Positions 1 through 64,000 of a stretch of 64,000 nucleotides of DNA are shown in pieces. How positions within the stretch are numbered: the first letter of the stretch is position 1; each line of letters begins with the position of its first letter. Below the pieces are notes generated by a model. The model was not told where the DNA came from. It saw only the letters and a list, made by a program, of their open reading frames with translations, and searched no databases. The stretch lies in the IMG/VR virus record IMGVR_UViG_3300038463_000730, positions 186,001-250,000 of that record; one strand, written 5' to 3'. A program made the position numbers and the translations under genes.

Positions 1-1510
1 CATTCTTTGCTGCAATAGCTGGCGCTTTTGGAAGTATTTCCTTCGTAAACCAATCAGCGAAACCAACTAGTGGACTAGTAGTATTCGATTGTGCTCCAGC
101 TTCACCGGTCGGACCCGGCCCGACTTTTTCTTTAATTTCACCTAGATACTTAAGAGCCGTATCCTGGTTCTTGCTAAGAACGTTCATTAGATTCTGGGTA
201 GCTTTCTCTACATCGCCCCAAGCGCCCCATCCACGAAAAACGTTCCCATACTGTTGCGAAATATGTTCCCCAACAATCATATAAATCGAGTTAGCTAGTT
301 TCCAACCTTCACGACACTTATCAGCTGCATCAACTAGCTGCTGAGCAGTAGAATTGGGTGAAAGATTACATGCCGCCGCGATCCCTGGCAGTTGAGCCTT
401 CAATTGCTCAACATAAAACCACTGACTACGATCTTCTTTGTTTGGATTGTTGCCTAACTCAGGAGCCTGACCTCTTGTGTCCTTCTGGAATTCCTCTTTT
501 AGATCTTCCGCTTCAGCTACAACGGCATTACCGGCCGCTTGGATCTTCTCTTGCGAATACCACATGTTCATTAGTAATTGGGTTGACCCTCCACCGAGAA
601 TGCCACCGATCGCGGCCCCCAATGCCCATGTCCCAAGACCAATGGCAGCAATCGTTGATCCAATTCCTCCCCCTCCGGCCGCAGCTCCACCTCCGGCAGC
701 GGCAGCACCGGCCCCAGCACCGGCAGCAGCCGGAGTAGTAGCGGCAGCCACACCACTATTCGCAATGAACCAGTCCGCTACTTGCGGAGCACCCCTTTGC
801 GCGAGCATTTTTAGTACTTGCTCTTCGGCTTCTTTCTGAGCAATGCCTTTGGCCGTGCGACTAGCAATCATTCTCTCGATTTCTTGCATGATCGCACCAG
901 GATTCTTATCCGGCACGGTCTTCGTGAGTTGGTAAATGGCCTTTACCAGCTGACCCATGATTTTGTCAGCTGCGGGGCCGAAAAAAGGGATAGCAGTTTT
1001 CTGCATTTCCTCCTTCTCTGCCAAGATCGTCTTCAATGCAGCCAATACCATTGTCTTCGACGCTAGTTTGCCGGTCGGTTCTTTCTCTACGACGTCTTTG
1101 ATCATTTTGTGTTGATCAAGTTTGTCTTCAACGACGCCAAGCTTGTCATGAGCCTCAGCCATTTCGACCGAACCAGCAGGGTGAGCGAATTCAAGCAGAG
1201 CTTCTCCGGTCTCCCCGTCCGTACCGTACATACGTACATAGTTCTGAGCCCTGACGTTCATGCGGAACTTCTCTTCCACACGCTCTGCCTCGGCAACGAG
1301 CCCCTTTACACGTAAGCCGAAACACAAACGAAGGATATCCTGGTTTAGGTTATCCGATGGAGCCAAACTAACATGACGTGGTGCCCTGGATAGGTTCCGC
1401 GCGGCTCGTTCTAGTCCGGATTCCTCTTTGATTAAATTCTTTTCTTTGGCGAGTTTGGTAAATTGCTGCATTACCTCACTCTGGCTTTCTGAAATGTGCT
1501 TATAAGTCAT
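1..1510 (-). CDS. Probable virion/internal-head protein with Gly/Ala-rich hydrophobic (glycine-zipper-like) segment; runs off the left edge (>=503 aa); absent from the ORF track
   Basis: Manual translation from ATG at 1510 (MTYKHISESQSEVMQQFTKLAKE...EMQKTAIPFFG...GIGSTIAAIGLGTWALGAAIGGILGGG...) is open to base 1 and carries KxA motifs like its neighbours. Confidence 0.75.
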   Translation of the reverse strand, partial: MTYKHISESQSEVMQQFTKLAKEKNLIKEESGLERAARNLSRAPRHVSLAPSDNLNQDILRLCFGLRVKGLVAEAERVEEKFRMNVRAQNYVRMYGTDGETGEALLEFAHPAGSVEMAEAHDKLGVVEDKLDQHKMIKDVVEKEPTGKLASKTMVLAALKTILAEKEEMQKTAIPFFGPAADKIMGQLVKAIYQLTKTVPDKNPGAIMQEIERMIASRTAKGIAQKEAEEQVLKMLAQRGAPQVADWFIANSGVAAATTPAAAGAGAGAAAAGGGAAAGGGGIGSTIAAIGLGTWALGAAIGGILGGGSTQLLMNMWYSQEKIQAAGNAVVAEAEDLKEEFQKDTRGQAPELGNNPNKEDRSQWFYVEQLKAQLPGIAAACNLSPNSTAQQLVDAADKCREGWKLANSIYMIVGEHISQQYGNVFRGWGAWGDVEKATQNLMNVLSKNQDTALKYLGEIKEKVGPGPTGEAGAQSNTTSPLVGFADWFTKEILPKAPAIAAKN

Positions 1511-1593
1511 AAGACGGGCTCCGTTCGGGGACAAAATCGATATTGATAGATCCGGGTCTTCCTATATACGTCAAATATAGCAGTTATGATAAG

Positions 1594-2463
1594 TTACTTG
1601 GCATTTTCACGCCGTATGCGAAGAATCACCTTCTCAGTTACTCCAAAATCTTTACCTACCTTACCGGCACCTCTTGGATCTGTCATGATTTGTTTAATCT
1701 GTTCATCGGTGAATACATGTTTGTTCGACGGTGCCTGTCCGATCGTGCGATGTGGAGGTAATGTTTCGAGCGTTCCGTTGCGCTTTAGACGCTGTCCATG
1801 CTTCATGCAATATAGTTCACCTTGGTATCTTAGATAATCCCGACCTCCACCAACCACATCACAATCAGGCGCATGGCACTTTCGCTTGCCTTCTGCAATT
1901 TCTTTCTCATGACGTTGTTTGGTTGTCTCTGCGATTGACTGAATACGTTTTCCCACAGTTTCTTCTGATTGAATACGACCGGTAAATACTTCTGAGAACT
2001 TTTGGCGCATTTCATCGGTATAAACTGTTGGATTTTTAATCTTTCCTTGACTTATATTATTGCAAGCTTCTTCGGAACGTATTCTGCCTTGACTCGGATG
2101 ACCGAGTTCTTCTATTTGGCGCAATGTTGCTTCACGTAATTTTTGTTTTGTAGACTCAGAATGAGCCGAAGAGCGACCCCCAGCTTTTAGGTTATAACCA
2201 AACTCATGGTTGCGTGTATCGTACTGTGTTATTAGCACCGCTTCTGTTTCATCGGCATCCTCACGAGTTTGACAAGTAGCAATTATTTCAAAAGTAAAAC
2301 TATCAACCCCATATTTATTCATGGCACGATGAATATACTGTCCGGTTTTTTCTGGATGTTTAGCAAAATAACAATGTTGCCTCCAACGATATTGATCTTT
2401 GTTAGACTGTCCGATGTAAACTTTGCTATTTATTGTATTTGTGATTTTATATAGATAATGCAT
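1594..2463 (-). mobile_element. Free-standing GIY-YIG homing endonuclease with NUMOD3-like repeats, a zinc module and C-terminal HTH
   Basis: HYLYKITNTINSKVYIGQS, GYNL..GG and HSESTKQKL motifs; start placed at ATG 2463 behind GGAGG. Confidence 0.88.
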
Positions 2464-2526
2464 AGTTGCCTCCACTAAACTAGTGGACAGCGTATTCTAT
2501 ATATCGACCTAATCCGAATTGTATAA

Positions 2527-3216
2527 TTAGAGCCAGAGATACTGCAAAGTTCCGTTAACCGGGCTCGGTGGCGCAATACAAAGCGCAACGGCTGGATGAT
2601 GCGGAGTAACTTGACGTGTCGTTAGTAAACCAAGTTCACTAACAAACAAGTTCGCATTCAATGGATAGACTTGGTTCGTCTCGTAAACGTCCGTTTCACC
2701 GATAAAGCGCTGAAACCATACCGCGATACGGCCAGCTCCGATTGTCGAGTCATCTCCAATGATATTTGGGATCTGGTAACGATAGTTAACAACCGCTCGA
2801 ATCGCATTCGGTTGTCCCGAGCCGATCGCATCGAAATTGAGCGGCGTTCCGGCTGGAAATGTCACCAGTCCGTTCCGAGCTGTCAAAACCAAGCTGATAC
2901 TGCTCGTAAAACTTGATTGGATAACGTTCGGGTTCTTGAGCGGCACGAGTACATCGATTGGGGTAACAAGCTGTCCGTTCGGACCCGGAACGCCCGTTGC
3001 CGGAACAATCACGAACTCATTCCATGATGGAGCGGTAAACGCTCGTGTACGGATCTCGTCGATTACGCCGATCGGCGCTCGACCATCACTAACTCCACAA
3101 ACAACCGTGTTTCCCGAGACGTTTAGCTGAGCAATCATGCCCGGTTCGAACTCGCTTGATGGATCTACTATAAAGCTGAATGGTAGAGCGTTTCCTGTTT
3201 GAATAATTCTAAGCAT
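2527..3216 (-). CDS. Beta-rich structural protein, possibly capsid decoration/cement-like
   Basis: Beta-strand/Gly-Pro composition (FEPGMIAQL..PIGVID..LFVSELGLLT); lies downstream of the protease/scaffold gene; function inferred from position. Confidence 0.45.
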   Translation of the reverse strand: MLRIIQTGNALPFSFIVDPSSEFEPGMIAQLNVSGNTVVCGVSDGRAPIGVIDEIRTRAFTAPSWNEFVIVPATGVPGPNGQLVTPIDVLVPLKNPNVIQSSFTSSISLVLTARNGLVTFPAGTPLNFDAIGSGQPNAIRAVVNYRYQIPNIIGDDSTIGAGRIAVWFQRFIGETDVYETNQVYPLNANLFVSELGLLTTRQVTPHHPAVALCIAPPSPVNGTLQYLWL

Positions 3217-3234
3217 ACCGTATATATACCGATA

Positions 3235-3669
3235 TTATCGCTCATCCTCGAAGTCTTTTAGCATTGATTCGACCTTATCAAGATCTTTTTCATCAATAAC
3301 TAGATCGTCCTTCGCTTCTGCACCTTCGAAATTGTTATGATCTTCCGCTTTGTAATCCTTGCGACGAAACGGAGTTCCGGTCTCGTGCAGACCCTTCTCT
3401 TCATTCGCAATTTCACTTTTCAGCTTCGAATCGCAATCCTGGCTAGCCAAGATCTCTAGGAATCTAGTTAGTTTACCAGCTTCTTTCCAGGCCTTGATTC
3501 GATCCAGTTTGTCTGCTGCGGTAGAAACAAGATCAATCGCTCTCGATATCTTTGTTGTTTCGAGCAAGTTTTCTGTTGCGTTCTTGGTAAGCAACTTACT
3601 CATCGAGTTACAGATCTCATCTTCTACGGATGTAGCAGCGAAGGCGCCTGGTTTTTTGAACGTATTCAT
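3235..3669 (-). CDS. Putative internal-head protein (paralog family with 3669-3884 and 3977-4642)
   Basis: EDEICNSM...AIDLVSTAADKLD helical module; LTKNA motif. Confidence 0.6.
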   Translation of the reverse strand: MNTFKKPGAFAATSVEDEICNSMSKLLTKNATENLLETTKISRAIDLVSTAADKLDRIKAWKEAGKLTRFLEILASQDCDSKLKSEIANEEKGLHETGTPFRRKDYKAEDHNNFEGAEAKDDLVIDEKDLDKVESMLKDFEDER

Positions 3670-3884
3670 TACTGCCCCGATCCGAATTTAGAGATTACCA
3701 ATGTAATGTACTCAGCCGCATCACCATATCCGGCCCGCTCGAAGATATCGGCTGCCGAATGAAGCATATCAATCGCTTCCATGGCTTCCTTCTCTATGTC
3801 AAGCTTTTCGTGACCGAATGTAGTATTGAGATTGGACATCATTGAGTTGGCCAACTCATCTTCGAGAGAAATCTTGTTTTTCAT
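3669..3884 (-). CDS. Putative internal-head protein (paralog)
   Basis: EDELANSM...AIDMLHSAADIFERAG; IEKEA motif; stop overlaps next start. Confidence 0.6.
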   Translation of the reverse strand: MKNKISLEDELANSMMSNLNTTFGHEKLDIEKEAMEAIDMLHSAADIFERAGYGDAAEYITLVISKFGSGQ

Positions 3885-3918
3885 ATGGTTCCTAATCTAA
3901 ATATAACCCCTCTAAAGA

Positions 3919-3957
3919 GAATGGAGAGCTTCGGTGATAGAAACCGGCTCTCCATTC
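3919..3957 (-). terminator. Stem-loop, probable terminator or processing hairpin
   Basis: GAATGGAGAGC (3919-3929) pairs with GCTCTCCATTC (3947-3957), with inner CGGT/ACCG; weak U-tract on the minus strand. Confidence 0.65.
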
Positions 3958-3976
3958 AAAGTTGCAGGGATGTGAG

Positions 3977-4642
3977 TTACTTCTTCTGAGCCTTCTCTTT
4001 TTCGAGCTTGGCTTTCTCTTTTTCTTTGCGAGCCTTATCATCGGCCTTGGCTTTATCAGCCTCTTCCTGCTTAAGTTTCTTGGCTTTCTCTTTGGCCTTC
4101 TGATCTTTGGCGTCCTGCTTATCCTTAAGCTTCTTAGCTTCCTCTTTGGTAAGCTTCTTTGCCTTGGCCTCTACTAGGATGTTATGTGCGAGCGTTAAGC
4201 TAAGTGCTGCTGTCTTATCAAGACCAGCCTCATCCAACACTTCAGACACTTTGCTGAGACTGTTAAGTGCTACTGCGATTGCCGTATTGAAGCCACCAAT
4301 CAGATCTTCTGCGCTGGCTTGATCATCGGCTTTGCATGAATCATCACATTCATGATCCTTTTCCATATCCTTTTTCTTACAACCCTTGGCTGCATGAACA
4401 TCATAAGGATCTCCGAAGCCTTTGGCGTCGTGCTTGTCCTCTTTGTCCTTTTTTGCGTCGTTGTCGTCCTTTTCCTTCTTTTTAAAAGGATTGGCGCGAG
4501 CGTCGTTGTCATCAACTTCATTGGCATCTTCTGCCTGACGCAACATGGCTGTCTTTGAGAACATTGATTCGAAATCTTTGCTCTTCATTAGTGCGTCCAT
4601 ATCGGCCGCAATCTGATACTCAAAACTGGTCGTCTTTTTCAT
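3977..4642 (-). CDS. Putative internal-head protein with Lys/Asp-rich repeats and a highly charged C-terminal helix
   Basis: FSKTA and LDKTA motifs; repeated DDNDA/DKHDA/DVHAA; SEVLDEAGLDKTA module. Confidence 0.6.
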   Translation of the reverse strand: MKKTTSFEYQIAADMDALMKSKDFESMFSKTAMLRQAEDANEVDDNDARANPFKKKEKDDNDAKKDKEDKHDAKGFGDPYDVHAAKGCKKKDMEKDHECDDSCKADDQASAEDLIGGFNTAIAVALNSLSKVSEVLDEAGLDKTAALSLTLAHNILVEAKAKKLTKEEAKKLKDKQDAKDQKAKEKAKKLKQEEADKAKADDKARKEKEKAKLEKEKAQKK

Positions 4643-4694
4643 TTTATCTCTCTAGTTAGTGAAATTGTCGGGTCGTTACCTACGGTTAGACCGA

Positions 4695-7600
4695 TTAGTA
4701 CTTACGACCAGCGAAGGCCTTTGTTAGACTCGAATATAGATCGTCTGGCTCTCCTGATGGGAGCTGAGCCGATATCGGGTCACCTGATCCGATCATTCCG
4801 ATCATTGGAACACGTGATGCTTCCTTCTTGATTGCACGTGAAGGAGCCATCGCAACAATACGCTTCAAACTATTGAATGACTCGTCGTTGTAGCTGAGGA
4901 TTTCCTCGACCTGGGCCGCGAGAACGGATGGTTCCGTTCCGCACATTCCACGGTCTGCCATCTGGTAGGCCATGTCATATGCGCGTGCAACCTTTACCTT
5001 GTAGTCCGAGATCTCTTTCTCAGCAGCAGCCTTAGCATGCTCCTTTACAAGACCCTTCGCGAACTCCGATCCACCGTCAACAGGCTTCCACATCTGCATG
5101 TAGTAAGCGACTGCCGCTGGATCCGCTCCATGAGCAACGAGGTTTGGAACTTCCTCGTGGGTAATGGCTCCGGCTTTCACCATCTTCAAGATTTCCTCTG
5201 CATCCTTGCGGACCTTCGGTGGCGCCTCGGCGACATCCATCATCTTCGAGTGGATCTCTTCGATCTTCTCGATCTTGCCAAGGTCTCCCTCTGGCTTGAC
5301 GTCGAGCTGAGTCGTGTCGTCCGTGTACTTGTGGAACTCGGCCAACATTGGATTCCATTTGATCGACTCAGTCGCAAGCTTCGCACGGTATGCCGTACGT
5401 CCCTCGCGTGTCGTCAAGTCAAACGTCGCTGTATTCTTGAGTTCGAATTTCGTATCTGCTGGAGCCTGTGGCAAACTACCAAGCTGGTCCTTTGTCACTG
5501 CCACAGTGTTACCATTGTTACTATCGCTGGCCGCTGCCATTGCATGCTCCTTGTGTTCGCCTTCTTCTAGATTGACCAACTCCTTTAGCTCAGCAAGAAT
5601 TTGCTGCTCGGCTGGGTTTCCTTCGTCGTCTCCCCGTGCTTCGAGAGACGCAACCGCCTCAAGTGACTCGGTTCCACGTGCATAACGGACAAATCCGTCA
5701 AGACATTCTGTTGCATCGGCAAGAACATGGTTCGCATCAGAGATCGTGTCAGTTGACAACGTATCGATGTAAGAACGATTCTCTTCCGTGACAGCCTTGT
5801 TATCGTACAAGTCCTTCACTAGGTGAAGCTCGTCGATCTGGTTCTGAACCAAATCAGCTGTCTTGCGCATGCTGGACAATAGCGTCTTGTGAATGTCGAA
5901 ACGCATTCTCGACAATGTCGCTGTCGCCGCTGGCATACCCTCGCCCGGCGCCATCGGCGCTTCGCCTTCCATCGTCGGAATCGTATTACTAAGTTCTTCT
6001 TTTACATCGGAAAGATTAGTAATGGCTTCATCAAGCTTCTCGACCATCTGCTCTGGTCCGGCTTTGCCATCTCCGCCCTTGTCCGCTGTCGCAAGATCGC
6101 CCATCGGTGCGCCGCCCATTTCGCCCGCTGGCGAAGGAGCCGGTCCTGCCGCACCCATCGGTGCCGCATCCATTCCGCCACCCGCTGGTGCAACTGGAGG
6201 CTCGGCCTTCTTGAACATAGCAATGGCGCTTTCGAAACCATCGGCCTTGACCTTCTTCAACATCGATGCTCCGAACTCTTTCGTTGCAATCGACTCGCCG
6301 AGGACATCTGCACGTCCACTTGACAACTCATTAACAGTTGCCGCGAAAACTAGTTTGTCATCCGCAAAAATCTGCCACTGGCTCGCTCCGAGATCGACTT
6401 CACCAGTTGATGGCTTAGCAGCCTTGATGAATTTCGCTCGTAACGTTGCACGCTGCAAAAGCTCCTTGCGCTTTAGCTCGTCCTTTGGATCCGCAGACGA
6501 TGGCGACGGGTGTAGACCGGTCGTGCTGCCAACTCCTGGGAACGGAGGCTGGCCTTCCATCTGCTTGTCACCCTTCATACGAGTTTTCTCGTTGAGAGGA
6601 TCAACATCATACTTCTCTTTGCCTGGTGTGGGCTCGTTTACGCCACCCGCACCCTGGAAGTATGCACGACGCTTCTCAAGGGTTTCCTTGACGCGGGCAA
6701 TCGCTTCCTTACGGCGCGTACTACGCTGATCTAGCTCGGCGCGCAGAAGCCTCTTCTTACGAGCCTCCTCGCTTTCACCGGCTGACTGCGGTCCCGGGTG
6801 CATACCCTCGACCGGACCAGTGTCCATCTGGCCTTCCATTTGTTTATCACCGTGAGTACGGAGCTTCTCGTTTAGAGGATCCTTCTCGTACTTTGGTGTT
6901 CCTGGACTTGGCTCGTTCACACCACCGGCACCCTGAAAATAGCTCTTTTTTTCCATTGTTGTTTCCCTTGACCCATCACCTAGATTTGACAATTTACGAA
7001 AGTCCTCTTCAATCTTTGCGAGTTTATGCTCGATATCACGTTTTAGTGATAGGAACTGGTTCTTTAATGCATCATTATTCTCAGAATTCGTAGATGCAAC
7101 GCGCAAAGCGTAAGGATTATTCAGCGCCGCTGGATCTTGATCCAACGGAACCTGGGTTGCATCGACTATCGATGAACCACTATTACTAAAGTTTGAGGAA
7201 TCCTGAACCTCGCCCTCGTCTCGACCATCAAACTCTCGGATGAGAGTGTCCAGACCTTCTTTAATATGACTTACAATCTGTTGTTTAATTTCGTTGACCT
7301 TTTCACTTGATGTGCCGGTCAATGACTTAAGTTCGCTCAACCCTGCATCGGCCTGACTGTTTAGAGTCCTGGCAGATGCTAGAATATGACGAATCTTAGC
7401 TTGTGGATCGGCACCGTTAACTACGATCGATAGCTCTAGTGGCTTTAGATCCAAGTTAATCTCGCCGTAACATGACTTGCTGGTCATATGCGAACAAAAG
7501 TCCGCTTCCGTACGCGCAACACGTCCACAATCACTACAGATTGCACGACCCACTGCCGTACCCATCGATACACATGTAGCGTACCCTGTAGAAACTTTTC

Positions 7601-8117
7601 TTGCTAATTCAGGGAACGAAACTTTATCAAGCGCACATAACGCAATAACGCGCTTGGCCTTGCGGTCGTAATATGTATCGATGATTACACCACGAATGTG
7701 ATCTACTGATCCAGACTTGTGATCGATACAGAGTGGGCATCCGACCCACTTCTTGTAAGCTTTAAGTAACTCTTCCTCTGGGAAGATGTCACCGTTCGAA
7801 TTCTTGTAAGGCATGACCGATGGATCATTAGATACCCATCGAAGCGATTCGCCATTCGTCGCCCAACCAGCTGTTACCGGAAGACCACTGGCTGTCTTCT
7901 TTGGTTTACCTTCCGGGTCAACCGTTGAAGCCTCGGCTGCATGCATCATGACAGCTGAGAAATAAAGAAAGTCATCTCCCTTTGGAGCGATTCGCTTCAA
8001 ACCAGTCGCTAACGACTTAATGCGACTCTCAAGCTCTGGATCTGCAAGCACCTTCTCGGGTGACTCAATATCTGATTCCAAAACCTGACCTATTTCAGCA
8101 AACTTGTAAAGGGTCAT
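4695..8117 (-). CDS. Prohead (capsid maturation) protease fused to a long scaffold-like/polyprotein region
   Basis: N-terminal NSNGDIFPEEEL..IDH..IRGVIID..VSMG..CSDCG..C.H..E.N....ELSIVVNGADPQAKI fits a herpes/HK97-fold phage head protease; followed by coiled coils and a duplicated ~70-aa repeat. Confidence 0.78.
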   Translation of the reverse strand: MTLYKFAEIGQVLESDIESPEKVLADPELESRIKSLATGLKRIAPKGDDFLYFSAVMMHAAEASTVDPEGKPKKTASGLPVTAGWATNGESLRWVSNDPSVMPYKNSNGDIFPEEELLKAYKKWVGCPLCIDHKSGSVDHIRGVIIDTYYDRKAKRVIALCALDKVSFPELARKVSTGYATCVSMGTAVGRAICSDCGRVARTEADFCSHMTSKSCYGEINLDLKPLELSIVVNGADPQAKIRHILASARTLNSQADAGLSELKSLTGTSSEKVNEIKQQIVSHIKEGLDTLIREFDGRDEGEVQDSSNFSNSGSSIVDATQVPLDQDPAALNNPYALRVASTNSENNDALKNQFLSLKRDIEHKLAKIEEDFRKLSNLGDGSRETTMEKKSYFQGAGGVNEPSPGTPKYEKDPLNEKLRTHGDKQMEGQMDTGPVEGMHPGPQSAGESEEARKKRLLRAELDQRSTRRKEAIARVKETLEKRRAYFQGAGGVNEPTPGKEKYDVDPLNEKTRMKGDKQMEGQPPFPGVGSTTGLHPSPSSADPKDELKRKELLQRATLRAKFIKAAKPSTGEVDLGASQWQIFADDKLVFAATVNELSSGRADVLGESIATKEFGASMLKKVKADGFESAIAMFKKAEPPVAPAGGGMDAAPMGAAGPAPSPAGEMGGAPMGDLATADKGGDGKAGPEQMVEKLDEAITNLSDVKEELSNTIPTMEGEAPMAPGEGMPAATATLSRMRFDIHKTLLSSMRKTADLVQNQIDELHLVKDLYDNKAVTEENRSYIDTLSTDTISDANHVLADATECLDGFVRYARGTESLEAVASLEARGDDEGNPAEQQILAELKELVNLEEGEHKEHAMAAASDSNNGNTVAVTKDQLGSLPQAPADTKFELKNTATFDLTTREGRTAYRAKLATESIKWNPMLAEFHKYTDDTTQLDVKPEGDLGKIEKIEEIHSKMMDVAEAPPKVRKDAEEILKMVKAGAITHEEVPNLVAHGADPAAVAYYMQMWKPVDGGSEFAKGLVKEHAKAAAEKEISDYKVKVARAYDMAYQMADRGMCGTEPSVLAAQVEEILSYNDESFNSLKRIVAMAPSRAIKKEASRVPMIGMIGSGDPISAQLPSGEPDDLYSSLTKAFAGRKY
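6447..6941 (-). repeat. Two copies of a ~70-aa repeat (YFQGAGGVNEP.PG..KY..DPLNEK.R..GDKQMEGQ...G.HP.P.SA...RK..L.RA) at ~6738-6941 and ~6447-6662
   Basis: Directly visible in the translation. Confidence 0.92.
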
Positions 8118-8329
8118 TACTTCTCCGAATTAGGATCGGCCTTCGGGGCAACTCTTGGCTGCACTGATGGCTTGACAAGTTTCGTTTGCTTTACAGCTAG
8201 CTTGGCCATGGCCAAACGACGATGTGTCATCAGGTCAACGTCTTCTTCATCATTACCCTTGCCCCAATCCAAGACCTCTTCCTTGTCTTCGACTACGATC
8301 GGTACAATTGCTCGTTTGATAAAAGGCAT
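8117..8329 (-). CDS. Small hypothetical protein
   Basis: GGAG RBS; stop overlaps the protease start; begins MPFIKRA. Confidence 0.6.
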   Translation of the reverse strand: MPFIKRAIVPIVVEDKEEVLDWGKGNDEEDVDLMTHRRLAMAKLAVKQTKLVKPSVQPRVAPKADPNSEK

Positions 8330-8428
8330 TAACTCTCCAACAATCCTATAAATCTATAACTGATTATTCCACTATTTTGACGTAATAGATGCGAATTTGT
8401 CAAATGTATTCTCGATTATTCCTATATT

Positions 8429-9049
8429 TCACTTCGTCTTACTAAGTTCCTGCTGCTGGGCATCGAAGAGTTTACTGTCGTATGGAACCTTCTCTTCAAT
8501 ATGGTTGTCACCGCCCGCTTCATCGACCCAGCTCTTAGCTAATATATCTGTCTCCAAATAAGATTGAATACGCTCGTCCACTATTTCTTTCAATTGGTCG
8601 ATCTCTTTGCTCATCGTGTCCAATGTCTTGACTGCGTTATCTTTGAAATCGTCCGCTTGCAAGTTGTTGAAATAGTCCTTGAATATACGAAACTGTTTCG
8701 ATACATCATCAATGCTCATGTTGAAAGACTTCATCAACTTTTCAACTTGTGTGTCGGACATGAATGTCATCATGATCTGCGCACAATGAAAAGCTGCTTC
8801 CTTCATGTTATCTAGGTTTTCCTCGGCACGATCGCGATAATCGCGGAACGTCCGGCGAAACTTCCAGATCTGTTCCGGAGTGATGTCCTGGTTCTCTTTG
8901 AATGGAATGAACATCTTCTGAAGATGGTCAGCGAATACATCAATAACCTTGATCAGTTTGCTGAACGCCGTAATAGCTTTCTCAGCTTGCATTTTTTCGA
9001 CATCCGAGATGTCGTAGTTCATTTGTGTTCGATATGATCTTTTTTGCAT
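8429..9049 (-). CDS. Helical-bundle hypothetical protein
   Basis: Start moved to ATG 9049 (MQKRSY), which removes the overlap with the upstream gene. Confidence 0.6.
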   Translation of the reverse strand: MQKRSYRTQMNYDISDVEKMQAEKAITAFSKLIKVIDVFADHLQKMFIPFKENQDITPEQIWKFRRTFRDYRDRAEENLDNMKEAAFHCAQIMMTFMSDTQVEKLMKSFNMSIDDVSKQFRIFKDYFNNLQADDFKDNAVKTLDTMSKEIDQLKEIVDERIQSYLETDILAKSWVDEAGGDNHIEEKVPYDSKLFDAQQQELSKTK

Positions 9050-9050
9050 G

Positions 9051-10262
9051 TTAGACAAAGCCGCCTCCAATTGGACCACTGGTTCCCCAACCAAATCCGT
9101 TCGTGTTAGTTCCACCATCGGATGTTCCGACTTGCGGAACCTCATTAGGCTCTATACCACCTGGTACCTTTTTTGGTATGATATCAGCTTTCGGGTCAGT
9201 ATCGGTTCCTTGTCCATTTTGGTTTCTAGTACTAGCCGAACTATTTACGAAATCCCAGTGACTACCGTATGACGCATCACCCATGCCGTACGGGTTGACT
9301 TCGTTAGCTTCGTACAGTCTGACGCCGAAAGATGGGTCGTTAAGCTCGTAGCTTGTATCGAACTTGTAGTCCGCCACAGCATCGGGCCACAGCATCTCCA
9401 TCGCCGAATTCGAATCTTGACCAGCTATCGCATGGATCATCTTCTCGTAAAGCGTACGTACTTTCTTTGGTAATCCGGAGCAAAAATCGAACTTGTCTGC
9501 TTCAGCAATCGCATCCTCCGGGCTCATACCTTTCGACACCCGGTACAACGCAACCACGAGCCCGGTACGATCCTTACCATGCAAACAATGTACAAAAGTC
9601 GGACCTGATTCTTCGAATAGCTCTTTGAAATTCATCTTCATCAAGCCACGCAACGACTGTTGCTTCTTAGCCATGATCGGAATTATCACGTGGACCATTC
9701 CGAGCTTCTTCACGAGTGGACCGATCTTCTTAGCCGTGTCCAAATCCAAACTAACAATCTTCTTGATACCTAGTTTCTTCAGGTATATAAGGTCCTCAGG
9801 AGTAGCGGGAGCACCTCCTCGATAAAGCTGGTCGGTAACCTTAGAAAACCTAGGAATCGCTGGGTCTTCCAACACATCCACCGAACTCTCATCCCCCTCA
9901 GGTATGCCTTCGAACTTAAATTTCTTCCCCAACAAAGCGAGTGTTGTGCGAAGCGCTTTCTCTTCACTTTTTCCTTTCAATGCTGGAAACACAGAGTCGA
10001 ACACAGACTTGAACAAGACCCGGAACAACGCAAACAATTCATCATTGCCTGACGCACGCAATTTACGCATGACCGCCGAGTACGATAGGTCACCGACGTC
10101 AGATAGGTTGATAGAGTCGGTCGCGATCTTCCGAATCTCAACTTCTTTTAGACGTTCGACTGCCTTAGAACGACTCGAAAAGGTTCCGAAGTTCTTTCCG
10201 GTGTATGATTGCACCTGGTATCTCCCGTTCGGAAGTTTCCGGATGATGGCAGTCTTGATCAT
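9051..10262 (-). CDS. Protein-tyrosine/dual-specificity phosphatase (Siw14/IphP-like) with N-terminal extra domains
   Basis: FSKVTDQLYRGGAP, LKKLGIKKIVSL and P-loop FVHCLHGKDRTG (HCX5R). Confidence 0.88.
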   Translation of the reverse strand: MIKTAIIRKLPNGRYQVQSYTGKNFGTFSSRSKAVERLKEVEIRKIATDSINLSDVGDLSYSAVMRKLRASGNDELFALFRVLFKSVFDSVFPALKGKSEEKALRTTLALLGKKFKFEGIPEGDESSVDVLEDPAIPRFSKVTDQLYRGGAPATPEDLIYLKKLGIKKIVSLDLDTAKKIGPLVKKLGMVHVIIPIMAKKQQSLRGLMKMNFKELFEESGPTFVHCLHGKDRTGLVVALYRVSKGMSPEDAIAEADKFDFCSGLPKKVRTLYEKMIHAIAGQDSNSAMEMLWPDAVADYKFDTSYELNDPSFGVRLYEANEVNPYGMGDASYGSHWDFVNSSASTRNQNGQGTDTDPKADIIPKKVPGGIEPNEVPQVGTSDGGTNTNGFGWGTSGPIGGGFV

Positions 10263-10627
10263 TACTTGATTTTTCCATGCGGCTGGAAGAATGGTGAATC
10301 ATCCGCACTGATAACGGCATCACGAATCGAACCATTACCATCCAATGCCACGATCGCGAAAATGTTGTAACCGTTTACATATATCCGGTTACCATGGACC
10401 AGTTTCTTGCTAATACGGTGGACCGAGTCCAACACCAGACAATCACCTTTGGCATCGACAAACTTCCCGATCAATACGGCATAGTTGTTCTTTCCGCTGT
10501 CTGAGTACGAGATCGATTCGAACGTATCTCCGATGTACACCTCAACCATTTGATCTTTCAGGATCTCAAAAACTGATTCAATATAAGTAGGCATGTTATT
10601 TCCTGAGCAAATTGAGTCTGAAAGCAC
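10262..10627 (-). CDS. Hypothetical protein (small beta-rich, Sm-like?)
   Basis: Tightly packed ORF; true start probably the second Met (MPTYIE). Confidence 0.55.
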   Translation of the reverse strand: MLSDSICSGNNMPTYIESVFEILKDQMVEVYIGDTFESISYSDSGKNNYAVLIGKFVDAKGDCLVLDSVHRISKKLVHGNRIYVNGYNIFAIVALDGNGSIRDAVISADDSPFFQPHGKIK

Positions 10628-12737
10628 GTGATAGCTTTTCTACCCGGTCATAATCAACTGGTTGATAAGATGAAGTCTTATTGGTCGAAAGATAGTAGCG
10701 AACTTTGTTTTTGGTGAGGTGTTCTAGTTCTTCTGCGACCTCACCACATACATCAAGAATCTGATTACGATCATGTTCGACGTTCGGCTCGAACACAACA
10801 CAGTAACGGGTTCCTTTGATTTTGATCTCGTTGCCCGTTGTGAAAATCTTGTTGAAATGACGTGAAACAGTCTTTGCAAACTCTAAATTGTTCGCTTCAT
10901 CGTAACCAAAGATCTCAATAGCGTTGACCGTTCCAGCAGTAGCCGATAGAGGTGCGACCTCCGGAGCCTGGACCGAGTCAAACATATGCTCGATTTTCTG
11001 GACAAAATCTTGAACGTTTTTCACGTCGAAATTGCCAAAGAATGCATTGGCAAGAGTCTGCGCTTCCTCTTCCAGCTTCTTTTTGTAGTCTACTTTTTCT
11101 GCCATTGGCTGAGCCGCCGCTTCACCAGTTGGGGCCTGGGTCGGTTGCGTCGATGGAACGTAGTCAGCAGCCTGACGTAATGCTCCGAGTGCTTGTTGGT
11201 ATGCCGTTCTGCTCATTTGATGTTCAATTACCTTTTCCAAATCGCCGTATGTTATGATCCCATCCTTGCTCACATCAAGAACAGGACCGTTCTCCTTATA
11301 GGATGCCCTTTCATACCCAAGAGTCCATCCTGGAGCCTTCCTAAACTTAGGATTCTGTTCTACAATAACTGCTTGTGGATCTTCTGCTTTCGGATCGTGA
11401 AATTCCCAATTCACAGGCCAGAACGGCACACCGTGTTCATCCTTCGTTCCGCGATACTTATTGAAGTACGATGCATAATTGAATGCATCGGGCCAAAAAT
11501 TGGCAAGATAGTACTGTGTCGGACTACGGAACGTACCATGAACATTACCAAGGTGTGATTTGACGTAGCTCTCGATGTACGGGATCTGCTGCGTGCCGGA
11601 AAGCTGACGAAATTCCTTCGGACTACCTTTCCAACCGTTGTCCTTCAATGTATCGGGCATCATCTGGATCAATCCGGATGCCAACGAACCTGCCGATGGA
11701 GTCAGGTTCGACTCGATCAACATGGTTGGGATCAAGATCTCGGGTCTGACTCCGATTCGTTGACACATATCAGCGAACGCCTTCCAAAATTCTGGGTTCA
11801 ACTCAGCTGTCTTGATTAATTCATCGTTCATCGCAGCCATTTTGTTCAACGGTTTGATGTAGGTCAATGTCAGATCGCCTCCAGGCTGCAAAATGAGATG
11901 TGCGGTCAGATCGGCTGGTTTGATTAGCAACGGTGAAGGCATTGTGAACCGAACCATCAGTTCGACTTTACCCAGCTTCGTCGTAGCCATTGAAAAAATC
12001 GGATGTTTGAACATCTCTTGCGTTGCATCGAGCAATATCTGTCTCGAATCGTCATCGGGACGTTCTTTAGACTTGAGCAATGGTCCAATTTCTTTGGTGA
12101 ACCGTGTGATCAATCCCGCTTTTGGCGTAACGTTTCCACGCAGAAATGGTACATCAGACATCCGCTTCTTACGGTTATCGATGATATCCTGCTTCGATGG
12201 ATACACGAATCCATCAGCTTCTTCCGAAGCAGGAGCGGACTCGGAAGTTTCCGTGTTCGTTACTTGGTTAGTAGAATCTTCGGGCGTGACCGGTCGCGCT
12301 TCTGGCGCAACGGCGGGTTCGTCCGAACCGGCTGGCTGCTCGGCTGCGGGAGCCGAGGGATTCGTTTGTACTTTTGATTCAATAGCATCGTTAGTCTTGT
12401 TTTCTACGTCAGAGATCTTGTTATCAAGTCTCCCAGTCAGCTCAACAAGTTGGCCGATCTGTTCTTTAACGTCCACTAATGCCAATTTATACGTAGAAAG
12501 ATCGTAATCATCGATCGCATTTTCTAAACGTTTGAATGAGCGATATAGTTTCTGTAATGATGACTTTAGTTCATAGTTACTTGTTTGAAAATTGCGCGCT
12601 TCTTGACTGAAGAACGAATTCAGTAATCGACGAACGAGCCGCTTCAATCCCGAAACCGGACCAGCAACCTTAGTTAGGTCACCTGTCTGCTCGGCAGCGT
12701 ATAGCTCATAAGTCAACCGTCTGAATTGTGGATCCAT
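10596..12737 (-). CDS. Large probable virion protein containing an SLT/lytic transglycosylase domain
   Basis: MCQRIGVRPEILIPTMLIES (catalytic E)...ASGLIQMMPDT...LDVSKDGIIT. Confidence 0.78.
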   Translation of the reverse strand: MDPQFRRLTYELYAAEQTGDLTKVAGPVSGLKRLVRRLLNSFFSQEARNFQTSNYELKSSLQKLYRSFKRLENAIDDYDLSTYKLALVDVKEQIGQLVELTGRLDNKISDVENKTNDAIESKVQTNPSAPAAEQPAGSDEPAVAPEARPVTPEDSTNQVTNTETSESAPASEEADGFVYPSKQDIIDNRKKRMSDVPFLRGNVTPKAGLITRFTKEIGPLLKSKERPDDDSRQILLDATQEMFKHPIFSMATTKLGKVELMVRFTMPSPLLIKPADLTAHLILQPGGDLTLTYIKPLNKMAAMNDELIKTAELNPEFWKAFADMCQRIGVRPEILIPTMLIESNLTPSAGSLASGLIQMMPDTLKDNGWKGSPKEFRQLSGTQQIPYIESYVKSHLGNVHGTFRSPTQYYLANFWPDAFNYASYFNKYRGTKDEHGVPFWPVNWEFHDPKAEDPQAVIVEQNPKFRKAPGWTLGYERASYKENGPVLDVSKDGIITYGDLEKVIEHQMSRTAYQQALGALRQAADYVPSTQPTQAPTGEAAAQPMAEKVDYKKKLEEEAQTLANAFFGNFDVKNVQDFVQKIEHMFDSVQAPEVAPLSATAGTVNAIEIFGYDEANNLEFAKTVSRHFNKIFTTGNEIKIKGTRYCVVFEPNVEHDRNQILDVCGEVAEELEHLTKNKVRYYLSTNKTSSYQPVDYDRVEKLSRAFRLNLLRK

Positions 12738-12755
12738 ATATCATCCTGTTTCTTC

Positions 12756-14174
12756 TTATAGAAGCGCTTCGGCAACAGCCATTAGCTTGATACTTGCAAT
12801 CGGATCCTGATCCTGTAACTCCTGAGAGTATTCAAGGATTGCATGCCCAATGGCCTGCATGTCATCATCATCCATACTGGCTATCTTCGTAATGAAGTCC
12901 TCATGAGAAGCCGTACGCTGTCCCGGTGGCTTCGTTGGAAGAGCCTGTCCACTCAGTGGACTCACTGGTCCACCCGGTGGTGACTTCTTCTCTTCTTTTC
13001 CGCCTGGAGCAACTGGTCGTGGACCCGCTTTGATCTTAGATTTGTCCGCTGGCTTGTCTGCTGGCGGAACTTCCTTCTCTAGATCAATCATTGCTGGCAA
13101 TGAAGGTCGCATCACCATCTGGTGTACATTGGTTGGCATTTTTGGTCTTGCTTCGCTTGGGTCCGGAACAGACGTGATATCGTAATAACCGCCCTGTGGT
13201 TCTGTACCGGTACCGGTACCGGTACCGGCTGGTTCATCTGTCTTCACAATAGCCTGTTCAGCAGCGGGCTCGGCTCCGGGCGCCGCGGCAGGTTCCTCTG
13301 GGAGTTTCTCTTCTTGTGCTGGACTGATTTTATCCAGGTTCTCTTTCAACCACACAGTATACGGCCCAACTTCTTTTATGAAGAACTTGTTGTATGCCTG
13401 TTGTGCTGTGCTGATATCCTGCTTTAGAATATTAAGAATAGCTTGATAACCATTCGTGTCACTCGTTGAACGTGCTTCAGACAAGCTATTAAAATGGTCA
13501 ACTACTGTTGTCAACACTTCGTTTGCGTGCTCGATCTGAAACTCAAGATCTCGTTTAAACGATACAACGTCAGGATAGTTATTCTCAAGGTACTTCACCG
13601 CACGACGACGATAGTAGAACTGGTCCTTGAACCAATCGAACACAGACGCCTGCTTTTCAAAACCAAAAGTTTTCGAACCAGCGCCCTTGATACTCTCGTA
13701 GTAATCAAGAATGTCTTTACCAAGGTCTTTCGACATCGGACCAACCATGGTTCGGTTCTTGCCAGTAATCAATGTCTTATCTACCGTGTCAAGTTCTGTT
13801 AGAACGGTCTTCAATGTAGAATAGAATCGAGATAGCTGCCCGGCTGCCGCAACATAATCTTTACCAGCAGCTAACTTAGCAGCTAGATTGATCATCGTAC
13901 GAACGGATGTGCCTTTGTACTTACCGGTCTTACCCAATAAAATCGATCGGGCTAGATCATCCTGTTTACGAAGCAACAGCAAATACTTAGCAAAGTCAAC
14001 ATCGTGCTCTGCCAAAGTATCGGGCGTTACATCATAAGAAGGATCAATCTTTTTTCTACGTTCTGCCTTCTCTGCGTCGGATAGCTGCTTCTGTAGCTTT
14101 TTATTTGAAGGCTCGAAAAATTCTCTAGCCTTGTCTCTTATGCGTTTACGTTGTGCTAATTTATCGATTGACAT
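12756..14174 (-). CDS. Putative internal-head protein, helical N-half and Pro-rich linker
   Basis: Start moved to ATG 14174 behind GGAG (MSIDKLAQ); FEKQA and ITKIA motifs; (GTACCG)x4 at ~13204-13227 encodes GTGTGTGT. Confidence 0.6.
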   Translation of the reverse strand: MSIDKLAQRKRIRDKAREFFEPSNKKLQKQLSDAEKAERRKKIDPSYDVTPDTLAEHDVDFAKYLLLLRKQDDLARSILLGKTGKYKGTSVRTMINLAAKLAAGKDYVAAAGQLSRFYSTLKTVLTELDTVDKTLITGKNRTMVGPMSKDLGKDILDYYESIKGAGSKTFGFEKQASVFDWFKDQFYYRRRAVKYLENNYPDVVSFKRDLEFQIEHANEVLTTVVDHFNSLSEARSTSDTNGYQAILNILKQDISTAQQAYNKFFIKEVGPYTVWLKENLDKISPAQEEKLPEEPAAAPGAEPAAEQAIVKTDEPAGTGTGTGTEPQGGYYDITSVPDPSEARPKMPTNVHQMVMRPSLPAMIDLEKEVPPADKPADKSKIKAGPRPVAPGGKEEKKSPPGGPVSPLSGQALPTKPPGQRTASHEDFITKIASMDDDDMQAIGHAILEYSQELQDQDPIASIKLMAVAEALL

Positions 14175-14254
14175 GGTGACTCCATCATTACCTTTCCTAT
14201 CTATGACAAAATAATCAAAGGTTATGGCTCTTTTCCTCGGCATTGTATTCCTGT

Positions 14255-16105
14255 TTATTTCGGCGGAGGTGGAGGTGGAGCTGCGCCTGCGCCAGCTTCT
14301 CCACCCGGAGGGCCACCTGGAGGCGCCCCGGGAGGACCGGGCGGTCCGCCACCCGGAGGAGCACCAAGATCCGGCATACCGCCGCCACCACCGGCACCTG
14401 GCAAGTCACCACCGCCTCCACCACCGTCGTCATCACCACCTGGCGTTTCACCAGGCAACGGAGCTTCGGCGGTCTCTGGGATCTCATCCTCATCGCCAAG
14501 AGTGCGAAGCTCGTTGAGCGGCATCTTTTGCAAGCTCACTTGCTCCTTTTTGCGAATCGCGTCCTGCACATCTTCCTTGCGCATCTTACGAACCTCTTCC
14601 TCGAACTCTAGTCCGAGCGAACGATAGAGTGTCTGGTTTGATACGCGCTTGTTCTTTACGTCATCTGTCAAATGAACAAGGTTCTGAATATAGTCACCGG
14701 CATCGAAGAGCGACATGTGATTCCAGTCAATCTCCGGAATGATCAAATGCTTCTGCTTCTCGTGGAACACATAGAATTCGTTCAACTTCGAGATCGGTGC
14801 GAAAATCTTGCGACGCAACCACGTTGAGAGCATGTTACGGAACTGCATGTAACGTTGACGAAGTACGTCCAACGCTACACCGCCGTTGGCATAGGTCGTA
14901 TCCTGACCACCATCCATCAATACAGATGGTACCATCAATCCGATCCAGATTTCTTTAATCAGTTGCGTGATGTCACCAGAGATATCATAGATACCCTGAC
15001 CCGAACCGATACGCTCAACCGTTACGGCATCGTTTGTGAAGATCTTGAAGTCTTTGTCGTACTGTGCTGCTTCGAAAATCTCACGATACGAATCGATTTG
15101 CTGCGGACTTGGTTTGAACTCAGGTGATCCGACCTTCACCAACGTGAGTGGGTTGATCATATTGTCTGCCTGAGCGAACTTTGACTCACGGAGCTTGTCA
15201 AAGAGCATCAACTGACGAAAAAACGCGACCGGTAGTCCGGTTCCACGTGACTCGTACGGCGAGATACGTCGTGCAAGATGGCTTACATAAAAATTGTCAA
15301 GCGGAATGTTCTGGCCACGCTTGACGTACTCAATAATGTGCGGCCCGAGCTGTTTCTTTTGTTCAAGATCAGATGGTTTCTGCGAAAACACGATACGACG
15401 GAGGTTGGCATCAGGCCTGAGCATGATAATCGGTTCACTTGATATAACCGAAGGACTGACAACAACATAATCCGGGTTCTGAATACGGAGACGACTCCAA
15501 CGAAGATTGCGCTCATCCAATTCAGCATAGATAAATGACTCCCCTAGCAGCCAGAACTCCTGAGCAATCTGAACGCAGACGTTCATCAAGTCGATTTCAT
15601 CAATCATCTCATTGAAGAACTTTTCAACACGTTTATCAGGACAACGAATCGTCATCTTACTGATCGGATACGTGCTATGTAGATTGATTGCGTTGTTCAC
15701 GAACGGGTTCAACGCATAGAAGCTGCGACACCACGCATTGATCGTCGCTCGATCACGAGGAAGGTTTAGGTTCGAGTTTAGCCAAAGAGGAGAATAGACC
15801 TCCGGCGCCTGACGTACCGTGTCTCCCATACCACCTTGCCATTGAGCCGAGGTGTTTGTTCCTAGTGTACTGGAAAGGTTGGCGTACTTCGACATCGGCT
15901 GTTTACCAACCGAATACGTTGCGTAACCACCGGCACTAGGCTCTTCATCTCGTGCAACGGGACCGGAGCCATCTCGATAGATGCCTTTGTTTACCTCTTC
16001 TTCAAGAGCAGCACGTCGATATTGAGAAACATTGCGTGCCACATGACTCGATATGATCGGTGGCAGATTTCTATTAGGTATTCTTGGGTTTCTAGGGTTA
16101 ACCAT
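14255..16105 (-). CDS. Portal protein
   Basis: NPFVNNAINLHSTYP, EFWLLGESF, HLARRISPYESRGT, GL.VPSVLMDG..TYAN; near terminase and protease; Gly/Pro tail. Confidence 0.8.
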   Translation of the reverse strand: MVNPRNPRIPNRNLPPIISSHVARNVSQYRRAALEEEVNKGIYRDGSGPVARDEEPSAGGYATYSVGKQPMSKYANLSSTLGTNTSAQWQGGMGDTVRQAPEVYSPLWLNSNLNLPRDRATINAWCRSFYALNPFVNNAINLHSTYPISKMTIRCPDKRVEKFFNEMIDEIDLMNVCVQIAQEFWLLGESFIYAELDERNLRWSRLRIQNPDYVVVSPSVISSEPIIMLRPDANLRRIVFSQKPSDLEQKKQLGPHIIEYVKRGQNIPLDNFYVSHLARRISPYESRGTGLPVAFFRQLMLFDKLRESKFAQADNMINPLTLVKVGSPEFKPSPQQIDSYREIFEAAQYDKDFKIFTNDAVTVERIGSGQGIYDISGDITQLIKEIWIGLMVPSVLMDGGQDTTYANGGVALDVLRQRYMQFRNMLSTWLRRKIFAPISKLNEFYVFHEKQKHLIIPEIDWNHMSLFDAGDYIQNLVHLTDDVKNKRVSNQTLYRSLGLEFEEEVRKMRKEDVQDAIRKKEQVSLQKMPLNELRTLGDEDEIPETAEAPLPGETPGGDDDGGGGGGDLPGAGGGGGMPDLGAPPGGGPPGPPGAPPGGPPGGEAGAGAAPPPPPPK

Positions 16106-16130
16106 TTTGTTCCATTAATATATACCGAAA

Positions 16131-17753
16131 CTAAGTGGCTCTTTGCTTAAGCTGCTCAAGCTTCTGTCTAAGTAACTCTTCAATTCGCTGTTCTGCATTG
16201 GTCTTTGGCGCAGATTGCGGTTGTGAAGGTTGTTTTTGTACCGGTGCAGGGACGGGCACGGGTTTCGGCTCCGGCGCAAGTTCCTGCACAGACACAGGTT
16301 GCTCTTGCAAAGCGCCAGGTGATTTAGCCTGTTGTCTACGTTTCTTTTGCGTATCGTATTTCTTTTGCCATACACTAGCCATCCATTTGTCTGCCATGTC
16401 TTTCATTCTGGCAAACTTCTCAGGGTCAGTATCTTTGTACCGCTGGATCTGAACGCGATTACGTACAATTTCTTCGTAAAGGCGCGGCTTTTTCTCACGG
16501 AAATACTCAAGTTTCTCTTCCGGCATGTAGAAATGGAGTAGCGCTTTATAAGCTTCCTCATTCTCTGTGGACCTGAACGCATTAATCTGTTCAGGAGACA
16601 TGTGCTTCATGCGCTTGTAAGCTTCTTGGTACCCTGTTTCACGCTTCGCATTATCCATCCGGCGTTCTGGACTATGTTTCTTCTGAATCCAGTCCGGTAC
16701 GTCTACCCGGGCAAATGGATCGACTTGCATCTGCTGCTTTGCTTTATCGAGGTCCTTCTTTACTCGGCTGTAAAGCTCTTTGTACCGGTTGTTCCAATTC
16801 ACTACGAAATTTGGATCTTTCGTTCTTGCAAAATATTGATCCATCAAGTCACGACGAATTTCTTCTCTTTCTTCCGGAGTTAGAATCGTGTACTTTAAGT
16901 TTTTACCGCGCTGTTTGCCTGTGCCGGTTTCTACCTCGGACTCGAAGTCAGATTGCTCGCGCTCTTCCGGCTCTTCACCAAGTTCATCCGGCTCTTCTCC
17001 CGGCTCGACCGGTTCAGCATCAGGGTCGGGTTCTTCGCCCGCATCTGGTTCGACTGGTTCGAGCGTTGGTTCCAACTGATCGGGCTCTTCATCTGGTTCG
17101 GACTCTTCCGATGATGGAAGTGATTCGAATGAACCTGGAGCTTCCTCTTCCTCCGCATCCTCCACCATCTCGAACTTCTCTTTTTGATCAATATCGCGAT
17201 ATAGTTCCGGGTTGAAACGGCGCAAATTGGTGTTGGCAACCTTGGCTCCGCTCTTCTCGTACTCGGACGTTACCAGGCCACGCAACATCATTACCATGCT
17301 AGAAACAGCGTGGCCTACATCACGGTTTTGGCTATCAAACAAGATAGATCGATCTTCTGCATTCGTACTATCAACTAACGCTAATACTTGCGACAACAAT
17401 GTCGCAATGGTTGAATGCGTCGTCTCTGCTCCGACCCACAATCGTACAATATCGCTCTTGTTTTGGTCTTTATTTTTCGTCTTTTGCTGGGCGGAATCGA
17501 TCATTACAAATAGTCGCTTGATGTAATCCATAGCCGTGTTGTATGTATTAATCAACGGAATAATATACTGTTGGTCGTCTTCATCCTTGGAAGATATAAG
17601 ATCTTTCTCTAGAAAATCCGCTACATCGGTAGCAAGTTCCATAACCTTCGAACGATCATATTGATTGGAGGCCGCGAACTTTCTTAACACAGCACGAGCA
17701 CGTATTTCAAAATACGCCACTAGTAAATATATTGGCTTAGTCATCAACATCAA
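16131..17753 (-). CDS. Hypothetical protein with an acidic Glu/Pro-rich centre
   Basis: Long ORF between terminase and portal; LRKFAA motif. Confidence 0.65.
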   Translation of the reverse strand: MMLMTKPIYLLVAYFEIRARAVLRKFAASNQYDRSKVMELATDVADFLEKDLISSKDEDDQQYIIPLINTYNTAMDYIKRLFVMIDSAQQKTKNKDQNKSDIVRLWVGAETTHSTIATLLSQVLALVDSTNAEDRSILFDSQNRDVGHAVSSMVMMLRGLVTSEYEKSGAKVANTNLRRFNPELYRDIDQKEKFEMVEDAEEEEAPGSFESLPSSEESEPDEEPDQLEPTLEPVEPDAGEEPDPDAEPVEPGEEPDELGEEPEEREQSDFESEVETGTGKQRGKNLKYTILTPEEREEIRRDLMDQYFARTKDPNFVVNWNNRYKELYSRVKKDLDKAKQQMQVDPFARVDVPDWIQKKHSPERRMDNAKRETGYQEAYKRMKHMSPEQINAFRSTENEEAYKALLHFYMPEEKLEYFREKKPRLYEEIVRNRVQIQRYKDTDPEKFARMKDMADKWMASVWQKKYDTQKKRRQQAKSPGALQEQPVSVQELAPEPKPVPVPAPVQKQPSQPQSAPKTNAEQRIEELLRQKLEQLKQRAT

Positions 17754-17784
17754 TCCTCATAAGAATCCGATAATATGGCGAGCA

Positions 17785-19638
17785 TTATCTCATTCTTGGA
17801 ACTGTGCCAAGCGTAATTGGCAAATTACCGTGTTTTCTCTTGTCAAACGGGTTATTGAAGAGTAGCGGATTTTTTACAGTGAACCCTTGTGTTAGATAGA
17901 ACTTGTAAGCCAGGTACCCGTTCAACATAGCCATGAAACCGTCATTAGGAGTCGCTCCCTTCACATAGTGCGGCGACATATCTCCAGAACGATTAACGCT
18001 TGGTTTAATCTCCATGCTAGTACAGTGCTGTACGAGCCAATTCACCTTCTCATAGTCGCCGTAAGGAAACCGTACATGGCCTTTCTTCATTTGCTCGTAC
18101 ATTTCACCAATAGAAAAGTCGCGCTCGAACTGAATCATCTTTGGAAAGATGTCCTTCTGGAACTTTACCTTGTCCATAATTCTTGGGAGCGCGTTCGATG
18201 CCAAAAACTTGTCTCCATACTCGTTCTGCATTATCTCGCAGAAGTCGTTTGAGTACCCGATATCGCATACTGCCACGTTCACACTGTAAATCCGCATCAA
18301 ATGGTCTATGAACGCCTTCTTACTAGCGAAGTCGTTACGCTTGAACTTCGCTGCAAACTCGATTTGCAGGCGTTTTGGACCGGACAGCGACATGATCACG
18401 ACGCAGCTATAGCTCTGACCAACTCCTTTCAGCTTCGAGTTCTCTGCGAGCTGCTCCATGTCCGATTTGGCCCCGATGTCGATACCCATGAACACAGCTT
18501 GCTCGGCACCCGGTGGAATATGTGCCCGGAAACGACGCCCAACATCTCCGCATTTCTCACGGACATCATCCGGAGTCATGATACCGGACTCACCCGAGAA
18601 GAACTCTCCCAATACCTCGTTCTGGTAGGCTCGTTCTGTATTGATCGGTGAGTTTCCTGGCTTTTCTGATACAATCTTCTCTTTGTTGAATTCCGGAATG
18701 AACAACTGGCTCATGTGGAAACCGATGAACGGACAATCGTCCGGGTTCTTCAACGCTACCCACTTGCCAGTTTCGGCGGCATCACGTTTATCTTGTTCGT
18801 GATTGCAATGTGGGCACTTGACGGTAAAACCGTGAAGCCACGTCTTCTCCCAGTCATCCGTGCCGGGGGTATAGAGCGGGAAGAACCGATTGCAACCAGA
18901 ACAATGTAAATTAAAATATTGCTGTGACGATTGGTTCCACATCTCGAAGAACTCGCTACCGCGCTGCTTCGGTGTACCGAAGAATATCTGAACACCGTCA
19001 CCTAGTTTTCCATAGTTAGCTTTCGCCAACATCTTGGTCGCGTTACCTATGGCGAGACCAGGGATATCTTGTACTTCATCGAAGAAAATAACATCGGCTG
19101 ATCGACCACGAAGTCTGTCAGCCGTTTCACCCGTTGATTCGATCCAGATATGATTGCCGCCAACGAACTGTTTGAAATTCAACGAATCATTTCGTCCGCT
19201 CGTTTGATCCAGTAGGCCTTGCATATAGGACCGAGGCTTCTGCCCCTTCTTCGCCTGATCGAACGACACAGCGTTCGTGATCATCGGGTTGAGCTTGGTT
19301 TTAGAGTAAGCGTAAGCTAGATCCAACTGCGGGAATGCATGGATGATACGCATCGGAGGGTTACTGGAGTTACCAAATAACCCACACCCCATGAAGTACA
19401 TCTCCAAGGCTGATGCCATCGTCGTGGCACCAACCTGGCGCCCTTTTACGATGATAACTGGCTTCGAATCTTTCTCCAAAGCCTTGATCGCAATGTAGCG
19501 ATAGATATCGGAGAACGGCTTGTAACCGCCTCGCAAAGTAAACGGTTTACCGTCGAGTGTAAGATACTTTTCGACGTAATAAATTGGGTCTAAACTTAAA
19601 AGTGAAGACTTAAGTTGTGCAAATAATTCATCAGACAT
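17785..19638 (-). CDS. Terminase large subunit (lambda GpA-like)
   Basis: Walker A KGRQVGAT, LRGRSADVIFFDE Walker B, GTP coupling motif, CxxC..CxxC ribbon, nuclease GIDIG and NDGFMA. Confidence 0.92.
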   Translation of the reverse strand: MSDELFAQLKSSLLSLDPIYYVEKYLTLDGKPFTLRGGYKPFSDIYRYIAIKALEKDSKPVIIVKGRQVGATTMASALEMYFMGCGLFGNSSNPPMRIIHAFPQLDLAYAYSKTKLNPMITNAVSFDQAKKGQKPRSYMQGLLDQTSGRNDSLNFKQFVGGNHIWIESTGETADRLRGRSADVIFFDEVQDIPGLAIGNATKMLAKANYGKLGDGVQIFFGTPKQRGSEFFEMWNQSSQQYFNLHCSGCNRFFPLYTPGTDDWEKTWLHGFTVKCPHCNHEQDKRDAAETGKWVALKNPDDCPFIGFHMSQLFIPEFNKEKIVSEKPGNSPINTERAYQNEVLGEFFSGESGIMTPDDVREKCGDVGRRFRAHIPPGAEQAVFMGIDIGAKSDMEQLAENSKLKGVGQSYSCVVIMSLSGPKRLQIEFAAKFKRNDFASKKAFIDHLMRIYSVNVAVCDIGYSNDFCEIMQNEYGDKFLASNALPRIMDKVKFQKDIFPKMIQFERDFSIGEMYEQMKKGHVRFPYGDYEKVNWLVQHCTSMEIKPSVNRSGDMSPHYVKGATPNDGFMAMLNGYLAYKFYLTQGFTVKNPLLFNNPFDKRKHGNLPITLGTVPRMR

Positions 19639-19676
19639 ACTCTAGAATATAACGAGAATGGCTGAAATTAGCTGAA

Positions 19677-20396
19677 TTATGTATCTTTGGCCGGAGTCAA
19701 GATAGCAAAAGCATCTTCTTTTTGGCTTTGATCTTGATCCGATTGGTCAAGTCGTCCAAGCGTATCGTACCCTGCATAGTCAGAGTCACCCGTGTGAGAA
19801 TTGACTTTTTCAGCTGTAATTAGGCTGTTAATGTAGGTACGGAGATTTCGGTCTTCCCATTCATCCGATGGTATATTCTCTTGCTGGAACAATCGACGAA
19901 TGTGATCAAGCACGGCGTGAACATGGACGTTGCCATGGCGATCTTCAATGAAGTTTTTGATCGTGCTATCGATAATCGGATGCTCTTGACAGAGCTTTGG
20001 CATCTTTTTATTCGACTCTTCATCATCACCGAGTTCGACCTCGATAGATGGTTCAGTTGTGAGTTGAGCTTCGTCGCTCGGCACAATACCGGAGCCAGAC
20101 ATCATCGGTGGTTCGGTTGCGAACTGAGCTGTTTTGGCTAGATCCCGGCGCTCGGCCTCGGTCATCTTCAAATACGTGGCTAACCCGGTGCGCGAACGCA
20201 TATCCGATACAGCTTCCTCCACCGAGGTATAGCGAGACTTGTTTCCAATGATTTCGTTGATTCGATCGATCGGTACAGCTTCGTACTGACGTCTCGATTG
20301 AACGTTCTCTTTGTGCAAATTCTTAGCGAATGTCCGCTCTAGTTCATTAGCGAACATATCACTCTGCGTGACGATTTTGTTGCCACCACGACTCAT
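19677..20396 (-). CDS. Hypothetical head-region protein
   Basis: ORF with AGGA RBS; LAKTAQ motif. Confidence 0.6.
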   Translation of the reverse strand: MSRGGNKIVTQSDMFANELERTFAKNLHKENVQSRRQYEAVPIDRINEIIGNKSRYTSVEEAVSDMRSRTGLATYLKMTEAERRDLAKTAQFATEPPMMSGSGIVPSDEAQLTTEPSIEVELGDDEESNKKMPKLCQEHPIIDSTIKNFIEDRHGNVHVHAVLDHIRRLFQQENIPSDEWEDRNLRTYINSLITAEKVNSHTGDSDYAGYDTLGRLDQSDQDQSQKEDAFAILTPAKDT

Positions 20397-20404
20397 ATCG
20401 TTCC

Positions 20405-21367
20405 TTATTGGCCTGGGTAGTTTGCTGCCCAGTCCATGTTATCAGACGATGTACTGTCGAAATCTTCGTCAATCATGTAACCACGGTCACGACGAAGTGG
20501 GTAACCCATATCTGCCAACAGCTGCATCGTCTCGGCCTGATCACGTTCGGTCAATGAATACTTCTTAACAAGTCTGCCGAAAAGGTCTTCGATATCATGT
20601 CCGCCCGATACAGAACCGTTAATGCAGATACGAGCGATACGGCTGATGTACATCGGAACCGTAACAATGATTCCACCGACGTGCGTGGCCTTCTGGCCCT
20701 CTTTCACGAGTGCTGACTGGCCCGAGGCTCTTTTCTTCGTACGCTTCTTACCCTCAAGGGTTTCGAGGCGCTCCGTGAGGCCACCGATGCCGTTGTTAAT
20801 GTGCTTCATTGCCTCTTCAACCATATTTGCATCAATCGCACCGTTGTAGTCATTGCGCATGGCTTCACGGGTCTTGGATTTTAGGTTGTCGAGATACGAA
20901 AGCGCACGGTCACATCCAGCGATATCGTTCCCACTGTGCTTCGGAACGTTATTGAATCGATCAGAAATCCACGCCATGAAATTATCGGCCTTGGAATAAT
21001 CCCACGGGTCATGCTTTTCCTCTTGTTTGTGTTCATCAATCTCCACTTCAGCATCCGAAACGGTCAAGTCATCTTGAGCGTCGTTCGGTGCTCCAGGGAT
21101 CCGTGGGAGCACGAGCTGAATCTCTTCCATTGGCATGACTTGCATGCCATGTGGTTCTCCGCTGTGAGCGTGCCCCTCTGGCTCTTCGTGAACTTCGAGA
21201 ACCTGCTCCTCTGTCGGAGGTTCTTCCCCTTCGTAAACGACAAGGTCATCGTCAAGATGAACATGCGCCGGGTCTTCCTCCTTGTCCTTGGCCATATTAG
21301 AGCCCTGAGGAAGGATTTGTGCAGTAACGATAAGAGGCTGGTTGTTGTTTGTAGGTGCGAGGGCCAT
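20405..21367 (-). CDS. Hypothetical head-region protein (acidic N-half, helical C-half)
   Basis: AAGGA RBS; TKKRAS motif. Confidence 0.6.
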   Translation of the reverse strand: MALAPTNNNQPLIVTAQILPQGSNMAKDKEEDPAHVHLDDDLVVYEGEEPPTEEQVLEVHEEPEGHAHSGEPHGMQVMPMEEIQLVLPRIPGAPNDAQDDLTVSDAEVEIDEHKQEEKHDPWDYSKADNFMAWISDRFNNVPKHSGNDIAGCDRALSYLDNLKSKTREAMRNDYNGAIDANMVEEAMKHINNGIGGLTERLETLEGKKRTKKRASGQSALVKEGQKATHVGGIIVTVPMYISRIARICINGSVSGGHDIEDLFGRLVKKYSLTERDQAETMQLLADMGYPLRRDRGYMIDEDFDSTSSDNMDWAANYPGQ

Positions 21368-21418
21368 GGTTTTCCTTGAGAATCTAATCTATCTAGTATA
21401 ACTGGATATTAGTTGAGT

Positions 21419-21712
21419 TTAGCCCTTCTTGGGCTTAAACTTGTCTGGACGAGTATCGGTAATCTTCTTCTCGTTCTCTTTTTGACGCTTCTTGTTCTTC
21501 TTGCGCCATTCCGGTATTGATTCAGTCTTCCCATCCGTCATATCCTTGTAAACTGACGTTCCGGGTCCGGATGGACAATCCACGTAGTCATAGTTCTGGA
21601 ACAGCTGAGCTAACTTCGTACGATTACCAGTTGCATACTCTTTACACAAGAGTTCGAAAATATAACAGCGTTTTACAATCTCTTTCATGCTCGTACTCCT
21701 AATCCGGGCCAT
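21419..21712 (-). CDS. Small basic hypothetical protein
   Basis: ORF between neighbours; start probably MKEIVK behind AGGAG. Confidence 0.5.
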   Translation of the reverse strand: MARIRSTSMKEIVKRCYIFELLCKEYATGNRTKLAQLFQNYDYVDCPSGPGTSVYKDMTDGKTESIPEWRKKNKKRQKENEKKITDTRPDKFKPKKG

Positions 21713-22530
21713 TCAGGTCTGGCCAATCCCGGATCCCCATCATCCGAATCCCCAGTTTCGACAATTTCTTGTCCTTCGTTTACTTTGCCTCGATACCCTT
21801 CGAGTCTTTCAATTCTAGGTATCCAGTTCCATACGTCCGTAGCGTTTAATAGTGCAACGGTACGTTTCGGATTGTATTCCATTGCCTTATCAAGCTTTTC
21901 AACCATGTAACTGTCGCTTGCGCCAACAATCAGCTTTGAGTGCTGCTTGATCCAACTGATGATCTTCGGGTCTAGATCAAAATCTAGCTTTGCCGCGATG
22001 TAAATGGCTCGTACGATGCGTTTTGCGTCTCGTCCTAGGGTTAGCTCGGGCTCAAGACAGGTTCGAACCATTCTTTCCTTAATGTCCTTCATTCCAAGCT
22101 TGGTCGGGTCAAGTATTGTTTTCAAATCGAGGCTTAAGAGCAACGCATTGCATGTGAAATCACGACTAAACATCTCCCGCTGTAACTCAGTAGGATTATG
22201 AATGCCTTTCTTTGCCAAAATAGCATTGATACTCGGGTCAACATTGTTTGATGAGAAATCTATCTTCAAATTCGATAGATCAACCGAAACGTGACCGTCA
22301 TCAGCTACTTTTTTCTTGATATTGAACTTCTGACCCATCGCATGGGCGAATTCTTCAGCTAAAAACCGAACCGACTTATCACCTGTCGTGATATCGAGAT
22401 CTTGGTACTTGCCTTTTGATTCACCGATTACTTTATCGCGCGGAATACCGCCACAGATGTACGGCATCGATATGTTCTTGTACGATCGATGTATCTGATA
22501 CAAAGTTTGCAGTATTTCGGTTAGTTTCAT
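21685..22530 (-). CDS. Class II tRNA nucleotidyltransferase (CCA-adding)/poly(A) polymerase family
   Basis: YICGGIPRD, DLDITT (DxD), SRDFTCNAL, DAKRIVRA. Confidence 0.88.
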   Translation of the reverse strand: MKLTEILQTLYQIHRSYKNISMPYICGGIPRDKVIGESKGKYQDLDITTGDKSVRFLAEEFAHAMGQKFNIKKKVADDGHVSVDLSNLKIDFSSNNVDPSINAILAKKGIHNPTELQREMFSRDFTCNALLLSLDLKTILDPTKLGMKDIKERMVRTCLEPELTLGRDAKRIVRAIYIAAKLDFDLDPKIISWIKQHSKLIVGASDSYMVEKLDKAMEYNPKRTVALLNATDVWNWIPRIERLEGYRGKVNEGQEIVETGDSDDGDPGLARPEWPGLGVRA

Positions 22531-22541
22531 CGGTTTTCAAC

Positions 22542-24437
22542 TTACTTAGCTGCCGGAGACATCGGTCCACCTGGTGTCACGGTCGGTGGAACGATTGGTT
22601 TCTCTTGTTTCTTTGTGATCGGCCCTAGTTCGGTTGCAATCGGCTCAACTTCAGCCGGGGCCTTGGACTTGTTCTCAACTTGGTTCATCAAATTGGTCTG
22701 CTCGACGTTCTTACGAAGCTCCTTGCGTAGCTTGTCTTTCTTCATCTGCTCGCCTAGGTGTTGTTTGACACCGGCCAACTCGCCACCCTCCGGCTGATTC
22801 TCTTCTGCATCGAGTTCTGTCTCTTTAGGCTGATTGTTGATTGAGTGCTGCTGTCCCATGTCATGGAGTGACTTCCCCTGGCCATCTAGAGCGCCACCGA
22901 TACGTGAACGAACCTCTTCAATACGTGTCAAACAGTACTGGTTCGATTCAAGCGCCGAGCGAGTAGCCTCGGCAAGCGATGGGAAGAAGCTGGATAGCCC
23001 AAGTTTGTCCATCATCATATCAACGATTGACAATCGACGAGCAATCTCACGATTCTTGAAGATACGACTCAAATCGTCAAGCTGGCGAACAATATCGGCC
23101 ACCTTCAACGTAGCAAACGCCGCATCGATGAGCGCATCAAAATCCTTGTGCTCCGGACCCGTATCTTTCTCGGAAACTTCGATGTCCGAACCTGGTTTCG
23201 CGACCGGCTTATCCATCGGCTTCGGACCAGAAATGACAGGCTTTGGTTCCCCAAGTGGTTTGGGTAGTCCGGGAGGTTTCGGACCAAGGTTTGTCGGAGC
23301 CTTTGCCAACGGTGGCTCTGCCATCTGCGCCTGAGATACACGATAGCCATGGTTATCAATTCCAAGATGGGAGTCATCAATATCCATCGTATCTTCGACT
23401 TCCAAGACATCTGCTTTCGCGGTATCAATCTGAACTTCCTCGTCTTCGGCTGAGTCATCATCGTCGTCTGGTCCGAACCCGTTTAGTCCGTCCAGAAACT
23501 CCTTCATCCCCTTGTTCGGATCCCCAGCAAGCGGGGATGCCCCCACAGGAGGGGTCGGAGCAGGAGCAGAGTTCGGAGCGCCCGCAGCTTGAGGCGCAGG
23601 CGGAACCGCTGGCGCAGCAGAACCCTGCGGTATTGGTGCCGCATCGTTCTCATCTTCATCATCGACGTCATCCGAATCTTCATCATCGTCTTCCATGTCA
23701 TCTGCGAAAAAGTTCGGACTGATATTTCCAAGTTCGCCACCATGTGTGCCGGAAGTGTATGCATCAGACGATAGATCACCGTGACCAGGCAATCCTTGTG
23801 CAATCTTCACTAAGAAATCATGTGATTTAACCAATCCGGCGCGTTTCAGAATGTTCGCGCGACGAATAATCATGTCCTGATAGATTTCACTCGATTCGGT
23901 CTTCTTGTTTACTTGATGAAACTGTTTTTCGAGCTCATTCAGAGCGTCGAGAAGCTTCTCCCAGTGCTCTCCGCCAACAGCTTTGCCGTTGTCATCGGTA
24001 AGTAGTTTACGAGCCGAGTGGAGGCGTCCGATGATCTTCTTGCGGTGAAGCTCAATCTTCTTTTTACGTTCTTCTTCCGATATAACCTGGTCTTTTGCCG
24101 AGTTAACATCAGCCGTGTTACCAACAGGGATCGCCGCGCCAGGTGATGGGACCGGATCCGGAATTGTTGGGCGTGTTGGAAGGAAGTAACCCTGATAGCC
24201 GTACTGTGCTTGCTTGTATTTCATATGGTTCTTCTCTTCGTAGAACTTGATCCAATACGAAAAGTCGAGTTGGTCGTCTTCATGCCAATCGCGCGTTATC
24301 GTTTTGAATGCTTGTTGAAATGGAACGCCGAAATTACATCGGGCTTTGATTTGACGAAACGCTTCCATCCACTTCTCAGTATTCCGAGGTGGCTTATGGG
24401 CAATATAGTCATCATAGTTAGGGTATGCCTGTTTCAT
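22542..24437 (-). CDS. Large putative internal-head protein with acidic and Pro-rich linkers
   Basis: MKQA, YKQA and LVKIA motifs; RRANILKRAGL helical module. Confidence 0.6.
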   Translation of the reverse strand: MKQAYPNYDDYIAHKPPRNTEKWMEAFRQIKARCNFGVPFQQAFKTITRDWHEDDQLDFSYWIKFYEEKNHMKYKQAQYGYQGYFLPTRPTIPDPVPSPGAAIPVGNTADVNSAKDQVISEEERKKKIELHRKKIIGRLHSARKLLTDDNGKAVGGEHWEKLLDALNELEKQFHQVNKKTESSEIYQDMIIRRANILKRAGLVKSHDFLVKIAQGLPGHGDLSSDAYTSGTHGGELGNISPNFFADDMEDDDEDSDDVDDEDENDAAPIPQGSAAPAVPPAPQAAGAPNSAPAPTPPVGASPLAGDPNKGMKEFLDGLNGFGPDDDDDSAEDEEVQIDTAKADVLEVEDTMDIDDSHLGIDNHGYRVSQAQMAEPPLAKAPTNLGPKPPGLPKPLGEPKPVISGPKPMDKPVAKPGSDIEVSEKDTGPEHKDFDALIDAAFATLKVADIVRQLDDLSRIFKNREIARRLSIVDMMMDKLGLSSFFPSLAEATRSALESNQYCLTRIEEVRSRIGGALDGQGKSLHDMGQQHSINNQPKETELDAEENQPEGGELAGVKQHLGEQMKKDKLRKELRKNVEQTNLMNQVENKSKAPAEVEPIATELGPITKKQEKPIVPPTVTPGGPMSPAAK

Positions 24438-24460
24438 CTGAGTAAATACTGAATTATTGG

Positions 24461-25201
24461 CTATTTCAGCTTGTCTCCAACTGTTTGGGTTAAAAACTTA
24501 GCCTCAGCTAATCTGACTTCAGTCGGTACCGGAACGTTGGCTTGAAAATCTAACGATCCGATACGTTTAGTGTACTGCTCAACGAAGTACAACGACGCCT
24601 CGTAATCGATCATTGACAGAACATCCTTTACCGTTTCAATGATCAGGCCAATTTGTTTATCAGCAACTTGCAACGTATGATTATGCTGGATGACTTGATC
24701 AGGCGCACCGTTATTTATCTTGTTTGCTTTATCCAATGAATCCATCAGCAGCGTAAGATACTTGAAAAGCGTATGGTCATCTTGGAATTCAGCCGGATCA
24801 TCTTGGATCTTGTCGAAAACCTGTTCAACACGCATTTCGATCATTGCTAAACAATTGTTAACTTTGTCTCTCGTAGACAACTCCGAACCTACCAGCTCCG
24901 CCAGTCGTTCTTTGTACTTTTTATTTCCACGAACCGTCGCACTGAGCGCTTTATCAATGTCGTTATCGGGACTTTTGACCTTTAAAATGTCTTCACGCAT
25001 CTGGACATAGAAATCCAGATGCGTGTTTGCAAATGTCTTAAGGAACTCTAGCGAAATCACAAATCTGGATTCGCTTGGAGTAGTGTATTTACTTTCTAAC
25101 CATACGTGAACGTCCTCCGGGGTCGAGCCCTGGATTAGTTTCGCAATAATCATATCCTTATCGGGGTGGTCCAAGAATTTTTTAATTGCAGTTTTGTTCA
25201 T
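24461..25201 (-). CDS. HTH/helical protein, candidate terminase small subunit
   Basis: N-terminal HTH-like HPDKDMIIAKLIQGSTPEDVHVWLE followed by helices; in the packaging region; assignment tentative. Confidence 0.35.
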   Translation of the reverse strand: MNKTAIKKFLDHPDKDMIIAKLIQGSTPEDVHVWLESKYTTPSESRFVISLEFLKTFANTHLDFYVQMREDILKVKSPDNDIDKALSATVRGNKKYKERLAELVGSELSTRDKVNNCLAMIEMRVEQVFDKIQDDPAEFQDDHTLFKYLTLLMDSLDKANKINNGAPDQVIQHNHTLQVADKQIGLIIETVKDVLSMIDYEASLYFVEQYTKRIGSLDFQANVPVPTEVRLAEAKFLTQTVGDKLK

Positions 25202-25898
25202 AGTCAGTTTCCCATATACTTATCAAGTTATATCCAGCCTTCTTTATCAATTCCTCGCGCTGAAGCGTCTGTTGATACAATTCGCCGAATGTTTTCTTAC
25301 TCCTTTGATTGAAATCGTTTTTATTAAATCGAATTGGGTTGCCATGCCAATAATCACCGTAAAACTCATACACGGTATTTGTTTCTGGCTTGTACCCATC
25401 CACTTTGTAATTATGATAGAGGACTTTTACTAGCGTCTGCCGATGTGCAACATCTACACCGAGTCCGTCTAACCATTCCGTCTCTTGCTTAGAAATACGC
25501 TTTAAACAACGAGGGCAACCATTACCTGCAAGGTGGTTGCCTGGAGTCTGACTAAACGCAACATTACAGCGTTTACATAAAATCGAGATCTTGGTGTCTT
25601 TGTTTTTGTAGACTACACCTGCGTAATCGTATAGCTGTCCATGCACCTGGATAGCATCTACCACAAATTCGCTAATGCGTTTGCGTTTTGATTCGGCTTT
25701 GGCAACGTTACCACATGTCGGACAGCCCTGACCTCGCATATGATTATTTGCTAACTGTGTGAACATGTGTTCACACACATTACATCGAACGGTTATCTTC
25801 GAACTTAGGTTTACGTAACCACATTCCGAATAGTCATATGTGCAACAGTGAACCAACCTGCATCTATCTAAAAACTCTGATTTGGTCAGTTTCCTCAT
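25182..25898 (-). mobile_element. Putative homing endonuclease: DUF723-like zinc repeats plus a Vsr/PD-(D/E)XK-like nuclease
   Basis: Two YDY...I.C..C...F.Q...NH..G.GCP.C repeats; VDGY..VYEFYGDYWHGNP..GYNLISIWE. Confidence 0.8.
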
Positions 25899-25912
25899 AC
25901 ATTAGATATAAC

Positions 25913-26314
25913 TTAGTCCCGCTCCGTGTGTGACGCGCTTACTTGTTTTATTGTATGCTCAACAGAACGCAACTCTTCTGCACGAATAGGTTTGCCAACC
26001 AAAAACTTATTCAATGCTGGTAAAATAACTCCATCGAACTCTTTTGATTCTGGTGAAGGAGATACATGCATGCCATCTGTTAGTGACGGTGTCCAATAAA
26101 CATTCATACTAAGAACGCCACTCTTTGGATCGAAAATCAAACCTTGGACGCCATACTTTCCTTTAAGTCGAAGACTGTTGAATAACTCTTGTATATTCCC
26201 AGCCATATATGATGCATCAATAGATTGGTCAGTAGTATACTCCATCTGGGGTCTGACTTGCTTATGCGGATGTTCTTTTGTTGGAAAAGAATCTTTTGTT
26301 TGTACTGGTGGCAC
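25913..26314 (-). CDS. Hypothetical protein
   Basis: ORF fills the gap on the minus strand. Confidence 0.5.
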   Translation of the reverse strand: MPPVQTKDSFPTKEHPHKQVRPQMEYTTDQSIDASYMAGNIQELFNSLRLKGKYGVQGLIFDPKSGVLSMNVYWTPSLTDGMHVSPSPESKEFDGVILPALNKFLVGKPIRAEELRSVEHTIKQVSASHTERD

Positions 26315-26325
26315 TTGTGCCGTTT

Positions 26326-27048
26326 TTACTGATGCCCCTTCTCGAAGAAATTACCTAGACGTGAATCACGTGTATCGAAGATGGCATGTGGCTCATTGTG
26401 AGGGATTTGTGTCTGTTCAGCCACCGATCCGCCCGGCACATGTTCGCCGGTCATCAGTTTGAACCCTGCTTCCCAATTGTACTTCTTTTTGTCGAGTGAA
26501 CACTGATATTCATGTTCGCCAACTCTAGCGATCTGGACGCCCGGATGGTCTGGGCAGTAACGTGTGTTCAACGGCGCCTCTAGAATACGATAGTCCTTGT
26601 AGTACGGACTTTTCTGAATAGCCTTTAAGTTATCCGCTGTCTTTTCTGACTTGTTTAAGTCTTCTTTGACACCCTGGTACTTCTTACGAAGCTCATCTAT
26701 TCTGCTCTCCATGTGCGCATCGGCCTCTGCCCTGGCATTCTTAGGTGCCGCAATGCTTAGGAGAAGTTCATCAAGCACAGAGGCTTGTTTCTGCAAAAAA
26801 TCGTCGCCAGAAGAGTCAAACTCTTCGGCAATGACTCCAAGTTCATCTACTTTTTCAGGCGTCAGCACAATAAACGGCTCGATGACCTCCGCCTCGGCCG
26901 CAGCCTGGCGTAGAATGTCTGCTGCCTGTACGAGCGCGTGCGCGACGATCTCGGTAGCAAGGTCGTCGTGTTCCGCAAGCATCAATGCTTCGTTATTTTC
27001 GCTTTCTAGTGCCGCAGCGAAGGCTTTTAAGTGTTCAGAGATTTTCAT
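26326..27048 (-). CDS. Putative head protein with C-terminal CPDH..C zinc-ribbon-like motif
   Basis: AEEFDSSGDDFLQKQAS module; RYCPDHPG...YQC. Confidence 0.6.
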   Translation of the reverse strand: MKISEHLKAFAAALESENNEALMLAEHDDLATEIVAHALVQAADILRQAAAEAEVIEPFIVLTPEKVDELGVIAEEFDSSGDDFLQKQASVLDELLLSIAAPKNARAEADAHMESRIDELRKKYQGVKEDLNKSEKTADNLKAIQKSPYYKDYRILEAPLNTRYCPDHPGVQIARVGEHEYQCSLDKKKYNWEAGFKLMTGEHVPGGSVAEQTQIPHNEPHAIFDTRDSRLGNFFEKGHQ

Positions 27049-27063
27049 TTGAAGTCCTTTGTA

Positions 27064-27879
27064 TTATTCTTCGTTATCGGCATACTCAGGGAAAGCTTTT
27101 TCATATTCCTCAAAAGTAGGCTGTAGATTTTGCTCTTTCCACTTCTTATGAGCATCAGCAAGCACTTGCTCAGGTGAATTGGAGTTCATAATCCGTTGGT
27201 ATTCCAGGTACCCTGGAGTGTCTGGTCTATTTTGTGTTCTTTCTTTGTATGTACGCTGACGTCGCTCTTCACCTTTGTCGAAATTATCACGTACTTGAGC
27301 TGGCATGGTCGGATTGAGACCAGGACCGTAGGGCCAAGTCAACATCACTGCCGGATCCGATATGATAGATTTTGCAGCCTTCCATAACTGATCACATGCC
27401 AACTGAATTGTCTTGTCTACCGTATCGGCTTCGGTTGGCGTTATCTTTTTGTTCTCGTGAATCTCAAGACGAACATCATTCAGCTTCATAATGATGTTGT
27501 AACTAGTTCGAGCAGCCTCTCTTAGAGAGATATGATCAACCTTGGCTACCAATTTTGCGAATAACTTCTCGGTCTCACGCAGCTGCGGAGCACTCCGAAG
27601 CAAAGAGTTGAACTGTTTCTTATCTTGCTTATTCTCTTCAGGTGTCGGACCACGATGAACATACTTAGTCTGTTCAATACTAGATAGACGCTTCAATCCA
27701 GCTTCAAACGTGCCGAAAATCTTCGCAATCCGATCACGGTAGAACCGTACTCGCCCGGCATCGATCACAACGCCAAAAGAAGCATCTTCGCCTGGTCCAA
27801 CCCAACTAGGTTTACCTTTTGGCAAAGCCGCATACTTTTTAGCTAATTGGTTAGCTCGTGCAGAGAGCTTCTGGCTCAT
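27064..27879 (-). CDS. Hypothetical protein
   Basis: GAGG RBS; LAKKYAA motif. Confidence 0.6.
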   Translation of the reverse strand: MSQKLSARANQLAKKYAALPKGKPSWVGPGEDASFGVVIDAGRVRFYRDRIAKIFGTFEAGLKRLSSIEQTKYVHRGPTPEENKQDKKQFNSLLRSAPQLRETEKLFAKLVAKVDHISLREAARTSYNIIMKLNDVRLEIHENKKITPTEADTVDKTIQLACDQLWKAAKSIISDPAVMLTWPYGPGLNPTMPAQVRDNFDKGEERRQRTYKERTQNRPDTPGYLEYQRIMNSNSPEQVLADAHKKWKEQNLQPTFEEYEKAFPEYADNEE

Positions 27880-27894
27880 CGTTCACCAGCCTCA

Positions 27895-29529
27895 TTAGAA
27901 GAAAATCTTGCTGGTATTGAAGATCGCACCTTCGTACGACTCTTCCATGCCCTTGCGATACATGGGCTGACAATCACCATTTTTGTCCTGATAGACCTTG
28001 TGGGTCGGTAGACCGGTGTGTCCACAGATTGGGAATTTGCTGTGTGCATTACGAACGATACGAGGGCACTGTGTCTCTGGCTGCACTGGTCCGGCAGTCT
28101 TAGAAAGACCCGCTAAATAGGCAATCATCGCTGTCTCGTGCGCTTTCGCATCCATCTGAGAAAGAATGTTCAATGCGTCTTCTGCTTTCACAAAATTACG
28201 CTCGGTCATCGCCTGACGAACAACTTCAATCAACTCGGAAGGCTTCGATCCATAGAGAGGAGACGTTGCTGCCGATGCTCGGAAGTCAAAAGCCTCTTTC
28301 TTCATGAACTCTTCGATGTTTGCTCGGTTCAACGGGCGCACCGAGCCATTACAGATGAACATTTCTGCCATCGGGCTCGACGCAGTCATGCTAACCGGTA
28401 CGTGAAACGCTGTTTTGCCAAGATTTACTGCGTACGTAACAGCAGTTTCGGTGCAATCAGCAACGGCAACCTGGAAATTGCGATATCCGCAGTCCATCAA
28501 CTCGCCTTCAACCGATTTACGACCTGTAATTACCTTGCGCTCACCGAATTTGAAGTTTGCGCGACCGCCCGGTGTATCAAACTTGTCTGCAAGTGTCGTG
28601 AGACGCTCATCTTTGAACTGATGAAGCTGAACATCACGCTCGGCGGCTGCTTCTACCTTGATTCCAGTGATTCCGTTGGCAAAATAGCCTGTTTCGCTGC
28701 GATCTTCTTTGGTCGCGGCTGTCTTCATACGAGTAATAGCCAGCTCGATCGAGCTGACACCCGCACTACCACGACGAATACGATCAATTACGGCTAAAAG
28801 ATCGACCGCGCGAACTTTAATCTGGTTACCAGCGTACAAATTGAGGTAACTCTTGATGTTGTTTGCGTTCAATTCTTCTGAACCACGGTTGCTAATGAAG
28901 CAATTTGCATCCAAGGCCGTTCCGCTAACTATTTCGACCGGAACATAGACGCTAGTAGCGCCTTTTGGCGTCTCGAAAGCAGCATGAACAATAATCGCCG
29001 CTTCATTTCCATCGGCAACCGCAGTACGACAGTCAATGCCGCAGTTATGAAACGCTGCCGAGACCTTACGGACAGCATCTATGCCAGCCTTTGGTGAATA
29101 GGAACGAAGCGGAACGCTCGGGTCAAGCGCACTCGCAAGCGCGTTGGCCATGACCGGGTCCACCACACGCGCGTAATCGGCTTGTAACGAACCATCTGGG
29201 TCACGTTTGTAAACCGGAACGTCGTTAGCGTACGTCGCTCCCTTACGCAATTCTTTATGACCAATCTCTTCTGCGAAGAGTTCAGTAAATCGAGTGTTTC
29301 GACTATAAAGACTTTGGTAGATTTTCTTCAATTCCGCCCTGGTAATGAACGCTTGTCGATCAGACATGCGTGACAATACACCGGCAACTTGACGAATCGT
29401 TGGGTCATCAGGAAAATCGTTCAATGCCCTCCGGACTCTCGTCGCCAATAGAGGGAGCGCCATTTTCTCGTTGTCATCCAAGAAGTTAGCGACTGAGGAA
29501 GCAAGTTTCGTTATGTTAGTAAAGGACAT
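27895..29529 (-). CDS. Putative head/structural protein with C-terminal Cys/His motif
   Basis: ITKLAS, MKTAA, MKKEA and LSKTAG motifs; C..CGH..C tail. Confidence 0.6.
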   Translation of the reverse strand: MSFTNITKLASSVANFLDDNEKMALPLLATRVRRALNDFPDDPTIRQVAGVLSRMSDRQAFITRAELKKIYQSLYSRNTRFTELFAEEIGHKELRKGATYANDVPVYKRDPDGSLQADYARVVDPVMANALASALDPSVPLRSYSPKAGIDAVRKVSAAFHNCGIDCRTAVADGNEAAIIVHAAFETPKGATSVYVPVEIVSGTALDANCFISNRGSEELNANNIKSYLNLYAGNQIKVRAVDLLAVIDRIRRGSAGVSSIELAITRMKTAATKEDRSETGYFANGITGIKVEAAAERDVQLHQFKDERLTTLADKFDTPGGRANFKFGERKVITGRKSVEGELMDCGYRNFQVAVADCTETAVTYAVNLGKTAFHVPVSMTASSPMAEMFICNGSVRPLNRANIEEFMKKEAFDFRASAATSPLYGSKPSELIEVVRQAMTERNFVKAEDALNILSQMDAKAHETAMIAYLAGLSKTAGPVQPETQCPRIVRNAHSKFPICGHTGLPTHKVYQDKNGDCQPMYRKGMEESYEGAIFNTSKIFF

Positions 29530-29552
29530 TTCTCACCTTGTGAAATACCGAA

Positions 29553-30026
29553 TTATGCTAATCCGTTGCCAAGTTCTGGGTGTTTTTGAATGATTTCGGC
29601 CTTTGTGACCGCATCTAGACCATTCAAAAGGGCCGCGACTAGCTCTGGGTTCTTTGCCAACCTATTCGGCAAGTAGCTTTGAACAACAGGTAACTCGGAC
29701 TCAGGTAGACCGAGCGTAGAGCTGGCTAACTTTGTTACCCTGGTATCTTTGTAGAAGATGTAAAGGTCTGTGCCACTCTTATTGAGCAATACTTTCCATG
29801 GCACGTTAGCCGATGCAGTCTTCTTCTGCTCTTCATCATACAAAGTAACGATGTATTCCCCGTCCTCTGCACTTTGAATCTGCCAGAGCTGCTCCGGGTC
29901 ACCATCCTTAAAACGAACAACATCAAAAGCCACCTTCTCTAAACGGTGGTGAACGTCCTTCAGTTTGTAGGACTTTTTATCAATGGCGTTTAGAACTGTC
30001 TCGTAATCTACTGAAAACCTATTCAT
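29553..30026 (-). CDS. Hypothetical head-region protein
   Basis: Start moved to ATG 30026 behind GGAG; LEKVA, KKTAS and VTKLAS motifs. Confidence 0.6.
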   Translation of the reverse strand: MNRFSVDYETVLNAIDKKSYKLKDVHHRLEKVAFDVVRFKDGDPEQLWQIQSAEDGEYIVTLYDEEQKKTASANVPWKVLLNKSGTDLYIFYKDTRVTKLASSTLGLPESELPVVQSYLPNRLAKNPELVAALLNGLDAVTKAEIIQKHPELGNGLA

Positions 30027-30109
30027 ATCATCTCCGAGGTCGCAAAGCGCTTTACCTACCATTAAATATGCGATTAGTAGTAAAGATATGCAAAAATTAG
30101 TATCCTGAC

Positions 30110-30571
30110 CTAGTATTCCTCGTCTCGAAGCTCCGAGATCTTACGTAGTATCTCTCGAATCTCTTTGTCGTTCTCTATGATCTTCTTCATCTTCTTACGG
30201 GCGCCACCATAGATCTTCTTCCCGTTTTTGTAATCTACATTACCATTCAAACTCTTCGTAATGCTAGATTGGTTCACATTCAGGAGCTTAGCAATCTCCA
30301 TCTGCGTGTACCCATCCGCATACAAACGAATGACCTCGCGTTGGCGTTCAGTCAACAGTTCGTCTACGATCCGCCAGAAATTGCGCTTTAACTCATCCTC
30401 TAGTTCGAGTATATCTTCATTATACGCGAACGGGTTGAGACGCTTCTGGATCGACTCCTCGTTAGAGAAGGATTCCATCATCTCGCTTGAGCACGATGTC
30501 TCAAGAAGAATGTGTTGGTAGAAGTCAGACCTATTCTTTCGCTTTTCGATATACTGATCTTTTGGTTTCAT
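30110..30571 (-). CDS. Sigma-70 region 4/LuxR-type HTH transcription factor (no region 2)
   Basis: LTERQREVIRLYADGYTQMEIAKLLNVNQSSITKSL. Confidence 0.8.
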   Translation of the reverse strand: MKPKDQYIEKRKNRSDFYQHILLETSCSSEMMESFSNEESIQKRLNPFAYNEDILELEDELKRNFWRIVDELLTERQREVIRLYADGYTQMEIAKLLNVNQSSITKSLNGNVDYKNGKKIYGGARKKMKKIIENDKEIREILRKISELRDEEY

Positions 30572-30589
30572 TAACCAATTATATATCGA

Positions 30590-31351
30590 TTATAGTGCGA
30601 TCAGATCCTTGTAGCTCAAGTTTTTGTTGTCGAGGATAAACTCGTCAAGATCTTTGTATCCAACCGGAACGGATCGAGGCATCAGATTGGCATACGAGCT
30701 ATACTTCTCTATAGCTTTTTCCGTACCTTTTCGGCCCGGATCGTCGTTGTCGAACATCAAGTAGATGTTGTTCGTATATCGCTTGATCAACGCGAGGTGC
30801 TCAGCGCTAAGCGTATGTGATCCGACACAGACGATGTTGTCGATCCCTACGTCGCTGGCCTGCATCGTATCGAACTGGCCCTCCACGACAAAACAACAGT
30901 CATGACGGAGGATACTTGCCTTGGCCTCGTACAGGCCGAATACGTGCAGCCCCTTCTCGAAGGACGTATTCTTGTACTTCGAGATCTCACGCTCTTTTTG
31001 GTCTTCACTAGAAAGTAAAGTCCGCCCGACAATCGCGACGATGTCTCCGTAAACATCGCGATACGGCATGATCAAATTATGATTCTCGAACGTATTGACC
31101 ATCACCCATTGATAAAGGCCAAAATTCGTAAGCTTGCCATAGCGAACCTTTGCGGCAACGAGCTTATCTTCACTGACCAGAGCAAGCAGTGAGCCGAGCT
31201 TTTCACTATCAGGAAAATAGCCGAATCCCCATTTCTTCTGGGCCGCATCCGAAAGCCGTGAGTCAAGGTACCGTTTAACTTCCCGCGCGACAGGGTCTTC
31301 TCTAAGGAGAGTACTGCATCCGGCGATAATGGCATCAAACTCTTGCATCAA
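30590..31351 (-). CDS. dnaG: DNA primase DnaG catalytic core/TOPRIM, lacking the zinc-binding domain
   Basis: YLDSRL..WGFGY, MPYRD..G.IVAIVGR, KYKNT, VVEGQFD, FDNDDPG, KDLDE. Confidence 0.88.
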   Translation of the reverse strand: MMQEFDAIIAGCSTLLREDPVAREVKRYLDSRLSDAAQKKWGFGYFPDSEKLGSLLALVSEDKLVAAKVRYGKLTNFGLYQWVMVNTFENHNLIMPYRDVYGDIVAIVGRTLLSSEDQKEREISKYKNTSFEKGLHVFGLYEAKASILRHDCCFVVEGQFDTMQASDVGIDNIVCVGSHTLSAEHLALIKRYTNNIYLMFDNDDPGRKGTEKAIEKYSSYANLMPRSVPVGYKDLDEFILDNKNLSYKDLIAL

Positions 31352-31940
31352 ATGTGCTCGGGCTCTGAATAAAGGTTCCTAGTTTAGTAAACGGAAATAG
31401 CGCCGTGACTTTTACCGCCCATTTATTCGGGTCGATGGTCCATCGTTTAGAAACGTCATTCGTCCTAACCCAGCCCGCAAGCGCAACAAGTTTAGGCGTT
31501 CTTCTCTGATTCTCATCGGCAACAGTGAATGCCGCGACGTAAAACGCACGATCATGTAGTTCACGTGGCGGGATGACAAGATTGAGAGACGGTATTTTAG
31601 CGAGAGAATTCGTGTGCGTAGTTTTAACATCCACGAGTAACGCTGTCCCATCTCCCAAAGTAAGAGTGTCATCCTCACCGTCGTCACCCTTCCCGGTTTT
31701 CACGTACGTATCGTACTTCCGATCCTTCAGAGTCCGAAGCTTGTCGTACGTTTCCTTCGTATCCCCGTAATGCCAGACGTACCACGCAACCTCTCCGAAC
31801 AATCCAGTGTACTGGAAATCAAGTCTCGACGCTTTAGCCAGATCGCTCTTTTTAAGATTCGAGAATCCCCCGAGGTCGTCCCTCGGAGCCATCTCCGCAA
31901 CAAAAGCTTTCATCTCATCTGTTACGTTGATTATCTTCAT
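31335..31940 (-). CDS. Hypothetical protein, possible PD-(D/E)XK nuclease
   Basis: GEVA...DDGED...VDVKT pattern. Confidence 0.4.
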   Translation of the reverse strand: MKIINVTDEMKAFVAEMAPRDDLGGFSNLKKSDLAKASRLDFQYTGLFGEVAWYVWHYGDTKETYDKLRTLKDRKYDTYVKTGKGDDGEDDTLTLGDGTALLVDVKTTHTNSLAKIPSLNLVIPPRELHDRAFYVAAFTVADENQRRTPKLVALAGWVRTNDVSKRWTIDPNKWAVKVTALFPFTKLGTFIQSPSTFDARV

Positions 31941-32526
31941 CTCGTTTCCTCTGTTCTCGTATAATAGCTGCCTGGCGCATTCTATCTATTGTTTCAGGTG
32001 AATGTTTCTTGCCAAACCTCGGGCTTTGTTCTTTTGGTAAGCCTTTATTCCACGCCGGTTTATTTGTATGCTTCCCTTTTCTGGTTGATGGCTTACCGGC
32101 TTTAGCAATGGACATCTGTGCTATCGACTCTGTAGAATGCTTCTTACCTTTCATTGGATGAGGCATTCCTTGCGCGTACAAGGCCTTACGAGTTTTTGAA
32201 ATCTTTCCTTTTGTTTCTTCGGCCATTATACAATGACCATCTCCACCTGGCTCAATATTATATCCGAATTTCCTATCAGAAGATTTGAATTGCGCAATCA
32301 ACTGTATTTCGGCCGAGTCAATGTCCAACTGCGTTGGATACGATGATATCGTTTCAAATATAAAATTTGAAATCCCATTTTTTCGCATGGAATTGTAAAG
32401 CGGATGCACCTTACCATGTCGAGCATGGTATTTATGCTCGGGCCACCGCTGCTTCGGTGAAACCGTTTGTCCTATATAAACTTTGTTATTTACAAGGTTA
32501 GTAATTTTGTATAACCAGAATTCCAT
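31915..32526 (-). mobile_element. Free-standing GIY-YIG homing endonuclease with NUMOD3 repeats
   Basis: WLYKITNLVNNKVYIGQT, GYNIEPGG, HPMKGKKHS, PRFGKKHSPET. Confidence 0.9.
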
Positions 32527-32861
32527 TACGGTTGAAATTTGTTTTTCATAGCGCTCTTAAACATCATCGCGAAATGCTTGTTGACGTTCAATACAGTATG
32601 ACAGCGCGCACATGTCAGCTCGTCACCTTCAATCAACGGAGTATTTTCCGTTTTACACTTCGCGCATTTCACCGCGTAAGGTGTTCTGGTCTTGATATTG
32701 GTCATGACCTGACCCATCGATTTCATCTGGCGTTTCGCGAACTCGGTAATGGTCGTGATTGGCCTGTTACACTCGCCGCAAAGCACTTCGTTCGTGATCA
32801 CATCAAGAGCCGGGGTTTGCTCCTTCATACACCCCTTATTGTTACACCATGTTCTAAACAT
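32526..32861 (-). CDS. Double zinc-ribbon protein
   Basis: CNNKGC, CGEC, CAKC, CARC. Confidence 0.65.
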   Translation of the reverse strand: MFRTWCNNKGCMKEQTPALDVITNEVLCGECNRPITTITEFAKRQMKSMGQVMTNIKTRTPYAVKCAKCKTENTPLIEGDELTCARCHTVLNVNKHFAMMFKSAMKNKFQP

Positions 32862-33905
32862 TTATTTCTCCTCTTTCAATACTTCAATGACTTTCGTTAG
32901 ATCGGATGGATACTGTACAGACAATTGTACTCGATGATTTCCATTCTTCGACCGGATACCACATCCCGGAACCACAATTTCATCCAAATGTTTCGACCGT
33001 GGCTTAACTTCTACTTCTTTATCCCCATAGACTGTCGGAACTTTTAACGTTCCACCTTGCAACATGTCCAGCAGCCCAATCCCGAGTTTAGATACGACAT
33101 CCACGCCTTCCAAATGCATATCCGGGTCCGGCGTTACACTGATCTGCATGACAGCATCCAAATACTGTGGCTTGTTGAACAACAAACAGAAGTTTCCCAT
33201 TCCCGGTAGCCGTAACGACACGCCGTTTGAAACTCCCGCTGGAATATTCACCTTACAAGTCCTCATAACCCCGAATGTACCGGTGCCATGACACGAATTG
33301 CACATAACTTTATCTTTCGTGATGCCGTAACATTTCGTGCAGATACGCGAATGCGAAACTTTACCGGTCGCCGTGACGCCCGAATCAATACGCCCCTTGC
33401 CACCGCACCCCCCACATGGCGGCTTATCAACTTGCGTTCCGCCTTTTCCAGCACATGCATTGCATGACTCCTGGCGCTCGTAACTTACAACACGATCCGT
33501 TCCACGGACCGACTCTGCAAACGAAACGGTCTGATTAATGATAATTTGCGGAACTTGATTTACAAACGGCTTTCCGAACGGAGAGTTCTGAAAATTGAAA
33601 AACTCATGGTTTGAGAAGAATTCCTTGAACAGATCGTTCATATCCTGTGCATTAGAAGGATCGACCTTACGAGTATATTGACCAGGAGGCTGATTCGTTC
33701 CACCGAATGGGGTTGGATGAGTCGGATGATAGTTTGTAAGATACGAGTGAGCAACATTGATCTGTTTGAACCGATCTTCTGCTCCCGGCTCTTTGTTGAT
33801 ATCAGGATGATACTTCTTAGTCAGCTCACGATACCGTTTCTTGATCTCATCTTCTGTAGCTGACGGATCAATACCCAGAATCTTGCATGCTTCTTGCCGG
33901 TTCAT
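32862..33905 (-). CDS. dnaJ: Chaperone DnaJ
   Basis: J-domain with HPD, four CxxCxG zinc repeats, C-terminal domain. Confidence 0.93.
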   Translation of the reverse strand: MNRQEACKILGIDPSATEDEIKKRYRELTKKYHPDINKEPGAEDRFKQINVAHSYLTNYHPTHPTPFGGTNQPPGQYTRKVDPSNAQDMNDLFKEFFSNHEFFNFQNSPFGKPFVNQVPQIIINQTVSFAESVRGTDRVVSYERQESCNACAGKGGTQVDKPPCGGCGGKGRIDSGVTATGKVSHSRICTKCYGITKDKVMCNSCHGTGTFGVMRTCKVNIPAGVSNGVSLRLPGMGNFCLLFNKPQYLDAVMQISVTPDPDMHLEGVDVVSKLGIGLLDMLQGGTLKVPTVYGDKEVEVKPRSKHLDEIVVPGCGIRSKNGNHRVQLSVQYPSDLTKVIEVLKEEK

Positions 33906-34474
33906 TTCTTCTTCTTAGCTTTCTTGACCTTCAAAATCGGTCTCGCTCCAAGATGATATGCCAGCGCAACCGCGATACCATCGGCAATATCGTAGCTTTC
34001 TACCATCACCTCATTGGTCTTGGTTCGCTTATTGAATTTGTACTGCCATGGGAAAGTAATCCCCAAGTGATGCTCGACGACAGACGGAATGTCTTCCTTT
34101 TTGGGGCGGTCTTTCCCAACTCGAATCTTAGAACGAATACTGTTCACATTCAACAGACTAGGTTCGACATGGCGATGATCACTACAAACCATTCCAACAA
34201 AACGATTGTAGATGGCTAGCTTAATGATCGTTTTGGCACCAGACTGACCCTGCATGAATTGTACGATATCTTCGATCGCAACTACATTGGGCTGATAACT
34301 ATCGAGTAATATCTGGATATCTGTTCGTACCTGACCGAGACTAGAGAAAATAGTCGTGTCCTTCGGAGGCTTAATATACCCGCATTTGACCAGCGTAGGT
34401 GGCGTAGTAACGGTATCGAGCACGCTCCACCCAATTGTCGTGCTAGAAACATCTAATCCAAGGATCGTGACCAT
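33902..34474 (-). CDS. ruvC: RuvC-like Holliday junction resolvase
   Basis: ILGLDVSSTTIGW, VAIED, DIADGIAVA; start moved to ATG 34474. Confidence 0.85.
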   Translation of the reverse strand: MVTILGLDVSSTTIGWSVLDTVTTPPTLVKCGYIKPPKDTTIFSSLGQVRTDIQILLDSYQPNVVAIEDIVQFMQGQSGAKTIIKLAIYNRFVGMVCSDHRHVEPSLLNVNSIRSKIRVGKDRPKKEDIPSVVEHHLGITFPWQYKFNKRTKTNEVMVESYDIADGIAVALAYHLGARPILKVKKAKKKK

Positions 34475-34489
34475 ACATAGCAATATATC

Positions 34490-34523
34490 AAAGAAAAAGC
34501 CCCGGAATTGCTTCCGGGGCTTT
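34490..34523 (-). terminator. Rho-independent terminator after the SSB gene
   Basis: GCCCCGGAA-GCAA-TTCCGGGGC followed by TTTTTCTTT on the minus strand. Confidence 0.88.
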
Positions 34524-34544
34524 ATCATTTCCTATCAGGCTTGA

Positions 34545-35261
34545 TTAGGTCGTTGCCGGGAACTTCGGAAACTCCAAGTCCGGATCGTCCTCTTCGTCAG
34601 CCACGTTGCTCTGAACCGCGCGAGACGCTGCCGGAGCCGCTGTCCGCGTTGCCGCTACAGGTGCAGGTGCATTCGGGCGCGCAGGAGTTCCGTTGAGGAT
34701 CTTATCCAAACGGTCCTGGACCTTCTCAGGGGTCGGAGGAACGCAACGCTTACGAAGGTCATCCGTATCGATCGTGTCACGGATCTGAACATCGTTAGCG
34801 CTCAGCGGTTTCGGAAGCTTCGGAGTCACGTGGTAGTAGTTCGTCGCTCCACCGTTCGGATCAACTTGGATGTTGATATCGTACTTGATCGGCTCGCCCC
34901 ACTCGTCGTCTTTCGTCAATTCCTGAATCGCCTTGAACACCGCGATTCCGACGTCGAGAATCTTGTACGACTGAGTCTTACGATCAATCGCGCCCAAGAG
35001 CCAACGACGCTTCGGCTTGTCACCGAGATCACACAACGGACAGGTAAAGCCCGGTCCCTTGCCCGCACACATCACACGCTGCCCAAACCCCGGATCACCC
35101 TCTTTCTTGTAACGGTGAACCGTGTACTGGTTCGGGGCTGTCACGATGCGAACAATGTTCGGCCCCTTATCCAATCGAAGGAACGTGTCCTTGTTATTGT
35201 CACGACTCGGCATAATGTCGGTCTGAACTTCACCCCAAGCTACTTCGCCATATTTCTGCAT
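34545..35261 (-). CDS. Single-stranded DNA-binding protein (gp32-like)
   Basis: FLRL..G.NIVRIV, H..C..CPLC zinc site, GEPIKYDI, acidic C-tail DEEDDPDLEF; start ATG 35261 behind GGAG. Confidence 0.75.
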   Translation of the reverse strand: MQKYGEVAWGEVQTDIMPSRDNNKDTFLRLDKGPNIVRIVTAPNQYTVHRYKKEGDPGFGQRVMCAGKGPGFTCPLCDLGDKPKRRWLLGAIDRKTQSYKILDVGIAVFKAIQELTKDDEWGEPIKYDINIQVDPNGGATNYYHVTPKLPKPLSANDVQIRDTIDTDDLRKRCVPPTPEKVQDRLDKILNGTPARPNAPAPVAATRTAAPAASRAVQSNVADEEDDPDLEFPKFPATT

Positions 35262-35391
35262 TTCAATCTCCAAATGATCATATTAGATCGTTGCTGTTTT
35301 GTTTCTATTGATTGTTAAGATAAGTGTCTTACTATTCTTGCGATACAGGTCTTACTTCTTGACTAAGCTGCGATAAAAACTCATATATGTC

Positions 35392-35763
35392 TTAGCGACC
35401 GAACTCGACAAAGCGCTTCCGGTTGTGATCATTTGTCCGCCCGAAGCGGACCTTGACTCCCGCCTTCTTCAAGTCGGGAAGCAAACGATCAACCGTTGCA
35501 CGCATTGCACGAGGGTTACTCGGCCACGAAACGTTCTGACGACGCACAACCTTGCGAAGCGAGGCCTCAAGCTCCGTCATCGAGCCTGTCCATGTGCTGG
35601 CCTTGTTACGAAGGAGACGAGCCACGCCCGACACGAACACTGAATCAAGATTCGTCTTCGTTGCCGTTGTTGCTGTCTTCGTCGCTGGCGTCTTCGTTGC
35701 CACGACCACACGTGCTGTTGCACGCTTCGCTGTCTTTCTTGGTGCTGCTGTAAATGTTGCCAT
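35392..35763 (-). CDS. Basic winged-helix-like DNA-binding protein
   Basis: K/R/T-rich N-terminus; WTGSMTEL..WP.NPRAM..L..L...L...GV pattern. Confidence 0.5.
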   Translation of the reverse strand: MATFTAAPRKTAKRATARVVVATKTPATKTATTATKTNLDSVFVSGVARLLRNKASTWTGSMTELEASLRKVVRRQNVSWPSNPRAMRATVDRLLPDLKKAGVKVRFGRTNDHNRKRFVEFGR

Positions 35764-35771
35764 TTTCTTCC

Positions 35772-36083
35772 TTATTTCTTGAATGTTAACGTTTTGATTT
35801 CATGAGAACGATGCCATGGTACACAAATCTCTTGTAACTGAGACCGGACGATCATTGACTGATAATCCGTGGTAGTTTTCAATATATCAGGCTCTTTGAT
35901 TTCTACACCAATGAACTCCAGATGCGTTGCAAACTTATCAACCTTGTTACAAACGAAGTAAGCCAGGGTCTTTGTTTTCAATCCTCTCTCGAAAGTAATC
36001 AGATAGACAGGCAACTGTTTAGTTGGCTTTACATCTGATAAATCCCCGTGAAAGGACGGGATGAACATGTCTTTTTCTGCCAT
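35772..36083 (-). CDS. Hypothetical protein
   Basis: AGGA RBS and upstream promoter-like motif. Confidence 0.55.
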   Translation of the reverse strand: MAEKDMFIPSFHGDLSDVKPTKQLPVYLITFERGLKTKTLAYFVCNKVDKFATHLEFIGVEIKEPDILKTTTDYQSMIVRSQLQEICVPWHRSHEIKTLTFKK

Positions 36084-36121
36084 GATGTTCCTACTATTTA
36101 TATATCAGGACGATGTATAAT

Positions 36122-37120
36122 TTACTCTTCGTCGGACGAATTTTCGTCGTCCCAGCCCTTGATATCATCGAAAGATTTCGCGTCCTTCGCAAGCAGGATT
36201 CCGTCCGACGAAACAACGATGTCCATCTCTGAGATGCACTCGTCACCATCGAACATGTGGTTTTTCTTCACCACCGCTCTTGAGACGATTCCGTATTTGT
36301 ATTTCTCACCACCACGAGTGCGGGTAAGATTTCCTTTACGGCTCAATTGAACAATCAAGCTGCTCAGATAGAAAAGCTCGCCACCGCCCTTTTCCGTCTG
36401 ACCAGGAGAACCGATGTTCGCATAGACCTGATTGATAACCAGTGTCGCGACCTGCTCTTCGCCAGTCTCACGATCCATATGCTTGTCCATAAGCTTTACA
36501 AACTTACGAACTGCGAAAGACACTTCCTTCGCCGTGACACCGGGCTGCTTCGACATATTCTCAGTATCTTCATTATCTTCTGAAGAGTTTACCGAGGCTC
36601 CAACAGAATCCCAAACGACAAGAACTTTTTTGTCTGGATAAGATTCGCGGCAAGCATCGACAAGCTTTGCAACGGCAATCGCGCCATCCTCAATCTTTGT
36701 CGTCCGAATACAAAGCAAACTTTCCGGATCTCCACCGATCTTAGCAAATCGGTTGGGAGAGAATTTCTTCTCGCTATCCCAAAGGACAACTAAACATCCT
36801 TGATCCTGTGCTTCCTTCATGAAGACCGCAGCATGCGTGCTCTTCCCTGAATCGGGCTTTCCCGAAATCTGAACAATACGCCCGAACGCAATACCGCGCG
36901 TATGTGTCAACGTTTCCCAATGCGGGCCTTTGGTCCATAAAACGAAATCGGAATCCTTCGACGGATTCTTAATCGAAGAACCTGAGCTTAGCTGCTGAGC
37001 TACTCCGTTCTCTTTCTTACCGTAAGAACCCTGTGCTTTCTTAAGCAGCTTATCAATATCGATTGCAGGTTTCTTTGTGACCTTTGGCGTAACTTTTGCT
37101 ACTACTGGTGCTTCTGGCAT
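36122..37120 (-). CDS. recA: RecA/UvsX recombinase
   Basis: GIAFGRIVQISGKPDSGKST, DSEKK, VVWDSVG, INQVY..IG, GG..L. Confidence 0.9.
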   Translation of the reverse strand: MPEAPVVAKVTPKVTKKPAIDIDKLLKKAQGSYGKKENGVAQQLSSGSSIKNPSKDSDFVLWTKGPHWETLTHTRGIAFGRIVQISGKPDSGKSTHAAVFMKEAQDQGCLVVLWDSEKKFSPNRFAKIGGDPESLLCIRTTKIEDGAIAVAKLVDACRESYPDKKVLVVWDSVGASVNSSEDNEDTENMSKQPGVTAKEVSFAVRKFVKLMDKHMDRETGEEQVATLVINQVYANIGSPGQTEKGGGELFYLSSLIVQLSRKGNLTRTRGGEKYKYGIVSRAVVKKNHMFDGDECISEMDIVVSSDGILLAKDAKSFDDIKGWDDENSSDEE

Positions 37121-37171
37121 TCATTTCTCCTTATTTATGCCTCTGTGAGGCTGGTTGGAATTTGCTTACTA

Positions 37172-37606
37172 TTATAGGTTACGGTTCTTGCCGAGATTAC
37201 GGAAGAAGACGTGACCCGCTGCTAACGTGCCGATTAGGTTTTCCCATTTTGAAGAGTCAGCTTCAGCTTGAGCGCAAGCTTGCTTCGCTGCTACGACTGC
37301 GGGATCTTTGGCAATGGAGGCGTCAAGCGCTCCTTCTGTGATTTTTCCGGTCGAATTCGATCGGATCGTATGATACGTTTCTGCTTCGATTCGCTTTACT
37401 TCGTTCTTCGCCTCCTTCGCGAGCAAGGTTACGTCACTAATAAACATCGACAACTTCATCTGTGTCTCAAGAAACATTGCAGCTGTTCTATCGTTCTTGT
37501 CAGAGTCGTACGACCCTGCGTGAACCTCAGCCAATGCGGCTAGACACTTTTCAACTAGAAGCTCAATTTTTTGTTCGTTTGTTTGCGTATTTGATGTATC
37601 GGTCAT
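37172..37606 (-). CDS. UvsY-like recombination mediator (coiled coil)
   Basis: Helical K.TE..LD..I..DP pattern; immediately upstream of recA. Confidence 0.55.
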   Translation of the reverse strand: MTDTSNTQTNEQKIELLVEKCLAALAEVHAGSYDSDKNDRTAAMFLETQMKLSMFISDVTLLAKEAKNEVKRIEAETYHTIRSNSTGKITEGALDASIAKDPAVVAAKQACAQAEADSSKWENLIGTLAAGHVFFRNLGKNRNL

Positions 37607-37674
37607 GTGTGTTTTCTCCAATATCTAAACTGGAATTCGACGCTAACCAACTCGTCAAACGCTCCAACAAACTA

Positions 37675-37980
37675 TTACTTTTTCCCGTCAGCTTTTGCCT
37701 TCATATAGGCGCAGGCTTGATTGATTTGACCGTGCATAAGTCTAAGATGTTGTTGAAGAAAAACAGAGGTGATGAACAAGAAAACCTCCATACTCGTGTA
37801 CCCCTTCGAAGGCGGTTTCAAGTAGAGAATTATCCCGTCGTTATCCGTCTCGAACAAATCCTTGAACAAGTCTTCGCCCTTTGCATTCGGGCGATCATAC
37901 GAACGACAAATAGAGTTGTACATGGTAAACTCTTCCTCTGTCATATCCAATTTCTTGTGATCGATGATTCGAATAGACAT
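37675..37980 (-). CDS. Hypothetical protein
   Basis: Translationally coupled ORF. Confidence 0.55.
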   Translation of the reverse strand: MSIRIIDHKKLDMTEEEFTMYNSICRSYDRPNAKGEDLFKDLFETDNDGIILYLKPPSKGYTSMEVFLFITSVFLQQHLRLMHGQINQACAYMKAKADGKK

Positions 37981-38729
37981 TATCCGGCCCTATGAATCTT
38001 ACCGACTCCACCGGTCTGACGCATTTCCTGATTGATTTGCTGACGGTTCATTGTTCGAATCTTTGCCAACATATCAGCGCCGCTAGGAGCCTGTCCGCCA
38101 CCATTACCCATTCCTGCAAACGCATTCACAATGGCATTGTGTGCGGCATCATCATCACCACCTCCGCCTCCACCGCTGCCACCGCCGCCACCGGCTAGAG
38201 CATTGGCATAGACTTGAACCTGCGCATCCATCGGTTCACCGCCGCCATCACCCCCATCCGCATCAGGAGCGTTCCATGCCGCAATCAATGCAGCATTGCC
38301 TCCGCCGCCTCCACCGCTCGAAGCGGCCATCGCTGCTTCAATCTCGGACTTCGACTTTGGTTTCACGTTCGCTCGTGCGAGGAACTTATTGATCGTTGCA
38401 ACCGGACTTTGAGGCTCGGGCAATCGTTGGCTGACCGGAATTCCGTTCTTCCCAACTTGCACGGCCACATTTCCGTTGCCATGAACCATGGCCTGGTGAA
38501 ACGTTGCAGCTTCACCCGTACCGATCTTGGCGAGTTGGTAATGGGACAGGAGCCAACCAGCAATCCCTTCAGGATTGTTTGGCATATCATTCATTGCTTC
38601 GCGTAGTTCGCCAAGCAAATGAACCTCTGTGTCGGACATCAACGTTCCGCCACAAGATGGACAAGTATTTGTGTTAAGCGCATGTACCCATTGTGGTGGG
38701 ACGTCTGCTGAGCAATGACCGCATTTCAT
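37980..38729 (-). CDS. Zinc-ribbon protein with Gly-rich disordered C-half
   Basis: MKCGHC...CPSCG; poly-Gly runs. Confidence 0.6.
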   Translation of the reverse strand: MKCGHCSADVPPQWVHALNTNTCPSCGGTLMSDTEVHLLGELREAMNDMPNNPEGIAGWLLSHYQLAKIGTGEAATFHQAMVHGNGNVAVQVGKNGIPVSQRLPEPQSPVATINKFLARANVKPKSKSEIEAAMAASSGGGGGGNAALIAAWNAPDADGGDGGGEPMDAQVQVYANALAGGGGGSGGGGGGDDDAAHNAIVNAFAGMGNGGGQAPSGADMLAKIRTMNRQQINQEMRQTGGVGKIHRAG

Positions 38730-38741
38730 GCCTTAACTATA

Positions 38742-41700
38742 TCAATTGTCTTGCGGATCTTCATCGAATTCTATTAACCCGGCGTCAAATAGTTCGCTTT
38801 CAATATCGTTCGTTATCTCTTCCTGGGTAGCTGTTTTATCCAGTTCTTTCTCTTCTTTCGGGCCTTTGGGCTGGCGAAGATTGACCTTCTTTTTCTCCTT
38901 GAAATCTGCTGGAAGAGCCGGTGGGGGTGCGTAGGAAAAGATGTTTTCTAGGACCGCACCGGTATCATCTTCATAGATATTGATTGTCCCGTTGAAATGG
39001 ATACAGATCCCCTCCTCAAGTTTCTGTTTCCCTCCGCTGAACAACTTAATTCGCTCGTTTACGAGATCGAGCCCCTCGGGGAACATCGTCAATGACATCT
39101 GGTCGCCATAGACGTCCTCGATGGTCAGTTTCGCCATATCACGACCGAGATACTTTGATCCTTCCTTCTTCACCTTAAAAACGAAGATGCTTTTGATCTC
39201 CGCCTTCATGGAAGGAATCCGCTCCTTGTCGTTCATACTCTTCAGTGTCTTGACTCGGATCGATCCCTTGTCATCGAAGAATGGAACGAACGCATCCTTC
39301 TTTCCACAAGAGAATCCTTCGCCTGCCCAAAGCTTCTCCAGAGCGTACCGTTCGCTCAAGCTCCACTCGGGCTCATCCGGCCACGGATAATTCATTTCCG
39401 AAACGGCCGGGTTATTCTTCTTTAGCCACGAATCAAGCTTCTTTCGATAGTCTTCGCAGTAGAGATAGATCTGACGTCGTTTCAGACCGAACGAATCGAG
39501 ACAGCCGGTCGCTGCCAAGACCTTAATGGATTTGGAGTTCAGCTTCTTTTTCTCGCATCGAACCATGAAGTCGAAGAAGTTACGGAACGGGCGTTTGTCA
39601 ACAATCTCCTGGATCGCATCCTTACCAACGAATGCCATCGCGTTGAGACCAGTAACGATCGTCTTCGCATCTTTGATCGTGTAGCTGATATCAGAGTGGT
39701 TGATATCAGGCGGCATGATCACGATTCGCTGACGTCGAATCTCGGTCTTGATCTTCTCGATGTTGTTCTTGGCAGGTTTGGATTTCGAACGAATCTCAGA
39801 CTTCAAGTTCGCCAGCAAGAATTCGAGCGGATAATGCGCCTTCAAGTAGGCCGTGTAATAACTTGTCATCGAATACAGAATCGAGTGGGACAGATTGAAT
39901 CCGTACCCCTGAAACTTATCGACAACCTCATCCCAGATCTGGGTCGAGACCTTCGGGTCGATGTTCTTGTTCTTCTTGGCGTCATCGATGAAGTCTTGAC
40001 GCCACTTTGCTGCCTTCTTCGGGTTCTTGCCCTTCTCCTTGGTCAATTTACGAAGACGATCGGCCTCGTGCAGGGTCCACCCGGCCACGTCCTGAGCAAG
40101 ATACATCAAGCACTCTTCGTAGAGTCCGAATCCAAACGTTCCACCAAAGGCGCGTTGGAGCGAAGGATCCAATAGTTTGAAAGGCAGCCTTCCATCTTTC
40201 GTCTTAACATAATCTTCGCGTATGTCTCGTGCAGAAGGTCGAGCAAGCGAGTTGATAGCGCTAATATCTTCAATCGACTGTGGTTTTATCTTCTTGCACA
40301 GATCAATCGTTCCCGAGCTAGTACCGAGCTGAAAGACGCAGAATGTATCGCCTCGTGAAAGTAGGTCATAAGTCGCTTGATCATCTAACGGCACATCTAT
40401 CTGTGTAGGCGGGAGCGACTTGCCAGCTTTCGCAGCCAGATCAAAGGTCTCTTTGATGATGTCCAAGGTTTCCAACCCAAGGAAGTCCATCTTAACGAGA
40501 CCGTTTTCTTCGGCTCGGTCCTTATCATACTCAAGCGCAATTGTACCCTCTTTATCTCGACGTAACGGTACCAAACCAGCCAAGGGACGTTGAGAAATGA
40601 CGATCCCGGCCGCATGCGTGGCCCACGCCCGGTAATTGCCACAAATTGCTGAATACTTTTTAATCTTAGGGTACTTCTGCACGTAAGCAGCAAAGAGCCC
40701 AGACTTCTCAATAGCTTTGTCAAAGGTCTTTACATCTTTCGGGCTAGGAATCGAATTAGCAATGTCCTCACCGAGTTTGACCGATGCTTGCCTTGACCCA
40801 GCAAGCTCACAAGCGCGAGTAATGTCTTTCGCATAGACCTTCGGAGTGATGGTGTTGAGATTACTAACGTGCGCCACTTTGTCATCGCCATATTTGTTTC
40901 TCACGTAATCCAGAACTCGGTTACGACCATACGGAGCGAAGTCTGAGTCAATATCCGGGAAACTTGACTTCTCTTTGTTATGGAAACGTGCGAAGATTAG
41001 TTTGTACTGGATCGGATCGGCACGGTGGATATCCAGTAGATATCCAATGAGCGAACCGCCAACCGAGCCACGTCCCGGACCGGTCAAGATATTGTTCTTC
41101 CGAGCCCATTCAATGAAATCGGCAACAATCAGCATGTAACTGCTGAATCCGTGGTATTCGATAACATCAATCTCTTCTTTGAGACGAGCTTCGTATTCCG
41201 CACGACGCGAATCATTCGGCATCCGCTTGTAGGCGTCCTTCTCGCAAAGATAACGCATGTACAGCTTATCTTGCTCAAGAGAGCGCACAGAGTCATTCTG
41301 AGGCCTCGCGACCCATGCCTGAAACTCTTGGAAGTCCGCTTGGTCCTGAACCGGGAAAATCGGCAGTTCTTTTCCTGATGGGTTGGAATACTTCGGATCA
41401 ATCCAGACCGGTTCCTCACACAGGTTGGCGAAGTGTACCGTGTTGTCGATCCAGCCCTCAACCTCGCCTTCGTATTTGCGATTGAAGAATGCCAGGATGT
41501 CATCTGCTGAGTGTAGATACAGATCCGATATTTCGTACTTTAGTCGCGCATTCGAGTATTGCGGTTGCCCGGCCCCAATTGCAAGCATCGCATCATGCGT
41601 ATCAGCATCCTCCTTGTGGAGGTAGTGCGCATTTGATGTCGGTACAATACGTACGCCATGCTTCTTAGCAAGTCGTATAGTATGAGCATTGGTGAAGTCC

Positions 41701-42272
41701 TGATCGATCGAATCGTTGTAGTTAGATGCAAACCTACGCAGATTGTTCGGTTGGATTTCTAGCCCAAAATTGTCTCCAAAAATCCCCACCAACTTTTTGA
41801 TCGTTTCCTCGGCCTCGACGAACTTCTTGTTGTTCAACAATTGCGCCACGATCCCGCCTCCACAAGCGGTCAGGCAGATTACTCCATCGGAGTGCTGCTC
41901 CATCAGCTTCCAGTCGATGATCGGATAGACACGCTTTCCGTACGTGCTAACTCCGTGATCGAACCCGGCACGGTTCAGGAGGAGGAGATTCCTATAACCA
42001 ACCGAATTCTTAGCAAGGAGAATGACATGACGAATCTTGTCTTCGGACTTTGACGCATCGTTGACAAAATAATACTCACACCCCACGATAAACTTGACGC
42101 CCACCTCTTTAGCAGCCTTGGCGGCATCCCAAACCGCAGAGAAAGTACCATGGTCCGTAATGGCAAGTGCCGGTTGGCCGAGTTCTTTCGCACGAGTAAA
42201 CAACTCCTTCGGAGTGGGCATGGCGTCAAGCATCGAGAAGTTTGAGTGATTGTGAAGCGAGACGTATTTCAT
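38742..42272 (-). CDS. dnaE: DNA polymerase III alpha subunit, no intein
   Basis: SLHNHSNFSMLD (PHP), GPGRGSVGGS, PDIDSDF, KMDFLGL, YGFNLSH. Confidence 0.97.
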   Translation of the reverse strand: MKYVSLHNHSNFSMLDAMPTPKELFTRAKELGQPALAITDHGTFSAVWDAAKAAKEVGVKFIVGCEYYFVNDASKSEDKIRHVILLAKNSVGYRNLLLLNRAGFDHGVSTYGKRVYPIIDWKLMEQHSDGVICLTACGGGIVAQLLNNKKFVEAEETIKKLVGIFGDNFGLEIQPNNLRRFASNYNDSIDQDFTNAHTIRLAKKHGVRIVPTSNAHYLHKEDADTHDAMLAIGAGQPQYSNARLKYEISDLYLHSADDILAFFNRKYEGEVEGWIDNTVHFANLCEEPVWIDPKYSNPSGKELPIFPVQDQADFQEFQAWVARPQNDSVRSLEQDKLYMRYLCEKDAYKRMPNDSRRAEYEARLKEEIDVIEYHGFSSYMLIVADFIEWARKNNILTGPGRGSVGGSLIGYLLDIHRADPIQYKLIFARFHNKEKSSFPDIDSDFAPYGRNRVLDYVRNKYGDDKVAHVSNLNTITPKVYAKDITRACELAGSRQASVKLGEDIANSIPSPKDVKTFDKAIEKSGLFAAYVQKYPKIKKYSAICGNYRAWATHAAGIVISQRPLAGLVPLRRDKEGTIALEYDKDRAEENGLVKMDFLGLETLDIIKETFDLAAKAGKSLPPTQIDVPLDDQATYDLLSRGDTFCVFQLGTSSGTIDLCKKIKPQSIEDISAINSLARPSARDIREDYVKTKDGRLPFKLLDPSLQRAFGGTFGFGLYEECLMYLAQDVAGWTLHEADRLRKLTKEKGKNPKKAAKWRQDFIDDAKKNKNIDPKVSTQIWDEVVDKFQGYGFNLSHSILYSMTSYYTAYLKAHYPLEFLLANLKSEIRSKSKPAKNNIEKIKTEIRRQRIVIMPPDINHSDISYTIKDAKTIVTGLNAMAFVGKDAIQEIVDKRPFRNFFDFMVRCEKKKLNSKSIKVLAATGCLDSFGLKRRQIYLYCEDYRKKLDSWLKKNNPAVSEMNYPWPDEPEWSLSERYALEKLWAGEGFSCGKKDAFVPFFDDKGSIRVKTLKSMNDKERIPSMKAEIKSIFVFKVKKEGSKYLGRDMAKLTIEDVYGDQMSLTMFPEGLDLVNERIKLFSGGKQKLEEGICIHFNGTINIYEDDTGAVLENIFSYAPPPALPADFKEKKKVNLRQPKGPKEEKELDKTATQEEITNDIESELFDAGLIEFDEDPQDN

Positions 42273-42874
42273 CGACGATCCTTTTTTATCCTGATCAAAT
42301 CTTCCAGATGCCGGAACATTTTCTTCCAGAAACGAACTTGGTGTTTTGAACCTAAGATAGCCTGTTTTATTCCATGGTAATCAAGCTGTTTGAATTGAGC
42401 AATAGATTTGGCTACCGCACTAATTACTACCCAATGTTCTTTAACCAATTGGTCTGTTTCACGATCAAGACGCTTGCGTAGACGCAAGCGAGCGTCTGAC
42501 TTAGCGTAGCGCTTACGTACTATCGCTCGATACGCTTCGAAATCATTCTTCGCTGTCAGCCTTAGCGACCGCGGAACCTTTTCTCCCACCAGCGTCTCGA
42601 AAAACCTCTTCTCGCTCGCATGGCCCGCGAGAAACATTCGCAAACGGCCATGTAACAAGAATAACTCAGGGCCCCGAGGTTTGAGACCCGAAGAGGGAAA
42701 CGTGGGAACAGAAGTAACTGTTTCACCGGCTATGTATCCTTTTCCAAAGATCGACACCTTCAACGGATGAATCAAAGCAAGAATTGACAGGACGACATGC
42801 CCGGCCTCGTGGTGCGAGGACATCAATGCTTCTGAGTCGTTACGATCAAACCAATCACACTTTGGTAGCCTCAT
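42269..42874 (-). CDS. Stand-alone peptidase M41 (FtsH-like) domain protein
   Basis: HHEAGHVV, LAGHASE, NDF, HW..I.AVA. Confidence 0.7.
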   Translation of the reverse strand: MRLPKCDWFDRNDSEALMSSHHEAGHVVLSILALIHPLKVSIFGKGYIAGETVTSVPTFPSSGLKPRGPELFLLHGRLRMFLAGHASEKRFFETLVGEKVPRSLRLTAKNDFEAYRAIVRKRYAKSDARLRLRKRLDRETDQLVKEHWVVISAVAKSIAQFKQLDYHGIKQAILGSKHQVRFWKKMFRHLEDLIRIKKDRR

Positions 42875-43151
42875 ACAACTGAGTGAGAACGGCTTCGAAG
42901 CCGGTCGTCATGTCTTCACACTTAGGTGTTTTACACTTCAGATCAAACGTTGCGCTACCGAATTTGCCAGAGACGATTATGTTATTGTTTTCGGCGTAAA
43001 ACATTCCTACTTTGTAGTACGGTCTCGAAACAGAAAAACCCGCGCCCTCGAATTGTGTTATCGATTCTTTCTTGAGTGAGAAAGACAAACGATAAACGGT
43101 AGAGAAACTACCACAACAAGCCGGGACGCGGGTTTTCACAAAAGCATTCAC
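42855..43151 (-). CDS. Hypothetical Cys-containing protein
   Basis: GTG start directly after the upstream stop. Confidence 0.5.
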   Translation of the reverse strand: MNAFVKTRVPACCGSFSTVYRLSFSLKKESITQFEGAGFSVSRPYYKVGMFYAENNNIIVSGKFGSATFDLKCKTPKCEDMTTGFEAVLTQLYEATKV

Positions 43152-43292
43152 TCAGTATCTATATCCACACGTATAGCATTCGCACGTATAGCATTCACCA
43201 CCCATTCCAGGCATCTTTGGATCTAAAAATAAGCCCCAACGATGACCTCGTAACCAACATAATAGTTTGGTTAACGGTGGCAAATTCCACAT
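43152..43292 (-). CDS. 46-aa C-x3-GH-x-W...CxxC microprotein (DUF1660-like); not in the ORF track
   Basis: MWNLPPLTKLLCWLRGHRWGLFLDPKMPGMGGECYTCECYTCGYRY. Confidence 0.65.
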   Translation of the reverse strand: MWNLPPLTKLLCWLRGHRWGLFLDPKMPGMGGECYTCECYTCGYRY

Positions 43293-43402
43293 ACCGGTAC
43301 CCAACGTTCGCCTTCCCACATTAAGACTTCCAGTCGTTTAATACGATGGTGGCGTAGGAAACAAGCGAACCTGCGGTAGAACCATCGAGCACGCCAATTC
43401 AT
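43271..43402 (-). CDS. 43-aa C-x3-HH...CxxC microprotein; not in the ORF track
   Basis: MNWRARWFYRRFACFLRHHRIKRLEVLMWEGERWVPVCGICHR; ATGA overlap with the upstream ORF. Confidence 0.6.
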   Translation of the reverse strand: MNWRARWFYRRFACFLRHHRIKRLEVLMWEGERWVPVCGICHR

Positions 43403-43557
43403 TGCACTCGTCTACCGCAGATTTTACAGGTGATTACCACCTCATTAAGTTTTCGAGGTGGGAAATCGGGTGGCCCGGTCCAGAACATATTCCAGACATG
43501 GCCACGTAATAGGCACCATACTTCTCGAAAGTAATTACTTCGAGATGTCCACACCAC
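43399..43557 (-). CDS. ~52-aa C-x3-GH-x-W...CxxC microprotein (DUF1660-like)
   Basis: ..EVWCLLRGHVWNMF...CKICGRRVQ; GTG start near 43554-43557. Confidence 0.6.
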   Translation of the reverse strand: MVWTSRSNYFREVWCLLRGHVWNMFWTGPPDFPPRKLNEVVITCKICGRRVQ

Positions 43558-43822
43558 GGCTCTCAAGAGCATAAAAGCAATAGGCAATCTTCGCCTTCTC
43601 AATCGCCGCGGATTCCTTGTACGGCAATCCCAATCCCTTCGCCTCTTCCACAGCCTTGGTCAGCGCCTCGTCTTCCTCCTTGGCTCTTTCGATCTCAACC
43701 AAATGCCCGTGAGATTGAAAGACCTTTTTCTTAATTTCCTCAGTATCCATTGAGTCAATCGACTCGCTCCAACCCTGAGGAAGAATCTTCTCTTTGCTTT
43801 TCGGAAACGCCTTATCACTCAT
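43535..43822 (-). CDS. Small coiled-coil hypothetical protein
   Basis: AAGGA RBS; overlaps the trigger-factor stop. Confidence 0.6.
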   Translation of the reverse strand: MSDKAFPKSKEKILPQGWSESIDSMDTEEIKKKVFQSHGHLVEIERAKEEDEALTKAVEEAKGLGLPYKESAAIEKAKIAYCFYALESRGVDISK

Positions 43823-45146
43823 GTGTATGTCCTTCGTGTCCTGTATGACCGTGGTCTTTGTGTTCGTGACTATGTTCGTGATTTATGTGGTCAACTAGTT
43901 TGCAAGTTGTCACCAACCAGTTGAGAACGCGCTCGTCGCGTATTCTTCCAAGCAATACCGGCAAGCTCCCACTCTTCTGGAGATCCTGGAACGCCTTCTC
44001 GACATCCCCACTCTTGCCGTTCCGGGCTTGCATTTGAGCCAAGTGAAACCGGACCAATTGAAAAGCCTCTTCATCCGAAAGCTGTGCCTCTGGCTCGACT
44101 TCACGGATCTTTTCCAGAACCAACGAAAGTTTGATGCTTTTCTTCGCTTCATTCAGGAACGATTCTTTTTCCTCGTCCGTGAGCTTGTCCCATTCTTTTT
44201 TCGCCATCTTTGATTTGATTTGAGCTTCAGATGACAACAACCAATCCGGAATGGGAATGTCGTGTCCCTCAACCAACCGATGGGACACCTGAACACTGAC
44301 CAGCGAATTTCGGTGCTCGTCAACGCGCGTCGTCGCTACTTGCGCGACGTGCGTACGTAGGTCGTCCAAGTCCTTCATGTTCAGGCGTTTGGCCAACTCG
44401 TCATCCAAGGCGGCTGGAGTCGTTCGCGAGCCCATACAGACCTCGGCCTTGAAGTGGATCGTTTTCCCTTTGAATTCCTCCGAAACATTCGGAGGTGTGA
44501 CGTAATCAAATTCGCGTACGTCACCCATCTTCATTCCAAGAAGATTGTCGTCGAATCCCGGTAGTGGAGATTTTCCGACGTGAACAACCTCTTTCTTTGC
44601 GGTCAGATCCTTGCGAGCAACTCCATCAATCGTTCCTTCGTAATCCAGGAGAATCGAGTCCCCGACCTGAACGAAATCATCATCTGTAAAAGGAACCGAA
44701 TCACCATTCCGCTCGCGCAAATCCTGCAAGATTTTCTCGCTGAATTGGCTAATTGAAATCGGCTCGGCCGGGCGGGGAATTTCGAAATCGCGATACTTAT
44801 TCAATACGACGGTTGGTTTGACTCGCATTGTGAATTCACAAGTGAATTTGGAATCCGTCAGATTCAACATCGAAAACTCCGGCATCCCGAGAGCTTTCAT
44901 GTTGCGATCATTTAGAACACCAATAAACGCTTCCTCAGCCAATACCTCGCGAAGTCGATTTTCGATCTGCTTCTTGTATCGAATCTTAATAGCGTCAAGC
45001 GACGCTTTCCCAGGACGAAAGCCAGGGACGTTAACGCCTTTAAATTCAGCCAGTACCTCAGTTCGCTTAGAGACAATCTTCTCAAGATCAGCCTCGGCAT
45101 GAACCGAAACTTTGCAGTACTCCACTTCATTGACAGCGAATTCCAT
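43815..45146 (-). CDS. tig: Trigger factor with His-rich C-terminal tail
   Basis: VPGFRPGKA ribosome-binding signature; FKBP domain (GD..LDYEG.IDG..LPGFDDNLLGMK.G); LDDELAK; start ATG 45146 behind GAGG. Confidence 0.92.
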   Translation of the reverse strand: MEFAVNEVEYCKVSVHAEADLEKIVSKRTEVLAEFKGVNVPGFRPGKASLDAIKIRYKKQIENRLREVLAEEAFIGVLNDRNMKALGMPEFSMLNLTDSKFTCEFTMRVKPTVVLNKYRDFEIPRPAEPISISQFSEKILQDLRERNGDSVPFTDDDFVQVGDSILLDYEGTIDGVARKDLTAKKEVVHVGKSPLPGFDDNLLGMKMGDVREFDYVTPPNVSEEFKGKTIHFKAEVCMGSRTTPAALDDELAKRLNMKDLDDLRTHVAQVATTRVDEHRNSLVSVQVSHRLVEGHDIPIPDWLLSSEAQIKSKMAKKEWDKLTDEEKESFLNEAKKSIKLSLVLEKIREVEPEAQLSDEEAFQLVRFHLAQMQARNGKSGDVEKAFQDLQKSGSLPVLLGRIRDERVLNWLVTTCKLVDHINHEHSHEHKDHGHTGHEGHTHE

Positions 45147-45174
45147 TCTTAACCTCTTCGTTCCATATATCGAG

Positions 45175-45996
45175 TTACCAACTAACAGGTCCGTGATAAC
45201 TATCACGGTAGACGAATTTCCGTCCTTCGTCACAGCTCTCTAAATAATCGCAGTACTTACAAAGCGGAGTCGGATTCGCACGATAGAGTTTCTCAGACTC
45301 AATATCGTCAGCATATTTGATCAGTTTCTTTTCGACATCGAGAATTTGTTTGACATCAAACTCTTGCGTAATATATTCCCAATCGTGGCGAATCAAAATG
45401 TACGAACCGCGAACCTTCTTGATCGTCGGGTCCTCAAGAAGAAGTACATAAGCATACGTCAACAACTGGAACATATCCTTCAGATAACGCTTGTCCTTAG
45501 TTGTCTTGTAATCGCAGACGTGCAAGATGCCATCCGGGTCTAACTGAATACGGTCGATAAAACCAATTAATGTTAATCTGTTTTGCACTGGCAACTCGAA
45601 CGCCTTCTCAACCGAAAGAATCGTAGCTCCGGTCTTCGGATCGGTCTGCCCCGGCGTCGCAAACGGTTGTTGACCGACTTTCTCTAGATAGAGAGAAAGA
45701 GCGGCAAACGCTTCCTTCTTTTGCTCGCGAGATAGCTTGTCTTTAAACTCCTCAACGGCAAGCTTAAAAGCTGCTTGCATCTCCTCGTGGCGATGCTTGG
45801 TCGAGCCATCTAGATAGAACTTATGAAAAGCTTCTAGCGCCCGATGGACGAATTTACCGTAGGTAAGGTGATCCCAATCTTTCTTCGGGAGGCGATCGAT
45901 GTAGTTGAACTTGAACTTCTTCTTGCAGTCTTGAAAGGTTTTCGACTTCGAAACGCTCAGTTTAAGAAGGGCTTCTGGCTTAATTAGCTCTGACAT
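45175..45996 (-). CDS. PD-(D/E)XK RecB/Cas4-like exonuclease
   Basis: S.SK..F..C, G..VH..LE, GFIDRI, DYKT, QL..Y, CKYCDY..C. Confidence 0.85.
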   Translation of the reverse strand: MSELIKPEALLKLSVSKSKTFQDCKKKFKFNYIDRLPKKDWDHLTYGKFVHRALEAFHKFYLDGSTKHRHEEMQAAFKLAVEEFKDKLSREQKKEAFAALSLYLEKVGQQPFATPGQTDPKTGATILSVEKAFELPVQNRLTLIGFIDRIQLDPDGILHVCDYKTTKDKRYLKDMFQLLTYAYVLLLEDPTIKKVRGSYILIRHDWEYITQEFDVKQILDVEKKLIKYADDIESEKLYRANPTPLCKYCDYLESCDEGRKFVYRDSYHGPVSW

Positions 45997-46037
45997 AACA
46001 TGTTAATTCTCTTAAGGCTGATCTATCGTCATTTTAG

Positions 46038-46379
46038 TTAGGCCATATTCCGTAGTATTGTCCACTTTTCAAACCAATACAGCATTCTCTGCTCTACCAA
46101 CGATTCCGGACTCCCGAGATTGACCAGACGACAAAACATGTCTTCAATCGAAGAATCATCAAGAGGATGTCCCGGATCGAACTCCTTCTTCATGAAGTGA
46201 TCGATCAACGCAACTCGCCTGCTACGTAATGATGTTCGTCTCATACCCCGGATCACCAGGCAGTTTGGCGACTCGACAGGTTCCGAACCGTTTAGAATAG
46301 GACGCGACGTGACCACAAGTGCCATGGTGTATTTTCTATACGTGACATGAACATCGTGCTTTTCATCTTCTTGCTCCAT
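46038..46379 (-). CDS. Hypothetical protein
   Basis: Minus-strand ORF. Confidence 0.45.
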   Translation of the reverse strand: MEQEDEKHDVHVTYRKYTMALVVTSRPILNGSEPVESPNCLVIRGMRRTSLRSRRVALIDHFMKKEFDPGHPLDDSSIEDMFCRLVNLGSPESLVEQRMLYWFEKWTILRNMA

Positions 46380-47019
46380 CTTGAATGTTTTGTTTAGCCG
46401 ATAAAGGTCTTAGATTTGAGAGAGCCCAGCACCGCTTGAACTCGTCATCCTCCATTGATGTGTATTTGAATTTGCTGTGCGGGACGATATGATCGATATG
46501 CCAAGACCACGTGTTCGAATCGTCATCGTTCCACGTGTTAATTCGATATGGCCCATAATTCGCCCAACTCATCCATGGCTCAAACTGGTTTTCTAAATGT
46601 TTCTTCAACTCATCTAATGCATACGGCAGATACTTCGATACTGAACGATTTTGTTTTTTGATCACAGCCGATATGGCGGTCGATACCACGCACTTTAAAT
46701 GAAAAACAATATCTTCCTTGCGACGTCTGTATATGCTTTTCTTGACCCGCGCTTTTACGTAGTCCTTATTCTCAAGATAATAGTTGTGTTGATACTCGGC
46801 CGCCTCTACCTTGTGCGCCGAAGCATAGGTACGCTGTTTCGCCGCCAATTCATTTCTGTTGGCCTGCTTAAATTGTTGTTCGTTCTTTCGAATCCTTGGA
46901 CGATCACATTGTTTACACGTTTTAGCTTTGTACTTACGAGCCTCACCGTCTTTGGTCGTGTAATAACAAAACCCAAAATCATTCTCATCTTTATCTTCGT
47001 CACACTTCTTGCATTTCAT
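46363..47019 (-). mobile_element. HNH-type putative homing endonuclease
   Basis: N-terminal CxxC..CxxC; HLENQFEPWMSWANYG..WHIDHIVP..NLRPL..N; start ATG 47019 behind GGAG. Confidence 0.82.
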
Positions 47020-47062
47020 CTGGTCTCCATAGTTGCCATTTGAAATGCGAAAATATGCCGAT

Positions 47063-48076
47063 TTAGAAAAGAACTCTGCGTGAGAAGAGGTGCCATTGAA
47101 ACACCTTACCGATACCCGTTCCACGACCGAAGACCATCGAATAAAGCTCTCCGGCATTCGGATCGCGATTTACATACGGTTGTTTCGAAATAATCCAGCG
47201 GTTCACGCTGTTATCGTAGAAATAATATGTCACGGTGTTATCCGATGAATTATATCCGGCTCGTACAAACGAGCCCATCGTTGTCGGTCCGTTCGGCGCT
47301 ACGTTCGATAGTAACGAACCATCACGCACGATTTCCGGGTTCTCCAAAGAGAAAAACTCTCGGTTTATCATCGGCGCAAGGCTGTTCGCGGGATTATCCG
47401 TCGTCGCATCCTGGAAGATTACCAATGCGCGCGGATTGAATAGAGCATTGTTCGCTTTGACCGTGCTCTCCGGGCCATAGGCCGGAGATGGAATTTTGTC
47501 AATGACGACTGGTAACGTTCCAATGCCTGGACCAGTCTCACCTTCTTGGTTCGTCGTCGATTTGATCAAATCATACTTCTCTAGAGGAAGTCTCGTTCCA
47601 GCATTCGGTTTTCCAAACGCATCGAAACCCGTTCCCCTGATCGGTACACCGGCAGGTTGGGTTGTAATGCCGGAATGGGACGGATTGATATACTTTCCGT
47701 TGTGCGCAGGCGTTCCCTGCCCAGATCCGAATGGCCCAAGATCCTTGCCCTGATCGCCTTGACCAACAACAGCGGCATGAGGAAGGCGGGCTCCGATCAG
47801 ATCAGGTCCGTACGTTTGGCAAATCACAGGTGATATATCTAGGCCGTTTGTAGCGAATACCTTCAGTACCACTGACGGTAAATCTGTAGGCATCGTGATA
47901 GGCAACGCATATACAGAGGAGCTGGTCGTAGGTTCTGAACCATCCAATGTGTAGAAAATCGTCGAAGGAATATTTGTCGTGAGAGTAACAAACTGCGGAA
48001 TCCCTTCATCTGTAGGTTGTCTCAATCCAGCCACAACATTAGCTGATTTCAAAATTGTAATGCAAATAACGCCCAT
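47063..48076 (-). CDS. Protein with an N-terminal chitobiase/beta-hexosaminidase C-terminal (Fn3-associated) Ig-like domain; probable virion protein
   Basis: VTL..NIPSTIFYTLDGSEPT..S.VY..PI....LKVFA. Confidence 0.7.
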   Translation of the reverse strand: MGVICITILKSANVVAGLRQPTDEGIPQFVTLTTNIPSTIFYTLDGSEPTTSSSVYALPITMPTDLPSVVLKVFATNGLDISPVICQTYGPDLIGARLPHAAVVGQGDQGKDLGPFGSGQGTPAHNGKYINPSHSGITTQPAGVPIRGTGFDAFGKPNAGTRLPLEKYDLIKSTTNQEGETGPGIGTLPVVIDKIPSPAYGPESTVKANNALFNPRALVIFQDATTDNPANSLAPMINREFFSLENPEIVRDGSLLSNVAPNGPTTMGSFVRAGYNSSDNTVTYYFYDNSVNRWIISKQPYVNRDPNAGELYSMVFGRGTGIGKVFQWHLFSRRVLF

Positions 48077-48081
48077 TTTAC

Positions 48082-48399
48082 CTACTCAACAAGATTAAGA
48101 TACCGATTGTTCTTTTCTACTATTTTCTGCTTCAGTAGCGCCCTGTATACTTTGTGTGCGGCTCTTCTGCACAGAATAGCTATCTCTAAATATACCGATT
48201 CATTCTCTCTTCTGTAAAAGAGAATGAATTTCTCGTAGAGGTCCATTAGCTTGTGATCCGGATACTTATCGGCTTTCGCCTCCGGGGTCTCAAGCTGAAT
48301 AACCATTTCGAAAATAGCAGAGGACAGAAGGAATCTATAGAATTTTTCTTTTCCAACGGTCGTGTACTTCAGAACAAATTCTTGTTTGATATTTGACAT
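48082..48399 (-). CDS. Hypothetical protein
   Basis: GAGGAGG upstream. Confidence 0.55.
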   Translation of the reverse strand: MSNIKQEFVLKYTTVGKEKFYRFLLSSAIFEMVIQLETPEAKADKYPDHKLMDLYEKFILFYRRENESVYLEIAILCRRAAHKVYRALLKQKIVEKNNRYLNLVE

Positions 48400-48441
48400 T
48401 CCTCCTCATTAATATGAGGACTTAATGAGTACAATGCCAAT

Positions 48442-48996
48442 CTATTTCTTGTGCTGCTTAATTACGTGTCGATAATAGCTTTCCTTAGTTGGGCCAAGGA
48501 TGAAAGGAAAAGTTGCGGAAAGTCGATCGTCGCCCCAGTCTCCAGCCCAAAGTGTCGCCTCATGCGCCGCCCATTCGATCGGATGCTCGAACGTAATACA
48601 GTCGATCTGATCTTCTGCATAAGACAGCGTAATATGCGGTTTGAAATCTGGATAACGCTTATCATAGTGAATGCCGCACTTATCGAACCCGGCCGTAATA
48701 CACTGTTGAAACTCTAGCAACTCGGGCGAATTGACCCGAGCGATCACCGGCACGCCGATATCCGTGGCGGTCGGAAAACACTTCACCTTGCTTGTCTTTA
48801 GGGTAAACGGTGTTCTCTTGGAGGTTACCTTGTAGATAGCGGCTACAGCCTTCGCAATCTGCGTAATCGAGATGTTTTCACCAAGATAACACACAGTGAT
48901 ATGCATCTGATCAAGTGGAACAGGTGACCCTGGAACCGCGATCTGAGAAAGCAATCGAGCTGTTTCATGTGGGATTTTGATGCCTACAAAACTCAT
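48442..48996 (-). CDS. 2H phosphoesterase (LigT/ThpR; Acb1/T4 57B-like)
   Basis: Two HxT motifs: MHITVCYLG and YPDFKPHITLSY. Confidence 0.85.
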   Translation of the reverse strand: MSFVGIKIPHETARLLSQIAVPGSPVPLDQMHITVCYLGENISITQIAKAVAAIYKVTSKRTPFTLKTSKVKCFPTATDIGVPVIARVNSPELLEFQQCITAGFDKCGIHYDKRYPDFKPHITLSYAEDQIDCITFEHPIEWAAHEATLWAGDWGDDRLSATFPFILGPTKESYYRHVIKQHKK

Positions 48997-48999
48997 AAA

Positions 49000-49557
49000 C
49001 TATCCTCTGAGGACCAAACATGTCCTCAAACATTGAGCTTTCAAATCATCTAGCGTACCGTTGTTGTCAATAACGAAGTCAAAAGCCGAATCTGTTATCG
49101 AGTCCTGGCTTGTTTCGCTGACATCCTTGATTACCAAATGATCGTCTCGTTTAATTCGGACTTTGACAAAGCCCATTTCCGAGACCCTCTTAAACTCTTC
49201 AGGAAACCTTAGGTCTGTGACCATATAAAGATCGAACTGTGTATTCTTGTAGAAATCCTGCTCAAACTTCTTCACCCATATCTCCGGGTCATAACTTCGG
49301 CCTAGCTTTCCGATATCAAGCAAAGATTGCCGATACGTAATGGTCGTGCCTGGAATGATATTAGACCGAAGCTTCGATGCACCGAAGAGCGAGTTCCTCT
49401 CCGCCCCAGGGAACATCGTCATAACGATTTCTTTTATCGGATCCGCAAACGCATACACACGCGCGGCTGTTTCACGTACCAACAGATGGTACTTGAATAG
49501 ATCACCTACCGTATTCTTGCCCGAATTAGCTTTTCCGCTGATTGCGATTTTGTACAT
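49000..49557 (-). CDS. Deoxynucleoside monophosphate kinase
   Basis: IAISGKANSGKNT, AFADPIK, TDLRFPEE, SET, IDNNGT; start ATG 49557. Confidence 0.85.
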   Translation of the reverse strand: MYKIAISGKANSGKNTVGDLFKYHLLVRETAARVYAFADPIKEIVMTMFPGAERNSLFGASKLRSNIIPGTTITYRQSLLDIGKLGRSYDPEIWVKKFEQDFYKNTQFDLYMVTDLRFPEEFKRVSEMGFVKVRIKRDDHLVIKDVSETSQDSITDSAFDFVIDNNGTLDDLKAQCLRTCLVLRG

Positions 49558-49564
49558 GCTTTCC

Positions 49565-51718
49565 TTACCAACTAGATACGATTTTAGCGTACGAATTTCC
49601 GTTCGTGTCCTGCTCAACCAAAATAGCGTGTGAAAACCTATCTTTCACCGTTTTGTTATGCGTAATTAGTACAACCTTGTACTCCTTCTGCAAGATCTTG
49701 ATAAGATCCAAGAATGCGTCCAGCGACTCATCGTCAAGACTCGAATCTACTTCATCGAGCATGAGAAACTTGATATCCACACCAAATATCTTCTGAATGA
49801 CCGTAGACAATCCGATTCGGAGAGCCAGCGAGATAATGAACATCTGTGACCCCGAAAGTAATCCGTACTCTCGTTGGCGCCCGTTGATAATGTAATTGAT
49901 GTCCAGTGTATCTGTCTGCTCGCCTTTTTTGTTCTCCCGGTCAATCTCAAACTGAAGTTGTAACCCGGGCTTCACCTGTCCCACGATGTTATTAGCGTAT
50001 AGTTGGAGATCATCGAGTATGTTATGGATGATAAGCGACGGTATCCCCTTAGAGCCAAAAGCTTGTGCAACCTTAGCATGGAGTAGAAGCTCTTTTTCAA
50101 TTTTCTTGATTTCATTTACAAGAGTATCTCTAACCGTCTTTGCTTCATCAAGCTCTAGCAACTGCTTCTTGTAAGACCGCTCCTCAGCAACCAAATTGGC
50201 CTGTTCGGTATTTAGCAATTGCAACTCTTTGTCCGCCAAAGCCCATGCAGTTTCTTTACTAAAGATGATCGAATTTAGCTCACTGTACCGACTCGTATCG
50301 TAGTTTGATCGCTGTGCTTCGAGTAACGCAATCTCAGTCTCGATCTGCTCAAGTTCGCCCTTCAGCGTCGAGTACTGGTCTTTGTATTCCAGATACGATT
50401 CCTTCTGAATATCAACTTCTTTGATACTAAACTGGATGTCTTTCTTCAGTGTATCAATATTGTGCTGCAACGACACAACCTTGCCGTGCTGTTGACTAAG
50501 ATCCAGGCCTCTCTTTTTCAGCTCGACAATCGTCTCCAGAATCTTGTTGTACTGATCCTGAGCGTCCTGGGTTTTCTTCTGCAAATCCTTTTGACAAGAC
50601 TCCCGGTGTTCTGCTGTCAATGCCTGTCTACAGTGTTTACACTCCGGGCCATTTGGAAGCGGTACAGACCACTCCGCCATCTTTTCTTCAATAGACTTGA
50701 GAGAGGCTCGATGCTCTAGTATCTGTCGAGTTGTTTCCTCTAACTGCGTAGACAGTGCGAACACATCGACCGTGTTTTTACTTTCCAAGTCAGCAAGAGT
50801 TGCCTTCATCGAAATGATCGAATCGAGCTTTGCTTGCGTTGTTTGACGGATTGAATCGAGCTTCTTATAGGCGTTGTCTTTCTTAGACTTGATAAGTATC
50901 AAGCTAGCGTTTGTATTCTTGACTTTATCCAAGAACATCTCGACCGACGACTTGAACTTCAGCATCTCTTCGCGAGATGCTTTCCAATCTTCCTGGATCA
51001 GTTCGACTTTCTTTTTCTGTACTTCGATTTTTGCCAGCGAGGATACGATGTCACCCGCCACGACATTAATATCTGACATTCTCGTAGAGAATCTAGCATC
51101 CACCTCAGAGTAGGTTCCCAGCTTGGCTTTCGTATATATTTCCGTCTCAGCAATCTTTCCTGCTCTTTTCTTGGTCAACTTTTCAAGTTGGCCGTAAACG
51201 GTTAATTGAAGTGCTTCACGAAGTAGATTTTTGCGCTCGGACGGAGTTAACGTGGCCAAGCCAGAAAGATCAGCTTGCCTAAAGTGTATTGAATTGGAGA
51301 ACGCGCGATAATTGATCTTTAGAATCTTCGCCAGAGTCTTCTCCGTGCCGGAGGTGGTCCGCTCTGTAAGGTCTTCCCAATCCACATCATTCTTACGAAA
51401 CAGTCTAAGATCAGCGGAACCCGCTTTGCGGCCACGGGACCGGTCCACTTTGTATGTGTCGCCTCCAACCATAAACACAAACGACACCCTTGTCTTATCA
51501 GAGTCGTCGCGAATGATCGAGTCGATCTTGTCAACACCCACCTCGTTGAAAAGTGCATACGTAATCCCGGAGAAGATCTTACTCTTTCCGACTTGATTGG
51601 CTTTGCGTGTATTGTTCGTAGCTTTCCCAACAACCACGGCAGCATCGAATTGTGTAAAGTCGATCACGGACTTTACGTGACAAGTAAAATTCTCTAACGT
51701 AAGTTCGATCGGGATCAT
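49565..51718 (-). CDS. sbcC: SbcC/Rad50 ATPase
   Basis: NQVGKS, CKHC zinc hook, LSGSQ signature, LMLDE, ITH. Confidence 0.92.
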   Translation of the reverse strand: MIPIELTLENFTCHVKSVIDFTQFDAAVVVGKATNNTRKANQVGKSKIFSGITYALFNEVGVDKIDSIIRDDSDKTRVSFVFMVGGDTYKVDRSRGRKAGSADLRLFRKNDVDWEDLTERTTSGTEKTLAKILKINYRAFSNSIHFRQADLSGLATLTPSERKNLLREALQLTVYGQLEKLTKKRAGKIAETEIYTKAKLGTYSEVDARFSTRMSDINVVAGDIVSSLAKIEVQKKKVELIQEDWKASREEMLKFKSSVEMFLDKVKNTNASLILIKSKKDNAYKKLDSIRQTTQAKLDSIISMKATLADLESKNTVDVFALSTQLEETTRQILEHRASLKSIEEKMAEWSVPLPNGPECKHCRQALTAEHRESCQKDLQKKTQDAQDQYNKILETIVELKKRGLDLSQQHGKVVSLQHNIDTLKKDIQFSIKEVDIQKESYLEYKDQYSTLKGELEQIETEIALLEAQRSNYDTSRYSELNSIIFSKETAWALADKELQLLNTEQANLVAEERSYKKQLLELDEAKTVRDTLVNEIKKIEKELLLHAKVAQAFGSKGIPSLIIHNILDDLQLYANNIVGQVKPGLQLQFEIDRENKKGEQTDTLDINYIINGRQREYGLLSGSQMFIISLALRIGLSTVIQKIFGVDIKFLMLDEVDSSLDDESLDAFLDLIKILQKEYKVVLITHNKTVKDRFSHAILVEQDTNGNSYAKIVSSW

Positions 51719-52908
51719 TTTTCTTCACTCTGCAATTCTTTACGAATGTCCTCTGCTAATGCACAGAAGTCATTGCGTAATGAGTCATCGACGAACTTCT
51801 CGCTCCAACCTTTGATCGCGGCAGACTCGGTCATCGACTGACTGATATTGTCAGCCTTCTTACGAATCAGTTCGAGCTTGCGCGTTTCACTGAACGAACA
51901 AATATGAAAAACACCACGGTCATGCAGATCTGCGTCTATAACTTTCCTATCCACCGAACGCAGATCTGGGCCAGCCAACTGAATTGATACACGAACGATT
52001 GCATTACGCAGATTAGCCTGGAGCGTGTTGAGAAAGTCAAGAACGTATTCCGTTGTATCCCGTGTGCCCATCGGGACGCTAATCGAAATGTCAGAGAGGG
52101 GACGGGTCGGGATCGGTATCGTGTAGAAAGTATCCAGAGCATCTGAGTCTACTGCGATGAGATTTTTAATATGGTCTGTTTCCCCAAAATCAGAAATATC
52201 CATACTTCCGACGTGCGAAAGAAATGGAGTTCCTTCGGATAGTACCTGAGGTCGATGAATATGACCCATCCAAACAAAGTCATAGTCCGAAAATACCGTC
52301 TTCGGACAAAATAGCTCATTAGATGCATCATCGATTTCATCACCGACATAGATTGCACCAGCTATCGTAAGGTGTCCGACAAGTATTTTCTTCGATTCGG
52401 CAGGTATCGAAGCTGCTTCAAATACCAAGCTCTGACGAATAGCCTGAATTGCCTCGTCGTGGGTATCAAGATTAAAAGACCTTCTGTCCCGAAAAGGAAG
52501 AAAGGTAAAAGAAACACCATCAAGATGCACTGTGTCAATAGTATTGTAAATAAAGACATTGTTCAACTCAGCTTCAGCGAAGATATCAAGAGCCGAACTT
52601 GTAAACTGTCCAGTCCGTAGGATGTCATGATTGCCACGAATAATATGGACCGTGATATCACTGGCTTCACACTTTTTCAGCCATGCTAGGAAGATCTTGA
52701 TCAATGTGGGGTGCGGCTTCGGTTCCTCGAACACGTCACCTGTCACGATAATCGTGTCGATCATCAACTCAATACATTGGTCATGTACCCAATTGAGTAA
52801 TGTGATCTGGTCAATTACTCTACTGTTCAGTGCCGAACCAAGACCGGCACGTCCTATTGCCAGACCTTTTCCAAGATGTGGATCACCAAGTATGAGCGCT
52901 TTCGCCAT
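51715..52908 (-). CDS. sbcD: SbcD/Mre11 nuclease
   Basis: GDPHLG, TGDVFE, GNHD, GHIHRPQ. Confidence 0.92.
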   Translation of the reverse strand: MAKALILGDPHLGKGLAIGRAGLGSALNSRVIDQITLLNWVHDQCIELMIDTIIVTGDVFEEPKPHPTLIKIFLAWLKKCEASDITVHIIRGNHDILRTGQFTSSALDIFAEAELNNVFIYNTIDTVHLDGVSFTFLPFRDRRSFNLDTHDEAIQAIRQSLVFEAASIPAESKKILVGHLTIAGAIYVGDEIDDASNELFCPKTVFSDYDFVWMGHIHRPQVLSEGTPFLSHVGSMDISDFGETDHIKNLIAVDSDALDTFYTIPIPTRPLSDISISVPMGTRDTTEYVLDFLNTLQANLRNAIVRVSIQLAGPDLRSVDRKVIDADLHDRGVFHICSFSETRKLELIRKKADNISQSMTESAAIKGWSEKFVDDSLRNDFCALAEDIRKELQSEEK

Positions 52909-52912
52909 TCAG

Positions 52913-53548
52913 TTATTTCTCTAGCTTTGAAAGAATATTCTCGATGACTTCTTTCAGTTTGATCACTTTGCACTTGGCACGTACTTTATCGAGCGTGAAA
53001 CACAGTTTTTCAGCCCATGCGAGAGCTTCCGGGTCATCCATGTGCGATTGGTTGAATAGGCGAATCGCATCGGAAAAGTTCATGATCGGCCGAATGTCTT
53101 CATAGACATACTTCTCTGCTTCCCGAGACAAATCAATATTGTCACCGTGGGAACCGATAATCGAAAATGCTGCCTCACCACGCTTAATGTTGTCATGCAA
53201 CGCGACGAAGCCAACAACATCTCCCGATTCTCCACAGCCATAACATTTGAACCGATTCGTGTCGGGATACCACCAGAACGATGGTGATCGTTCCCGCCCT
53301 TTCGCATGGAAAGGGCACGTGGTCTTTTTCACCTGTTCATCAATGTGATAGCCGTAACGAGCCATCACAATTTTCAGCGGGATTGAATTGGCCTGTTGCG
53401 CTGCCTGATAGGTGACGACGTCTTTTAGTCGTTTGGCATCAAGGCCAGGATCTTGTCCAACATTTCCATTCGGCCCTGGTGTAGGGCCTGCGCTTTCGGA
53501 TCCGGTAGAATCATGTAGCGACTGCATTGGCTTTTGTACTCGTTCCAT
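52913..53548 (-). CDS. Stand-alone primase CHC2 zinc-binding domain protein
   Basis: CPFH....E.SPSF....F.CYGCG..GDVV.FV. Confidence 0.85.
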   Translation of the reverse strand: MERVQKPMQSLHDSTGSESAGPTPGPNGNVGQDPGLDAKRLKDVVTYQAAQQANSIPLKIVMARYGYHIDEQVKKTTCPFHAKGRERSPSFWWYPDTNRFKCYGCGESGDVVGFVALHDNIKRGEAAFSIIGSHGDNIDLSREAEKYVYEDIRPIMNFSDAIRLFNQSHMDDPEALAWAEKLCFTLDKVRAKCKVIKLKEVIENILSKLEK

Positions 53549-53613
53549 TCGTTTGTCACGTCTGTGATCAAAAGCAATATCGTATCTCTGGAGAAGGCTT
53601 TCTTCACAGTGAC

Positions 53614-54288
53614 TTACCCCTCAAATGGGTTCTTCCCAGGATCTCGACTTGCACGGATCGGATCATTTTCCTGGGGAGCGAACGGATTTGGCTCGTATTC
53701 AATCACGGCCGGTTGAGGAGGTACCGAGCCAAAAGGCTGAGTAGCCTGTTTGGCTGCTTCTAATGACCGTATGTTTTTCTCCATCTGATCGAGCCGGTAC
53801 GACATCTCGTTGTTTCGATCACGCTGCAAAATCAATCCTTTAATAAGCAACGTGATAACACCGATCGAACCCATGCCTTCTTCTTGTGTCTCGTCCATAT
53901 TCATCTCGGCACCAAGCATCAACAATTCGTTGAGTGCCTGAGCTTCTACGCTTTTGGCTGTCGGTCCCTTTTGTGAAACCAATTTTCGGTCCTCAATAAT
54001 ACGCACGAAGCTTTTCCCAAGCTCGTACGCCCGTCGCTTGTACTCTTCCGAACGTTCGTGAGAAGCAGTCGCGACCTTATCAAAGACCTGCTTGCGCGTC
54101 GGTCCAGGTGTGGCTACGGCCGAAGACTCATTCGTAATTTTCAAGTTACTAGGCTTCGGCATCTCCCGATCCGGTCGAGCCTCTTGGAACGGCATACGAC
54201 GCTCAGGATCGCGCGCTGACGGTCCCGGAGCTTGTGGCGCGGAGATCGGAGTATGCAATCCTGGCGTACGACCTTGGCGTCGAGACAT
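53614..54288 (-). CDS. Hypothetical coiled-coil protein
   Basis: Minus-strand ORF. Confidence 0.6.
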   Translation of the reverse strand: MSRRQGRTPGLHTPISAPQAPGPSARDPERRMPFQEARPDREMPKPSNLKITNESSAVATPGPTRKQVFDKVATASHERSEEYKRRAYELGKSFVRIIEDRKLVSQKGPTAKSVEAQALNELLMLGAEMNMDETQEEGMGSIGVITLLIKGLILQRDRNNEMSYRLDQMEKNIRSLEAAKQATQPFGSVPPQPAVIEYEPNPFAPQENDPIRASRDPGKNPFEG

Positions 54289-54290
54289 GA

Positions 54291-54770
54291 TTAGTACTTG
54301 ATCCGTGTTGGGTACGGAGCAGTCGTAGAAACCTTAACTTGAGGTTTTAGCGAAACCTCGATGTATCGTGTTCCACGCTGAACATCATACTTGCTCGAAA
54401 CAAGTGTTTCGAGCGCCGGTAAAAACGCCGGAACGGATGAATCAAGATACAACGTATCTCCACCCGCATCATATGCCTTACAATAAGTATGAACAGGCTT
54501 CGGTGTCAAAGCGAACAAGCTGAGTTGCAAGTCCTTAATCTCATTCCAGATCTGGGTTGAGAGAGGCTTCTCGGGAGCCTGTGGCATTGGTAGCGGCGCC
54601 TGAGCTGTCGCAACTGCGTGCGTGTGCGCGTGCGCTGACCCGGACATCTGCGACTCGATGAAATGCTTGTACTCTTTCTCATTCATCTTAAGTGGCGGAG
54701 CATTGCCCTCTAGAGTTGCCGGTGGTGTGATTTCTGATTCTTTACGTTTCGTCATTGTGGTTCCTTCCAT
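54291..54770 (-). CDS. Hypothetical protein
   Basis: Promoter-like motif upstream. Confidence 0.6.
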   Translation of the reverse strand: MEGTTMTKRKESEITPPATLEGNAPPLKMNEKEYKHFIESQMSGSAHAHTHAVATAQAPLPMPQAPEKPLSTQIWNEIKDLQLSLFALTPKPVHTYCKAYDAGGDTLYLDSSVPAFLPALETLVSSKYDVQRGTRYIEVSLKPQVKVSTTAPYPTRIKY

Positions 54771-55092
54771 TTTTCAATATATCATCGCCGTAGACTTCGC
54801 GCATGGCTGCTCGAAACGCCGATGTCAACATATGGCCTTCTAACTTCTTTACCATGTCTTTCCCTCGGAAAAGTAGGATTGTGGGGACTCTCGTAATATC
54901 GTTGACTTTACAAATACCCCTAAACGATTCGACATCGATAGCCAGCGCGGTGATTCCGTTTTCGGTAGAAACCTGCTCCACCATATTGCGGCTGTTAACA
55001 ACAATCCCCTTAGGGAGCCACGTGGCATAAAAATACAAAACATGGTCAGATGGCAACGATTTCAATTCAGTTTCGTTCAATATCGAATACAT
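54742..55092 (-). CDS. Thioredoxin-fold protein lacking CxxC
   Basis: VLYFYATW, IDVE, ITRVPTILLFRG; WLPKG in place of WCxxC. Confidence 0.7.
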   Translation of the reverse strand: MYSILNETELKSLPSDHVLYFYATWLPKGIVVNSRNMVEQVSTENGITALAIDVESFRGICKVNDITRVPTILLFRGKDMVKKLEGHMLTSAFRAAMREVYGDDILKNGRNHNDET

Positions 55093-55093
55093 G

Positions 55094-55429
55094 TTAGTTT
55101 GAGCTAGGGTCGTACTTTCGCTTCGGTGAAACAACGGTCGCGATCTCAGCGTCCTTGTTCTTCTCCGGGATCAAGTTCTCGGCGGCAACTTCCACCATGC
55201 CTTCGGCAATAGCCTTGATTGCAGCGAAAGCCGGATCATTCTTGAACATATCCATCACTGTGACCGTCACGTCTTCCATTTCCTTCTCAATCTCTTCGTC
55301 GGTCACGAGCCCCTTCTTCACAAGAAGAGCCTTAACTGCTCCGAGTCGAACGGAAAGTTCGATGATGAGAAGCTGCTGTTGAATCGTTGGATCGAGTTTC
55401 AATAGTTCCATGAGGCTAAGCTGTTTCAT
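55094..55429 (-). CDS. Hypothetical protein
   Basis: GGAG RBS; LLVKKGLVTDEEI helix motif. Confidence 0.55.
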   Translation of the reverse strand: MKQLSLMELLKLDPTIQQQLLIIELSVRLGAVKALLVKKGLVTDEEIEKEMEDVTVTVMDMFKNDPAFAAIKAIAEGMVEVAAENLIPEKNKDAEIATVVSPKRKYDPSSN

Positions 55430-55437
55430 ACGTTCTC

Positions 55438-55950
55438 CTATTTTCCACAACACTTCTTGAATTTCTTATCAGAACCGCAAACACATTTCTCGTTTGGCCC
55501 AACCTTCAACTTCTTCGGTATCGCTTTATCGAAGAAGAGCGTTTGAGTCACATGATCTAGTTCATGTTGGCAAACCACTGCCAACATTCCGGTTGCAACA
55601 AACCTTTTTGGATGAAGTAGATTACCAGCCACGACAATCTCTTGAAACCGCGTTGTCGTTTCAATGCGTCCAGGAAAAGAAAGACATCCCTCATTATGAA
55701 AGGGTCTGGGATCATAGCCATGCTCTAATCGCGCGTTCACCAAATCGAATTTAAACTCGTGGTCCAACCGAACTATCGCCATCTTTTTAGCGATGCCAAT
55801 TTGTGGCGCAGCCAAACCGACTCCAGAGCGACCAAGCCTTTCGCAGCGAGCCAACTCCAACTCCAGTGCTTCTCGGAGCGGAGCAATTTCGTCACTCGTG
55901 ACGTCTTCACATTTTACCCGCAACGCTGCTTCGTCGTTCGTAATAAGCAT
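55438..55950 (-). CDS. def: Peptide deformylase fused to a C-terminal SEC-C motif
   Basis: GVGLAAPQIG, EGCLS, QHELDH; GPNEKCVCGSDKKFKKCCG; start ATG 55950. Confidence 0.93.
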   Translation of the reverse strand: MLITNDEAALRVKCEDVTSDEIAPLREALELELARCERLGRSGVGLAAPQIGIAKKMAIVRLDHEFKFDLVNARLEHGYDPRPFHNEGCLSFPGRIETTTRFQEIVVAGNLLHPKRFVATGMLAVVCQHELDHVTQTLFFDKAIPKKLKVGPNEKCVCGSDKKFKKCCGK

Positions 55951-55956
55951 GACCAG

Positions 55957-55965
55957 TATATATCG
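55957..55965 (-). promoter_or_regulatory. Class A promoter-like motif (Y)GnTATA(T/G)N, an extended -10-like box; representative copy
   Basis: Copies at 2498, 19646, 25905, 30578, 34482, 36099, 38736, 45164, 54776, 55957, 58212 and 60523, each just upstream of a gene start. Confidence 0.7.
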
Positions 55966-56000
55966 AAAGCTCGACGTTCCTGCGCTATCGTCACCCGACA

Positions 56001-56013
56001 TAATCCGGCATAT
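56001..56013 (+). promoter_or_regulatory. Class B promoter-like motif TAAT-N(2-4)-GYAT(A/T)T; representative copy
   Basis: Related minus-strand copies at 29543, 24444, 47053, 30086 and 3224; looser copies at 8355 and 21397. Confidence 0.5.
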
Positions 56014-56026
56014 AGGTGGAGGCCTG

Positions 56027-56197
56027 ATGCGACTGTTGCCATTACCTTTTCTGATTGAAGAAAAACCGCAAGCCGAACCCGAGCCACTGTTTCAATACAT
56101 TGACATACCCAATCATCCAATATACGTACCAAACGTAACGGATGAAAACGATGAAGCGCCTCATATCATTATCATTGACTTGATGAAAGACTCTTAA
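56027..56197 (+). CDS. 56-aa acidic Pro-rich microprotein, the only credible plus-strand gene
   Basis: GGAGG RBS, upstream TAATCCGGCATAT motif, downstream hairpin; sits in an otherwise empty intergenic gap. Confidence 0.65.
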   Translation: MRLLPLPFLIEEKPQAEPEPLFQYIDIPNHPIYVPNVTDENDEAPHIIIIDLMKDS

Positions 56198-56202
56198 ATG
56201 AA

Positions 56203-56229
56203 AATGGCGCGGTGTTTAGTCGCGCCATT
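56203..56229. terminator. Hairpin between convergent genes
   Basis: AATGGCGCG (56203-56211) pairs with CGCGCCATT (56221-56229). Confidence 0.65.
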
Positions 56230-56266
56230 CTCTGACTGGATTTTTCACCAGATCGTTATCTAACCA

Positions 56267-56437
56267 TCACTTGGCAGGAGCCTTCTTAGCTGGCTTCTTC
56301 GCCACAGGTGCCTTGCCTGGCAACACTGCTGGCTTGGGAACCCTACGAGGAATGGTTTTTGCTGGCACCTTTTTTGAAGGTGTCTTTTTCGCTGCGACTG
56401 TCCGCTTTGTTGACGGACTTGACTTTGTAGTACTCAT
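56267..56437 (-). CDS. Small Lys/Ala/Pro-rich histone-H1-like basic protein
   Basis: AAGGAG RBS; KKTPSKKVPAK...AKKPAKKAPAK. Confidence 0.65.
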   Translation of the reverse strand: MSTTKSSPSTKRTVAAKKTPSKKVPAKTIPRRVPKPAVLPGKAPVAKKPAKKAPAK

Positions 56438-56516
56438 TTTCTTTTTCTCCTTGGACGATAACCGATAAAGATTATCGTGTATTATATAGCATGACATTTA
56501 GTAACGTGAACAAGAA

Positions 56517-57020
56517 TCAACCGAGATAGAAACGCCAATCATTGTGCCAGATTTTATTATCGATTCTCTGCATCGTACCGAGACTTGGAATGAACGGTTG
56601 ACTTCTTAAAATCATCCCGGTTTGTTCTAGTGTACGTGAACCCTTACGACGATTGCACTTCGAACATGAAGCAACACAATTCATGAAACTGCTTGGACCA
56701 CCGAGCGAACGCGGGATGATATGATCGATAGTCATGTTCTCTCCGTACAACTCACACCCACAGTATTGACACAGGTACTCATCCCGCTTCAACACCGCTC
56801 TACGACTGAAACCCAAAGGCTTATGGGGTGGTTTCCTAACCAGATAACGAAGGCGCAGCACAGAAGGATAGTTAATCTTCTTCTTGAGATAAACGAAGTA
56901 ATCATCCCATACATGCAGAGGATCCGCTTTGTCCTTCAATAGGAGGCGGATTGCTTTACGTTCGGTGACGAAACAAAGCACTTCATAGTTATGGTTTAGG
57001 AGGAGGGCTTGGTGATGCAT
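56517..57020 (-). CDS. HNH endonuclease (McrA-like)
   Basis: LLLN.NYE, R.AVLKRD..CQYCG, TIDHIIPRSLGG, N.VASC.KCN.RKG. Confidence 0.9.
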   Translation of the reverse strand: MHHQALLLNHNYEVLCFVTERKAIRLLLKDKADPLHVWDDYFVYLKKKINYPSVLRLRYLVRKPPHKPLGFSRRAVLKRDEYLCQYCGCELYGENMTIDHIIPRSLGGPSSFMNCVASCSKCNRRKGSRTLEQTGMILRSQPFIPSLGTMQRIDNKIWHNDWRFYLG

Positions 57021-57690
57021 TTGGAATTTGAATAAGCTTATCTATCGATTGTCTTATATCCTCACCGTTACAGATTTCGTTTCCAACAACAACCCAACCA
57101 TTTCGCTTCCGACGACCGAACAACTCCAACTTGTCACACCCTGGAAACATTGTGTCTAGATAATCCTGGACCAATTCTGGTTTCGTAGAGTGTCCACGAT
57201 TTTCGTCAAAACATACAGAACGTTGCGATCGACTCTTTAGCTTCTTGTATATTTTAGTACTGTTAACGCCAATCAAACAGATCTCGTGTGATTGTCGAAA
57301 CAACCGTCCCATTCCGAAGGACATGGTCCCGTTCTGATCGAATAAATCGATCTCGGCTTCGATCGCCGGTCTGGTCATCGGATTGAGCTTGCGAATGCTC
57401 TTCTTCAAATTCTGTAAAGGCTCTTTCTTTGTCTTGACCCAGACAAATGTTTGTTTCTGCTGGAAACCCCAGTCCTTCATTATCTGGAGGCCTTCCGAAA
57501 GCATCGAGCCCAAAACCCACAAAACAAGTACGGTGCCATTAGGATCTGAAATATCTTTGACTCGTAATAGAGACAGATCAGAAATCGATAGAGTAGAGTA
57601 GTTACTCGCCGCACCACGCTTCACCTTGCTCATCTTAAGTTTATCTTCAGGTCCCCACGGACAATCGGCAACTATGACCTGGAATTTCAT
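56989..57690 (-). CDS. MT-A70-family N6-adenine methyltransferase (DCPW variant)
   Basis: VIVADCPW, L.LWV, WGF..K..FVWVK, GMG..FR..HE, HSTKP, LELFGR, GW..VGNE. Confidence 0.88.
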   Translation of the reverse strand: MKFQVIVADCPWGPEDKLKMSKVKRGAASNYSTLSISDLSLLRVKDISDPNGTVLVLWVLGSMLSEGLQIMKDWGFQQKQTFVWVKTKKEPLQNLKKSIRKLNPMTRPAIEAEIDLFDQNGTMSFGMGRLFRQSHEICLIGVNSTKIYKKLKSRSQRSVCFDENRGHSTKPELVQDYLDTMFPGCDKLELFGRRKRNGWVVVGNEICNGEDIRQSIDKLIQIPNASPSPPPKP

Positions 57691-58205
57691 GGCTGATTCC
57701 TAACAAGCGCTTCAGCAATCTGATACATTGTATCGTCGCTATTTCGCCCTCTAAATGTGTTGATTTGATTCAACACAAATCTAATATTGTCTTTTGTATA
57801 TCCTCCACTATGAACGATACGATCCACGCTTATCGAATTCCATGGTGTGTAACTTTTTTCAACCTTCTTAATTCTAACCATAGGTAGATTGGTTAGCTCA
57901 CACTTCCACTCTATCTCATTCAATCTGGATAGAACCCAGTCACGATCTAAATCAAAAGGCAAGCCCTGTTGTTTACATAGACTTTTTTTATGTCGAACAA
58001 TCTCCGCCGCAATACCAACATCCGTCATGCGATACTCGTCCACATCATCCTTCTCACACTTTCGACATGTATTGTTTATGTATTTTCCTTTACCGCGGCC
58101 TGACTTTTTCTCTCTTACACGAAACAGTCCGACGTCTAACATTTCTCTGCATTCAAAGCATATTTTCTTCGAATGATCTTTTGAATATGAATCATAATTA
58201 GCCAT
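57687..58205 (-). mobile_element. Putative homing/HNH-like endonuclease
   Basis: CxxC..CxxC N-terminus; C.LT.LP..S.DRI....GYTKDN.RFV...N. Confidence 0.7.
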
Positions 58206-58237
58206 ACCGGCAATATATCAACGGTGGCCAGGGCGGA

Positions 58238-58579
58238 TCACGAACCTTCCGATTTCTTGTTTATCTCTTCCAGTTGAAGTATAACACCATCAATCTGTCT
58301 TAGCTTAAGAAAACGGATATTCTGTTCTTCAGTATCCTTTAGTTTCCGATACTCACGCCGTAGTTTACCGAGTCTCTTGAAGTCTGAGATCTTGAAACGT
58401 TTATCAGATCCCATATCAGGAATAGATGTCACCCATCCTTCCGTCACAAATGGATTGGGTATAGCTTGGATTTCGGCATCAATCTCGCGAAGCCTATGAC
58501 GAACTTTTATATGGCTCGAAAGAACGTTTGATAGTTCTTCATCAGCTGACACATCCGATGGTTCGATGTATCCATCCAT
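58238..58579 (-). CDS. Hypothetical protein
   Basis: Translationally coupled ORF. Confidence 0.5.
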   Translation of the reverse strand: MDGYIEPSDVSADEELSNVLSSHIKVRHRLREIDAEIQAIPNPFVTEGWVTSIPDMGSDKRFKISDFKRLGKLRREYRKLKDTEEQNIRFLKLRQIDGVILQLEEINKKSEGS

Positions 58580-59355
58580 CAGATTAGCTTTGCAGCCTCT
58601 AGTTCGATCGGTGCTTCCGACTCATTGATCTCGAAAGAGTTCGAATACTTGATCCGTGGCCTACCGGCATTCTCTCGCTTCATGATGTTGACCTGGTAAC
58701 GACCAGGCGGAAGCGGTGCTTGCCATTTACCAGCAGCGGTAGTTCGGGTCTTCGTTATAACCGAGCCATCTTCAGCGCGCAGAATCTCGACGTCCGCCAT
58801 GAAGATCATCTTCTTCCCTGTTTCATCGAAGACTCGTTGAAAAACAGGCGTGACCTTCTTCTGTAACGGATTCGGTTCGTGGTATGTCTCTGGCCGAGCC
58901 GTTCGACGTATTCCAACGGGACTCGTCTCAACCGACATAGAGAAGCCTGGGTCATCCTGAGCGACTAGAACCGAAGGATTCTCAACCTCAATCTGCGGCC
59001 GAAAAGATGGGAAATCATCCTCCGGATCGGCATTACTCCCCATCGTCGCAGGGTAAACACTCTGCCGTTGTGATTGAACCGGACCGGGTAGTTCACGCGC
59101 ATTGGCTTCCGTTAGCTTGACAAGCTTCTCCAACGAACCAGCAATCTTATTCAAACGATCCAACGTCAACTTACTGTTGATATCGTTGCTATAGATCATT
59201 CGAGTAAGTAGATCAACTTTCCCCTCAAGGTCAATAACCACAGAAGAGACAGTACGACTAGATTTACTGTCTGCGGATTCCTTGGCATCTGAAGTTTTGT
59301 TGAGATCCAAAAGATCATCAATACCAGTATTTGCAGTAGAACTTTTCTCAGACAC
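58579..59355 (-). CDS. Hypothetical protein with a C-terminal prealbumin/carboxypeptidase-regulatory-like beta domain
   Basis: A.VEI....G......T.A.G.W...LPPG.Y.V. Confidence 0.55.
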   Translation of the reverse strand: MSEKSSTANTGIDDLLDLNKTSDAKESADSKSSRTVSSVVIDLEGKVDLLTRMIYSNDINSKLTLDRLNKIAGSLEKLVKLTEANARELPGPVQSQRQSVYPATMGSNADPEDDFPSFRPQIEVENPSVLVAQDDPGFSMSVETSPVGIRRTARPETYHEPNPLQKKVTPVFQRVFDETGKKMIFMADVEILRAEDGSVITKTRTTAAGKWQAPLPPGRYQVNIMKRENAGRPRIKYSNSFEINESEAPIELEAAKLI

Positions 59356-59374
59356 TCAATCTCCCGTCGCTACG

Positions 59375-60061
59375 TTATTCAATCGATACGCCAACTCGGA
59401 TTCTCATCCTCATCAATACAACAAAATCATCCGGGTCTAACGACATACCCTTAAAATCAGGATGGCGATCATAGATGATATCCGATACTATCTCGTTCAT
59501 TAGGCCCAAATCACCACGAGCAACGATCTTACCTTTGATCATGAGAAGATAGCCACCAGGAGCGACAAAATCGTGATTCGGCTCTGATACGGAAGTATCT
59601 TGAGCTTCCGTAAAAGATTGAACATCTTCACCGTCATAGTTCTCTGTTTCAAATTCTTTTCTGGAATCTTTGTAATTCTGAACAGGTACATCATATTGAT
59701 CTGCATTTATCATCACATCATCATCTTCCGAAACAGGAACGCCGTTCATTGTCCAGAGATGTTCCTCGCCGCCTGTACTGTACGGAACCTGCGCTTGCGG
59801 TGGCGCAAGCGGCTGCTGCAAATTGTTCGGCCAACCACGATTATCACGAATACGCTGAGTTGCTCCGACTCGCGCCTGTTCCTGAGGATTCTCACGTCCA
59901 GGCGGAATGTGAACTACTCGGTGCTGAGTGACAGACTGGGGTTCCACGACCCGTCCCGACCGATCCATAAGAATCGGCTGTTTGTTCCATCGTACGTATT
60001 CTGGTACGTATGGTTTTTGTTTTGGTAACGGTCTTCGTGGAACCCTATTCTGTTGATCCAT
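59375..60061 (-). CDS. Hypothetical protein
   Basis: AAGGA RBS. Confidence 0.55.
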   Translation of the reverse strand: MDQQNRVPRRPLPKQKPYVPEYVRWNKQPILMDRSGRVVEPQSVTQHRVVHIPPGRENPQEQARVGATQRIRDNRGWPNNLQQPLAPPQAQVPYSTGGEEHLWTMNGVPVSEDDDVMINADQYDVPVQNYKDSRKEFETENYDGEDVQSFTEAQDTSVSEPNHDFVAPGGYLLMIKGKIVARGDLGLMNEIVSDIIYDRHPDFKGMSLDPDDFVVLMRMRIRVGVSIE

Positions 60062-60062
60062 A

Positions 60063-60476
60063 TTATCCTTCTAAGTCATCCATATGCGCCATTGGCTCGA
60101 TGTCATACTTTCGATCTTTCTTCGACTCTTTGACATCACCGTTGGCATAACGAACCTTCTTCATCTCCAGTTCGAAAAGTTTACGACGCATTTCATTCCG
60201 CTTCCTACGCAACTTATCAGATCGTTTTTCAAACGACTGTTTCTCCTTGTAGAGAGCCAGGATCCTTTCCTTTTGAACCTGAGCACGGAAAGCCTTAAAT
60301 GCCTTGTCAAAATTGTTGTACACTTTGACTTCAAGCGGGATCGCCTGAACTGCATCAGTAGGATATGTCGCTCCAGTAGGAACGACGCTGCGGGACGAAT
60401 TCGCAATAAACTTTTCACCTCCCTTCGAATAGTTGGTGTTCTTTCTTGATACGTATCCGTTATTCTTGTTGCTCAT
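60063..60476 (-). CDS. rpsU: Ribosomal protein bS21 homolog with N- and C-terminal extensions
   Basis: V.V.NNFDKAFKAF...V.KE.IL..YK....FEK.SDK.RRKR. Confidence 0.85.
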   Translation of the reverse strand: MSNKNNGYVSRKNTNYSKGGEKFIANSSRSVVPTGATYPTDAVQAIPLEVKVYNNFDKAFKAFRAQVQKERILALYKEKQSFEKRSDKLRRKRNEMRRKLFELEMKKVRYANGDVKESKKDRKYDIEPMAHMDDLEG

Positions 60477-60528
60477 CTACTACTTAAATTACCTCGTTCA
60501 ATGCCTTCCGGCATACCACACATCTATA

Positions 60529-61860
60529 TCAGTCTTTCTGTGAATTACGGCCCAAACCAATGTTTTTTCGTCCACGACCTATGTTCTTGTCCTTCATAAC
60601 AATGTCCAACGCACGATTGATGTCACTAATCGTTGGTGACTTACGATCATGCGCCAAAGCCTCATAGATCGAGGAAATGTAGAACTCCTTAAGGTAAGCG
60701 TAAGAAAATTTGTACTTGAAAGCTAATGCCGAAATCTCTTTCGCCTTATCCGGCTTCAAGGCCGCCCCGAACCACTTCATTAGGTATTTCATACACATCA
60801 TACGGTCAGGCAACGGAACTTCGAATTTGCGGTCAAACCTGGAAGGACGTTTCCGAATGTTGTCCTCAAACACATCGAGGTTGTTTGCTGTCGCAACAAC
60901 GAGTAACCCGTTCTTCGAACTCACCCCGTCCATCAGCCCAAGAAACTGGGAGATGTTAACCGTCTGAAACATCGAATCCAGCTCTTCGAAATAAAGCAGC
61001 GCTGGTGATTGTGACTCGGCGTAGTTGAACGCCTCTCTCATTGCACTATCACCAGCACCACCGGCAATCGTCACGGGCTTGAAGTTGTAATTTGAAATGA
61101 TCGTTCGGATCAATGACGTCTTCCCACACCCCGGCTCACCCCACAGCAGAACACCACGTTTCCATGGAATACCGGCCTGCTCGTAGAATTCACGCGAGAT
61201 AAGGAATGTTTCGATACATCCTCGGATGTCTTTCTTCAGATTGACTGGTAAGAACAAGCTATCCCAAGTAGCTTCTTTGGTATACGGAAGATCTTCTCCC
61301 TCGACTACTTTGATCTGAAGGTTCTGCCGATCGCGTTGTTTGACCCAGTCCTCAAATTGATTCCTGAACGCAAGGTATTTATCATGTAACGCCACTGGGA
61401 CAATGTTAAAGAACGATACTTCATCCTCGTTCTGGTTCCCCTTGTGAAACAACCCAGCGTGTATAAAATTAAGTTGACCAGGTGCTCTGATAAGGAAAAC
61501 GCCTTGTACAAAGAACTTCTCATAGTCTTGCTCGGTACGCCAAGAGATAATTGAATCGTTATAGATGCATTCTATTTTTACATTGTTCTCTTCGCAGAAA
61601 CGAACGAACTGTCCATCCATGATGATGCGGTTATGGACAAACTTCACAACTTGTGCCGCCTTGCCTCCACTTGTAAGGCAAGATGCAAAATTACGCTCAG
61701 TCCAATTCATCAACTCGATGAAACTAGAACTAGGCCGTTTCTCCTGAACCTTCTGACACTGACCAGAAGTCAGAACCCGAATCAATCCTTCGGTCAGATG
61801 TTCTTGTTTATCAAGCGTCGCCGCTGTGGCGAAGTTGACTTTCTTTAGTGCTTGAGTCAT
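60529..61860 (-). CDS. AAA+ ATPase (classical clade) with a unique N-terminal domain
   Basis: GIPWKRGVLLWGEPGCGKTS, LYFEELD, ATAN, RPSRFD. Confidence 0.9.
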   Translation of the reverse strand: MTQALKKVNFATAATLDKQEHLTEGLIRVLTSGQCQKVQEKRPSSSFIELMNWTERNFASCLTSGGKAAQVVKFVHNRIIMDGQFVRFCEENNVKIECIYNDSIISWRTEQDYEKFFVQGVFLIRAPGQLNFIHAGLFHKGNQNEDEVSFFNIVPVALHDKYLAFRNQFEDWVKQRDRQNLQIKVVEGEDLPYTKEATWDSLFLPVNLKKDIRGCIETFLISREFYEQAGIPWKRGVLLWGEPGCGKTSLIRTIISNYNFKPVTIAGGAGDSAMREAFNYAESQSPALLYFEELDSMFQTVNISQFLGLMDGVSSKNGLLVVATANNLDVFEDNIRKRPSRFDRKFEVPLPDRMMCMKYLMKWFGAALKPDKAKEISALAFKYKFSYAYLKEFYISSIYEALAHDRKSPTISDINRALDIVMKDKNIGRGRKNIGLGRNSQKD

Positions 61861-63609
61861 TTAAGCCGCAATATTGTGAATGTTTCTGCAACCCGAGCAT
61901 GCCATAAACTTACCGTGGACACTGGTCCGCTCGACCATCAACCCGCCGCATTTATCACATGATGCTAGTTTGTTCTGCTCGACAGTTGCTTTGAGTTCGA
62001 TAGAAAACGGTTTGTAGAAATCAATCATGACCGTGTCATAATCTGCACTGCCCGAAGCAATCTTATCCAAGTTGGACTCCATCGCCGCGGAGTAATCGTA
62101 GTTAAGGAACGTAAAGTTCTTTCTGAGAAGGTCTGTAATCTCCACGCCAAGATCCGTCGCATGGTATGTATTCCCGTTCTTCACAACATAGTTACGAGCC
62201 ATGATATTCTTGAGAATGGTCGCCATCGTGCTCGGGCGCCCAATCTGACGAGCATCAAGATCCTTGATCAAATTCGACTCAGAATATCGAGCCGGAGGCT
62301 GCGTAAACTTCTGCTCCGATGTCACCCCCACTTGCCCAAGCGCATCTCCCTTTGTAAGGTTCGGTATGTCGATCGAAGTAGCCTTCGGGAGACCCAATAC
62401 CTCCAAATAACCCTTAACCGATAGAGCTTTCCCCGAGGCTTTGAGCTCATGTCCGCCACACTCGATCGTTACAGTCAATGTATCGTAGACAGCCGGTTCC
62501 ATCTGACTCGCGACAGAATAACGCCAGACTGTATCGTACAGGTCGTGATCATCTCCGGTTAGCATGCACGCTTTCGGATCGGTCGTCGGATTGGTACAAC
62601 GAATGCACTCATGGCTGTCTGCCGCCGTGGCCTTCGCCTCGAACACGTTCGGCTTCGGGAGCAACGTGTACCCGACAGCTTGGATATACGTTCGCAGTGA
62701 CTTGATCGCATCGTCACCCATCCGAACGGAGTCGGTTCGGATGTACGTCGTGTAGCCTGACTCATAACAAGACTGAGCCGCAGTCATGGTCTGCTCGGCA
62801 CTGAACCCGAACTTCTTCGACATGACTTGCTGGAGCATGAGCGTTGTCAACGGAGGTGGCGCGGCTTCCTTCTTCGGCTTCCGCACAACCGATTTCACTA
62901 CGAAGTGACCTGCCTTCAACTCGGCGACAACTTTGTCCGCATCGGCCTTGTTACCAACCTGCTCATCAAGTTTGACTTGGAACTTCTCTTTGTTGGCCGT
63001 TTCGAGGGTCGCCGTGACGTTCCAAAACTCTTTCGGCTTGAAAGCCTTGATTTCCTTTTCACGATCCACAATCATTCGGACCGCGACCGACTGAACTCGT
63101 CCAGCGGACAACTTCTGCTCCGGATAGATATTCATCAATACGGGCGACACCATAAATCCCACCACTCGGTCCAAGATCCTCCGTGCCTGCTGCGCCGCAA
63201 ATAGCTTTGTGTCAAATTCACGAGGATTCGCAATCTCTGCCAGAATCGCCGTTTTAGTAATCTCATGAAACATGACTCGCTTGATCGGCAAGCCTGTTGA
63301 CTGCAACCGGTCCCGCAAATGGATACCGATCGCTTCTCCTTCGCGATCAGGGTCGGAAGCAATTAGGATCTTGTCACATCCTTCAGATGCGTTTACGATC
63401 GAGTCGAATGCCGATTTCTTCTCTTCCATCAAATGATAAATGGGCTTAAGATTGTTGTTCAACTCAACCCCGATGCCGAACTTACCGCCCTTCGCAAGAT
63501 CAACGCAGTGACCGAAACAAGGTACGACAACATAGTTTGTCCCGAGATATTTCTGAATTGTTTTGCCTTTGGCGGGCGACTCGACAATGACTAGTGTTTT
63601 TTTGCTCAT
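61861..63609 (-). CDS. topA: DNA topoisomerase IA
   Basis: VIVESPAK, DPDREGE, SAGRVQS, TYIRTDS, IGRPST; one C-terminal zinc ribbon. Confidence 0.95.
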   Translation of the reverse strand: MSKKTLVIVESPAKGKTIQKYLGTNYVVVPCFGHCVDLAKGGKFGIGVELNNNLKPIYHLMEEKKSAFDSIVNASEGCDKILIASDPDREGEAIGIHLRDRLQSTGLPIKRVMFHEITKTAILAEIANPREFDTKLFAAQQARRILDRVVGFMVSPVLMNIYPEQKLSAGRVQSVAVRMIVDREKEIKAFKPKEFWNVTATLETANKEKFQVKLDEQVGNKADADKVVAELKAGHFVVKSVVRKPKKEAAPPPLTTLMLQQVMSKKFGFSAEQTMTAAQSCYESGYTTYIRTDSVRMGDDAIKSLRTYIQAVGYTLLPKPNVFEAKATAADSHECIRCTNPTTDPKACMLTGDDHDLYDTVWRYSVASQMEPAVYDTLTVTIECGGHELKASGKALSVKGYLEVLGLPKATSIDIPNLTKGDALGQVGVTSEQKFTQPPARYSESNLIKDLDARQIGRPSTMATILKNIMARNYVVKNGNTYHATDLGVEITDLLRKNFTFLNYDYSAAMESNLDKIASGSADYDTVMIDFYKPFSIELKATVEQNKLASCDKCGGLMVERTSVHGKFMACSGCRNIHNIAA

Positions 63610-63998
63610 TTGGTTCTTCTATGTTTGTTAGTTTTTAGGTCAGCTTCTAAATGATCCATGTCATGAACTGTCGAATAGTCAGTCCCTCGCAAATACTGTA
63701 CGATCGCATCTCGTTCTTCATCAACTCTTGATTGAACAAGCTTCAACATCCGATCCCAGTTCGACTCACCATTACCACCGATATCGAGTAGAATCTCTTC
63801 GATTTCCCATTTTCGTTTGTCGATGTATCGCTGTTCCTCAGATACGCACACGTGCGGACCCTTGCTAGAGTAGAGGGCGTACGTGCATATTGGGCACCAC
63901 CTCGCGTCATAACATGATTTGCATGTATATGAGCCGTGCCCGCCGTGTTTCGAAGGTCGAACGCCGCATCCATCGCACGGTTCATCGTCCAGGTCGGT
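63606..63998 (-). CDS. Cys-rich hypothetical protein, 5' end outside the window
   Basis: The 63606-63851 frame stays open to the window edge: ..CDGC..CKSC..CPIC..HVCVSEEQ.. Confidence 0.55.
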   Translation of the reverse strand, partial: TDLDDEPCDGCGVRPSKHGGHGSYTCKSCYDARWCPICTYALYSSKGPHVCVSEEQRYIDKRKWEIEEILLDIGGNGESNWDRMLKLVQSRVDEERDAIVQYLRGTDYSTVHDMDHLEADLKTNKHRRTK

Positions 63999-64000
63999 CG

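What the first reader, a model, noticed from the sequence alone, without database searches (positions are those of the whole stretch)
4695..8117. The protease gene looks like a self-processing polyprotein releasing two copies of a ~70-aa module
Seen: after the protease domain, two near-identical repeats each begin right after a tag-like site (MEKKS|YFQG, EKRRA|YFQG) and end at LLRA|/LQRA|. Further sites (LRVA, FKKA, KNTA, KLA, KKEA) divide the rest into coiled-coil and Ala/Gly/Pro/Met segments. Inference: a protease-scaffold-internal-protein polyprotein that gives a fixed 2:1 yield of a small product.
Basis: partly seen in the sequence, partly recalled or inferred. Interest (0 to 1): 0.75.

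Follow-up and report, generated by a model that had tools for sequence, protein, structure and literature searches.

The report
Nested protease-scaffold gene, huge phage
This gene of a 435-kb phage encodes a capsid-maturation protease fused to a long scaffold-like tail that carries an always-duplicated, unfolded, highly conserved 75-residue module, and a conserved ribosome-binding site inside the gene probably also makes the tail on its own; this is a new variant of the lambda and herpesvirus arrangement, and the proposed cutting into pieces is plausible but unproven.

Summary
ORF 4695..8117 (-) encodes 1140 aa with two tandem modules starting at Tyr393 and Tyr486. They are 51% identical, not near-identical.

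The N-terminus has the T4 gp21 / herpes assemblin protease fold, with invariant His133 and Ser184. The gene lies between portal and major capsid genes. More than 800 full-length homologues exist in huge-phage contigs. The module occurs only in this family, in two copies even in the most divergent full-length members inspected.

Invariant Met388, five residues before module 1, follows a conserved Shine-Dalgarno motif:
- Predicted pairing is as strong as at real gene starts (-5.9 vs -1.8 kcal/mol for other internal ATGs).
- The upstream Glu-Glu is coded GAGGAA in 54 of 55 homologues, against 12% elsewhere.
- The window's clade changed the amino acids but kept AAGGGA.
- One homologue, split by an HNH endonuclease gene, restarts at this Met.

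A 753-aa protease-less product is therefore likely, as in lambda C/Nu3 and herpes UL26/UL26.5.

Self-processing is untested. Every variable linker does contain one conserved [KR]-x-[AGS] island, at 341, 392, 485, 638 and 1100. These include both module starts and are the best candidate cut sites. No T4-type x-x-Glu motif is conserved. The "2:1 yield" is trivially true of any product.

The parts
4695..8117 (-). Whole ORF, 1140 aa: protease-scaffold fusion
   Evidence: More than 841 full-length homologues at 40-75% identity on contigs up to 500 kb.
7368..8000 (-). Prohead serine protease domain (about residues 40-250). His133 and Ser184 are invariant. A Cys194/Cys197/Cys208/His210 insertion is present.
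   Evidence: PHROG head maturation protease, E 1e-15. Phage G gp19 36% identity, E 5e-25. Domain model matches T4 gp21 5jbl at Z 9.8 and VZV protease at Z 8.4. Foldseek prob 0.97. Invariant columns.
6957..7367 (-). Linker, residues 251-387: helices 238-297, variable disordered 298-349 with the conserved island R339-x-A341|S342, then helix 349-380
6964..6969 (-). Internal Shine-Dalgarno-like AAGGGA, 7 nt upstream of the Met388 ATG
   Evidence: sequence. Duplex dG -5.3 here and mean -5.9 in 66 homologue loci, against -1.8 for 2241 other internal ATGs and -6.0 for the genes' own starts. Met388 is the only conserved Met column with 100% strong SD. GAGGAA in 54/55 vs 12% elsewhere, P 9e-49.
6954..6956 (-). 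ATG of Met388 (invariant in the 113 aligned homologues): proposed internal in-frame start of a 753-aa protease-less product
   Evidence: The HNH-split homologue L005 begins its second gene at the equivalent Met.
6738..6950 (-). Module 1 (residues 390-460): K-x-[AGS]|Y-F-Q-G ... L-L-R-A. Predicted disordered, ending in a basic helix.
6672..6737 (-). Basic helix between the modules (residues 461-482)
6447..6671 (-). Module 2 (residues 483-557): the better-conserved copy (P525 F526 P527 G530 invariant)
6204..6446 (-). Small alpha/beta domain (residues 558-638, pLDDT about 88), ending at the island K636-x-A638|Q639
6057..6203 (-). Ala/Gly/Pro/Met-rich disordered linker (residues 639-687)
5538..6056 (-). 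Long helices, coiled-coil-like (residues 688-860)
5427..5537 (-). Variable acidic disordered linker (residues 861-897), ending at conserved A897
4818..5426 (-). Conserved helical C-terminal domain (residues 898-1100), ending at the island K1098-x-A1100|G/S
4695..4817 (-). C-terminal tail (residues 1101-1140 plus stop): conserved R-x-P-Q-V-G-x-I-G-S-G, a disordered stretch and a terminal amphipathic helix. Candidate capsid-protein-binding tail (inference).

Best explanation
The gene is a nested protease/scaffold gene of the head-assembly module of a huge (about 435 kb) tailed phage.

Two translation products are proposed. Translation from the first ATG gives an 1140-aa protein. It consists of a serine prohead protease of the T4 gp21 / herpes assemblin fold (His133, Ser184), a coiled-coil linker and a roughly 750-aa scaffold-like body. 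A conserved Shine-Dalgarno motif and ATG at Met388 very probably also give an in-frame 753-aa product without the protease. This mirrors lambda C/Nu3, Mu I/Z, herpes UL26/UL26.5 and HFTV1 gp17/gp17.5. It would let the phage make much scaffold and little protease, with the protease co-assembling through the shared body.

The nested product opens with two copies of a 75-residue module (K-x-[AGS]-Y-F-Q-G ... N-E-P-T-P-G ... K-Y-P ... D-K-Q-M-x-G-Q ... H-P-S-P ... R-K-x-M-L-x-R-A). The module is predicted to be unfolded on its own, yet it is conserved about as well as the protease core. It is found only in this family, in two copies. It most likely folds onto a partner in the procapsid.

After assembly the protease is inferred to cut the scaffold at conserved [KR]-x-[AGS] islands in the linkers, after residues 341, 392, 485, 638 and 1100, and perhaps 897, 460 and 557. 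That would free the protease, detach the C-terminal tail, and separate the modules from the folded domains so the pieces can leave or stay in the head.

Shown: the repeat, its fixed copy number, the protease fold, the genomic context, the internal RBS signature and the linker islands. Inferred: actual internal initiation, actual cleavage and its sites, and the binding partner.
For: - Repeat.
- Family and copy number: 113 of 113 aligned homologues carry both copies. The module profile found 172 clusters among 1.84 billion representatives, nearly all long proteins with two matches and no evident stand-alone module gene; short matches look like fragments. The most divergent members still have two copies.
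- Protease.
- Context: terminase at 17785-19638 and portal at 14255-16105; major capsid protein about 9.5 kb downstream.
- Architecture.
- Internal start. SD strength equals that of true starts. Met388 is the only conserved Met column with it. GAGGAA occurs in 54/55 against a 12% background. The window clade has Arg-Glu instead of Glu-Glu but keeps AAGGGA.
- Natural split: in L005 the upstream ORF ends just after the module-1 junction, an HNH-like ORF follows, and the second gene starts at the conserved Met behind GGAGGA.
- Linker islands: within linkers 298-349, 853-900 and 1094-1126 the only positions conserved at 85% or more are P335/R339/A341, D865/N867/A897 and K1098/A1100/P1104/V1106/G1107.
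- A neighbouring 550-aa head-module protein has a similar island, K-L-[AS]|[SNT].
- Known nested protease-scaffold genes and P2 gpO autoprocessing are described in bioRxiv 10.64898/2026.09.13.751334.
Against: - No protein-level data exist for this uncultured phage family. Internal initiation and cleavage are both inferred from sequence.
- [KR]-x-[AGS] is short. About 30 such tripeptides are expected by chance in 1140 aa, so only conservation and location single these out. The islands could be binding motifs instead.
- AlphaFold2 did not dock any candidate site into the protease in cis; these regions have pLDDT below 50.
- The structure prediction of capsid protein plus modules gave no answer.
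- The homologue loci are related, so the codon statistics overstate independence, although synonymous sites should be saturated at 40-50% amino-acid identity.
- The R-A ends of the modules lie in predicted helices.
Confidence: 0.6

Rival explanations
1. A single polyprotein is cut by its own protease after Ala at MEKKS|Y, LLRA|, EKRRA|Y and LQRA|. This releases two discrete peptides of about 70 aa as the functional product in a fixed 2:1 ratio. Further cuts at LRVA, FKKA, KNTA, KLA and KKEA follow.
For: Small residues at 392, 485, 460 and 557 are 99-100% conserved, with K or R at P3 or P2. The module is far better conserved than its surroundings. Copy number is always two. Scaffolds of protease-bearing phages are generally cut into pieces (background knowledge; SPN3US example in PMC10052503).
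Against: The conserved internal RBS and ATG show that release of the module N-terminus from the protease is not needed for most copies. LLRA and LQRA sit in predicted helices, and LQRA sits at the start of a folded domain. They use a different register from the linker islands. KLA (913-915) is inside a well-folded helical domain. No stand-alone module gene exists that would point to an independent peptide function.
Confidence: 0.25
2. The modules and linker islands are uncleaved short linear binding motifs of a scaffold. They recruit portal, capsid protein or cargo proteins, as the conserved aromatic motif of the herpes scaffold recruits the portal. The scaffold leaves intact or is degraded without defined sites.
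For: The modules are predicted to be disordered yet strongly conserved, which is typical of fold-on-binding motifs. The capsid protein of the family is 83-89% identical, so a direct partner would be under strong constraint. The herpes portal-binding motif is recalled from memory, not tested.
Against: The prediction of capsid protein plus modules gave no answer, which is not evidence either way. A protease domain is fused and invariant, so some processing is expected. Isolated two-residue islands ([KR] and a small residue two positions on) in otherwise free-varying linkers are unusual for binding motifs and typical of cleavage sites.
Confidence: 0.3
3. The part after the protease is not a scaffold but internal head or ejection protein cargo. 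It is targeted to the prohead by fusion to the protease and retained after cleavage, as in phiKZ-like inner-body proteins or T4 internal proteins.
For: Huge phages often pack many internal proteins. Neighbouring genes encode low-complexity Ala/Gly/Gln-rich proteins. No separate conserved scaffold gene was recognised. The 221-aa charged protein downstream is poorly conserved, with 9 hits in 79 loci.
Against: Long coiled coils, the C-terminal tail helix and the nested-start arrangement are the hallmarks of scaffolds. The capsid protein has no delta domain: the PHROG match covers residues 6-332 of 338. A separate scaffold is therefore required, and this is the only candidate conserved across the family.
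Confidence: 0.1

Closest known systems
Nested protease/scaffold genes: lambda C/Nu3, Mu I/Z, herpes simplex UL26/UL26.5, Haloferax virus HFTV1 gp17/gp17.5
   Same: N-terminal protease, a scaffold-like C-terminal body, and an in-frame internal start that yields the scaffold alone. Position between portal and capsid genes. Sequence-level signature of an internal RBS. The concept is documented in bioRxiv 10.64898/2026.09.13.751334.
   Different: No detectable sequence similarity outside the protease fold. The body is much longer (753 aa). It starts with an invariantly duplicated, disordered, conserved module plus a small alpha/beta domain that have no Pfam family. The lambda C protease belongs to a different fold class (ClpP/S49; from memory).
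T4 gp21 prohead protease (PDB 5jbl) and herpesvirus assemblins
   Same: Best structural matches of the N-terminal domain: Z 9.8 and 8.4, Foldseek prob 0.97. Conserved His and Ser. The herpes enzymes cut after Ala at a release site next to the protease and a maturation site near the scaffold C-terminus. This parallels the islands at 341|342 (R-[YFL]-A|S) and 1100|1101. The herpes site consensus is recalled from memory.
   Different: No sequence-level match to any solved structure and no Pfam protease family hit. A Cys/His-rich insertion is present. The T4/phiKZ-type x-x-Glu cleavage motif is not conserved in the linkers.
Bacillus phage G gp19 and the long protease fusions of Bxz1-like mycobacteriophages (LinStu gp97, 1286 aa) and Gordonia phages
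   Same: Closest named relatives of the protease domain: 36% and 28% identity, with shared His, Ser and Cys-x2-Cys...Cys-x-His. LinStu gp97 is also a >1200-aa fusion lying two genes upstream of the major head protein.
   Different: Phage G gp19 is a stand-alone 300-aa protease. The C-terminal part of LinStu gp97 shows no similarity and lacks the module.
P2 gpO protease-scaffold fusion
   Same: A single gene with an N-terminal protease and C-terminal scaffold, with autoproteolysis (as summarised).
   Different: gpO is made as one product without an internal start and is far shorter. No homology was tested here.

Membership tests
Prohead (capsid maturation) serine protease, gp21/assemblin fold | Characteristic fold | tested here: met
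   Domain model (pLDDT 77.5) matches T4 gp21 5jbl at Z 9.8 and VZV protease at Z 8.4. Foldseek E 3e-3, prob 0.97, followed by herpes proteases.
Prohead (capsid maturation) serine protease, gp21/assemblin fold | Conserved catalytic His and Ser | tested here: met
   His133 and Ser184 are invariant in 113 homologues and in phage G gp19 and LinStu gp97. Their equivalence to the gp21 catalytic residues was not checked by superposition.
Prohead (capsid maturation) serine protease, gp21/assemblin fold | Gene lies in the head module between portal and major capsid protein | tested here: met
   Portal at 14255-16105 and terminase at 17785-19638. Major capsid protein at L001:14137-15153.
Prohead (capsid maturation) serine protease, gp21/assemblin fold | Proteolytic activity on head proteins | not testable with these tools
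   Needs expression and mass spectrometry.
Nested protease/scaffold gene (lambda C/Nu3 type) | In-frame internal start codon with its own ribosome-binding site | tested here: met
   Sequence-level only. SD dG -5.9 vs -1.8 for controls. The column is unique among conserved Mets. Codon choice GAGGAA in 54/55 vs 12%.
Nested protease/scaffold gene (lambda C/Nu3 type) | Two polypeptides actually made, with the shorter in excess | not testable with these tools
   No culture, proteome or ribosome profiling is available.
Nested protease/scaffold gene (lambda C/Nu3 type) | C-terminal body with scaffold character (coiled coil, disorder, terminal capsid-binding element) | tested here: inconclusive
   Long helices, disordered linkers and a terminal helix are predicted. 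Binding to the capsid protein could not be assessed.
   N-terminal boundaries share K-x-[AGS]|Y with the other linker islands. C-terminal boundaries (L-x-R-A) differ and lie in predicted helices.
T4 / phiKZ-type maturation cleavage (hydrophobic or small residue, any residue, Glu) | Conserved x-x-Glu sites in linkers or propeptides | tested here: not met
   No conserved Glu in linkers 298-349, 853-900 or 1094-1126. The only conserved Glu residues in disordered parts are E385 (part of the SD codons) and V-N-E before an invariant Pro.

The most novel reading that the evidence does not exclude
The two modules are cut out at the conserved K-x-[AGS]|Tyr and Arg-Ala sites. They then persist in the mature head as extended peptides bound to the inner face of the extremely conserved capsid protein. 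That would make them a built-in, stoichiometrically fixed internal 'glue' or size-determining element specific to these very large capsids, delivered by the scaffold itself.
Probability: 0.12. Interest if true: 0.7.

Novelty: new variant of a known kind. Interest (0 to 1): 0.5.

Why it matters
How capsids holding more than 400 kb of DNA are built is largely unknown, because nearly all such phages are uncultured.

This gene family has more than 800 members and no annotation. It appears to combine protease, scaffold and an unrecognised conserved duplicated element in one locus. It also shows a clear sequence signature of translational control through a nested start.

The work gives annotators a rule for these genomes: call the internal product at the Glu-Glu-x-Met site. 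It also gives experimenters a short list of testable cut sites and a defined 75-residue motif whose partner should reveal how scaffold and shell, or scaffold and portal, recognise each other in giant heads.

Tried and rejected
- Pfam found nothing significant in the protein. A profile search of PDB sequences found nothing. Foldseek with the full-length model gave only a weak gp21 hit, so the protease domain was modelled separately.
It was redone without them.
- Several shorter 'homologues' that begin just before module 1 (P0217, P0241, P0221, P0245) looked like gene fissions. They are contig-end truncations, with the ORF open to the contig edge. Only L005 (HNH insertion), and possibly L009, are real splits. 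L010 is too short to judge.
- P0018 and P0079 looked as if they had a third module. P0018 has an unrelated 120-aa insertion and P0079 a split match.
- The structure prediction of capsid protein plus modules 386-560 scored 0.00, which is no answer.
- The ESM Atlas search of 386-640 gave only sub-threshold leads.
- The T4-like L-x-E reading of P-L-N-E-K inside the module was rejected because those residues are not conserved in many homologues.
- Q|G cleavage, as in the TEV site, was rejected because the other islands do not share it.
- A second internal start was looked for. Met columns near 716 and 722 have weak, inconsistent SD signals.
Full report
**Observation.** The ORF at 4695..8117 (- strand) encodes 1140 aa. 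YFQG occurs at residues 393 and 486, preceded by MEKKS and EKRRA. The units end with LLRA (460) and LQRA (557). The two units align at 51% identity over 92 residues, E 3e-28. At DNA level 6549-6662 matches 6828-6941 at 74% over 114 nt. The repeat is therefore real but diverged, not near-identical. The window is part of a single 434,688-bp contig, with essentially all long ORFs on the - strand.

**What the protein is.** Residues about 40-250 match a PHROG head-maturation protease at E 1e-15. They also match Bacillus phage G gp19 (36% identity, E 5e-25), Gordonia phage Stormageddon 'capsid maturation protease' and Bxz1-like mycobacteriophage proteins. Pfam and PDB sequence searches are silent. 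A model of the domain alone (pLDDT 77.5) has T4 gp21 (5jbl) as best structural match, Z 9.8, followed by varicella-zoster protease at Z 8.4. Foldseek ranks gp21 first (prob 0.97) and then a run of herpes assemblins.

His133 (IDH) and Ser184 (VSMG) are invariant across 113 family members and in phage G gp19 and LinStu gp97. So is a Cys194-x2-Cys197...Cys208-x-His210 insertion.

The neighbourhood is a classical head module. It contains terminase large subunit 17785-19638, portal 14255-16105, this gene, several small or low-complexity proteins, and the major capsid protein about 9.5 kb downstream (L001:14137-15153, PHROG major head protein, E 2e-73). The capsid protein match covers residues 6-332 of 338. 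It therefore has no delta domain, and a separate scaffold is needed.

**Architecture.** The AlphaFold2 model built with 113 homologues gives this layout:
- protease, residues 50-230
- helices, 238-297
- variable disordered linker, 298-349
- helix, 349-380
- module 1, disordered, 381-449
- basic helix, 450-482
- module 2, disordered, 483-546
- helix 547-557 running into a confident small alpha/beta domain, 559-636
- Ala/Gly/Pro/Met-rich disorder, 638-685
- long helices, 688-860
- acidic disorder, 861-900
- helical domain, 904-1090
- disorder, 1096-1125
- terminal helix, 1127-1136

This is the make-up of a protease fused to a scaffold.

**Family and copy number.** More than 841 full-length homologues (40-75% identity, about 1100-1280 aa) exist on metagenomic and viral contigs of up to about 500 kb. 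None is named. All 113 aligned members carry both module copies.

A profile of 114 module copies was searched against 1.84 billion representative proteins. It found 172 clusters, nearly all long proteins with two matches; short matches look like fragments, and no stand-alone module gene was evident. The four most divergent full-length members inspected (two of which matched only once) still show a second, degenerate copy.

Module 2 is the more constrained copy. The module region is conserved about as strongly as the protease core, whereas the flanking linkers vary freely.

Met388, five residues before Tyr393, is invariant. In 66 non-redundant homologue loci from IMG/VR the ATG is preceded by ...CAA GAG GAA AAT ATG.
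- Predicted pairing to the anti-Shine-Dalgarno sequence averages -5.9 kcal/mol, with 79% at or below -6.
- The 2241 other in-frame ATGs in the same genes average -1.8, with 7% at or below -6.
- The genes' own start codons average -6.0.
- Among 19 conserved Met columns, only this one has a strong SD in every sequence (67 of 67; the others 0-41%).
- The Glu-Glu upstream is coded GAGGAA in 54 of 55 cases, against 12% of 675 other Glu-Glu dipeptides in these genes (binomial 9e-49).
- In the window's own clade the residues are Ser-Arg-Glu-Thr-Thr-Met, yet the DNA keeps AAGGGA (6969..6964) seven bases before the ATG at 6956..6954, dG -5.3. Selection therefore acts on the nucleotides.

A natural experiment agrees. 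In locus L005 the gene is interrupted by an HNH-endonuclease-like ORF. The upstream piece ends just past the junction (...KARREYWLKA stop). The downstream 805-aa gene starts at the equivalent Met behind GGAGGA and reads MNSARIKARARARRA-YWQGGGG.

I conclude that the locus very probably makes two products: the 1140-aa protease-scaffold and a 753-aa scaffold alone. This is the arrangement known from lambda C/Nu3 and herpes UL26/UL26.5, and recently shown by ribosome profiling for HFTV1 gp17/gp17.5 (bioRxiv 10.64898/2026.09.13.751334). Mu I/Z is a further example, recalled from memory.

**Cleavage.** No tool here can show proteolysis. What can be said is that each freely varying linker contains one small island of conservation with a common pattern: Lys/Arg at P3 and Ala/Gly/Ser at P1.

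| Site | Conservation in 113 homologues |
|---|---|
| R339-x-A341\|S | 97 and 107 |
| K390-x-[GAS]392\|Y393 | 113 and 113 |
| K483-x-A485\|Y486 | 98 K + 7 R, and 98 A + 14 G/S |
| K636-x-A638\|Q | 108 and 95 + 17 |
| K1098-x-A1100\|G/S | 110 and 106 |
| A897 | 105, without a fixed basic residue |

Within linkers 298-349, 853-900 and 1094-1126 these are almost the only conserved positions. A 550-aa protein of the same module has a similar island, K-x-P-T-G-K-L-[AS]|[SNT], at 143-151.

By contrast, the x-x-Glu motif of T4 and phiKZ-like proteases is not conserved anywhere in the linkers. That motif is background knowledge; PMC10052503 documents that SPN3US gp245 cleaves head proteins at a defined motif.

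The pattern, a release-type site just after the protease part and a site about 40 residues from the C-terminus, both after Ala, recalls herpes assemblin R and M sites. That comparison is from memory and is an analogy only.

They lie in predicted helices and use a different register. KLA at 913-915 is inside a folded helical domain.

My estimates are as follows:
- about 0.75 that the protein is processed at all
- about 0.45 that the [KR]-x-[AGS] islands are the sites
- about 0.25-0.35 that discrete 70-90-aa module peptides result

**Function of the module.** This remains unknown. It is disordered in isolation but strongly conserved, and it sits at the N-terminus of the nested product. The family's capsid protein is unusually conserved (83-89% identity) while the scaffold is 40-50% identical. 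A fold-on-binding contact with capsid protein, portal or cargo is therefore the most economical reading.

A structure prediction of capsid protein plus residues 386-560 scored 0.00 and gives no answer. The Atlas search gave nothing usable.

**Verdict.** The locus is best described as a nested protease/scaffold gene of a known kind. It carries a new, invariantly duplicated module and a plausible but untested set of Ala-type cleavage sites. The '2:1 yield' is a trivial consequence of two copies per chain.

Noticed in passing
homologues P0034, P0120, P0125, P0134, P0175, P0225 (no window coordinates): Many family members are 1360-1665 aa because an intein (Pfam Hom_end_hint / Intein_splicing hits on P0034 and P0120) or another large insertion of 150-390 aa sits after residue ~106. 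That position is in the invariant K-N-S|N-G-D motif of the protease domain.
   Followed up: partly
L005:1-3016: In one homologue the protease-scaffold gene is split by an HNH-endonuclease-like ORF (335-535). The split falls exactly at the junction before module 1, and the junction peptide is partly duplicated on both sides.
   Followed up: yes
window 7465-7539 (-), residues 194-216: The protease domain has a Cys-x2-Cys...Cys-x-His(-x5-Cys) insertion. It is conserved in this family, phage G gp19 and Bxz1-like gp97, and looks like a zinc knuckle. Nothing equivalent was noted for T4 gp21 (not checked by superposition).
   Followed up: no
window 1-1510 (-) continuing into L001:19858-20000: A 550-aa head-module protein has a conserved N-terminal ~150 aa ending in the island K-x-P-T-G-K-L-[AS]|[SNT], followed by Ala/Gly-rich low complexity. 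It may be a propeptide cut by the same protease.
   Followed up: partly
window 1594-2475 (-) and 25182-25898 (-): Homing endonuclease genes (GIY-YIG, Pfam E 9e-11; HNH, PHROG E 9e-28) are embedded in or near the head module.
   Followed up: no
window 9051-10262 (-): A 403-aa protein with a tyrosine/dual-specificity phosphatase domain (Pfam Y_phosphatase3, E 3e-9) lies between portal and protease genes. Its 3' end overlaps the start of ORF 8429-9145 by 95 nt. Homologues are present in most related loci.
   Followed up: no
L001:14137-15153 (-): The major capsid protein is 83-89% identical across the listed best homologues (1747 matches in all). The protease-scaffold of the same phages is only 40-50% identical, so constraint on the shell is unusually strong.
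   Followed up: partly
window 2527-3216 (-): A 229-aa protein with no family match is conserved at a median 58% identity in 73 related ORFs in those loci. It could be a decoration or minor capsid protein.
   Followed up: no
window 3977-4642 (-): A 221-aa Lys/Asp/Glu-rich protein lies directly downstream of the protease-scaffold gene. It is poorly conserved (9 hits in 79 loci), so it is unlikely to be the family's main scaffold.
   Followed up: partly
L003:5839-9699: Bxz1-like mycobacteriophage LinStu gp97 (1286 aa, annotated hypothetical) has the same protease domain at its N-terminus. It lies two genes before the major head protein. Its long tail is unrelated but also contains Gly/Pro/Ala/Met-rich stretches. 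This looks like an independent or very diverged protease-scaffold fusion that is still unannotated.
   Followed up: partly

What the first reader, a model, noticed from the sequence alone, without database searches (positions are those of the whole stretch)
9051..12737. Enzymes bracketed by tag motifs: a probable packaged phosphatase and transglycosylase
Seen: the phosphatase ORF reads MIKTA|small domain|IRKIA|helical domain-HCX5R domain-DSNSA|acidic tail. The SLT domain of the 713-aa ORF begins right after LIKTA. Inference: both are released as free enzymes in the head. An injected phosphatase could counter kinase-based signalling or defence; the SLT could open the peptidoglycan.
Basis: partly seen in the sequence, partly recalled or inferred. 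Interest (0 to 1): 0.62.

Follow-up and report, generated by a model that had tools for sequence, protein, structure and literature searches.

The report
Phosphatase and wall-cutter in megaphage head module
A 435-kb peat phage related to Bacillus phage G carries a cysteine phosphatase and a peptidoglycan-cutting enzyme in its head-assembly gene block, joined to extra modules by short Lys-x-Ala joints that probably serve as maturation-protease cut sites, although neither cutting nor packaging has been shown.

Summary
ORF 9051-10262(-) has a basic small domain (aa 1-47), a helical domain, an atypical DSP/PTP fold (aa 138-280, HCLHGKDRTG) and a disordered acidic tail. MIKTA, IRKIA and DSNSA sit at the predicted domain borders. 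ORF 10596-12737(-) has LIKTA (aa 307-311) in a low-confidence linker just before a GH23/SLT domain.

Both genes belong to a head module (terminase, portal, X, SLT, ~130 aa, PTP, 206 aa, ~55 aa, protease-scaffold) found in 82 of 83 related viral loci. Most relatives encode the same pieces as separate genes whose starts coincide with the window's motif sites.

KTA is the tripeptide most enriched around the head module. K-x-A is concentrated in residues 2-40 of head-module proteins here and in most relatives examined. Phage G head proteins also carry it near their N-termini.

The best reading is that K-x-A is the prohead protease's site and that the fused proteins are cut at these joints. DSNSA is a different motif: it is conserved in the phosphatase family but not enriched genome-wide. 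Cleavage, packaging, ejection and the phosphatase substrate remain inference. Short-form relatives lack N-terminal leaders, so any head-targeting element is more likely C-terminal. This is a new member of a known kind, the protease-processed packaged enzymes such as T4 Alt and the SPN3US E proteins.

The parts
9051..10262 (-). 403-aa phosphatase ORF: small basic domain, helical domain, atypical DSP/PTP domain, acidic disordered tail
10248..10262 (-). MIKTA (aa 1-5). It is homologous to a K-x-A that in relatives follows a 20-27 aa leader, for example L046 FGLIKTAIIRKLPNG
10122..10262 (-). small b3-a domain (aa 1-47), pI 10.7, with a weak AP2-like resemblance
10122..10136 (-). IRKIA (aa 43-47) at the end of the small-domain helix. 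The linker carries [KR]-x-A in most long homologues, and the L015 gene starts at this joint
9909..10115 (-). helical domain (aa 50-118)
9423..9851 (-). PTP-fold catalytic domain (aa 138-280)
9567..9590 (-). P-loop H225-C226-LHGKD-R232, invariant in 18 homologues
9402..9416 (-). DSNSA (aa 283-287), right after the last PTP helix. D283 and N285 are nearly invariant, and D-x-N-x-[AV] sits at a fixed offset in 47 of 72 distinct relatives
9054..9401 (-). acidic disordered tail (aa 288-403, pI 4.1) with a conserved PxVG...GP...GGF end. In some relatives it is fused to the next gene
10596..12737 (-). 713-aa ORF: coiled coil, disordered P/E-rich stretch, a/b domain, linker, SLT/GH23 domain, disordered stretch, ferredoxin-like C-terminal domain
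11805..11819 (-). LIKTA (aa 307-311) in a linker with pLDDT below 50. K309 and A311 are invariant in the three long orthologues (KTA, KIA, KTA)
11163..11804 (-). SLT/GH23 lytic transglycosylase domain (aa 312-525). E342-S343 is invariant, and the GLIQ and YY.ANF motifs are present
10599..10934 (-). conserved C-terminal a/b (ferredoxin-like) domain (aa 602-713), also present in the short-form relatives
10262..10627 (-). conserved 121-aa ORF between the two enzymes, function unknown
8429..9049 (-). 206-aa helical protein. Its true start is the ATG at 9049, one base after the phosphatase stop. It is fused to the phosphatase in P0001, P0005, P0019, L015 and L085
4695..8117 (-). 1140-aa prohead protease (N-terminal ~250 aa, 36% identical to phage G gp19) fused to a scaffold-like region. 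It is the presumed processing enzyme
12756..14243 (-). 495-aa head-module protein downstream of the portal gene, with a conserved N-terminal D-K-x-A-Q
14255..16105 (-). portal protein, 32% identical to phage G gp14

Best explanation
The two ORFs are conserved components of the head-morphogenesis module of a phage-G-like megaphage clade. One carries a GH23 lytic transglycosylase. The other carries an atypical dual-specificity (Cys-based PTP-fold) phosphatase.

In this phage each enzyme is fused to upstream modules:
- The SLT domain follows a coiled coil and an a/b domain.
- The phosphatase domain follows a basic small domain and a helical domain.
In most relatives these modules are separate genes or absent.

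The fusion joints carry Lys-x-Ala. This motif is concentrated near the N-termini of head-module proteins in this clade. I infer that it is the cleavage site of the prohead protease encoded four genes downstream, with Ala at P1, as in the assemblin-type proteases.

During head maturation the polypeptides would then be cut at these joints. The products would be the set of pieces that relatives encode separately: an SLT + C-domain protein of about 46 kDa and a helical + PTP enzyme. After ejection the SLT would cut peptidoglycan and the phosphatase would act on a host phospho-substrate.

Shown: domains, catalytic motifs, synteny, the coincidence of joints with gene starts, and motif enrichment. 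Inferred: cleavage, packaging, ejection and substrate.
For: - Catalytic domains.
- Head-module synteny holds in 5 of 5 inspected loci and in 82 of 83 viral loci.
- SLT genes of 22 distinct short-form relatives start 2-11 residues before window L313.
- 5 of 7 distinct long SLT forms have K-x-A 2-7 residues upstream of the domain.
- PTP-only genes (69 distinct) and N-domain genes (43 distinct) are separate in relatives. L015 starts at the IRKIA joint with FVRTAK.
- K-x-A precedes the small domain in at least 17 of 28 distinct N-domains.
- KTA is the top region-enriched tripeptide.
- N-terminal K-x-A is enriched in the window (15 observed, 5.5 expected), L005, L006 and L008. Across 1101 unique proteins it occurs in 497 against 264 +/- 14 in shuffles.
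- Phage G head proteins gp13, gp19 and gp20 carry KTA near their N-termini.
- Phage G gp22, a muramidase in the same module, was found in particle proteomics (PMC12484599).
- Both motif linkers have low or reduced pLDDT.
Against: - There is no proteomic or biochemical evidence, and the protease's specificity is unknown. No solved relative was found by sequence.
- Total K-x-A is not above composition.
- L009 shows no N-terminal enrichment.
- Short-form relatives have no N-terminal leader, so the joints are not needed for packaging in those phages.
- The conserved K-x-A before the small domain could be structural.
- DSNSA is not a K-x-A site, and D-x-N-x-A is not enriched genome-wide.
- The helical/PTP joint, the commonest gene boundary in relatives, has no K-x-A in the window.
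- The sequences in the clade-wide tests are related, so those p-values are inflated.
Confidence: 0.5

Rival explanations
1. Both proteins are head or virion components, but K-x-A is not a cleavage site. It would instead be a structural or binding element, such as a strand cap of the small domain or a scaffold- or portal-docking peptide. The fused proteins would then stay intact in the particle.
For: - The K-x-A before I-R-K-L-P-N-G sits at a fixed position next to the first strand.
- The invariant K-I-A-P-K in the protease itself is followed by Pro and lies in a conserved block.
- Total K-x-A is not enriched over composition.
Against: - At the SLT joint only K309 and A311 are invariant among the 3 aligned long orthologues, in a linker with pLDDT below 50, and K-x-A recurs there in 5 of 7 distinct long forms.
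- The motif recurs near the N-termini of many unrelated head proteins.
- The joints coincide with gene starts in relatives.
Confidence: 0.25
2. The enzymes are late-expressed cytoplasmic or periplasmic factors that are not packaged. The SLT would help lysis or local wall remodelling for assembly or exit. The phosphatase would modify host or phage proteins during assembly. Their place in the head module would reflect co-regulation only.
For: - No direct virion evidence exists.
- Phage G's module also holds holin and endolysin genes next to head genes.
- A metatranscriptome contig covers the gene junction, which is compatible with plain expression.
Against: - The position between portal and protease-scaffold is strictly conserved in 82 of 83 loci, despite only 30-40% identity of these two proteins.
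- The genome has a second, stand-alone DSP phosphatase and a second weak SLT-like ORF elsewhere that could serve cytoplasmic or lysis roles.
- No signal peptide or transmembrane segment was noticed in the translated sequences (not tested with a predictor), so an SLT acting from inside lacks an obvious export route.
Confidence: 0.15
3. The motif coincidences are chance matches in K- and A-rich proteins.
For: - K-x-A is short and the head proteins are rich in Lys and Ala.
- The region used for the first test was chosen after seeing the hits.
Against: - KTA ranks first of 1695 tripeptides.
- The enrichment is positional while control motifs are flat.
- The result is replicated in L005, L006 and L008.
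- K and A are conserved in aligned positions.
Confidence: 0.05

Closest known systems
T4 Alt and internal proteins (IPI-III): packaged enzymes and proteins processed by the prohead protease gp21 (own knowledge)
   Same: Enzyme cargo is loaded into the prohead, trimmed by the head maturation protease at a short motif, and injected with the DNA.
   Different: T4 uses a [L/I]-x-E site and an N-terminal capsid-targeting sequence. Here the inferred site is K-x-A, the cargo is a phosphatase rather than an ADP-ribosyltransferase, and most relatives have no N-terminal leader. None of it is shown experimentally.
SPN3US / phiKZ ejection (E) proteins cut by gp245 / gp175 (PMC7411985, PMC10052503, abstracts)
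   Same: A giant phage packages many head proteins together with the genome, these proteins are cleaved by an essential prohead protease, and they enter the host cell.
   Different: There is no sequence relation. The motif there is [S/A/G]-x-E (own knowledge). The present clade is phage-G-like, with a protease fused to the scaffold.
T7 gp16 internal core protein with an N-terminal lytic transglycosylase domain (own knowledge)
   Same: A GH23-type enzyme is carried inside the head and ejected to open the peptidoglycan.
   Different: No homology beyond the SLT fold was seen. The PHROG hits are unknown families and a baseplate hub. The architecture and the phage type are different.
Phage G gp22 muramidase/amidase in the head module, detected in particles (PMC12484599)
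   Same: A cell-wall hydrolase is encoded between the protease and the major capsid gene of the nearest cultured relative and is found in virions.
   Different: The enzyme family and the position in the module differ. Phage G has no detectable homologue of the phosphatase.
Atypical DSP / PFA-DSP / TpbA / DUSP23 phosphatases (PDB 4r0s, 7mom, 2img, 6byf)
   Same: PTP fold with an HCxxGKxRTG-type P-loop. Cys, Arg and His are invariant.
   Different: There is no conserved general-acid Asp at the TpbA-equivalent loop in the long forms. The enzyme sits in a phage head module with extra N-terminal domains and a conserved disordered tail. The substrate is unknown.
Polyvalent proteins of phages and conjugative elements (PMC5512222) and Pfam PTP-SAK
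   Same: Effector enzyme domains, including SLT and DSP-PTPase types, are strung together and delivered with the DNA. PTP-SAK scores 32.2 bits against a cut-off of 27.
   Different: Here each polypeptide has one enzyme domain, the genes sit inside the head module, and the pieces are usually separate genes.

Membership tests
Cys-based PTP superfamily, atypical DSP (Pfam Y_phosphatase3 / Y_phosphatase2 / PTP-SAK) | HCX5R(S/T) P-loop | tested here: met
   H225-C226-LHGKD-R232-T233. All these residues are invariant in 18 homologues.
Cys-based PTP superfamily, atypical DSP (Pfam Y_phosphatase3 / Y_phosphatase2 / PTP-SAK) | Profile score above the curated threshold | tested here: met
   PF13350 scores 37.6 (cut-off 22.2), PF03162 35.0 (27) and PF22784 32.2 (27).
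Cys-based PTP superfamily, atypical DSP (Pfam Y_phosphatase3 / Y_phosphatase2 / PTP-SAK) | PTP fold | tested here: met
   AF2 pLDDT is 84-95 over aa 141-280. Foldseek matches TpbA, DUSP23 and PFA-DSP1 at E about 1e-7 with TM (target) about 0.7.
Cys-based PTP superfamily, atypical DSP (Pfam Y_phosphatase3 / Y_phosphatase2 / PTP-SAK) | General-acid Asp in the loop upstream of the P-loop | tested here: inconclusive
   The aligned loop reads IPIMAKK in the window and PID in many short forms, and no Asp is invariant there. D173 and D231 are invariant elsewhere.
Cys-based PTP superfamily, atypical DSP (Pfam Y_phosphatase3 / Y_phosphatase2 / PTP-SAK) | Phosphatase activity and substrate | not testable with these tools
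   This needs pNPP, phosphopeptide, PP-InsP or polyP, and nucleic-acid end assays.
GH23 / SLT lytic transglycosylase | Catalytic Glu in the E-S motif, plus the GLxQ and Y..N motifs | tested here: met
   E342 and S343 are invariant in 10 homologues. GLIQ is at aa 355-358 and YYLANF at aa 409-414.
GH23 / SLT lytic transglycosylase | Pfam SLT (PF01464) above the gathering score | tested here: not met
   The score is 16.2 bits against a cut-off of 21.3, and there was no hit at E 0.01. Membership rests on the PDB profile match and on the fold.
GH23 / SLT lytic transglycosylase | Similarity to a solved lytic transglycosylase | tested here: met
   The profile matches 9udh (phage lytic transglycosidase) at E 2.2e-11. 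Foldseek ranks 9udh first (TM by target 0.67; E 5.5e-3, no match reached E 0.001), followed by MltE, phiKZ gp144, MltC and MltF.
Prohead-protease-processed packaged (internal/ejection) head proteins | Encoded within the head-morphogenesis module together with a prohead protease | tested here: met
   The genes lie between the portal and the protease-scaffold in the window and in 82 of 83 related loci.
Prohead-protease-processed packaged (internal/ejection) head proteins | Carries the protease's recognition motif at the module borders | tested here: inconclusive
   K-x-A lies at the borders and is enriched near N-termini. The protease's specificity is only inferred.
Prohead-protease-processed packaged (internal/ejection) head proteins | Present in mature virions in cleaved form | not testable with these tools
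   The phage is uncultured and known only from peat metagenomes. No proteome exists.
Polyvalent proteins (Iyer et al. 2017) | Two or more effector/enzymatic domains in one polypeptide | tested here: not met
   Only one enzymatic domain per ORF was detected. The other domains have no family match.

The most novel reading that the evidence does not exclude
The phage-G-like megaphages use a maturation-protease code of their own, Lys-x-Ala with cleavage after Ala, closer to herpesvirus assemblin than to the x-x-Glu code of T4 and phiKZ. They use it to process a conserved head cargo that includes a PTP-fold phosphatase. This would be the first phosphatase known to be injected by a phage. It would reset host phospho-signalling, or disarm kinase- or phosphorylation-dependent immunity, at the moment of DNA entry. 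Its basic AP2-like N-domain would ride on the DNA.
Probability: 0.25. Interest if true: 0.72.

Novelty: new member of a known kind. Interest (0 to 1): 0.52.

Why it matters
If the phosphatase is a packaged, protease-released enzyme, it adds a new enzymatic class to the proteins that phages inject ahead of gene expression. It would then be a candidate counter-defence or takeover factor conserved across at least 111 huge-phage contigs.

The K-x-A motif, if it is the protease site, would allow head-cargo proteins to be predicted from sequence in an uncultured clade of 200-490 kb phages. It can be tested in the one cultured relative, phage G.

The gene-fission pattern also gives clean construct boundaries for expressing the SLT and phosphatase domains.

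Tried and rejected
- blastn of the region and tblastn of the phosphatase against the phage collection found nothing. The first related-loci scans, run with single proteins, found only a fragment of the same phage.
- Pfam on the small domain, helical domain, tail, SLT N-region and SLT C-region gave no credible family.
- The idea that the small domain is an AP2/Arm-type DNA-binding domain has only weak support. The top PDB profile hit is the AP2 factor WRI1 at E 0.077, the topology is b3-a, and the pI is 10.7. It is kept as a lead, not a finding.
- The profile of the protease domain found no solved relative, so P1 specificity could not be argued from structure.
- Complex prediction of the phosphatase tail (aa 283-403) with the 206-aa neighbour gave no verdict (score 0.00). 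This is neither support for nor evidence against binding.
- D-x-N-x-A as a general second tag was rejected genome-wide, with 27 observed against 27.8 expected. It recurs, however, in head proteins of relatives and is conserved in the phosphatase family.
- A programmed frameshift joining the phosphatase to the next ORF was considered. The junction is TAA-C-ATG with a GGAGG upstream, so two coupled genes is the simpler reading.
- The laid contigs showed no variants and say nothing about packaging.
- The large profile search (search of protein representatives) was not used, because the word search and the viral scan already gave ample relatives.
Full report
**Setting.**
- The window is bases 186001-250000 of a single 434,688-bp virus record, with nearly all long ORFs on the minus strand.
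- The portal (14255-16105) is 32% identical to Bacillus phage G gp14.
- The major capsid protein, just outside the window, is 52% identical to phage G gp27. The protease domain of the 1140-aa ORF is 36% identical to phage G gp19.
- A Pol III-type polymerase lies at 38742-42272. This fits the phage-G group described in PMC7824862.
- The same DNA occurs at 100% identity in peat metagenomes from at least two further studies.

**The observation: phosphatase ORF (9051-10262, minus strand, 403 aa).**
- Pfam Y_phosphatase3, Y_phosphatase2 and PTP-SAK match above their gathering scores over aa 138-255.
- The P-loop is H225-C226-LHGKD-R232-T-G. It is invariant in 18 homologues.
- The AF2 model shows:
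  - a three-stranded sheet plus helix at aa 6-47;
  - a helical domain at aa 61-111;
  - a disordered linker at aa 124-131;
  - a confident PTP fold at aa 146-280;
  - disorder from aa 283 to the end.
- Foldseek places the catalytic domain with TpbA, DUSP23/VHZ, plant and fungal PFA-DSP/Siw14 and DUF442 proteins.
- MIKTA is aa 1-5, just before the first strand. IRKIA is aa 43-47, at the end of the small-domain helix. DSNSA is aa 283-287, directly after the last PTP helix.
- The tail is acidic (pI 4.1) and the small domain very basic (pI 10.7).

**The observation: SLT ORF (10596-12737, minus strand, 713 aa).**
- The AF2 model shows:
  - a coiled coil at aa 3-123;
  - a disordered Pro/Glu-rich stretch;
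  - a moderate-confidence a/b domain at aa 200-298;
  - a linker with pLDDT below 50 at aa 299-311 that contains LIKTA (aa 307-311);
  - a confident domain at aa 312-525;
  - a second disordered stretch;
  - a ferredoxin-like C-terminal domain at aa 602-713.
- The central domain is a GH23 lytic transglycosylase.
  - The profile matches phage lytic transglycosidase 9udh at E 2e-11.
  - Foldseek's top hits are 9udh, MltE, phiKZ gp144, MltC and MltF.
  - E342-S343 is invariant.
- Pfam SLT itself stays below threshold.

**Context.**
- Word-based protein search found 217 relatives of the phosphatase.
- Every context inspected shows the same module: terminase, portal, X, SLT, ~110-140 aa, phosphatase, ~206 aa, ~55 aa, protease-scaffold of ~1100-1250 aa..., a conserved 229-aa protein.
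- A profile scan of viral contigs returned 111 relatives. In 82 of the 83 loci analysed (79 from this scan plus L005, L006, L008 and L009) the phosphatase lies in this module.
- Many of the contigs are 200-480 kb long.
- Terminase and portal are 60-70% identical to the window's. The two enzymes are only 30-40% identical. They are fast-evolving but positionally fixed.

**Gene fission matches the motif sites.**
- Most relatives encode the pieces separately.
- Twenty-two distinct SLT genes of ~325-385 aa start 2-11 residues before the equivalent of window L313, for example MAN|LGSNFY. That is exactly where the window has ...LIKTA-E|LNPEFW.
- Forty-three distinct genes encode the small + helical domains. 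Sixty-nine encode PTP + tail alone, starting at window-equivalent residue ~135.
- The small domain stands alone in L009 and L068.
- The L015 gene begins at the IRKIA-equivalent linker with MSTPSFVRTAK|RIDLS.
- Fully fused phosphatases like the window's occur only in L005 and L006.

**Is K-x-A meaningful?**
- In the three long SLT orthologues only K309 and A311 are conserved in the linker: KTA, KIA, KTA.
- Of seven distinct long forms with a clear domain start, five have K-x-A 2-7 residues upstream.
- At least 17 of 28 distinct N-domain proteins have K-x-A two residues before I-R-K-L-P-N-G, after a 20-27 aa leader. L046 reads FGLIKTAIIRKLPNG. The window's MIKTA is therefore a leaderless remnant of that site.
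- The linker after the small domain carries [KR]-x-A-[STAG] or K-S-x-A-D in most members.
- Genome-wide, KTA is the tripeptide most enriched in the 165-232 kb region: rank 1 of 1695, Fisher 2.3e-7.
- KTA is 4.9-fold denser in the synteny-defined head module, p 3.9e-5.
- K-x-A occurs in residues 2-40 of 15 of 23 head-module proteins against 102 of 576 others, p 1.3e-6. Six control motifs are flat.
- Within-protein shuffles give the following:

| Locus | With K-x-A in residues 2-40 | Expected from shuffles | P |
|---|---|---|---|
| Window | 15 | 5.5 | <0.0005 |
| L005 | 11 | 4.9 | 0.002 |
| L006 | 13 | 4.5 | <0.0005 |
| L008 | 9 | 4.6 | 0.02 |
| L009 | 6 | 5.0 | not significant |

- Over 1101 unique proteins of the related loci, 497 have K-x-A in residues 2-40 against 264 +/- 14 in shuffles. 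Density peaks in residues 21-40. These sequences are related, so the significance is overstated.
- Phage G head proteins show the same habit: gp13 MKRLISKTAA, gp20 MSKKISRLKKTAL and gp19 LGLVKTAAKVVKIAPK.
- Total K-x-A is not above composition. The signal lies in position and in the KTA form.

**DSNSA.**
- D283 and N285 are nearly invariant in the family.
- D-x-N-x-[AV] lies at a fixed offset after the P-loop in 47 of 72 distinct relatives. It marks the fold/tail border.
- It is not a K-x-A site and is not enriched genome-wide.
- It does recur in the 221-aa protein next to the protease and in the scaffold regions of relatives.
- It may be a second site or a functional motif. I rate cleavage there lower than at the K-x-A joints.

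**Mechanism proposed.**
- The 1140-aa ORF has an N-terminal protease domain with invariant Asp-His, Ser-Met-Gly and further conserved blocks. These are shared with phage G gp19.
- By analogy with T4 and with phiKZ/SPN3US (abstracts), I infer that it cuts head proteins after the Ala of K-x-A.
- That would remove short N-terminal leaders and separate the fused modules of these two ORFs.
- Short-form relatives lack leaders. Head incorporation therefore more probably depends on the conserved C-terminal parts:
  - the ferredoxin-like domain of the SLT protein;
  - the conserved PxVG...GP...GGF tail of the phosphatase.
- In P0001, P0005, P0019, L015 and L085 that tail runs on into the next gene's product.
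- A complex prediction for the tail plus that neighbour gave no verdict.

**What stays open.**
- The phosphatase substrate cannot be read from the fold. Close structural relatives act on phosphotyrosine, inositol pyrophosphates, glucans or RNA 5' ends.
- The usual general-acid position is not conserved.
- The genome has a second stand-alone DSP phosphatase and a second weak SLT-like ORF elsewhere. This argues mildly that the head-module copies have a separate, virion-linked role.

**Novelty.**
- Packaged, protease-trimmed enzymes and head-borne lytic transglycosylases are known.
- Phage G's module holds a virion-detected muramidase.
- My literature searches found no description of a head-module or packaged PTP-fold phosphatase, nor of a K-x-A code for this clade. 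The library is incomplete, and the 2020 phage G structure paper was not held.
- I rate this a new member of a known kind. It offers a testable, moderately interesting extension.

Noticed in passing
window 8429-9145 (-) / 9049: The 238-aa ORF listed mechanically overlaps the phosphatase by 95 nt. Homologues start at the ATG at 9049, one base after the phosphatase TAA (TAA-C-ATG, with GGAGG 14 nt upstream). In several relatives the two genes are one ORF, a Rosetta-stone fusion.
   Followed up: yes
window 1594-2475 (-): A 293-aa ORF is homologous to GIY-YIG proteins at the same place in L005 and L008 but is absent from L006. It is probably a homing endonuclease inserted into the head module next to the conserved 229-aa gene.
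   Followed up: partly
window 4695-8117 (-), about aa 395-540: The protease-scaffold protein contains two copies of a ~60-aa repeat (K/R-x-YFQGAGGVNEP-x-PG...DPLNEK...GDKQMEGQ). It also holds long Ala/Pro/Gly/Met-rich low-complexity stretches.
   Followed up: no
genome 68.5 kb (L014:1396-1845, -) and 307.5 kb (L012:1348-2031, -): There is a second, stand-alone dual-specificity phosphatase of 149 aa (phrog_10650, E 1e-7). There is also a second weak SLT-like ORF (16 bits). Both lie outside the structural region.
   Followed up: partly
L010:14137-15153 (-) = genome 180137-181153: As called, the major capsid protein (338 aa) has about 45 residues more at its N-terminus than phage G gp27, and this extension contains two K-x-A. 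Either it is a propeptide or the true start is Met46.
   Followed up: partly
window 14255-16105 (-), last ~60 aa: The portal ends in an unusual Gly/Pro low-complexity tail (GGGGGGDLPGAGGGGG...PPGGPPG...PPPPPPK).
   Followed up: no
window 12756-14243 (-) aa 448-458, and phage G gp14 aa ~621-630: The hexapeptide KIASMD is shared between the C-terminal region of the 495-aa protein downstream of the portal and the C-terminus of the phage G portal. This may be a conserved K-x-A-S site or a displaced portal segment.
   Followed up: no
whole record G000: IMG/VR classes the 434,688-bp record as a provirus, yet CheckV rates it 100% complete. The first ~100 kb has genes on both strands, unlike the rest. 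No host flank was examined.
   Followed up: no
window 19677-30062 (-): Several ORFs upstream of the terminase (239, 246, 240, 544 and 169 aa) also carry KTA, three times in the 544-aa ORF. None has a family match. They may be further virion proteins.
   Followed up: no
window 10141-10368: A 230-nt contig from a peat metatranscriptome library, identical in sequence, covers the junction of the 121-aa gene and the phosphatase start. It hints at transcription in situ, but DNA carry-over is not excluded.
   Followed up: partly

What the first reader, a model, noticed from the sequence alone, without database searches (positions are those of the whole stretch)
30590..53548. DnaG primase split into two genes ~22 kb apart
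Seen: 30590-31351 has the catalytic/TOPRIM core with no zinc finger and no helicase-binding tail. 52913-53548 has only the CHC2 zinc-binding domain plus a helical tail. Both look intact. Known: the DnaG zinc domain can act in trans on another subunit's catalytic domain. Inference: a two-subunit primase, or a zinc domain repurposed as a regulator.
Basis: partly seen in the sequence, partly recalled or inferred. Interest (0 to 1): 0.6.

Follow-up and report, generated by a model that had tools for sequence, protein, structure and literature searches.

The report
Split DnaG primase of a megaphage
A 435-kb phage encodes its DNA primase as two separate genes, a zinc-finger subunit and a catalytic subunit about 22 kb apart; this split is conserved across a whole clade of giant phages, and the two proteins are predicted to dock through a helical tail found only in this family.

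Summary
Window 30590-31351(-) encodes a 253-aa DnaG catalytic core (DNAG_N + Toprim) with no zinc domain and no helicase-binding domain. Window 52913-53548(-) encodes a 211-aa protein: a disordered N-terminus, a CHC2 primase zinc ribbon and a three-helix tail.

The window lies in a 434,688-bp virus record. Each domain occurs once in it, and no other primase type was found.

The split is old and conserved, not an accident. More than 300 homologues of the core are all about 250 aa. In 14 of 14 related long phage records there is exactly one zinc-ribbon gene of about 200 aa, on the same strand, 19-29 kb upstream of the core gene and usually next to the SbcD-like gene.

A complex model supports binding: ipSAE 0.82, best control 0.00. 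The contact is the tail on the Toprim domain, not the zinc ribbon.

The kind is already known. Iyer et al. 2021 noted standalone primase zinc ribbons beside DnaG Toprim proteins in jumbo phages, and Bacillus phage G carries the same split (gp229 and gp419, 154 kb apart).

Best reading: an obligate two-subunit DnaG-type primase. Moderately interesting; a new member of a known kind, with a newly predicted docking module.

The parts
30590..31351 (-). ORF A, 253 aa: catalytic subunit of the primase (DnaG RNA-polymerase domain = N-terminal subdomain + Toprim). It has no zinc domain, no third helical RPD subdomain and no helicase-binding domain.
   Evidence: Pfam PF08275 and PF13155. PHROG DNA primase families. 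Family profile matches Aquifex DnaG 2au3 residues 106-346, E 2.5e-36. More than 300 homologues, all about 245-265 aa.
30920..31288 (-). DNAG_N subdomain of ORF A (res 22-144), with invariant G109-R110 and K125-Y-K-N-T129.
30635..30892 (-). Toprim fold of ORF A (res 154-239), with invariant E157, D161, D201, D203, D234 and D236.
30770..30805 (-). Predicted docking helix on the Toprim domain (res 183-194, including invariant R191-Y192-T193), contacted by the tail of ORF B.
   Evidence: Interface list of the complex model. Invariant columns.
52913..53548 (-). ORF B, 211 aa: zinc-ribbon subunit of the primase. The start is possibly at M8, window 53527.
   Evidence: Pfam PF01807. Family alignment A3. 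AF2 model. Profile matches 2au3 residues 14-115 and 1d0q. hhalign probability 98% to the ZBD of full-length phage DnaGs.
53138..53377 (-). CHC2 zinc-binding domain of ORF B (res about 58-137; C78, H81, C102 and C105 invariant).
52916..53137 (-). Family-specific three-helix tail of ORF B (res 138-211; F158, S159 and D187 invariant, R163 nearly so). Predicted to dock on the Toprim domain of ORF A.
   Evidence: AF2 models. Complex model interface res 152-184. No likeness to any DnaG part.
53378..53548 (-). Low-complexity, predicted disordered N-terminal region of ORF B plus one helix (res 1-57), with a loosely conserved Gly/Ser-rich then acidic motif.
   Evidence: pLDDT 41-59 for res 1-40. Alignment A3.
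51715..52908 (-). SbcD/Mre11-like nuclease. It starts 4 nt after ORF B, and this adjacency is conserved in relatives.
   Evidence: Pfam Metallophos and phrog_100. Adjacent or overlapping in 10 of 14 related loci.
53614..54288 (-). Conserved unknown gene directly upstream of ORF B, present in all 14 related loci.
   Evidence: no family or atlas match
30110..30571 (-). Sigma-70 region-4-like HTH protein directly downstream of ORF A. A conserved neighbour.
   Evidence: Pfam Sigma70_r4_2. Found next to the core gene in 79 of 81 loci.
38742..42272 (-). DnaE-like DNA polymerase III alpha. It lies between the two primase genes, so both sit in one co-directional replication/recombination block.
   Evidence: phrog_405. 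tblastn hits annotated as DnaE-like Pol III alpha.

Best explanation
ORF A and ORF B are the two subunits of one DnaG-type primase of a roughly 435-kb phage.

ORF B supplies the CHC2 zinc-binding domain, which in known DnaG, T7 and T4 primases reads the template initiation trinucleotide and holds the primer-template. ORF A supplies the catalytic RNA-polymerase domain (N-terminal subdomain plus Toprim).

The covalent ZBD-RPD linker of ordinary primases is replaced by a non-covalent link. The family-specific three-helix tail of ORF B docks on a conserved helix of the Toprim domain of ORF A (around R191-Y192-T193). This tethers the zinc domain near the active site.

The heterodimer then presumably works with the phage's own DnaB-like helicase (G000:C1 about 99.8-101.2 kb) and DnaE-type polymerase.

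Shown: domain content, intact motifs, single copy, clade-wide co-occurrence and synteny.
Predicted: the docking interface.
Inferred: primer synthesis and cooperation with the helicase.
For: - Domain assignment and intact catalytic and zinc ligands.
- The two family profiles cover adjacent segments of one solved DnaG, 2au3 residues 14-115 and 106-346.
- Each domain is single-copy, and no other primase type is present in the complete 434,688-bp record.
- Core homologues (345 hits at E <= 0.001; the 120 best listed are all 241-265 aa) all lack a zinc domain; many lie on 370-470 kb contigs.
- In 14 of 14 related records (4 rated at least 97% complete) there is exactly one PF01807 hit, in a 195-231 aa frame, on the same strand and 18.6-28.5 kb upstream of the core gene.
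- The full-length zinc-ribbon protein, tail included, is conserved at 26-61% identity.
- Complex model: ipSAE 0.82, 0.81 and 0.82 in three runs, best of 3 controls 0.00. That mark was reached by 58 of 80 solved complexes and 2 of 110 mismatched pairs. The runs share at least 55% of contacts and partner pLDDT is at least 74.
- The interface uses three of the four conserved tail residues (F158, S159, R163) and invariant Y101, R191, Y192 and T193 of the core.
- The tail resembles no solved primase part, so the pass is unlikely to be recall of a known complex.
- Published biochemistry gives a functional reason for a docking module. Separated T7 ZBD and RPD make primers only at low efficiency and do not bind template stably (PMC2910064). 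In T4, the ZBD and RPD of gp61 each hold the helicase independently (PMC10359460).
Against: - No experiment exists for this or any related split primase.
- The complex score is a model's confidence. It used my own small alignments (16 rows each), so the calibration holds only roughly.
- Conservation is only weakly enriched at the interface: permutation p 0.06 for the tail and 0.24 for the core.
- The zinc ribbon itself was not confidently placed against the core.
- ORF B's conserved neighbour is the SbcD/SbcC nuclease, not the core gene or the helicase, which leaves room for a recombination role.
- The host's own DnaG could in principle prime phage replication.
Confidence: 0.7

Rival explanations
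1. The two proteins work in one primosome but do not form a stable heterodimer. As with T4 gp61's two helicase-interacting motifs, each binds the DnaB-like helicase separately, and the helices after the zinc ribbon of ORF B are a helicase-binding module rather than a Toprim-docking module.
For: In the T4 primosome, a helix-turn-helix after the zinc ribbon (HIM1) and a C-terminal helix after Toprim (HIM2) bind separate helicase N-terminal dimers (PMC10359460). Foldseek gives weak hits of the ORF B model to T4 gp61 in primosome structures, E about 0.7. In Bacillus phage G the zinc-ribbon gene gp229 lies three genes after the helicase gp226.
Against: The complex model places the tail on the Toprim domain with a high score and clean controls. 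In this clade the helicase gene is about 116 kb from the core gene and about 138 kb from ORF B. The two readings are not mutually exclusive.
Confidence: 0.15
2. ORF B is not a primase subunit. It is a zinc-ribbon DNA-binding accessory or regulator of the adjacent SbcD/SbcC (Mre11/Rad50-like) nuclease or of recombination-dependent replication, and ORF A primes alone or with host factors.
For: The gene order unknown gene - zinc-ribbon gene - SbcD is conserved, with abutting or overlapping stop and start codons, in 10 of 14 relatives. In this window the zinc-ribbon gene ends 4 nt before SbcD.
Against: The zinc domain is specifically the DnaG primase type: profile hits are to primase ZBDs only. 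It is the only such domain in the genome, while the only DnaG core lacks one. The complex model with ORF A passes. Tight packing of co-directional genes is the norm in this genome. In one relative a GIY-YIG gene sits between the zinc-ribbon gene and the next gene, and in three others no SbcD match was found in the short piece fetched.
Confidence: 0.08
3. ORF A is a self-sufficient, zinc-domain-less Toprim enzyme (a sequence-unspecific primase or a nuclease), and ORF B is a decaying remnant of a former full-length primase.
For: A T7 primase without its ZBD still makes random dinucleotides at a very low rate (PMC2910064).
Against: ORF B is intact, with invariant zinc ligands and a conserved tail, across relatives that share only 26-61% identity. 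It is present in 14 of 14 records. That is purifying selection, not decay.
Confidence: 0.03

Closest known systems
Standalone primase-type zinc ribbon plus DnaG-like Toprim primase of jumbo phages (Iyer, Anantharaman, Krishnan, Burroughs, Aravind 2021, Viruses 13:63, PMC7824862)
   Same: A jumbo phage encodes the primase zinc ribbon as a separate protein that accompanies a DnaG-like Toprim protein.
   Different: That paper reports the pattern in one sentence, for its 'group 2' phages (T4-related, family B polymerase). It gives no spacing, partner analysis or mechanism. This phage has a DnaE/Pol III alpha-type polymerase, which is the mark of their group 3.2. Here the split is shown to be fixed across a clade, and a docking tail is predicted.
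Bacillus phage G (JN638751) gp229 'DNA primase' and gp419 'DnaG-like DNA primase'
   Same: A cultivated 497-kb phage with a Pol III-type polymerase. It has one zinc-ribbon protein of 210 aa with a C-terminal extension and one zinc-less Toprim core of 235 aa, encoded far apart. Both were annotated as primase by the depositors.
   Different: Only 24% (core) and 29% (zinc domain) identical to ORF A and ORF B. The C-terminal extension is not detectably related to the tail here. The genes are 154 kb apart on opposite strands, and the zinc-ribbon gene is near the helicase rather than SbcD.
Bacterial DnaG (Aquifex aeolicus 2au3; E. coli, S. aureus, B. subtilis RPD structures)
   Same: Same zinc-ribbon fold and ligands, and the same RPD N-terminal subdomain and Toprim with the same acidic and basic motifs.
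   Different: DnaG is one chain: ZBD, RPD with a third helical subdomain, then a C-terminal helicase-binding domain. Here the ZBD and RPD are separate proteins. The RPD stops at the end of Toprim (aligned to 2au3 up to residue 346 of 407), and no helicase-binding domain was found.
T4 gp61 and T7 gp4 primases
   Same: Minimal phage-type primases built from a ZBD and an RPD of about 230-250 aa. In T7 the ZBD can act on a neighbouring subunit's RPD, and in T4 each domain binds the helicase on its own (PMC2910064, PMC10359460).
   Different: Both are single chains with a flexible linker. T4 gp61 has no detectable match in this genome. Artificially separated T7 domains work only poorly, whereas here separation is the natural, conserved state.

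Membership tests
DnaG-type (Toprim) primase | CHC2 zinc-binding domain (PF01807) with four metal ligands | tested here: met
   ORF B res 75-134, E 3e-12. C78, H81, C102 and C105 are invariant in 16 sequences. Profile hits to 2au3 and 1d0q.
DnaG-type (Toprim) primase | RNA-polymerase domain: DNAG_N subdomain plus Toprim fold with a conserved Glu and a DxD | tested here: met
   ORF A matches PF08275 and PF13155. E157, D201 and D203 are invariant. Profile matches eight solved DnaG RPDs.
DnaG-type (Toprim) primase | ZBD and RPD on one polypeptide joined by a linker | tested here: not met
   They are separate genes 21.6 kb apart. The same holds in 14 of 14 relatives.
DnaG-type (Toprim) primase | C-terminal helicase-binding domain (bacterial DnaG) | tested here: not met
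   No DnaB-binding family in either protein at E <= 0.1. The ORF B tail is unrelated to full-length DnaGs.
DnaG-type (Toprim) primase | Template-directed oligoribonucleotide synthesis | not testable with these tools
   Needs biochemistry.
Jumbo-phage split primase (standalone ZnR + DnaG Toprim; Iyer et al. 2021) | A jumbo phage genome with a standalone primase-type zinc-ribbon gene and a separate DnaG-like Toprim gene | tested here: met
   434,688-bp virus record, with one gene of each kind.
Jumbo-phage split primase (standalone ZnR + DnaG Toprim; Iyer et al. 2021) | Belongs to 'group 2' (T4-related, family B DNA polymerase), where the pattern was reported | tested here: not met
   The polymerase at 38742-42272 is of DnaE/Pol III alpha type. 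T4 gp61 has no match. The replication type fits their group 3.2, as in phage G, which also has the split.
T4 gp61-type bipartite helicase binding | A helicase-interacting helical motif after the zinc ribbon and another after Toprim | not tested

The most novel reading that the evidence does not exclude
This clade has an obligate heterodimeric DnaG primase, in which a family-specific three-helix module on the zinc-ribbon subunit has taken over the job of the covalent linker by docking on the Toprim domain. If so, it would be a natural system in which template recognition and catalysis are physically separable. Stoichiometry, primer length control and helicase coupling could then differ from every studied primase. 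A similar split in the distantly related Bacillus phage G would mean that the split arose more than once or is very old in giant phages with Pol III-type polymerases.
Probability: 0.5. Interest if true: 0.55.

Novelty: new member of a known kind. Interest (0 to 1): 0.45.

Why it matters
All mechanistic work on DnaG-type primases (E. coli, Aquifex, T7, T4) uses single-chain enzymes, in which the action of the zinc domain in cis or in trans has to be teased apart by mutation or truncation. A naturally split, long-conserved version gives a clean two-component system for three questions:

- How does the zinc domain find the active site?
- What sets primer length when there is no linker?
- How is each part coupled to the helicase?

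For annotation, both genes in this large uncultivated megaphage clade should be named primase subunits. Neither should be called 'truncated primase' or 'hypothetical zinc-finger protein'.

Tried and rejected
1. The tail of ORF B as the missing third (helical) subdomain of the DnaG RPD, which ORF A lacks. This idea came from a sub-threshold HMMER alignment to 2au3 residues 359-385. It was not supported by a tail-only profile against PDB sequences, which found no primase. Foldseek and VIA-align on a tail-only model (pLDDT 81) found only generic three-helix bundles and designed proteins. hhalign against full-length phage DnaGs gave a probability of 0.75%.

2. Near-identical or close cultivated relatives. 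Megablast of 6 kb found nothing in 50,697 phage records. tblastn gave only 24-36% hits to ordinary single-chain phage DnaGs.

3. Names for NCBI-sourced homologues on 423-426 kb contigs: none were recorded.

4. Pfam scans for the split in T4-related jumbo phages (Atu_ph07, RaK2, P-SSM2). These were uninformative, because the same models also miss T4 gp61 in the control. I therefore could not check Iyer's group 2 statement directly.

5. Protein atlas searches for the tail and for the upstream 224-aa protein gave no usable lead.

6. A single-sequence word search with ORF B found only 3 proteins. That is a sensitivity limit, not rarity, since genome scans found a homologue in every related record.

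7. A gene fragment or assembly artefact: rejected, given conservation of both short forms across hundreds of contigs.

8. The large representative-protein search, read mapping and sequencing-run tools were not used. No claim here rests on absence of relatives or on expression.
Full report
**What is there.**
The window is G000:C1:186001-250000 of a 434,688-bp virus record that IMG/VR classes as a provirus and CheckV rates 100% complete. All sizeable ORFs in the window run on the minus strand.

ORF A (30590-31351, 253 aa) matches the DnaG catalytic core N-terminal domain (PF08275, res 22-144) and Toprim (PF13155, res 154-239). It matches nothing else at E <= 0.1.

ORF B (52913-53548, 211 aa) matches only the CHC2 DnaG zinc ribbon (PF01807, res 75-134). 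PHROGs assigns both to DNA primase families. For ORF B these include short zinc-ribbon-only families (phrog_18097, phrog_360, phrog_11992), so standalone primase zinc ribbons are not rare in phages.

An AF2 model of ORF B (mean pLDDT 77) shows a disordered N-terminus, a helix, the zinc domain, and a three-helix bundle at res 141-210.

**The two genes are complementary halves.**
A profile of the ORF B family matches Aquifex DnaG (2au3) residues 14-115. A profile of the ORF A family matches residues 106-346 of the same chain, plus seven other solved DnaG RPDs. The break lies at the ZBD-RPD linker.

ORF A ends where Toprim ends. It lacks the C-terminal helical subdomain of bacterial RPDs and any helicase-binding domain.

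The active-site Glu, the DxD, the basic KYxN(S/T) motif and the four zinc ligands are invariant in the family alignments. Both proteins therefore look functional.

**No other primase in the genome.**
- PF01807, PF08275 and Toprim_2 each give one real hit in the whole record.
- Prim-Pol, AEP small subunit and the T7/P4-type zinc ribbon give none.
- The Pfam models missed T4 gp61 in a control, so I also searched with gp61 itself and found nothing.
- HMMs built from the two families find a single copy of each in a six-frame translation of the genome.
- A DnaB-like helicase is encoded far away, at C1 about 99.8-101.2 kb.

**It is a conserved clade feature.**
The word-based protein search with ORF A returned 345 proteins. 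The 120 best are all 241-265 aa with the same domains and no zinc ribbon, and many lie on contigs of 370-450 kb.

A pattern search of IMG/VR gave 80 loci. For the 14 long records that could be searched whole, every one has exactly one PF01807 match, in an open frame of 195-231 aa. From the coordinates, the zinc-ribbon gene is always on the same strand as the core gene and 18.6-28.5 kb upstream of it. In the window the distance is 21.6 kb.

The zinc-ribbon proteins align over their full length, tail included, at 26-61% identity. The cores are 40-54% identical.

Local gene order is also conserved:
- Unknown gene, then zinc-ribbon gene, then SbcD, with abutting or overlapping stop and start codons, in 10 of 14 loci.
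- p347, p111, core gene, sigma-like HTH protein, p169, in most loci; the sigma-like gene is present in 79 of 81.

Between the two halves lie a RuvC, a UvsX/RecA-like recombinase, a DnaE-type polymerase, a PD-(D/E)XK nuclease, SbcC and SbcD. Although 22 kb apart, both genes therefore sit in one co-directional replication/recombination block.

**Do they bind?**
A complex model of the ORF A family with ORF B residues 34-211 gave ipSAE 0.82, 0.81 and 0.82, against 0.00 for the best of three controls. That mark was reached by 58 of 80 solved complexes and 2 of 110 mismatched pairs. The runs agree in at least 55% of contacts, and partner pLDDT is at least 74. Because my own alignments were used, the calibration holds only roughly.

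The confident contacts are not made by the zinc ribbon. They join tail residues 152-184 (including F158, S159 and R163, three of the four conserved tail positions) to core residues 100-101, 148-151, 183-194 and 220 (including invariant Y101, R191, Y192 and T193).

Overall enrichment of conservation at the interface is weak: p 0.06 for the tail and 0.24 for the core.

The tail is a generic three-helix bundle with no detectable relation to any part of DnaG. This makes recall of a solved complex an unlikely reason for the pass, and it also leaves the tail's origin open.

**Mechanism proposed.**
Published work provides three relevant facts:
- The zinc domain is needed for template recognition.
- A mixture of separated T7 ZBD and RPD makes primers only inefficiently and does not bind template stably (PMC2910064).
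- In the T4 primosome, the ZBD and RPD of gp61 each hold the helicase through their own motif (PMC10359460).

A naturally split primase therefore needs something to keep the parts together, and the conserved tail docking on Toprim is a simple answer. I rate the two-subunit primase at 0.7. Within that, I rate the specific tail-Toprim link at about even odds.

A variant in which the helicase is the scaffold is not excluded and is compatible with this reading. A role with SbcCD is suggested only by gene adjacency.

**What is known already.**
Iyer et al. 2021 state that DnaG-like primases of their group 2 jumbo phages tend to be accompanied by a standalone primase-type zinc ribbon (PMC7824862). 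This phage has a Pol III alpha-type polymerase, which defines their group 3.2, typified by Bacillus phage G.

I checked phage G directly. It has one zinc-ribbon protein (gp229, 210 aa, annotated 'DNA primase', three genes after helicase gp226). It has one zinc-less Toprim core (gp419, 235 aa, 'DnaG-like DNA primase'). The two are 154 kb apart on opposite strands.

They are only distant relatives of ORF A and ORF B, at 24% and 29% identity, and the C-terminal extension of gp229 is unrelated to the tail here.

I found no paper that studies such a split primase experimentally. The library does not hold most subscription journals.

**Verdict.**
The finding is a new, large, uncultivated member group of an already noted kind (split DnaG primase of giant phages). 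What is added here is clade-wide fixed synteny and a predicted dedicated docking module. Interest is moderate.

Noticed in passing
window 31915-32526 (-) and 31335-31940 (-); related loci L010-L037: A GIY-YIG endonuclease gene and a 201-aa unknown gene sit directly upstream of the primase core gene. In relatives, GIY-YIG genes occur at varying positions around the core gene (35 of 81 loci), and the 201-aa gene occurs in only 6 of 81. In L092 a GIY-YIG gene sits right after the zinc-ribbon gene. Both primase loci look like landing sites for homing endonucleases.
   Followed up: partly
window 43815-45233 (-): A phage-encoded trigger-factor homologue (Trigger_N and Trigger_C, without a clear PPIase match), inside the replication block.
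   Followed up: no
window 48442-48996 (-): A 2H phosphoesterase matching the LigT/2'-5' RNA ligase families and the Acb1 anti-CBASS family (E 1e-10). A possible counter-defence gene next to SbcC.
   Followed up: no
window 30110-30571 (-): A minimal sigma-70 region-4-like HTH protein is the fixed downstream neighbour of the primase core gene (79 of 81 loci). This may link replication and late transcription genes.
   Followed up: partly
window 53614-54288 (-): A conserved gene of unknown function always precedes the zinc-ribbon gene (14 of 14 loci). It has no family, fold or atlas lead, and its ends are Pro/Gly-rich and of low complexity.
   Followed up: partly
window 53440-53548 (-), ORF B res 1-36: The N-terminus of the zinc-ribbon subunit is disordered but carries a loosely conserved Gly/Ser-rich then acidic motif across the clade. 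It could be a short binding motif for another replisome protein.
   Followed up: no
window 4695-8117 (-): A 1140-aa protein whose residues 106-214 match a head maturation protease family. The portal (14255-16105) and large terminase (17785-19638) lie nearby, so structural and replication modules are adjacent.
   Followed up: no
L104 (BK070142.1, Helicobacter salomonis prophage) 1121-1333 and 1333-2829: The DnaG primase is annotated there as two abutting CDS of 70 and 498 aa. This could be a frameshift or an adjacent split of the N-terminal part. Not examined.
   Followed up: no
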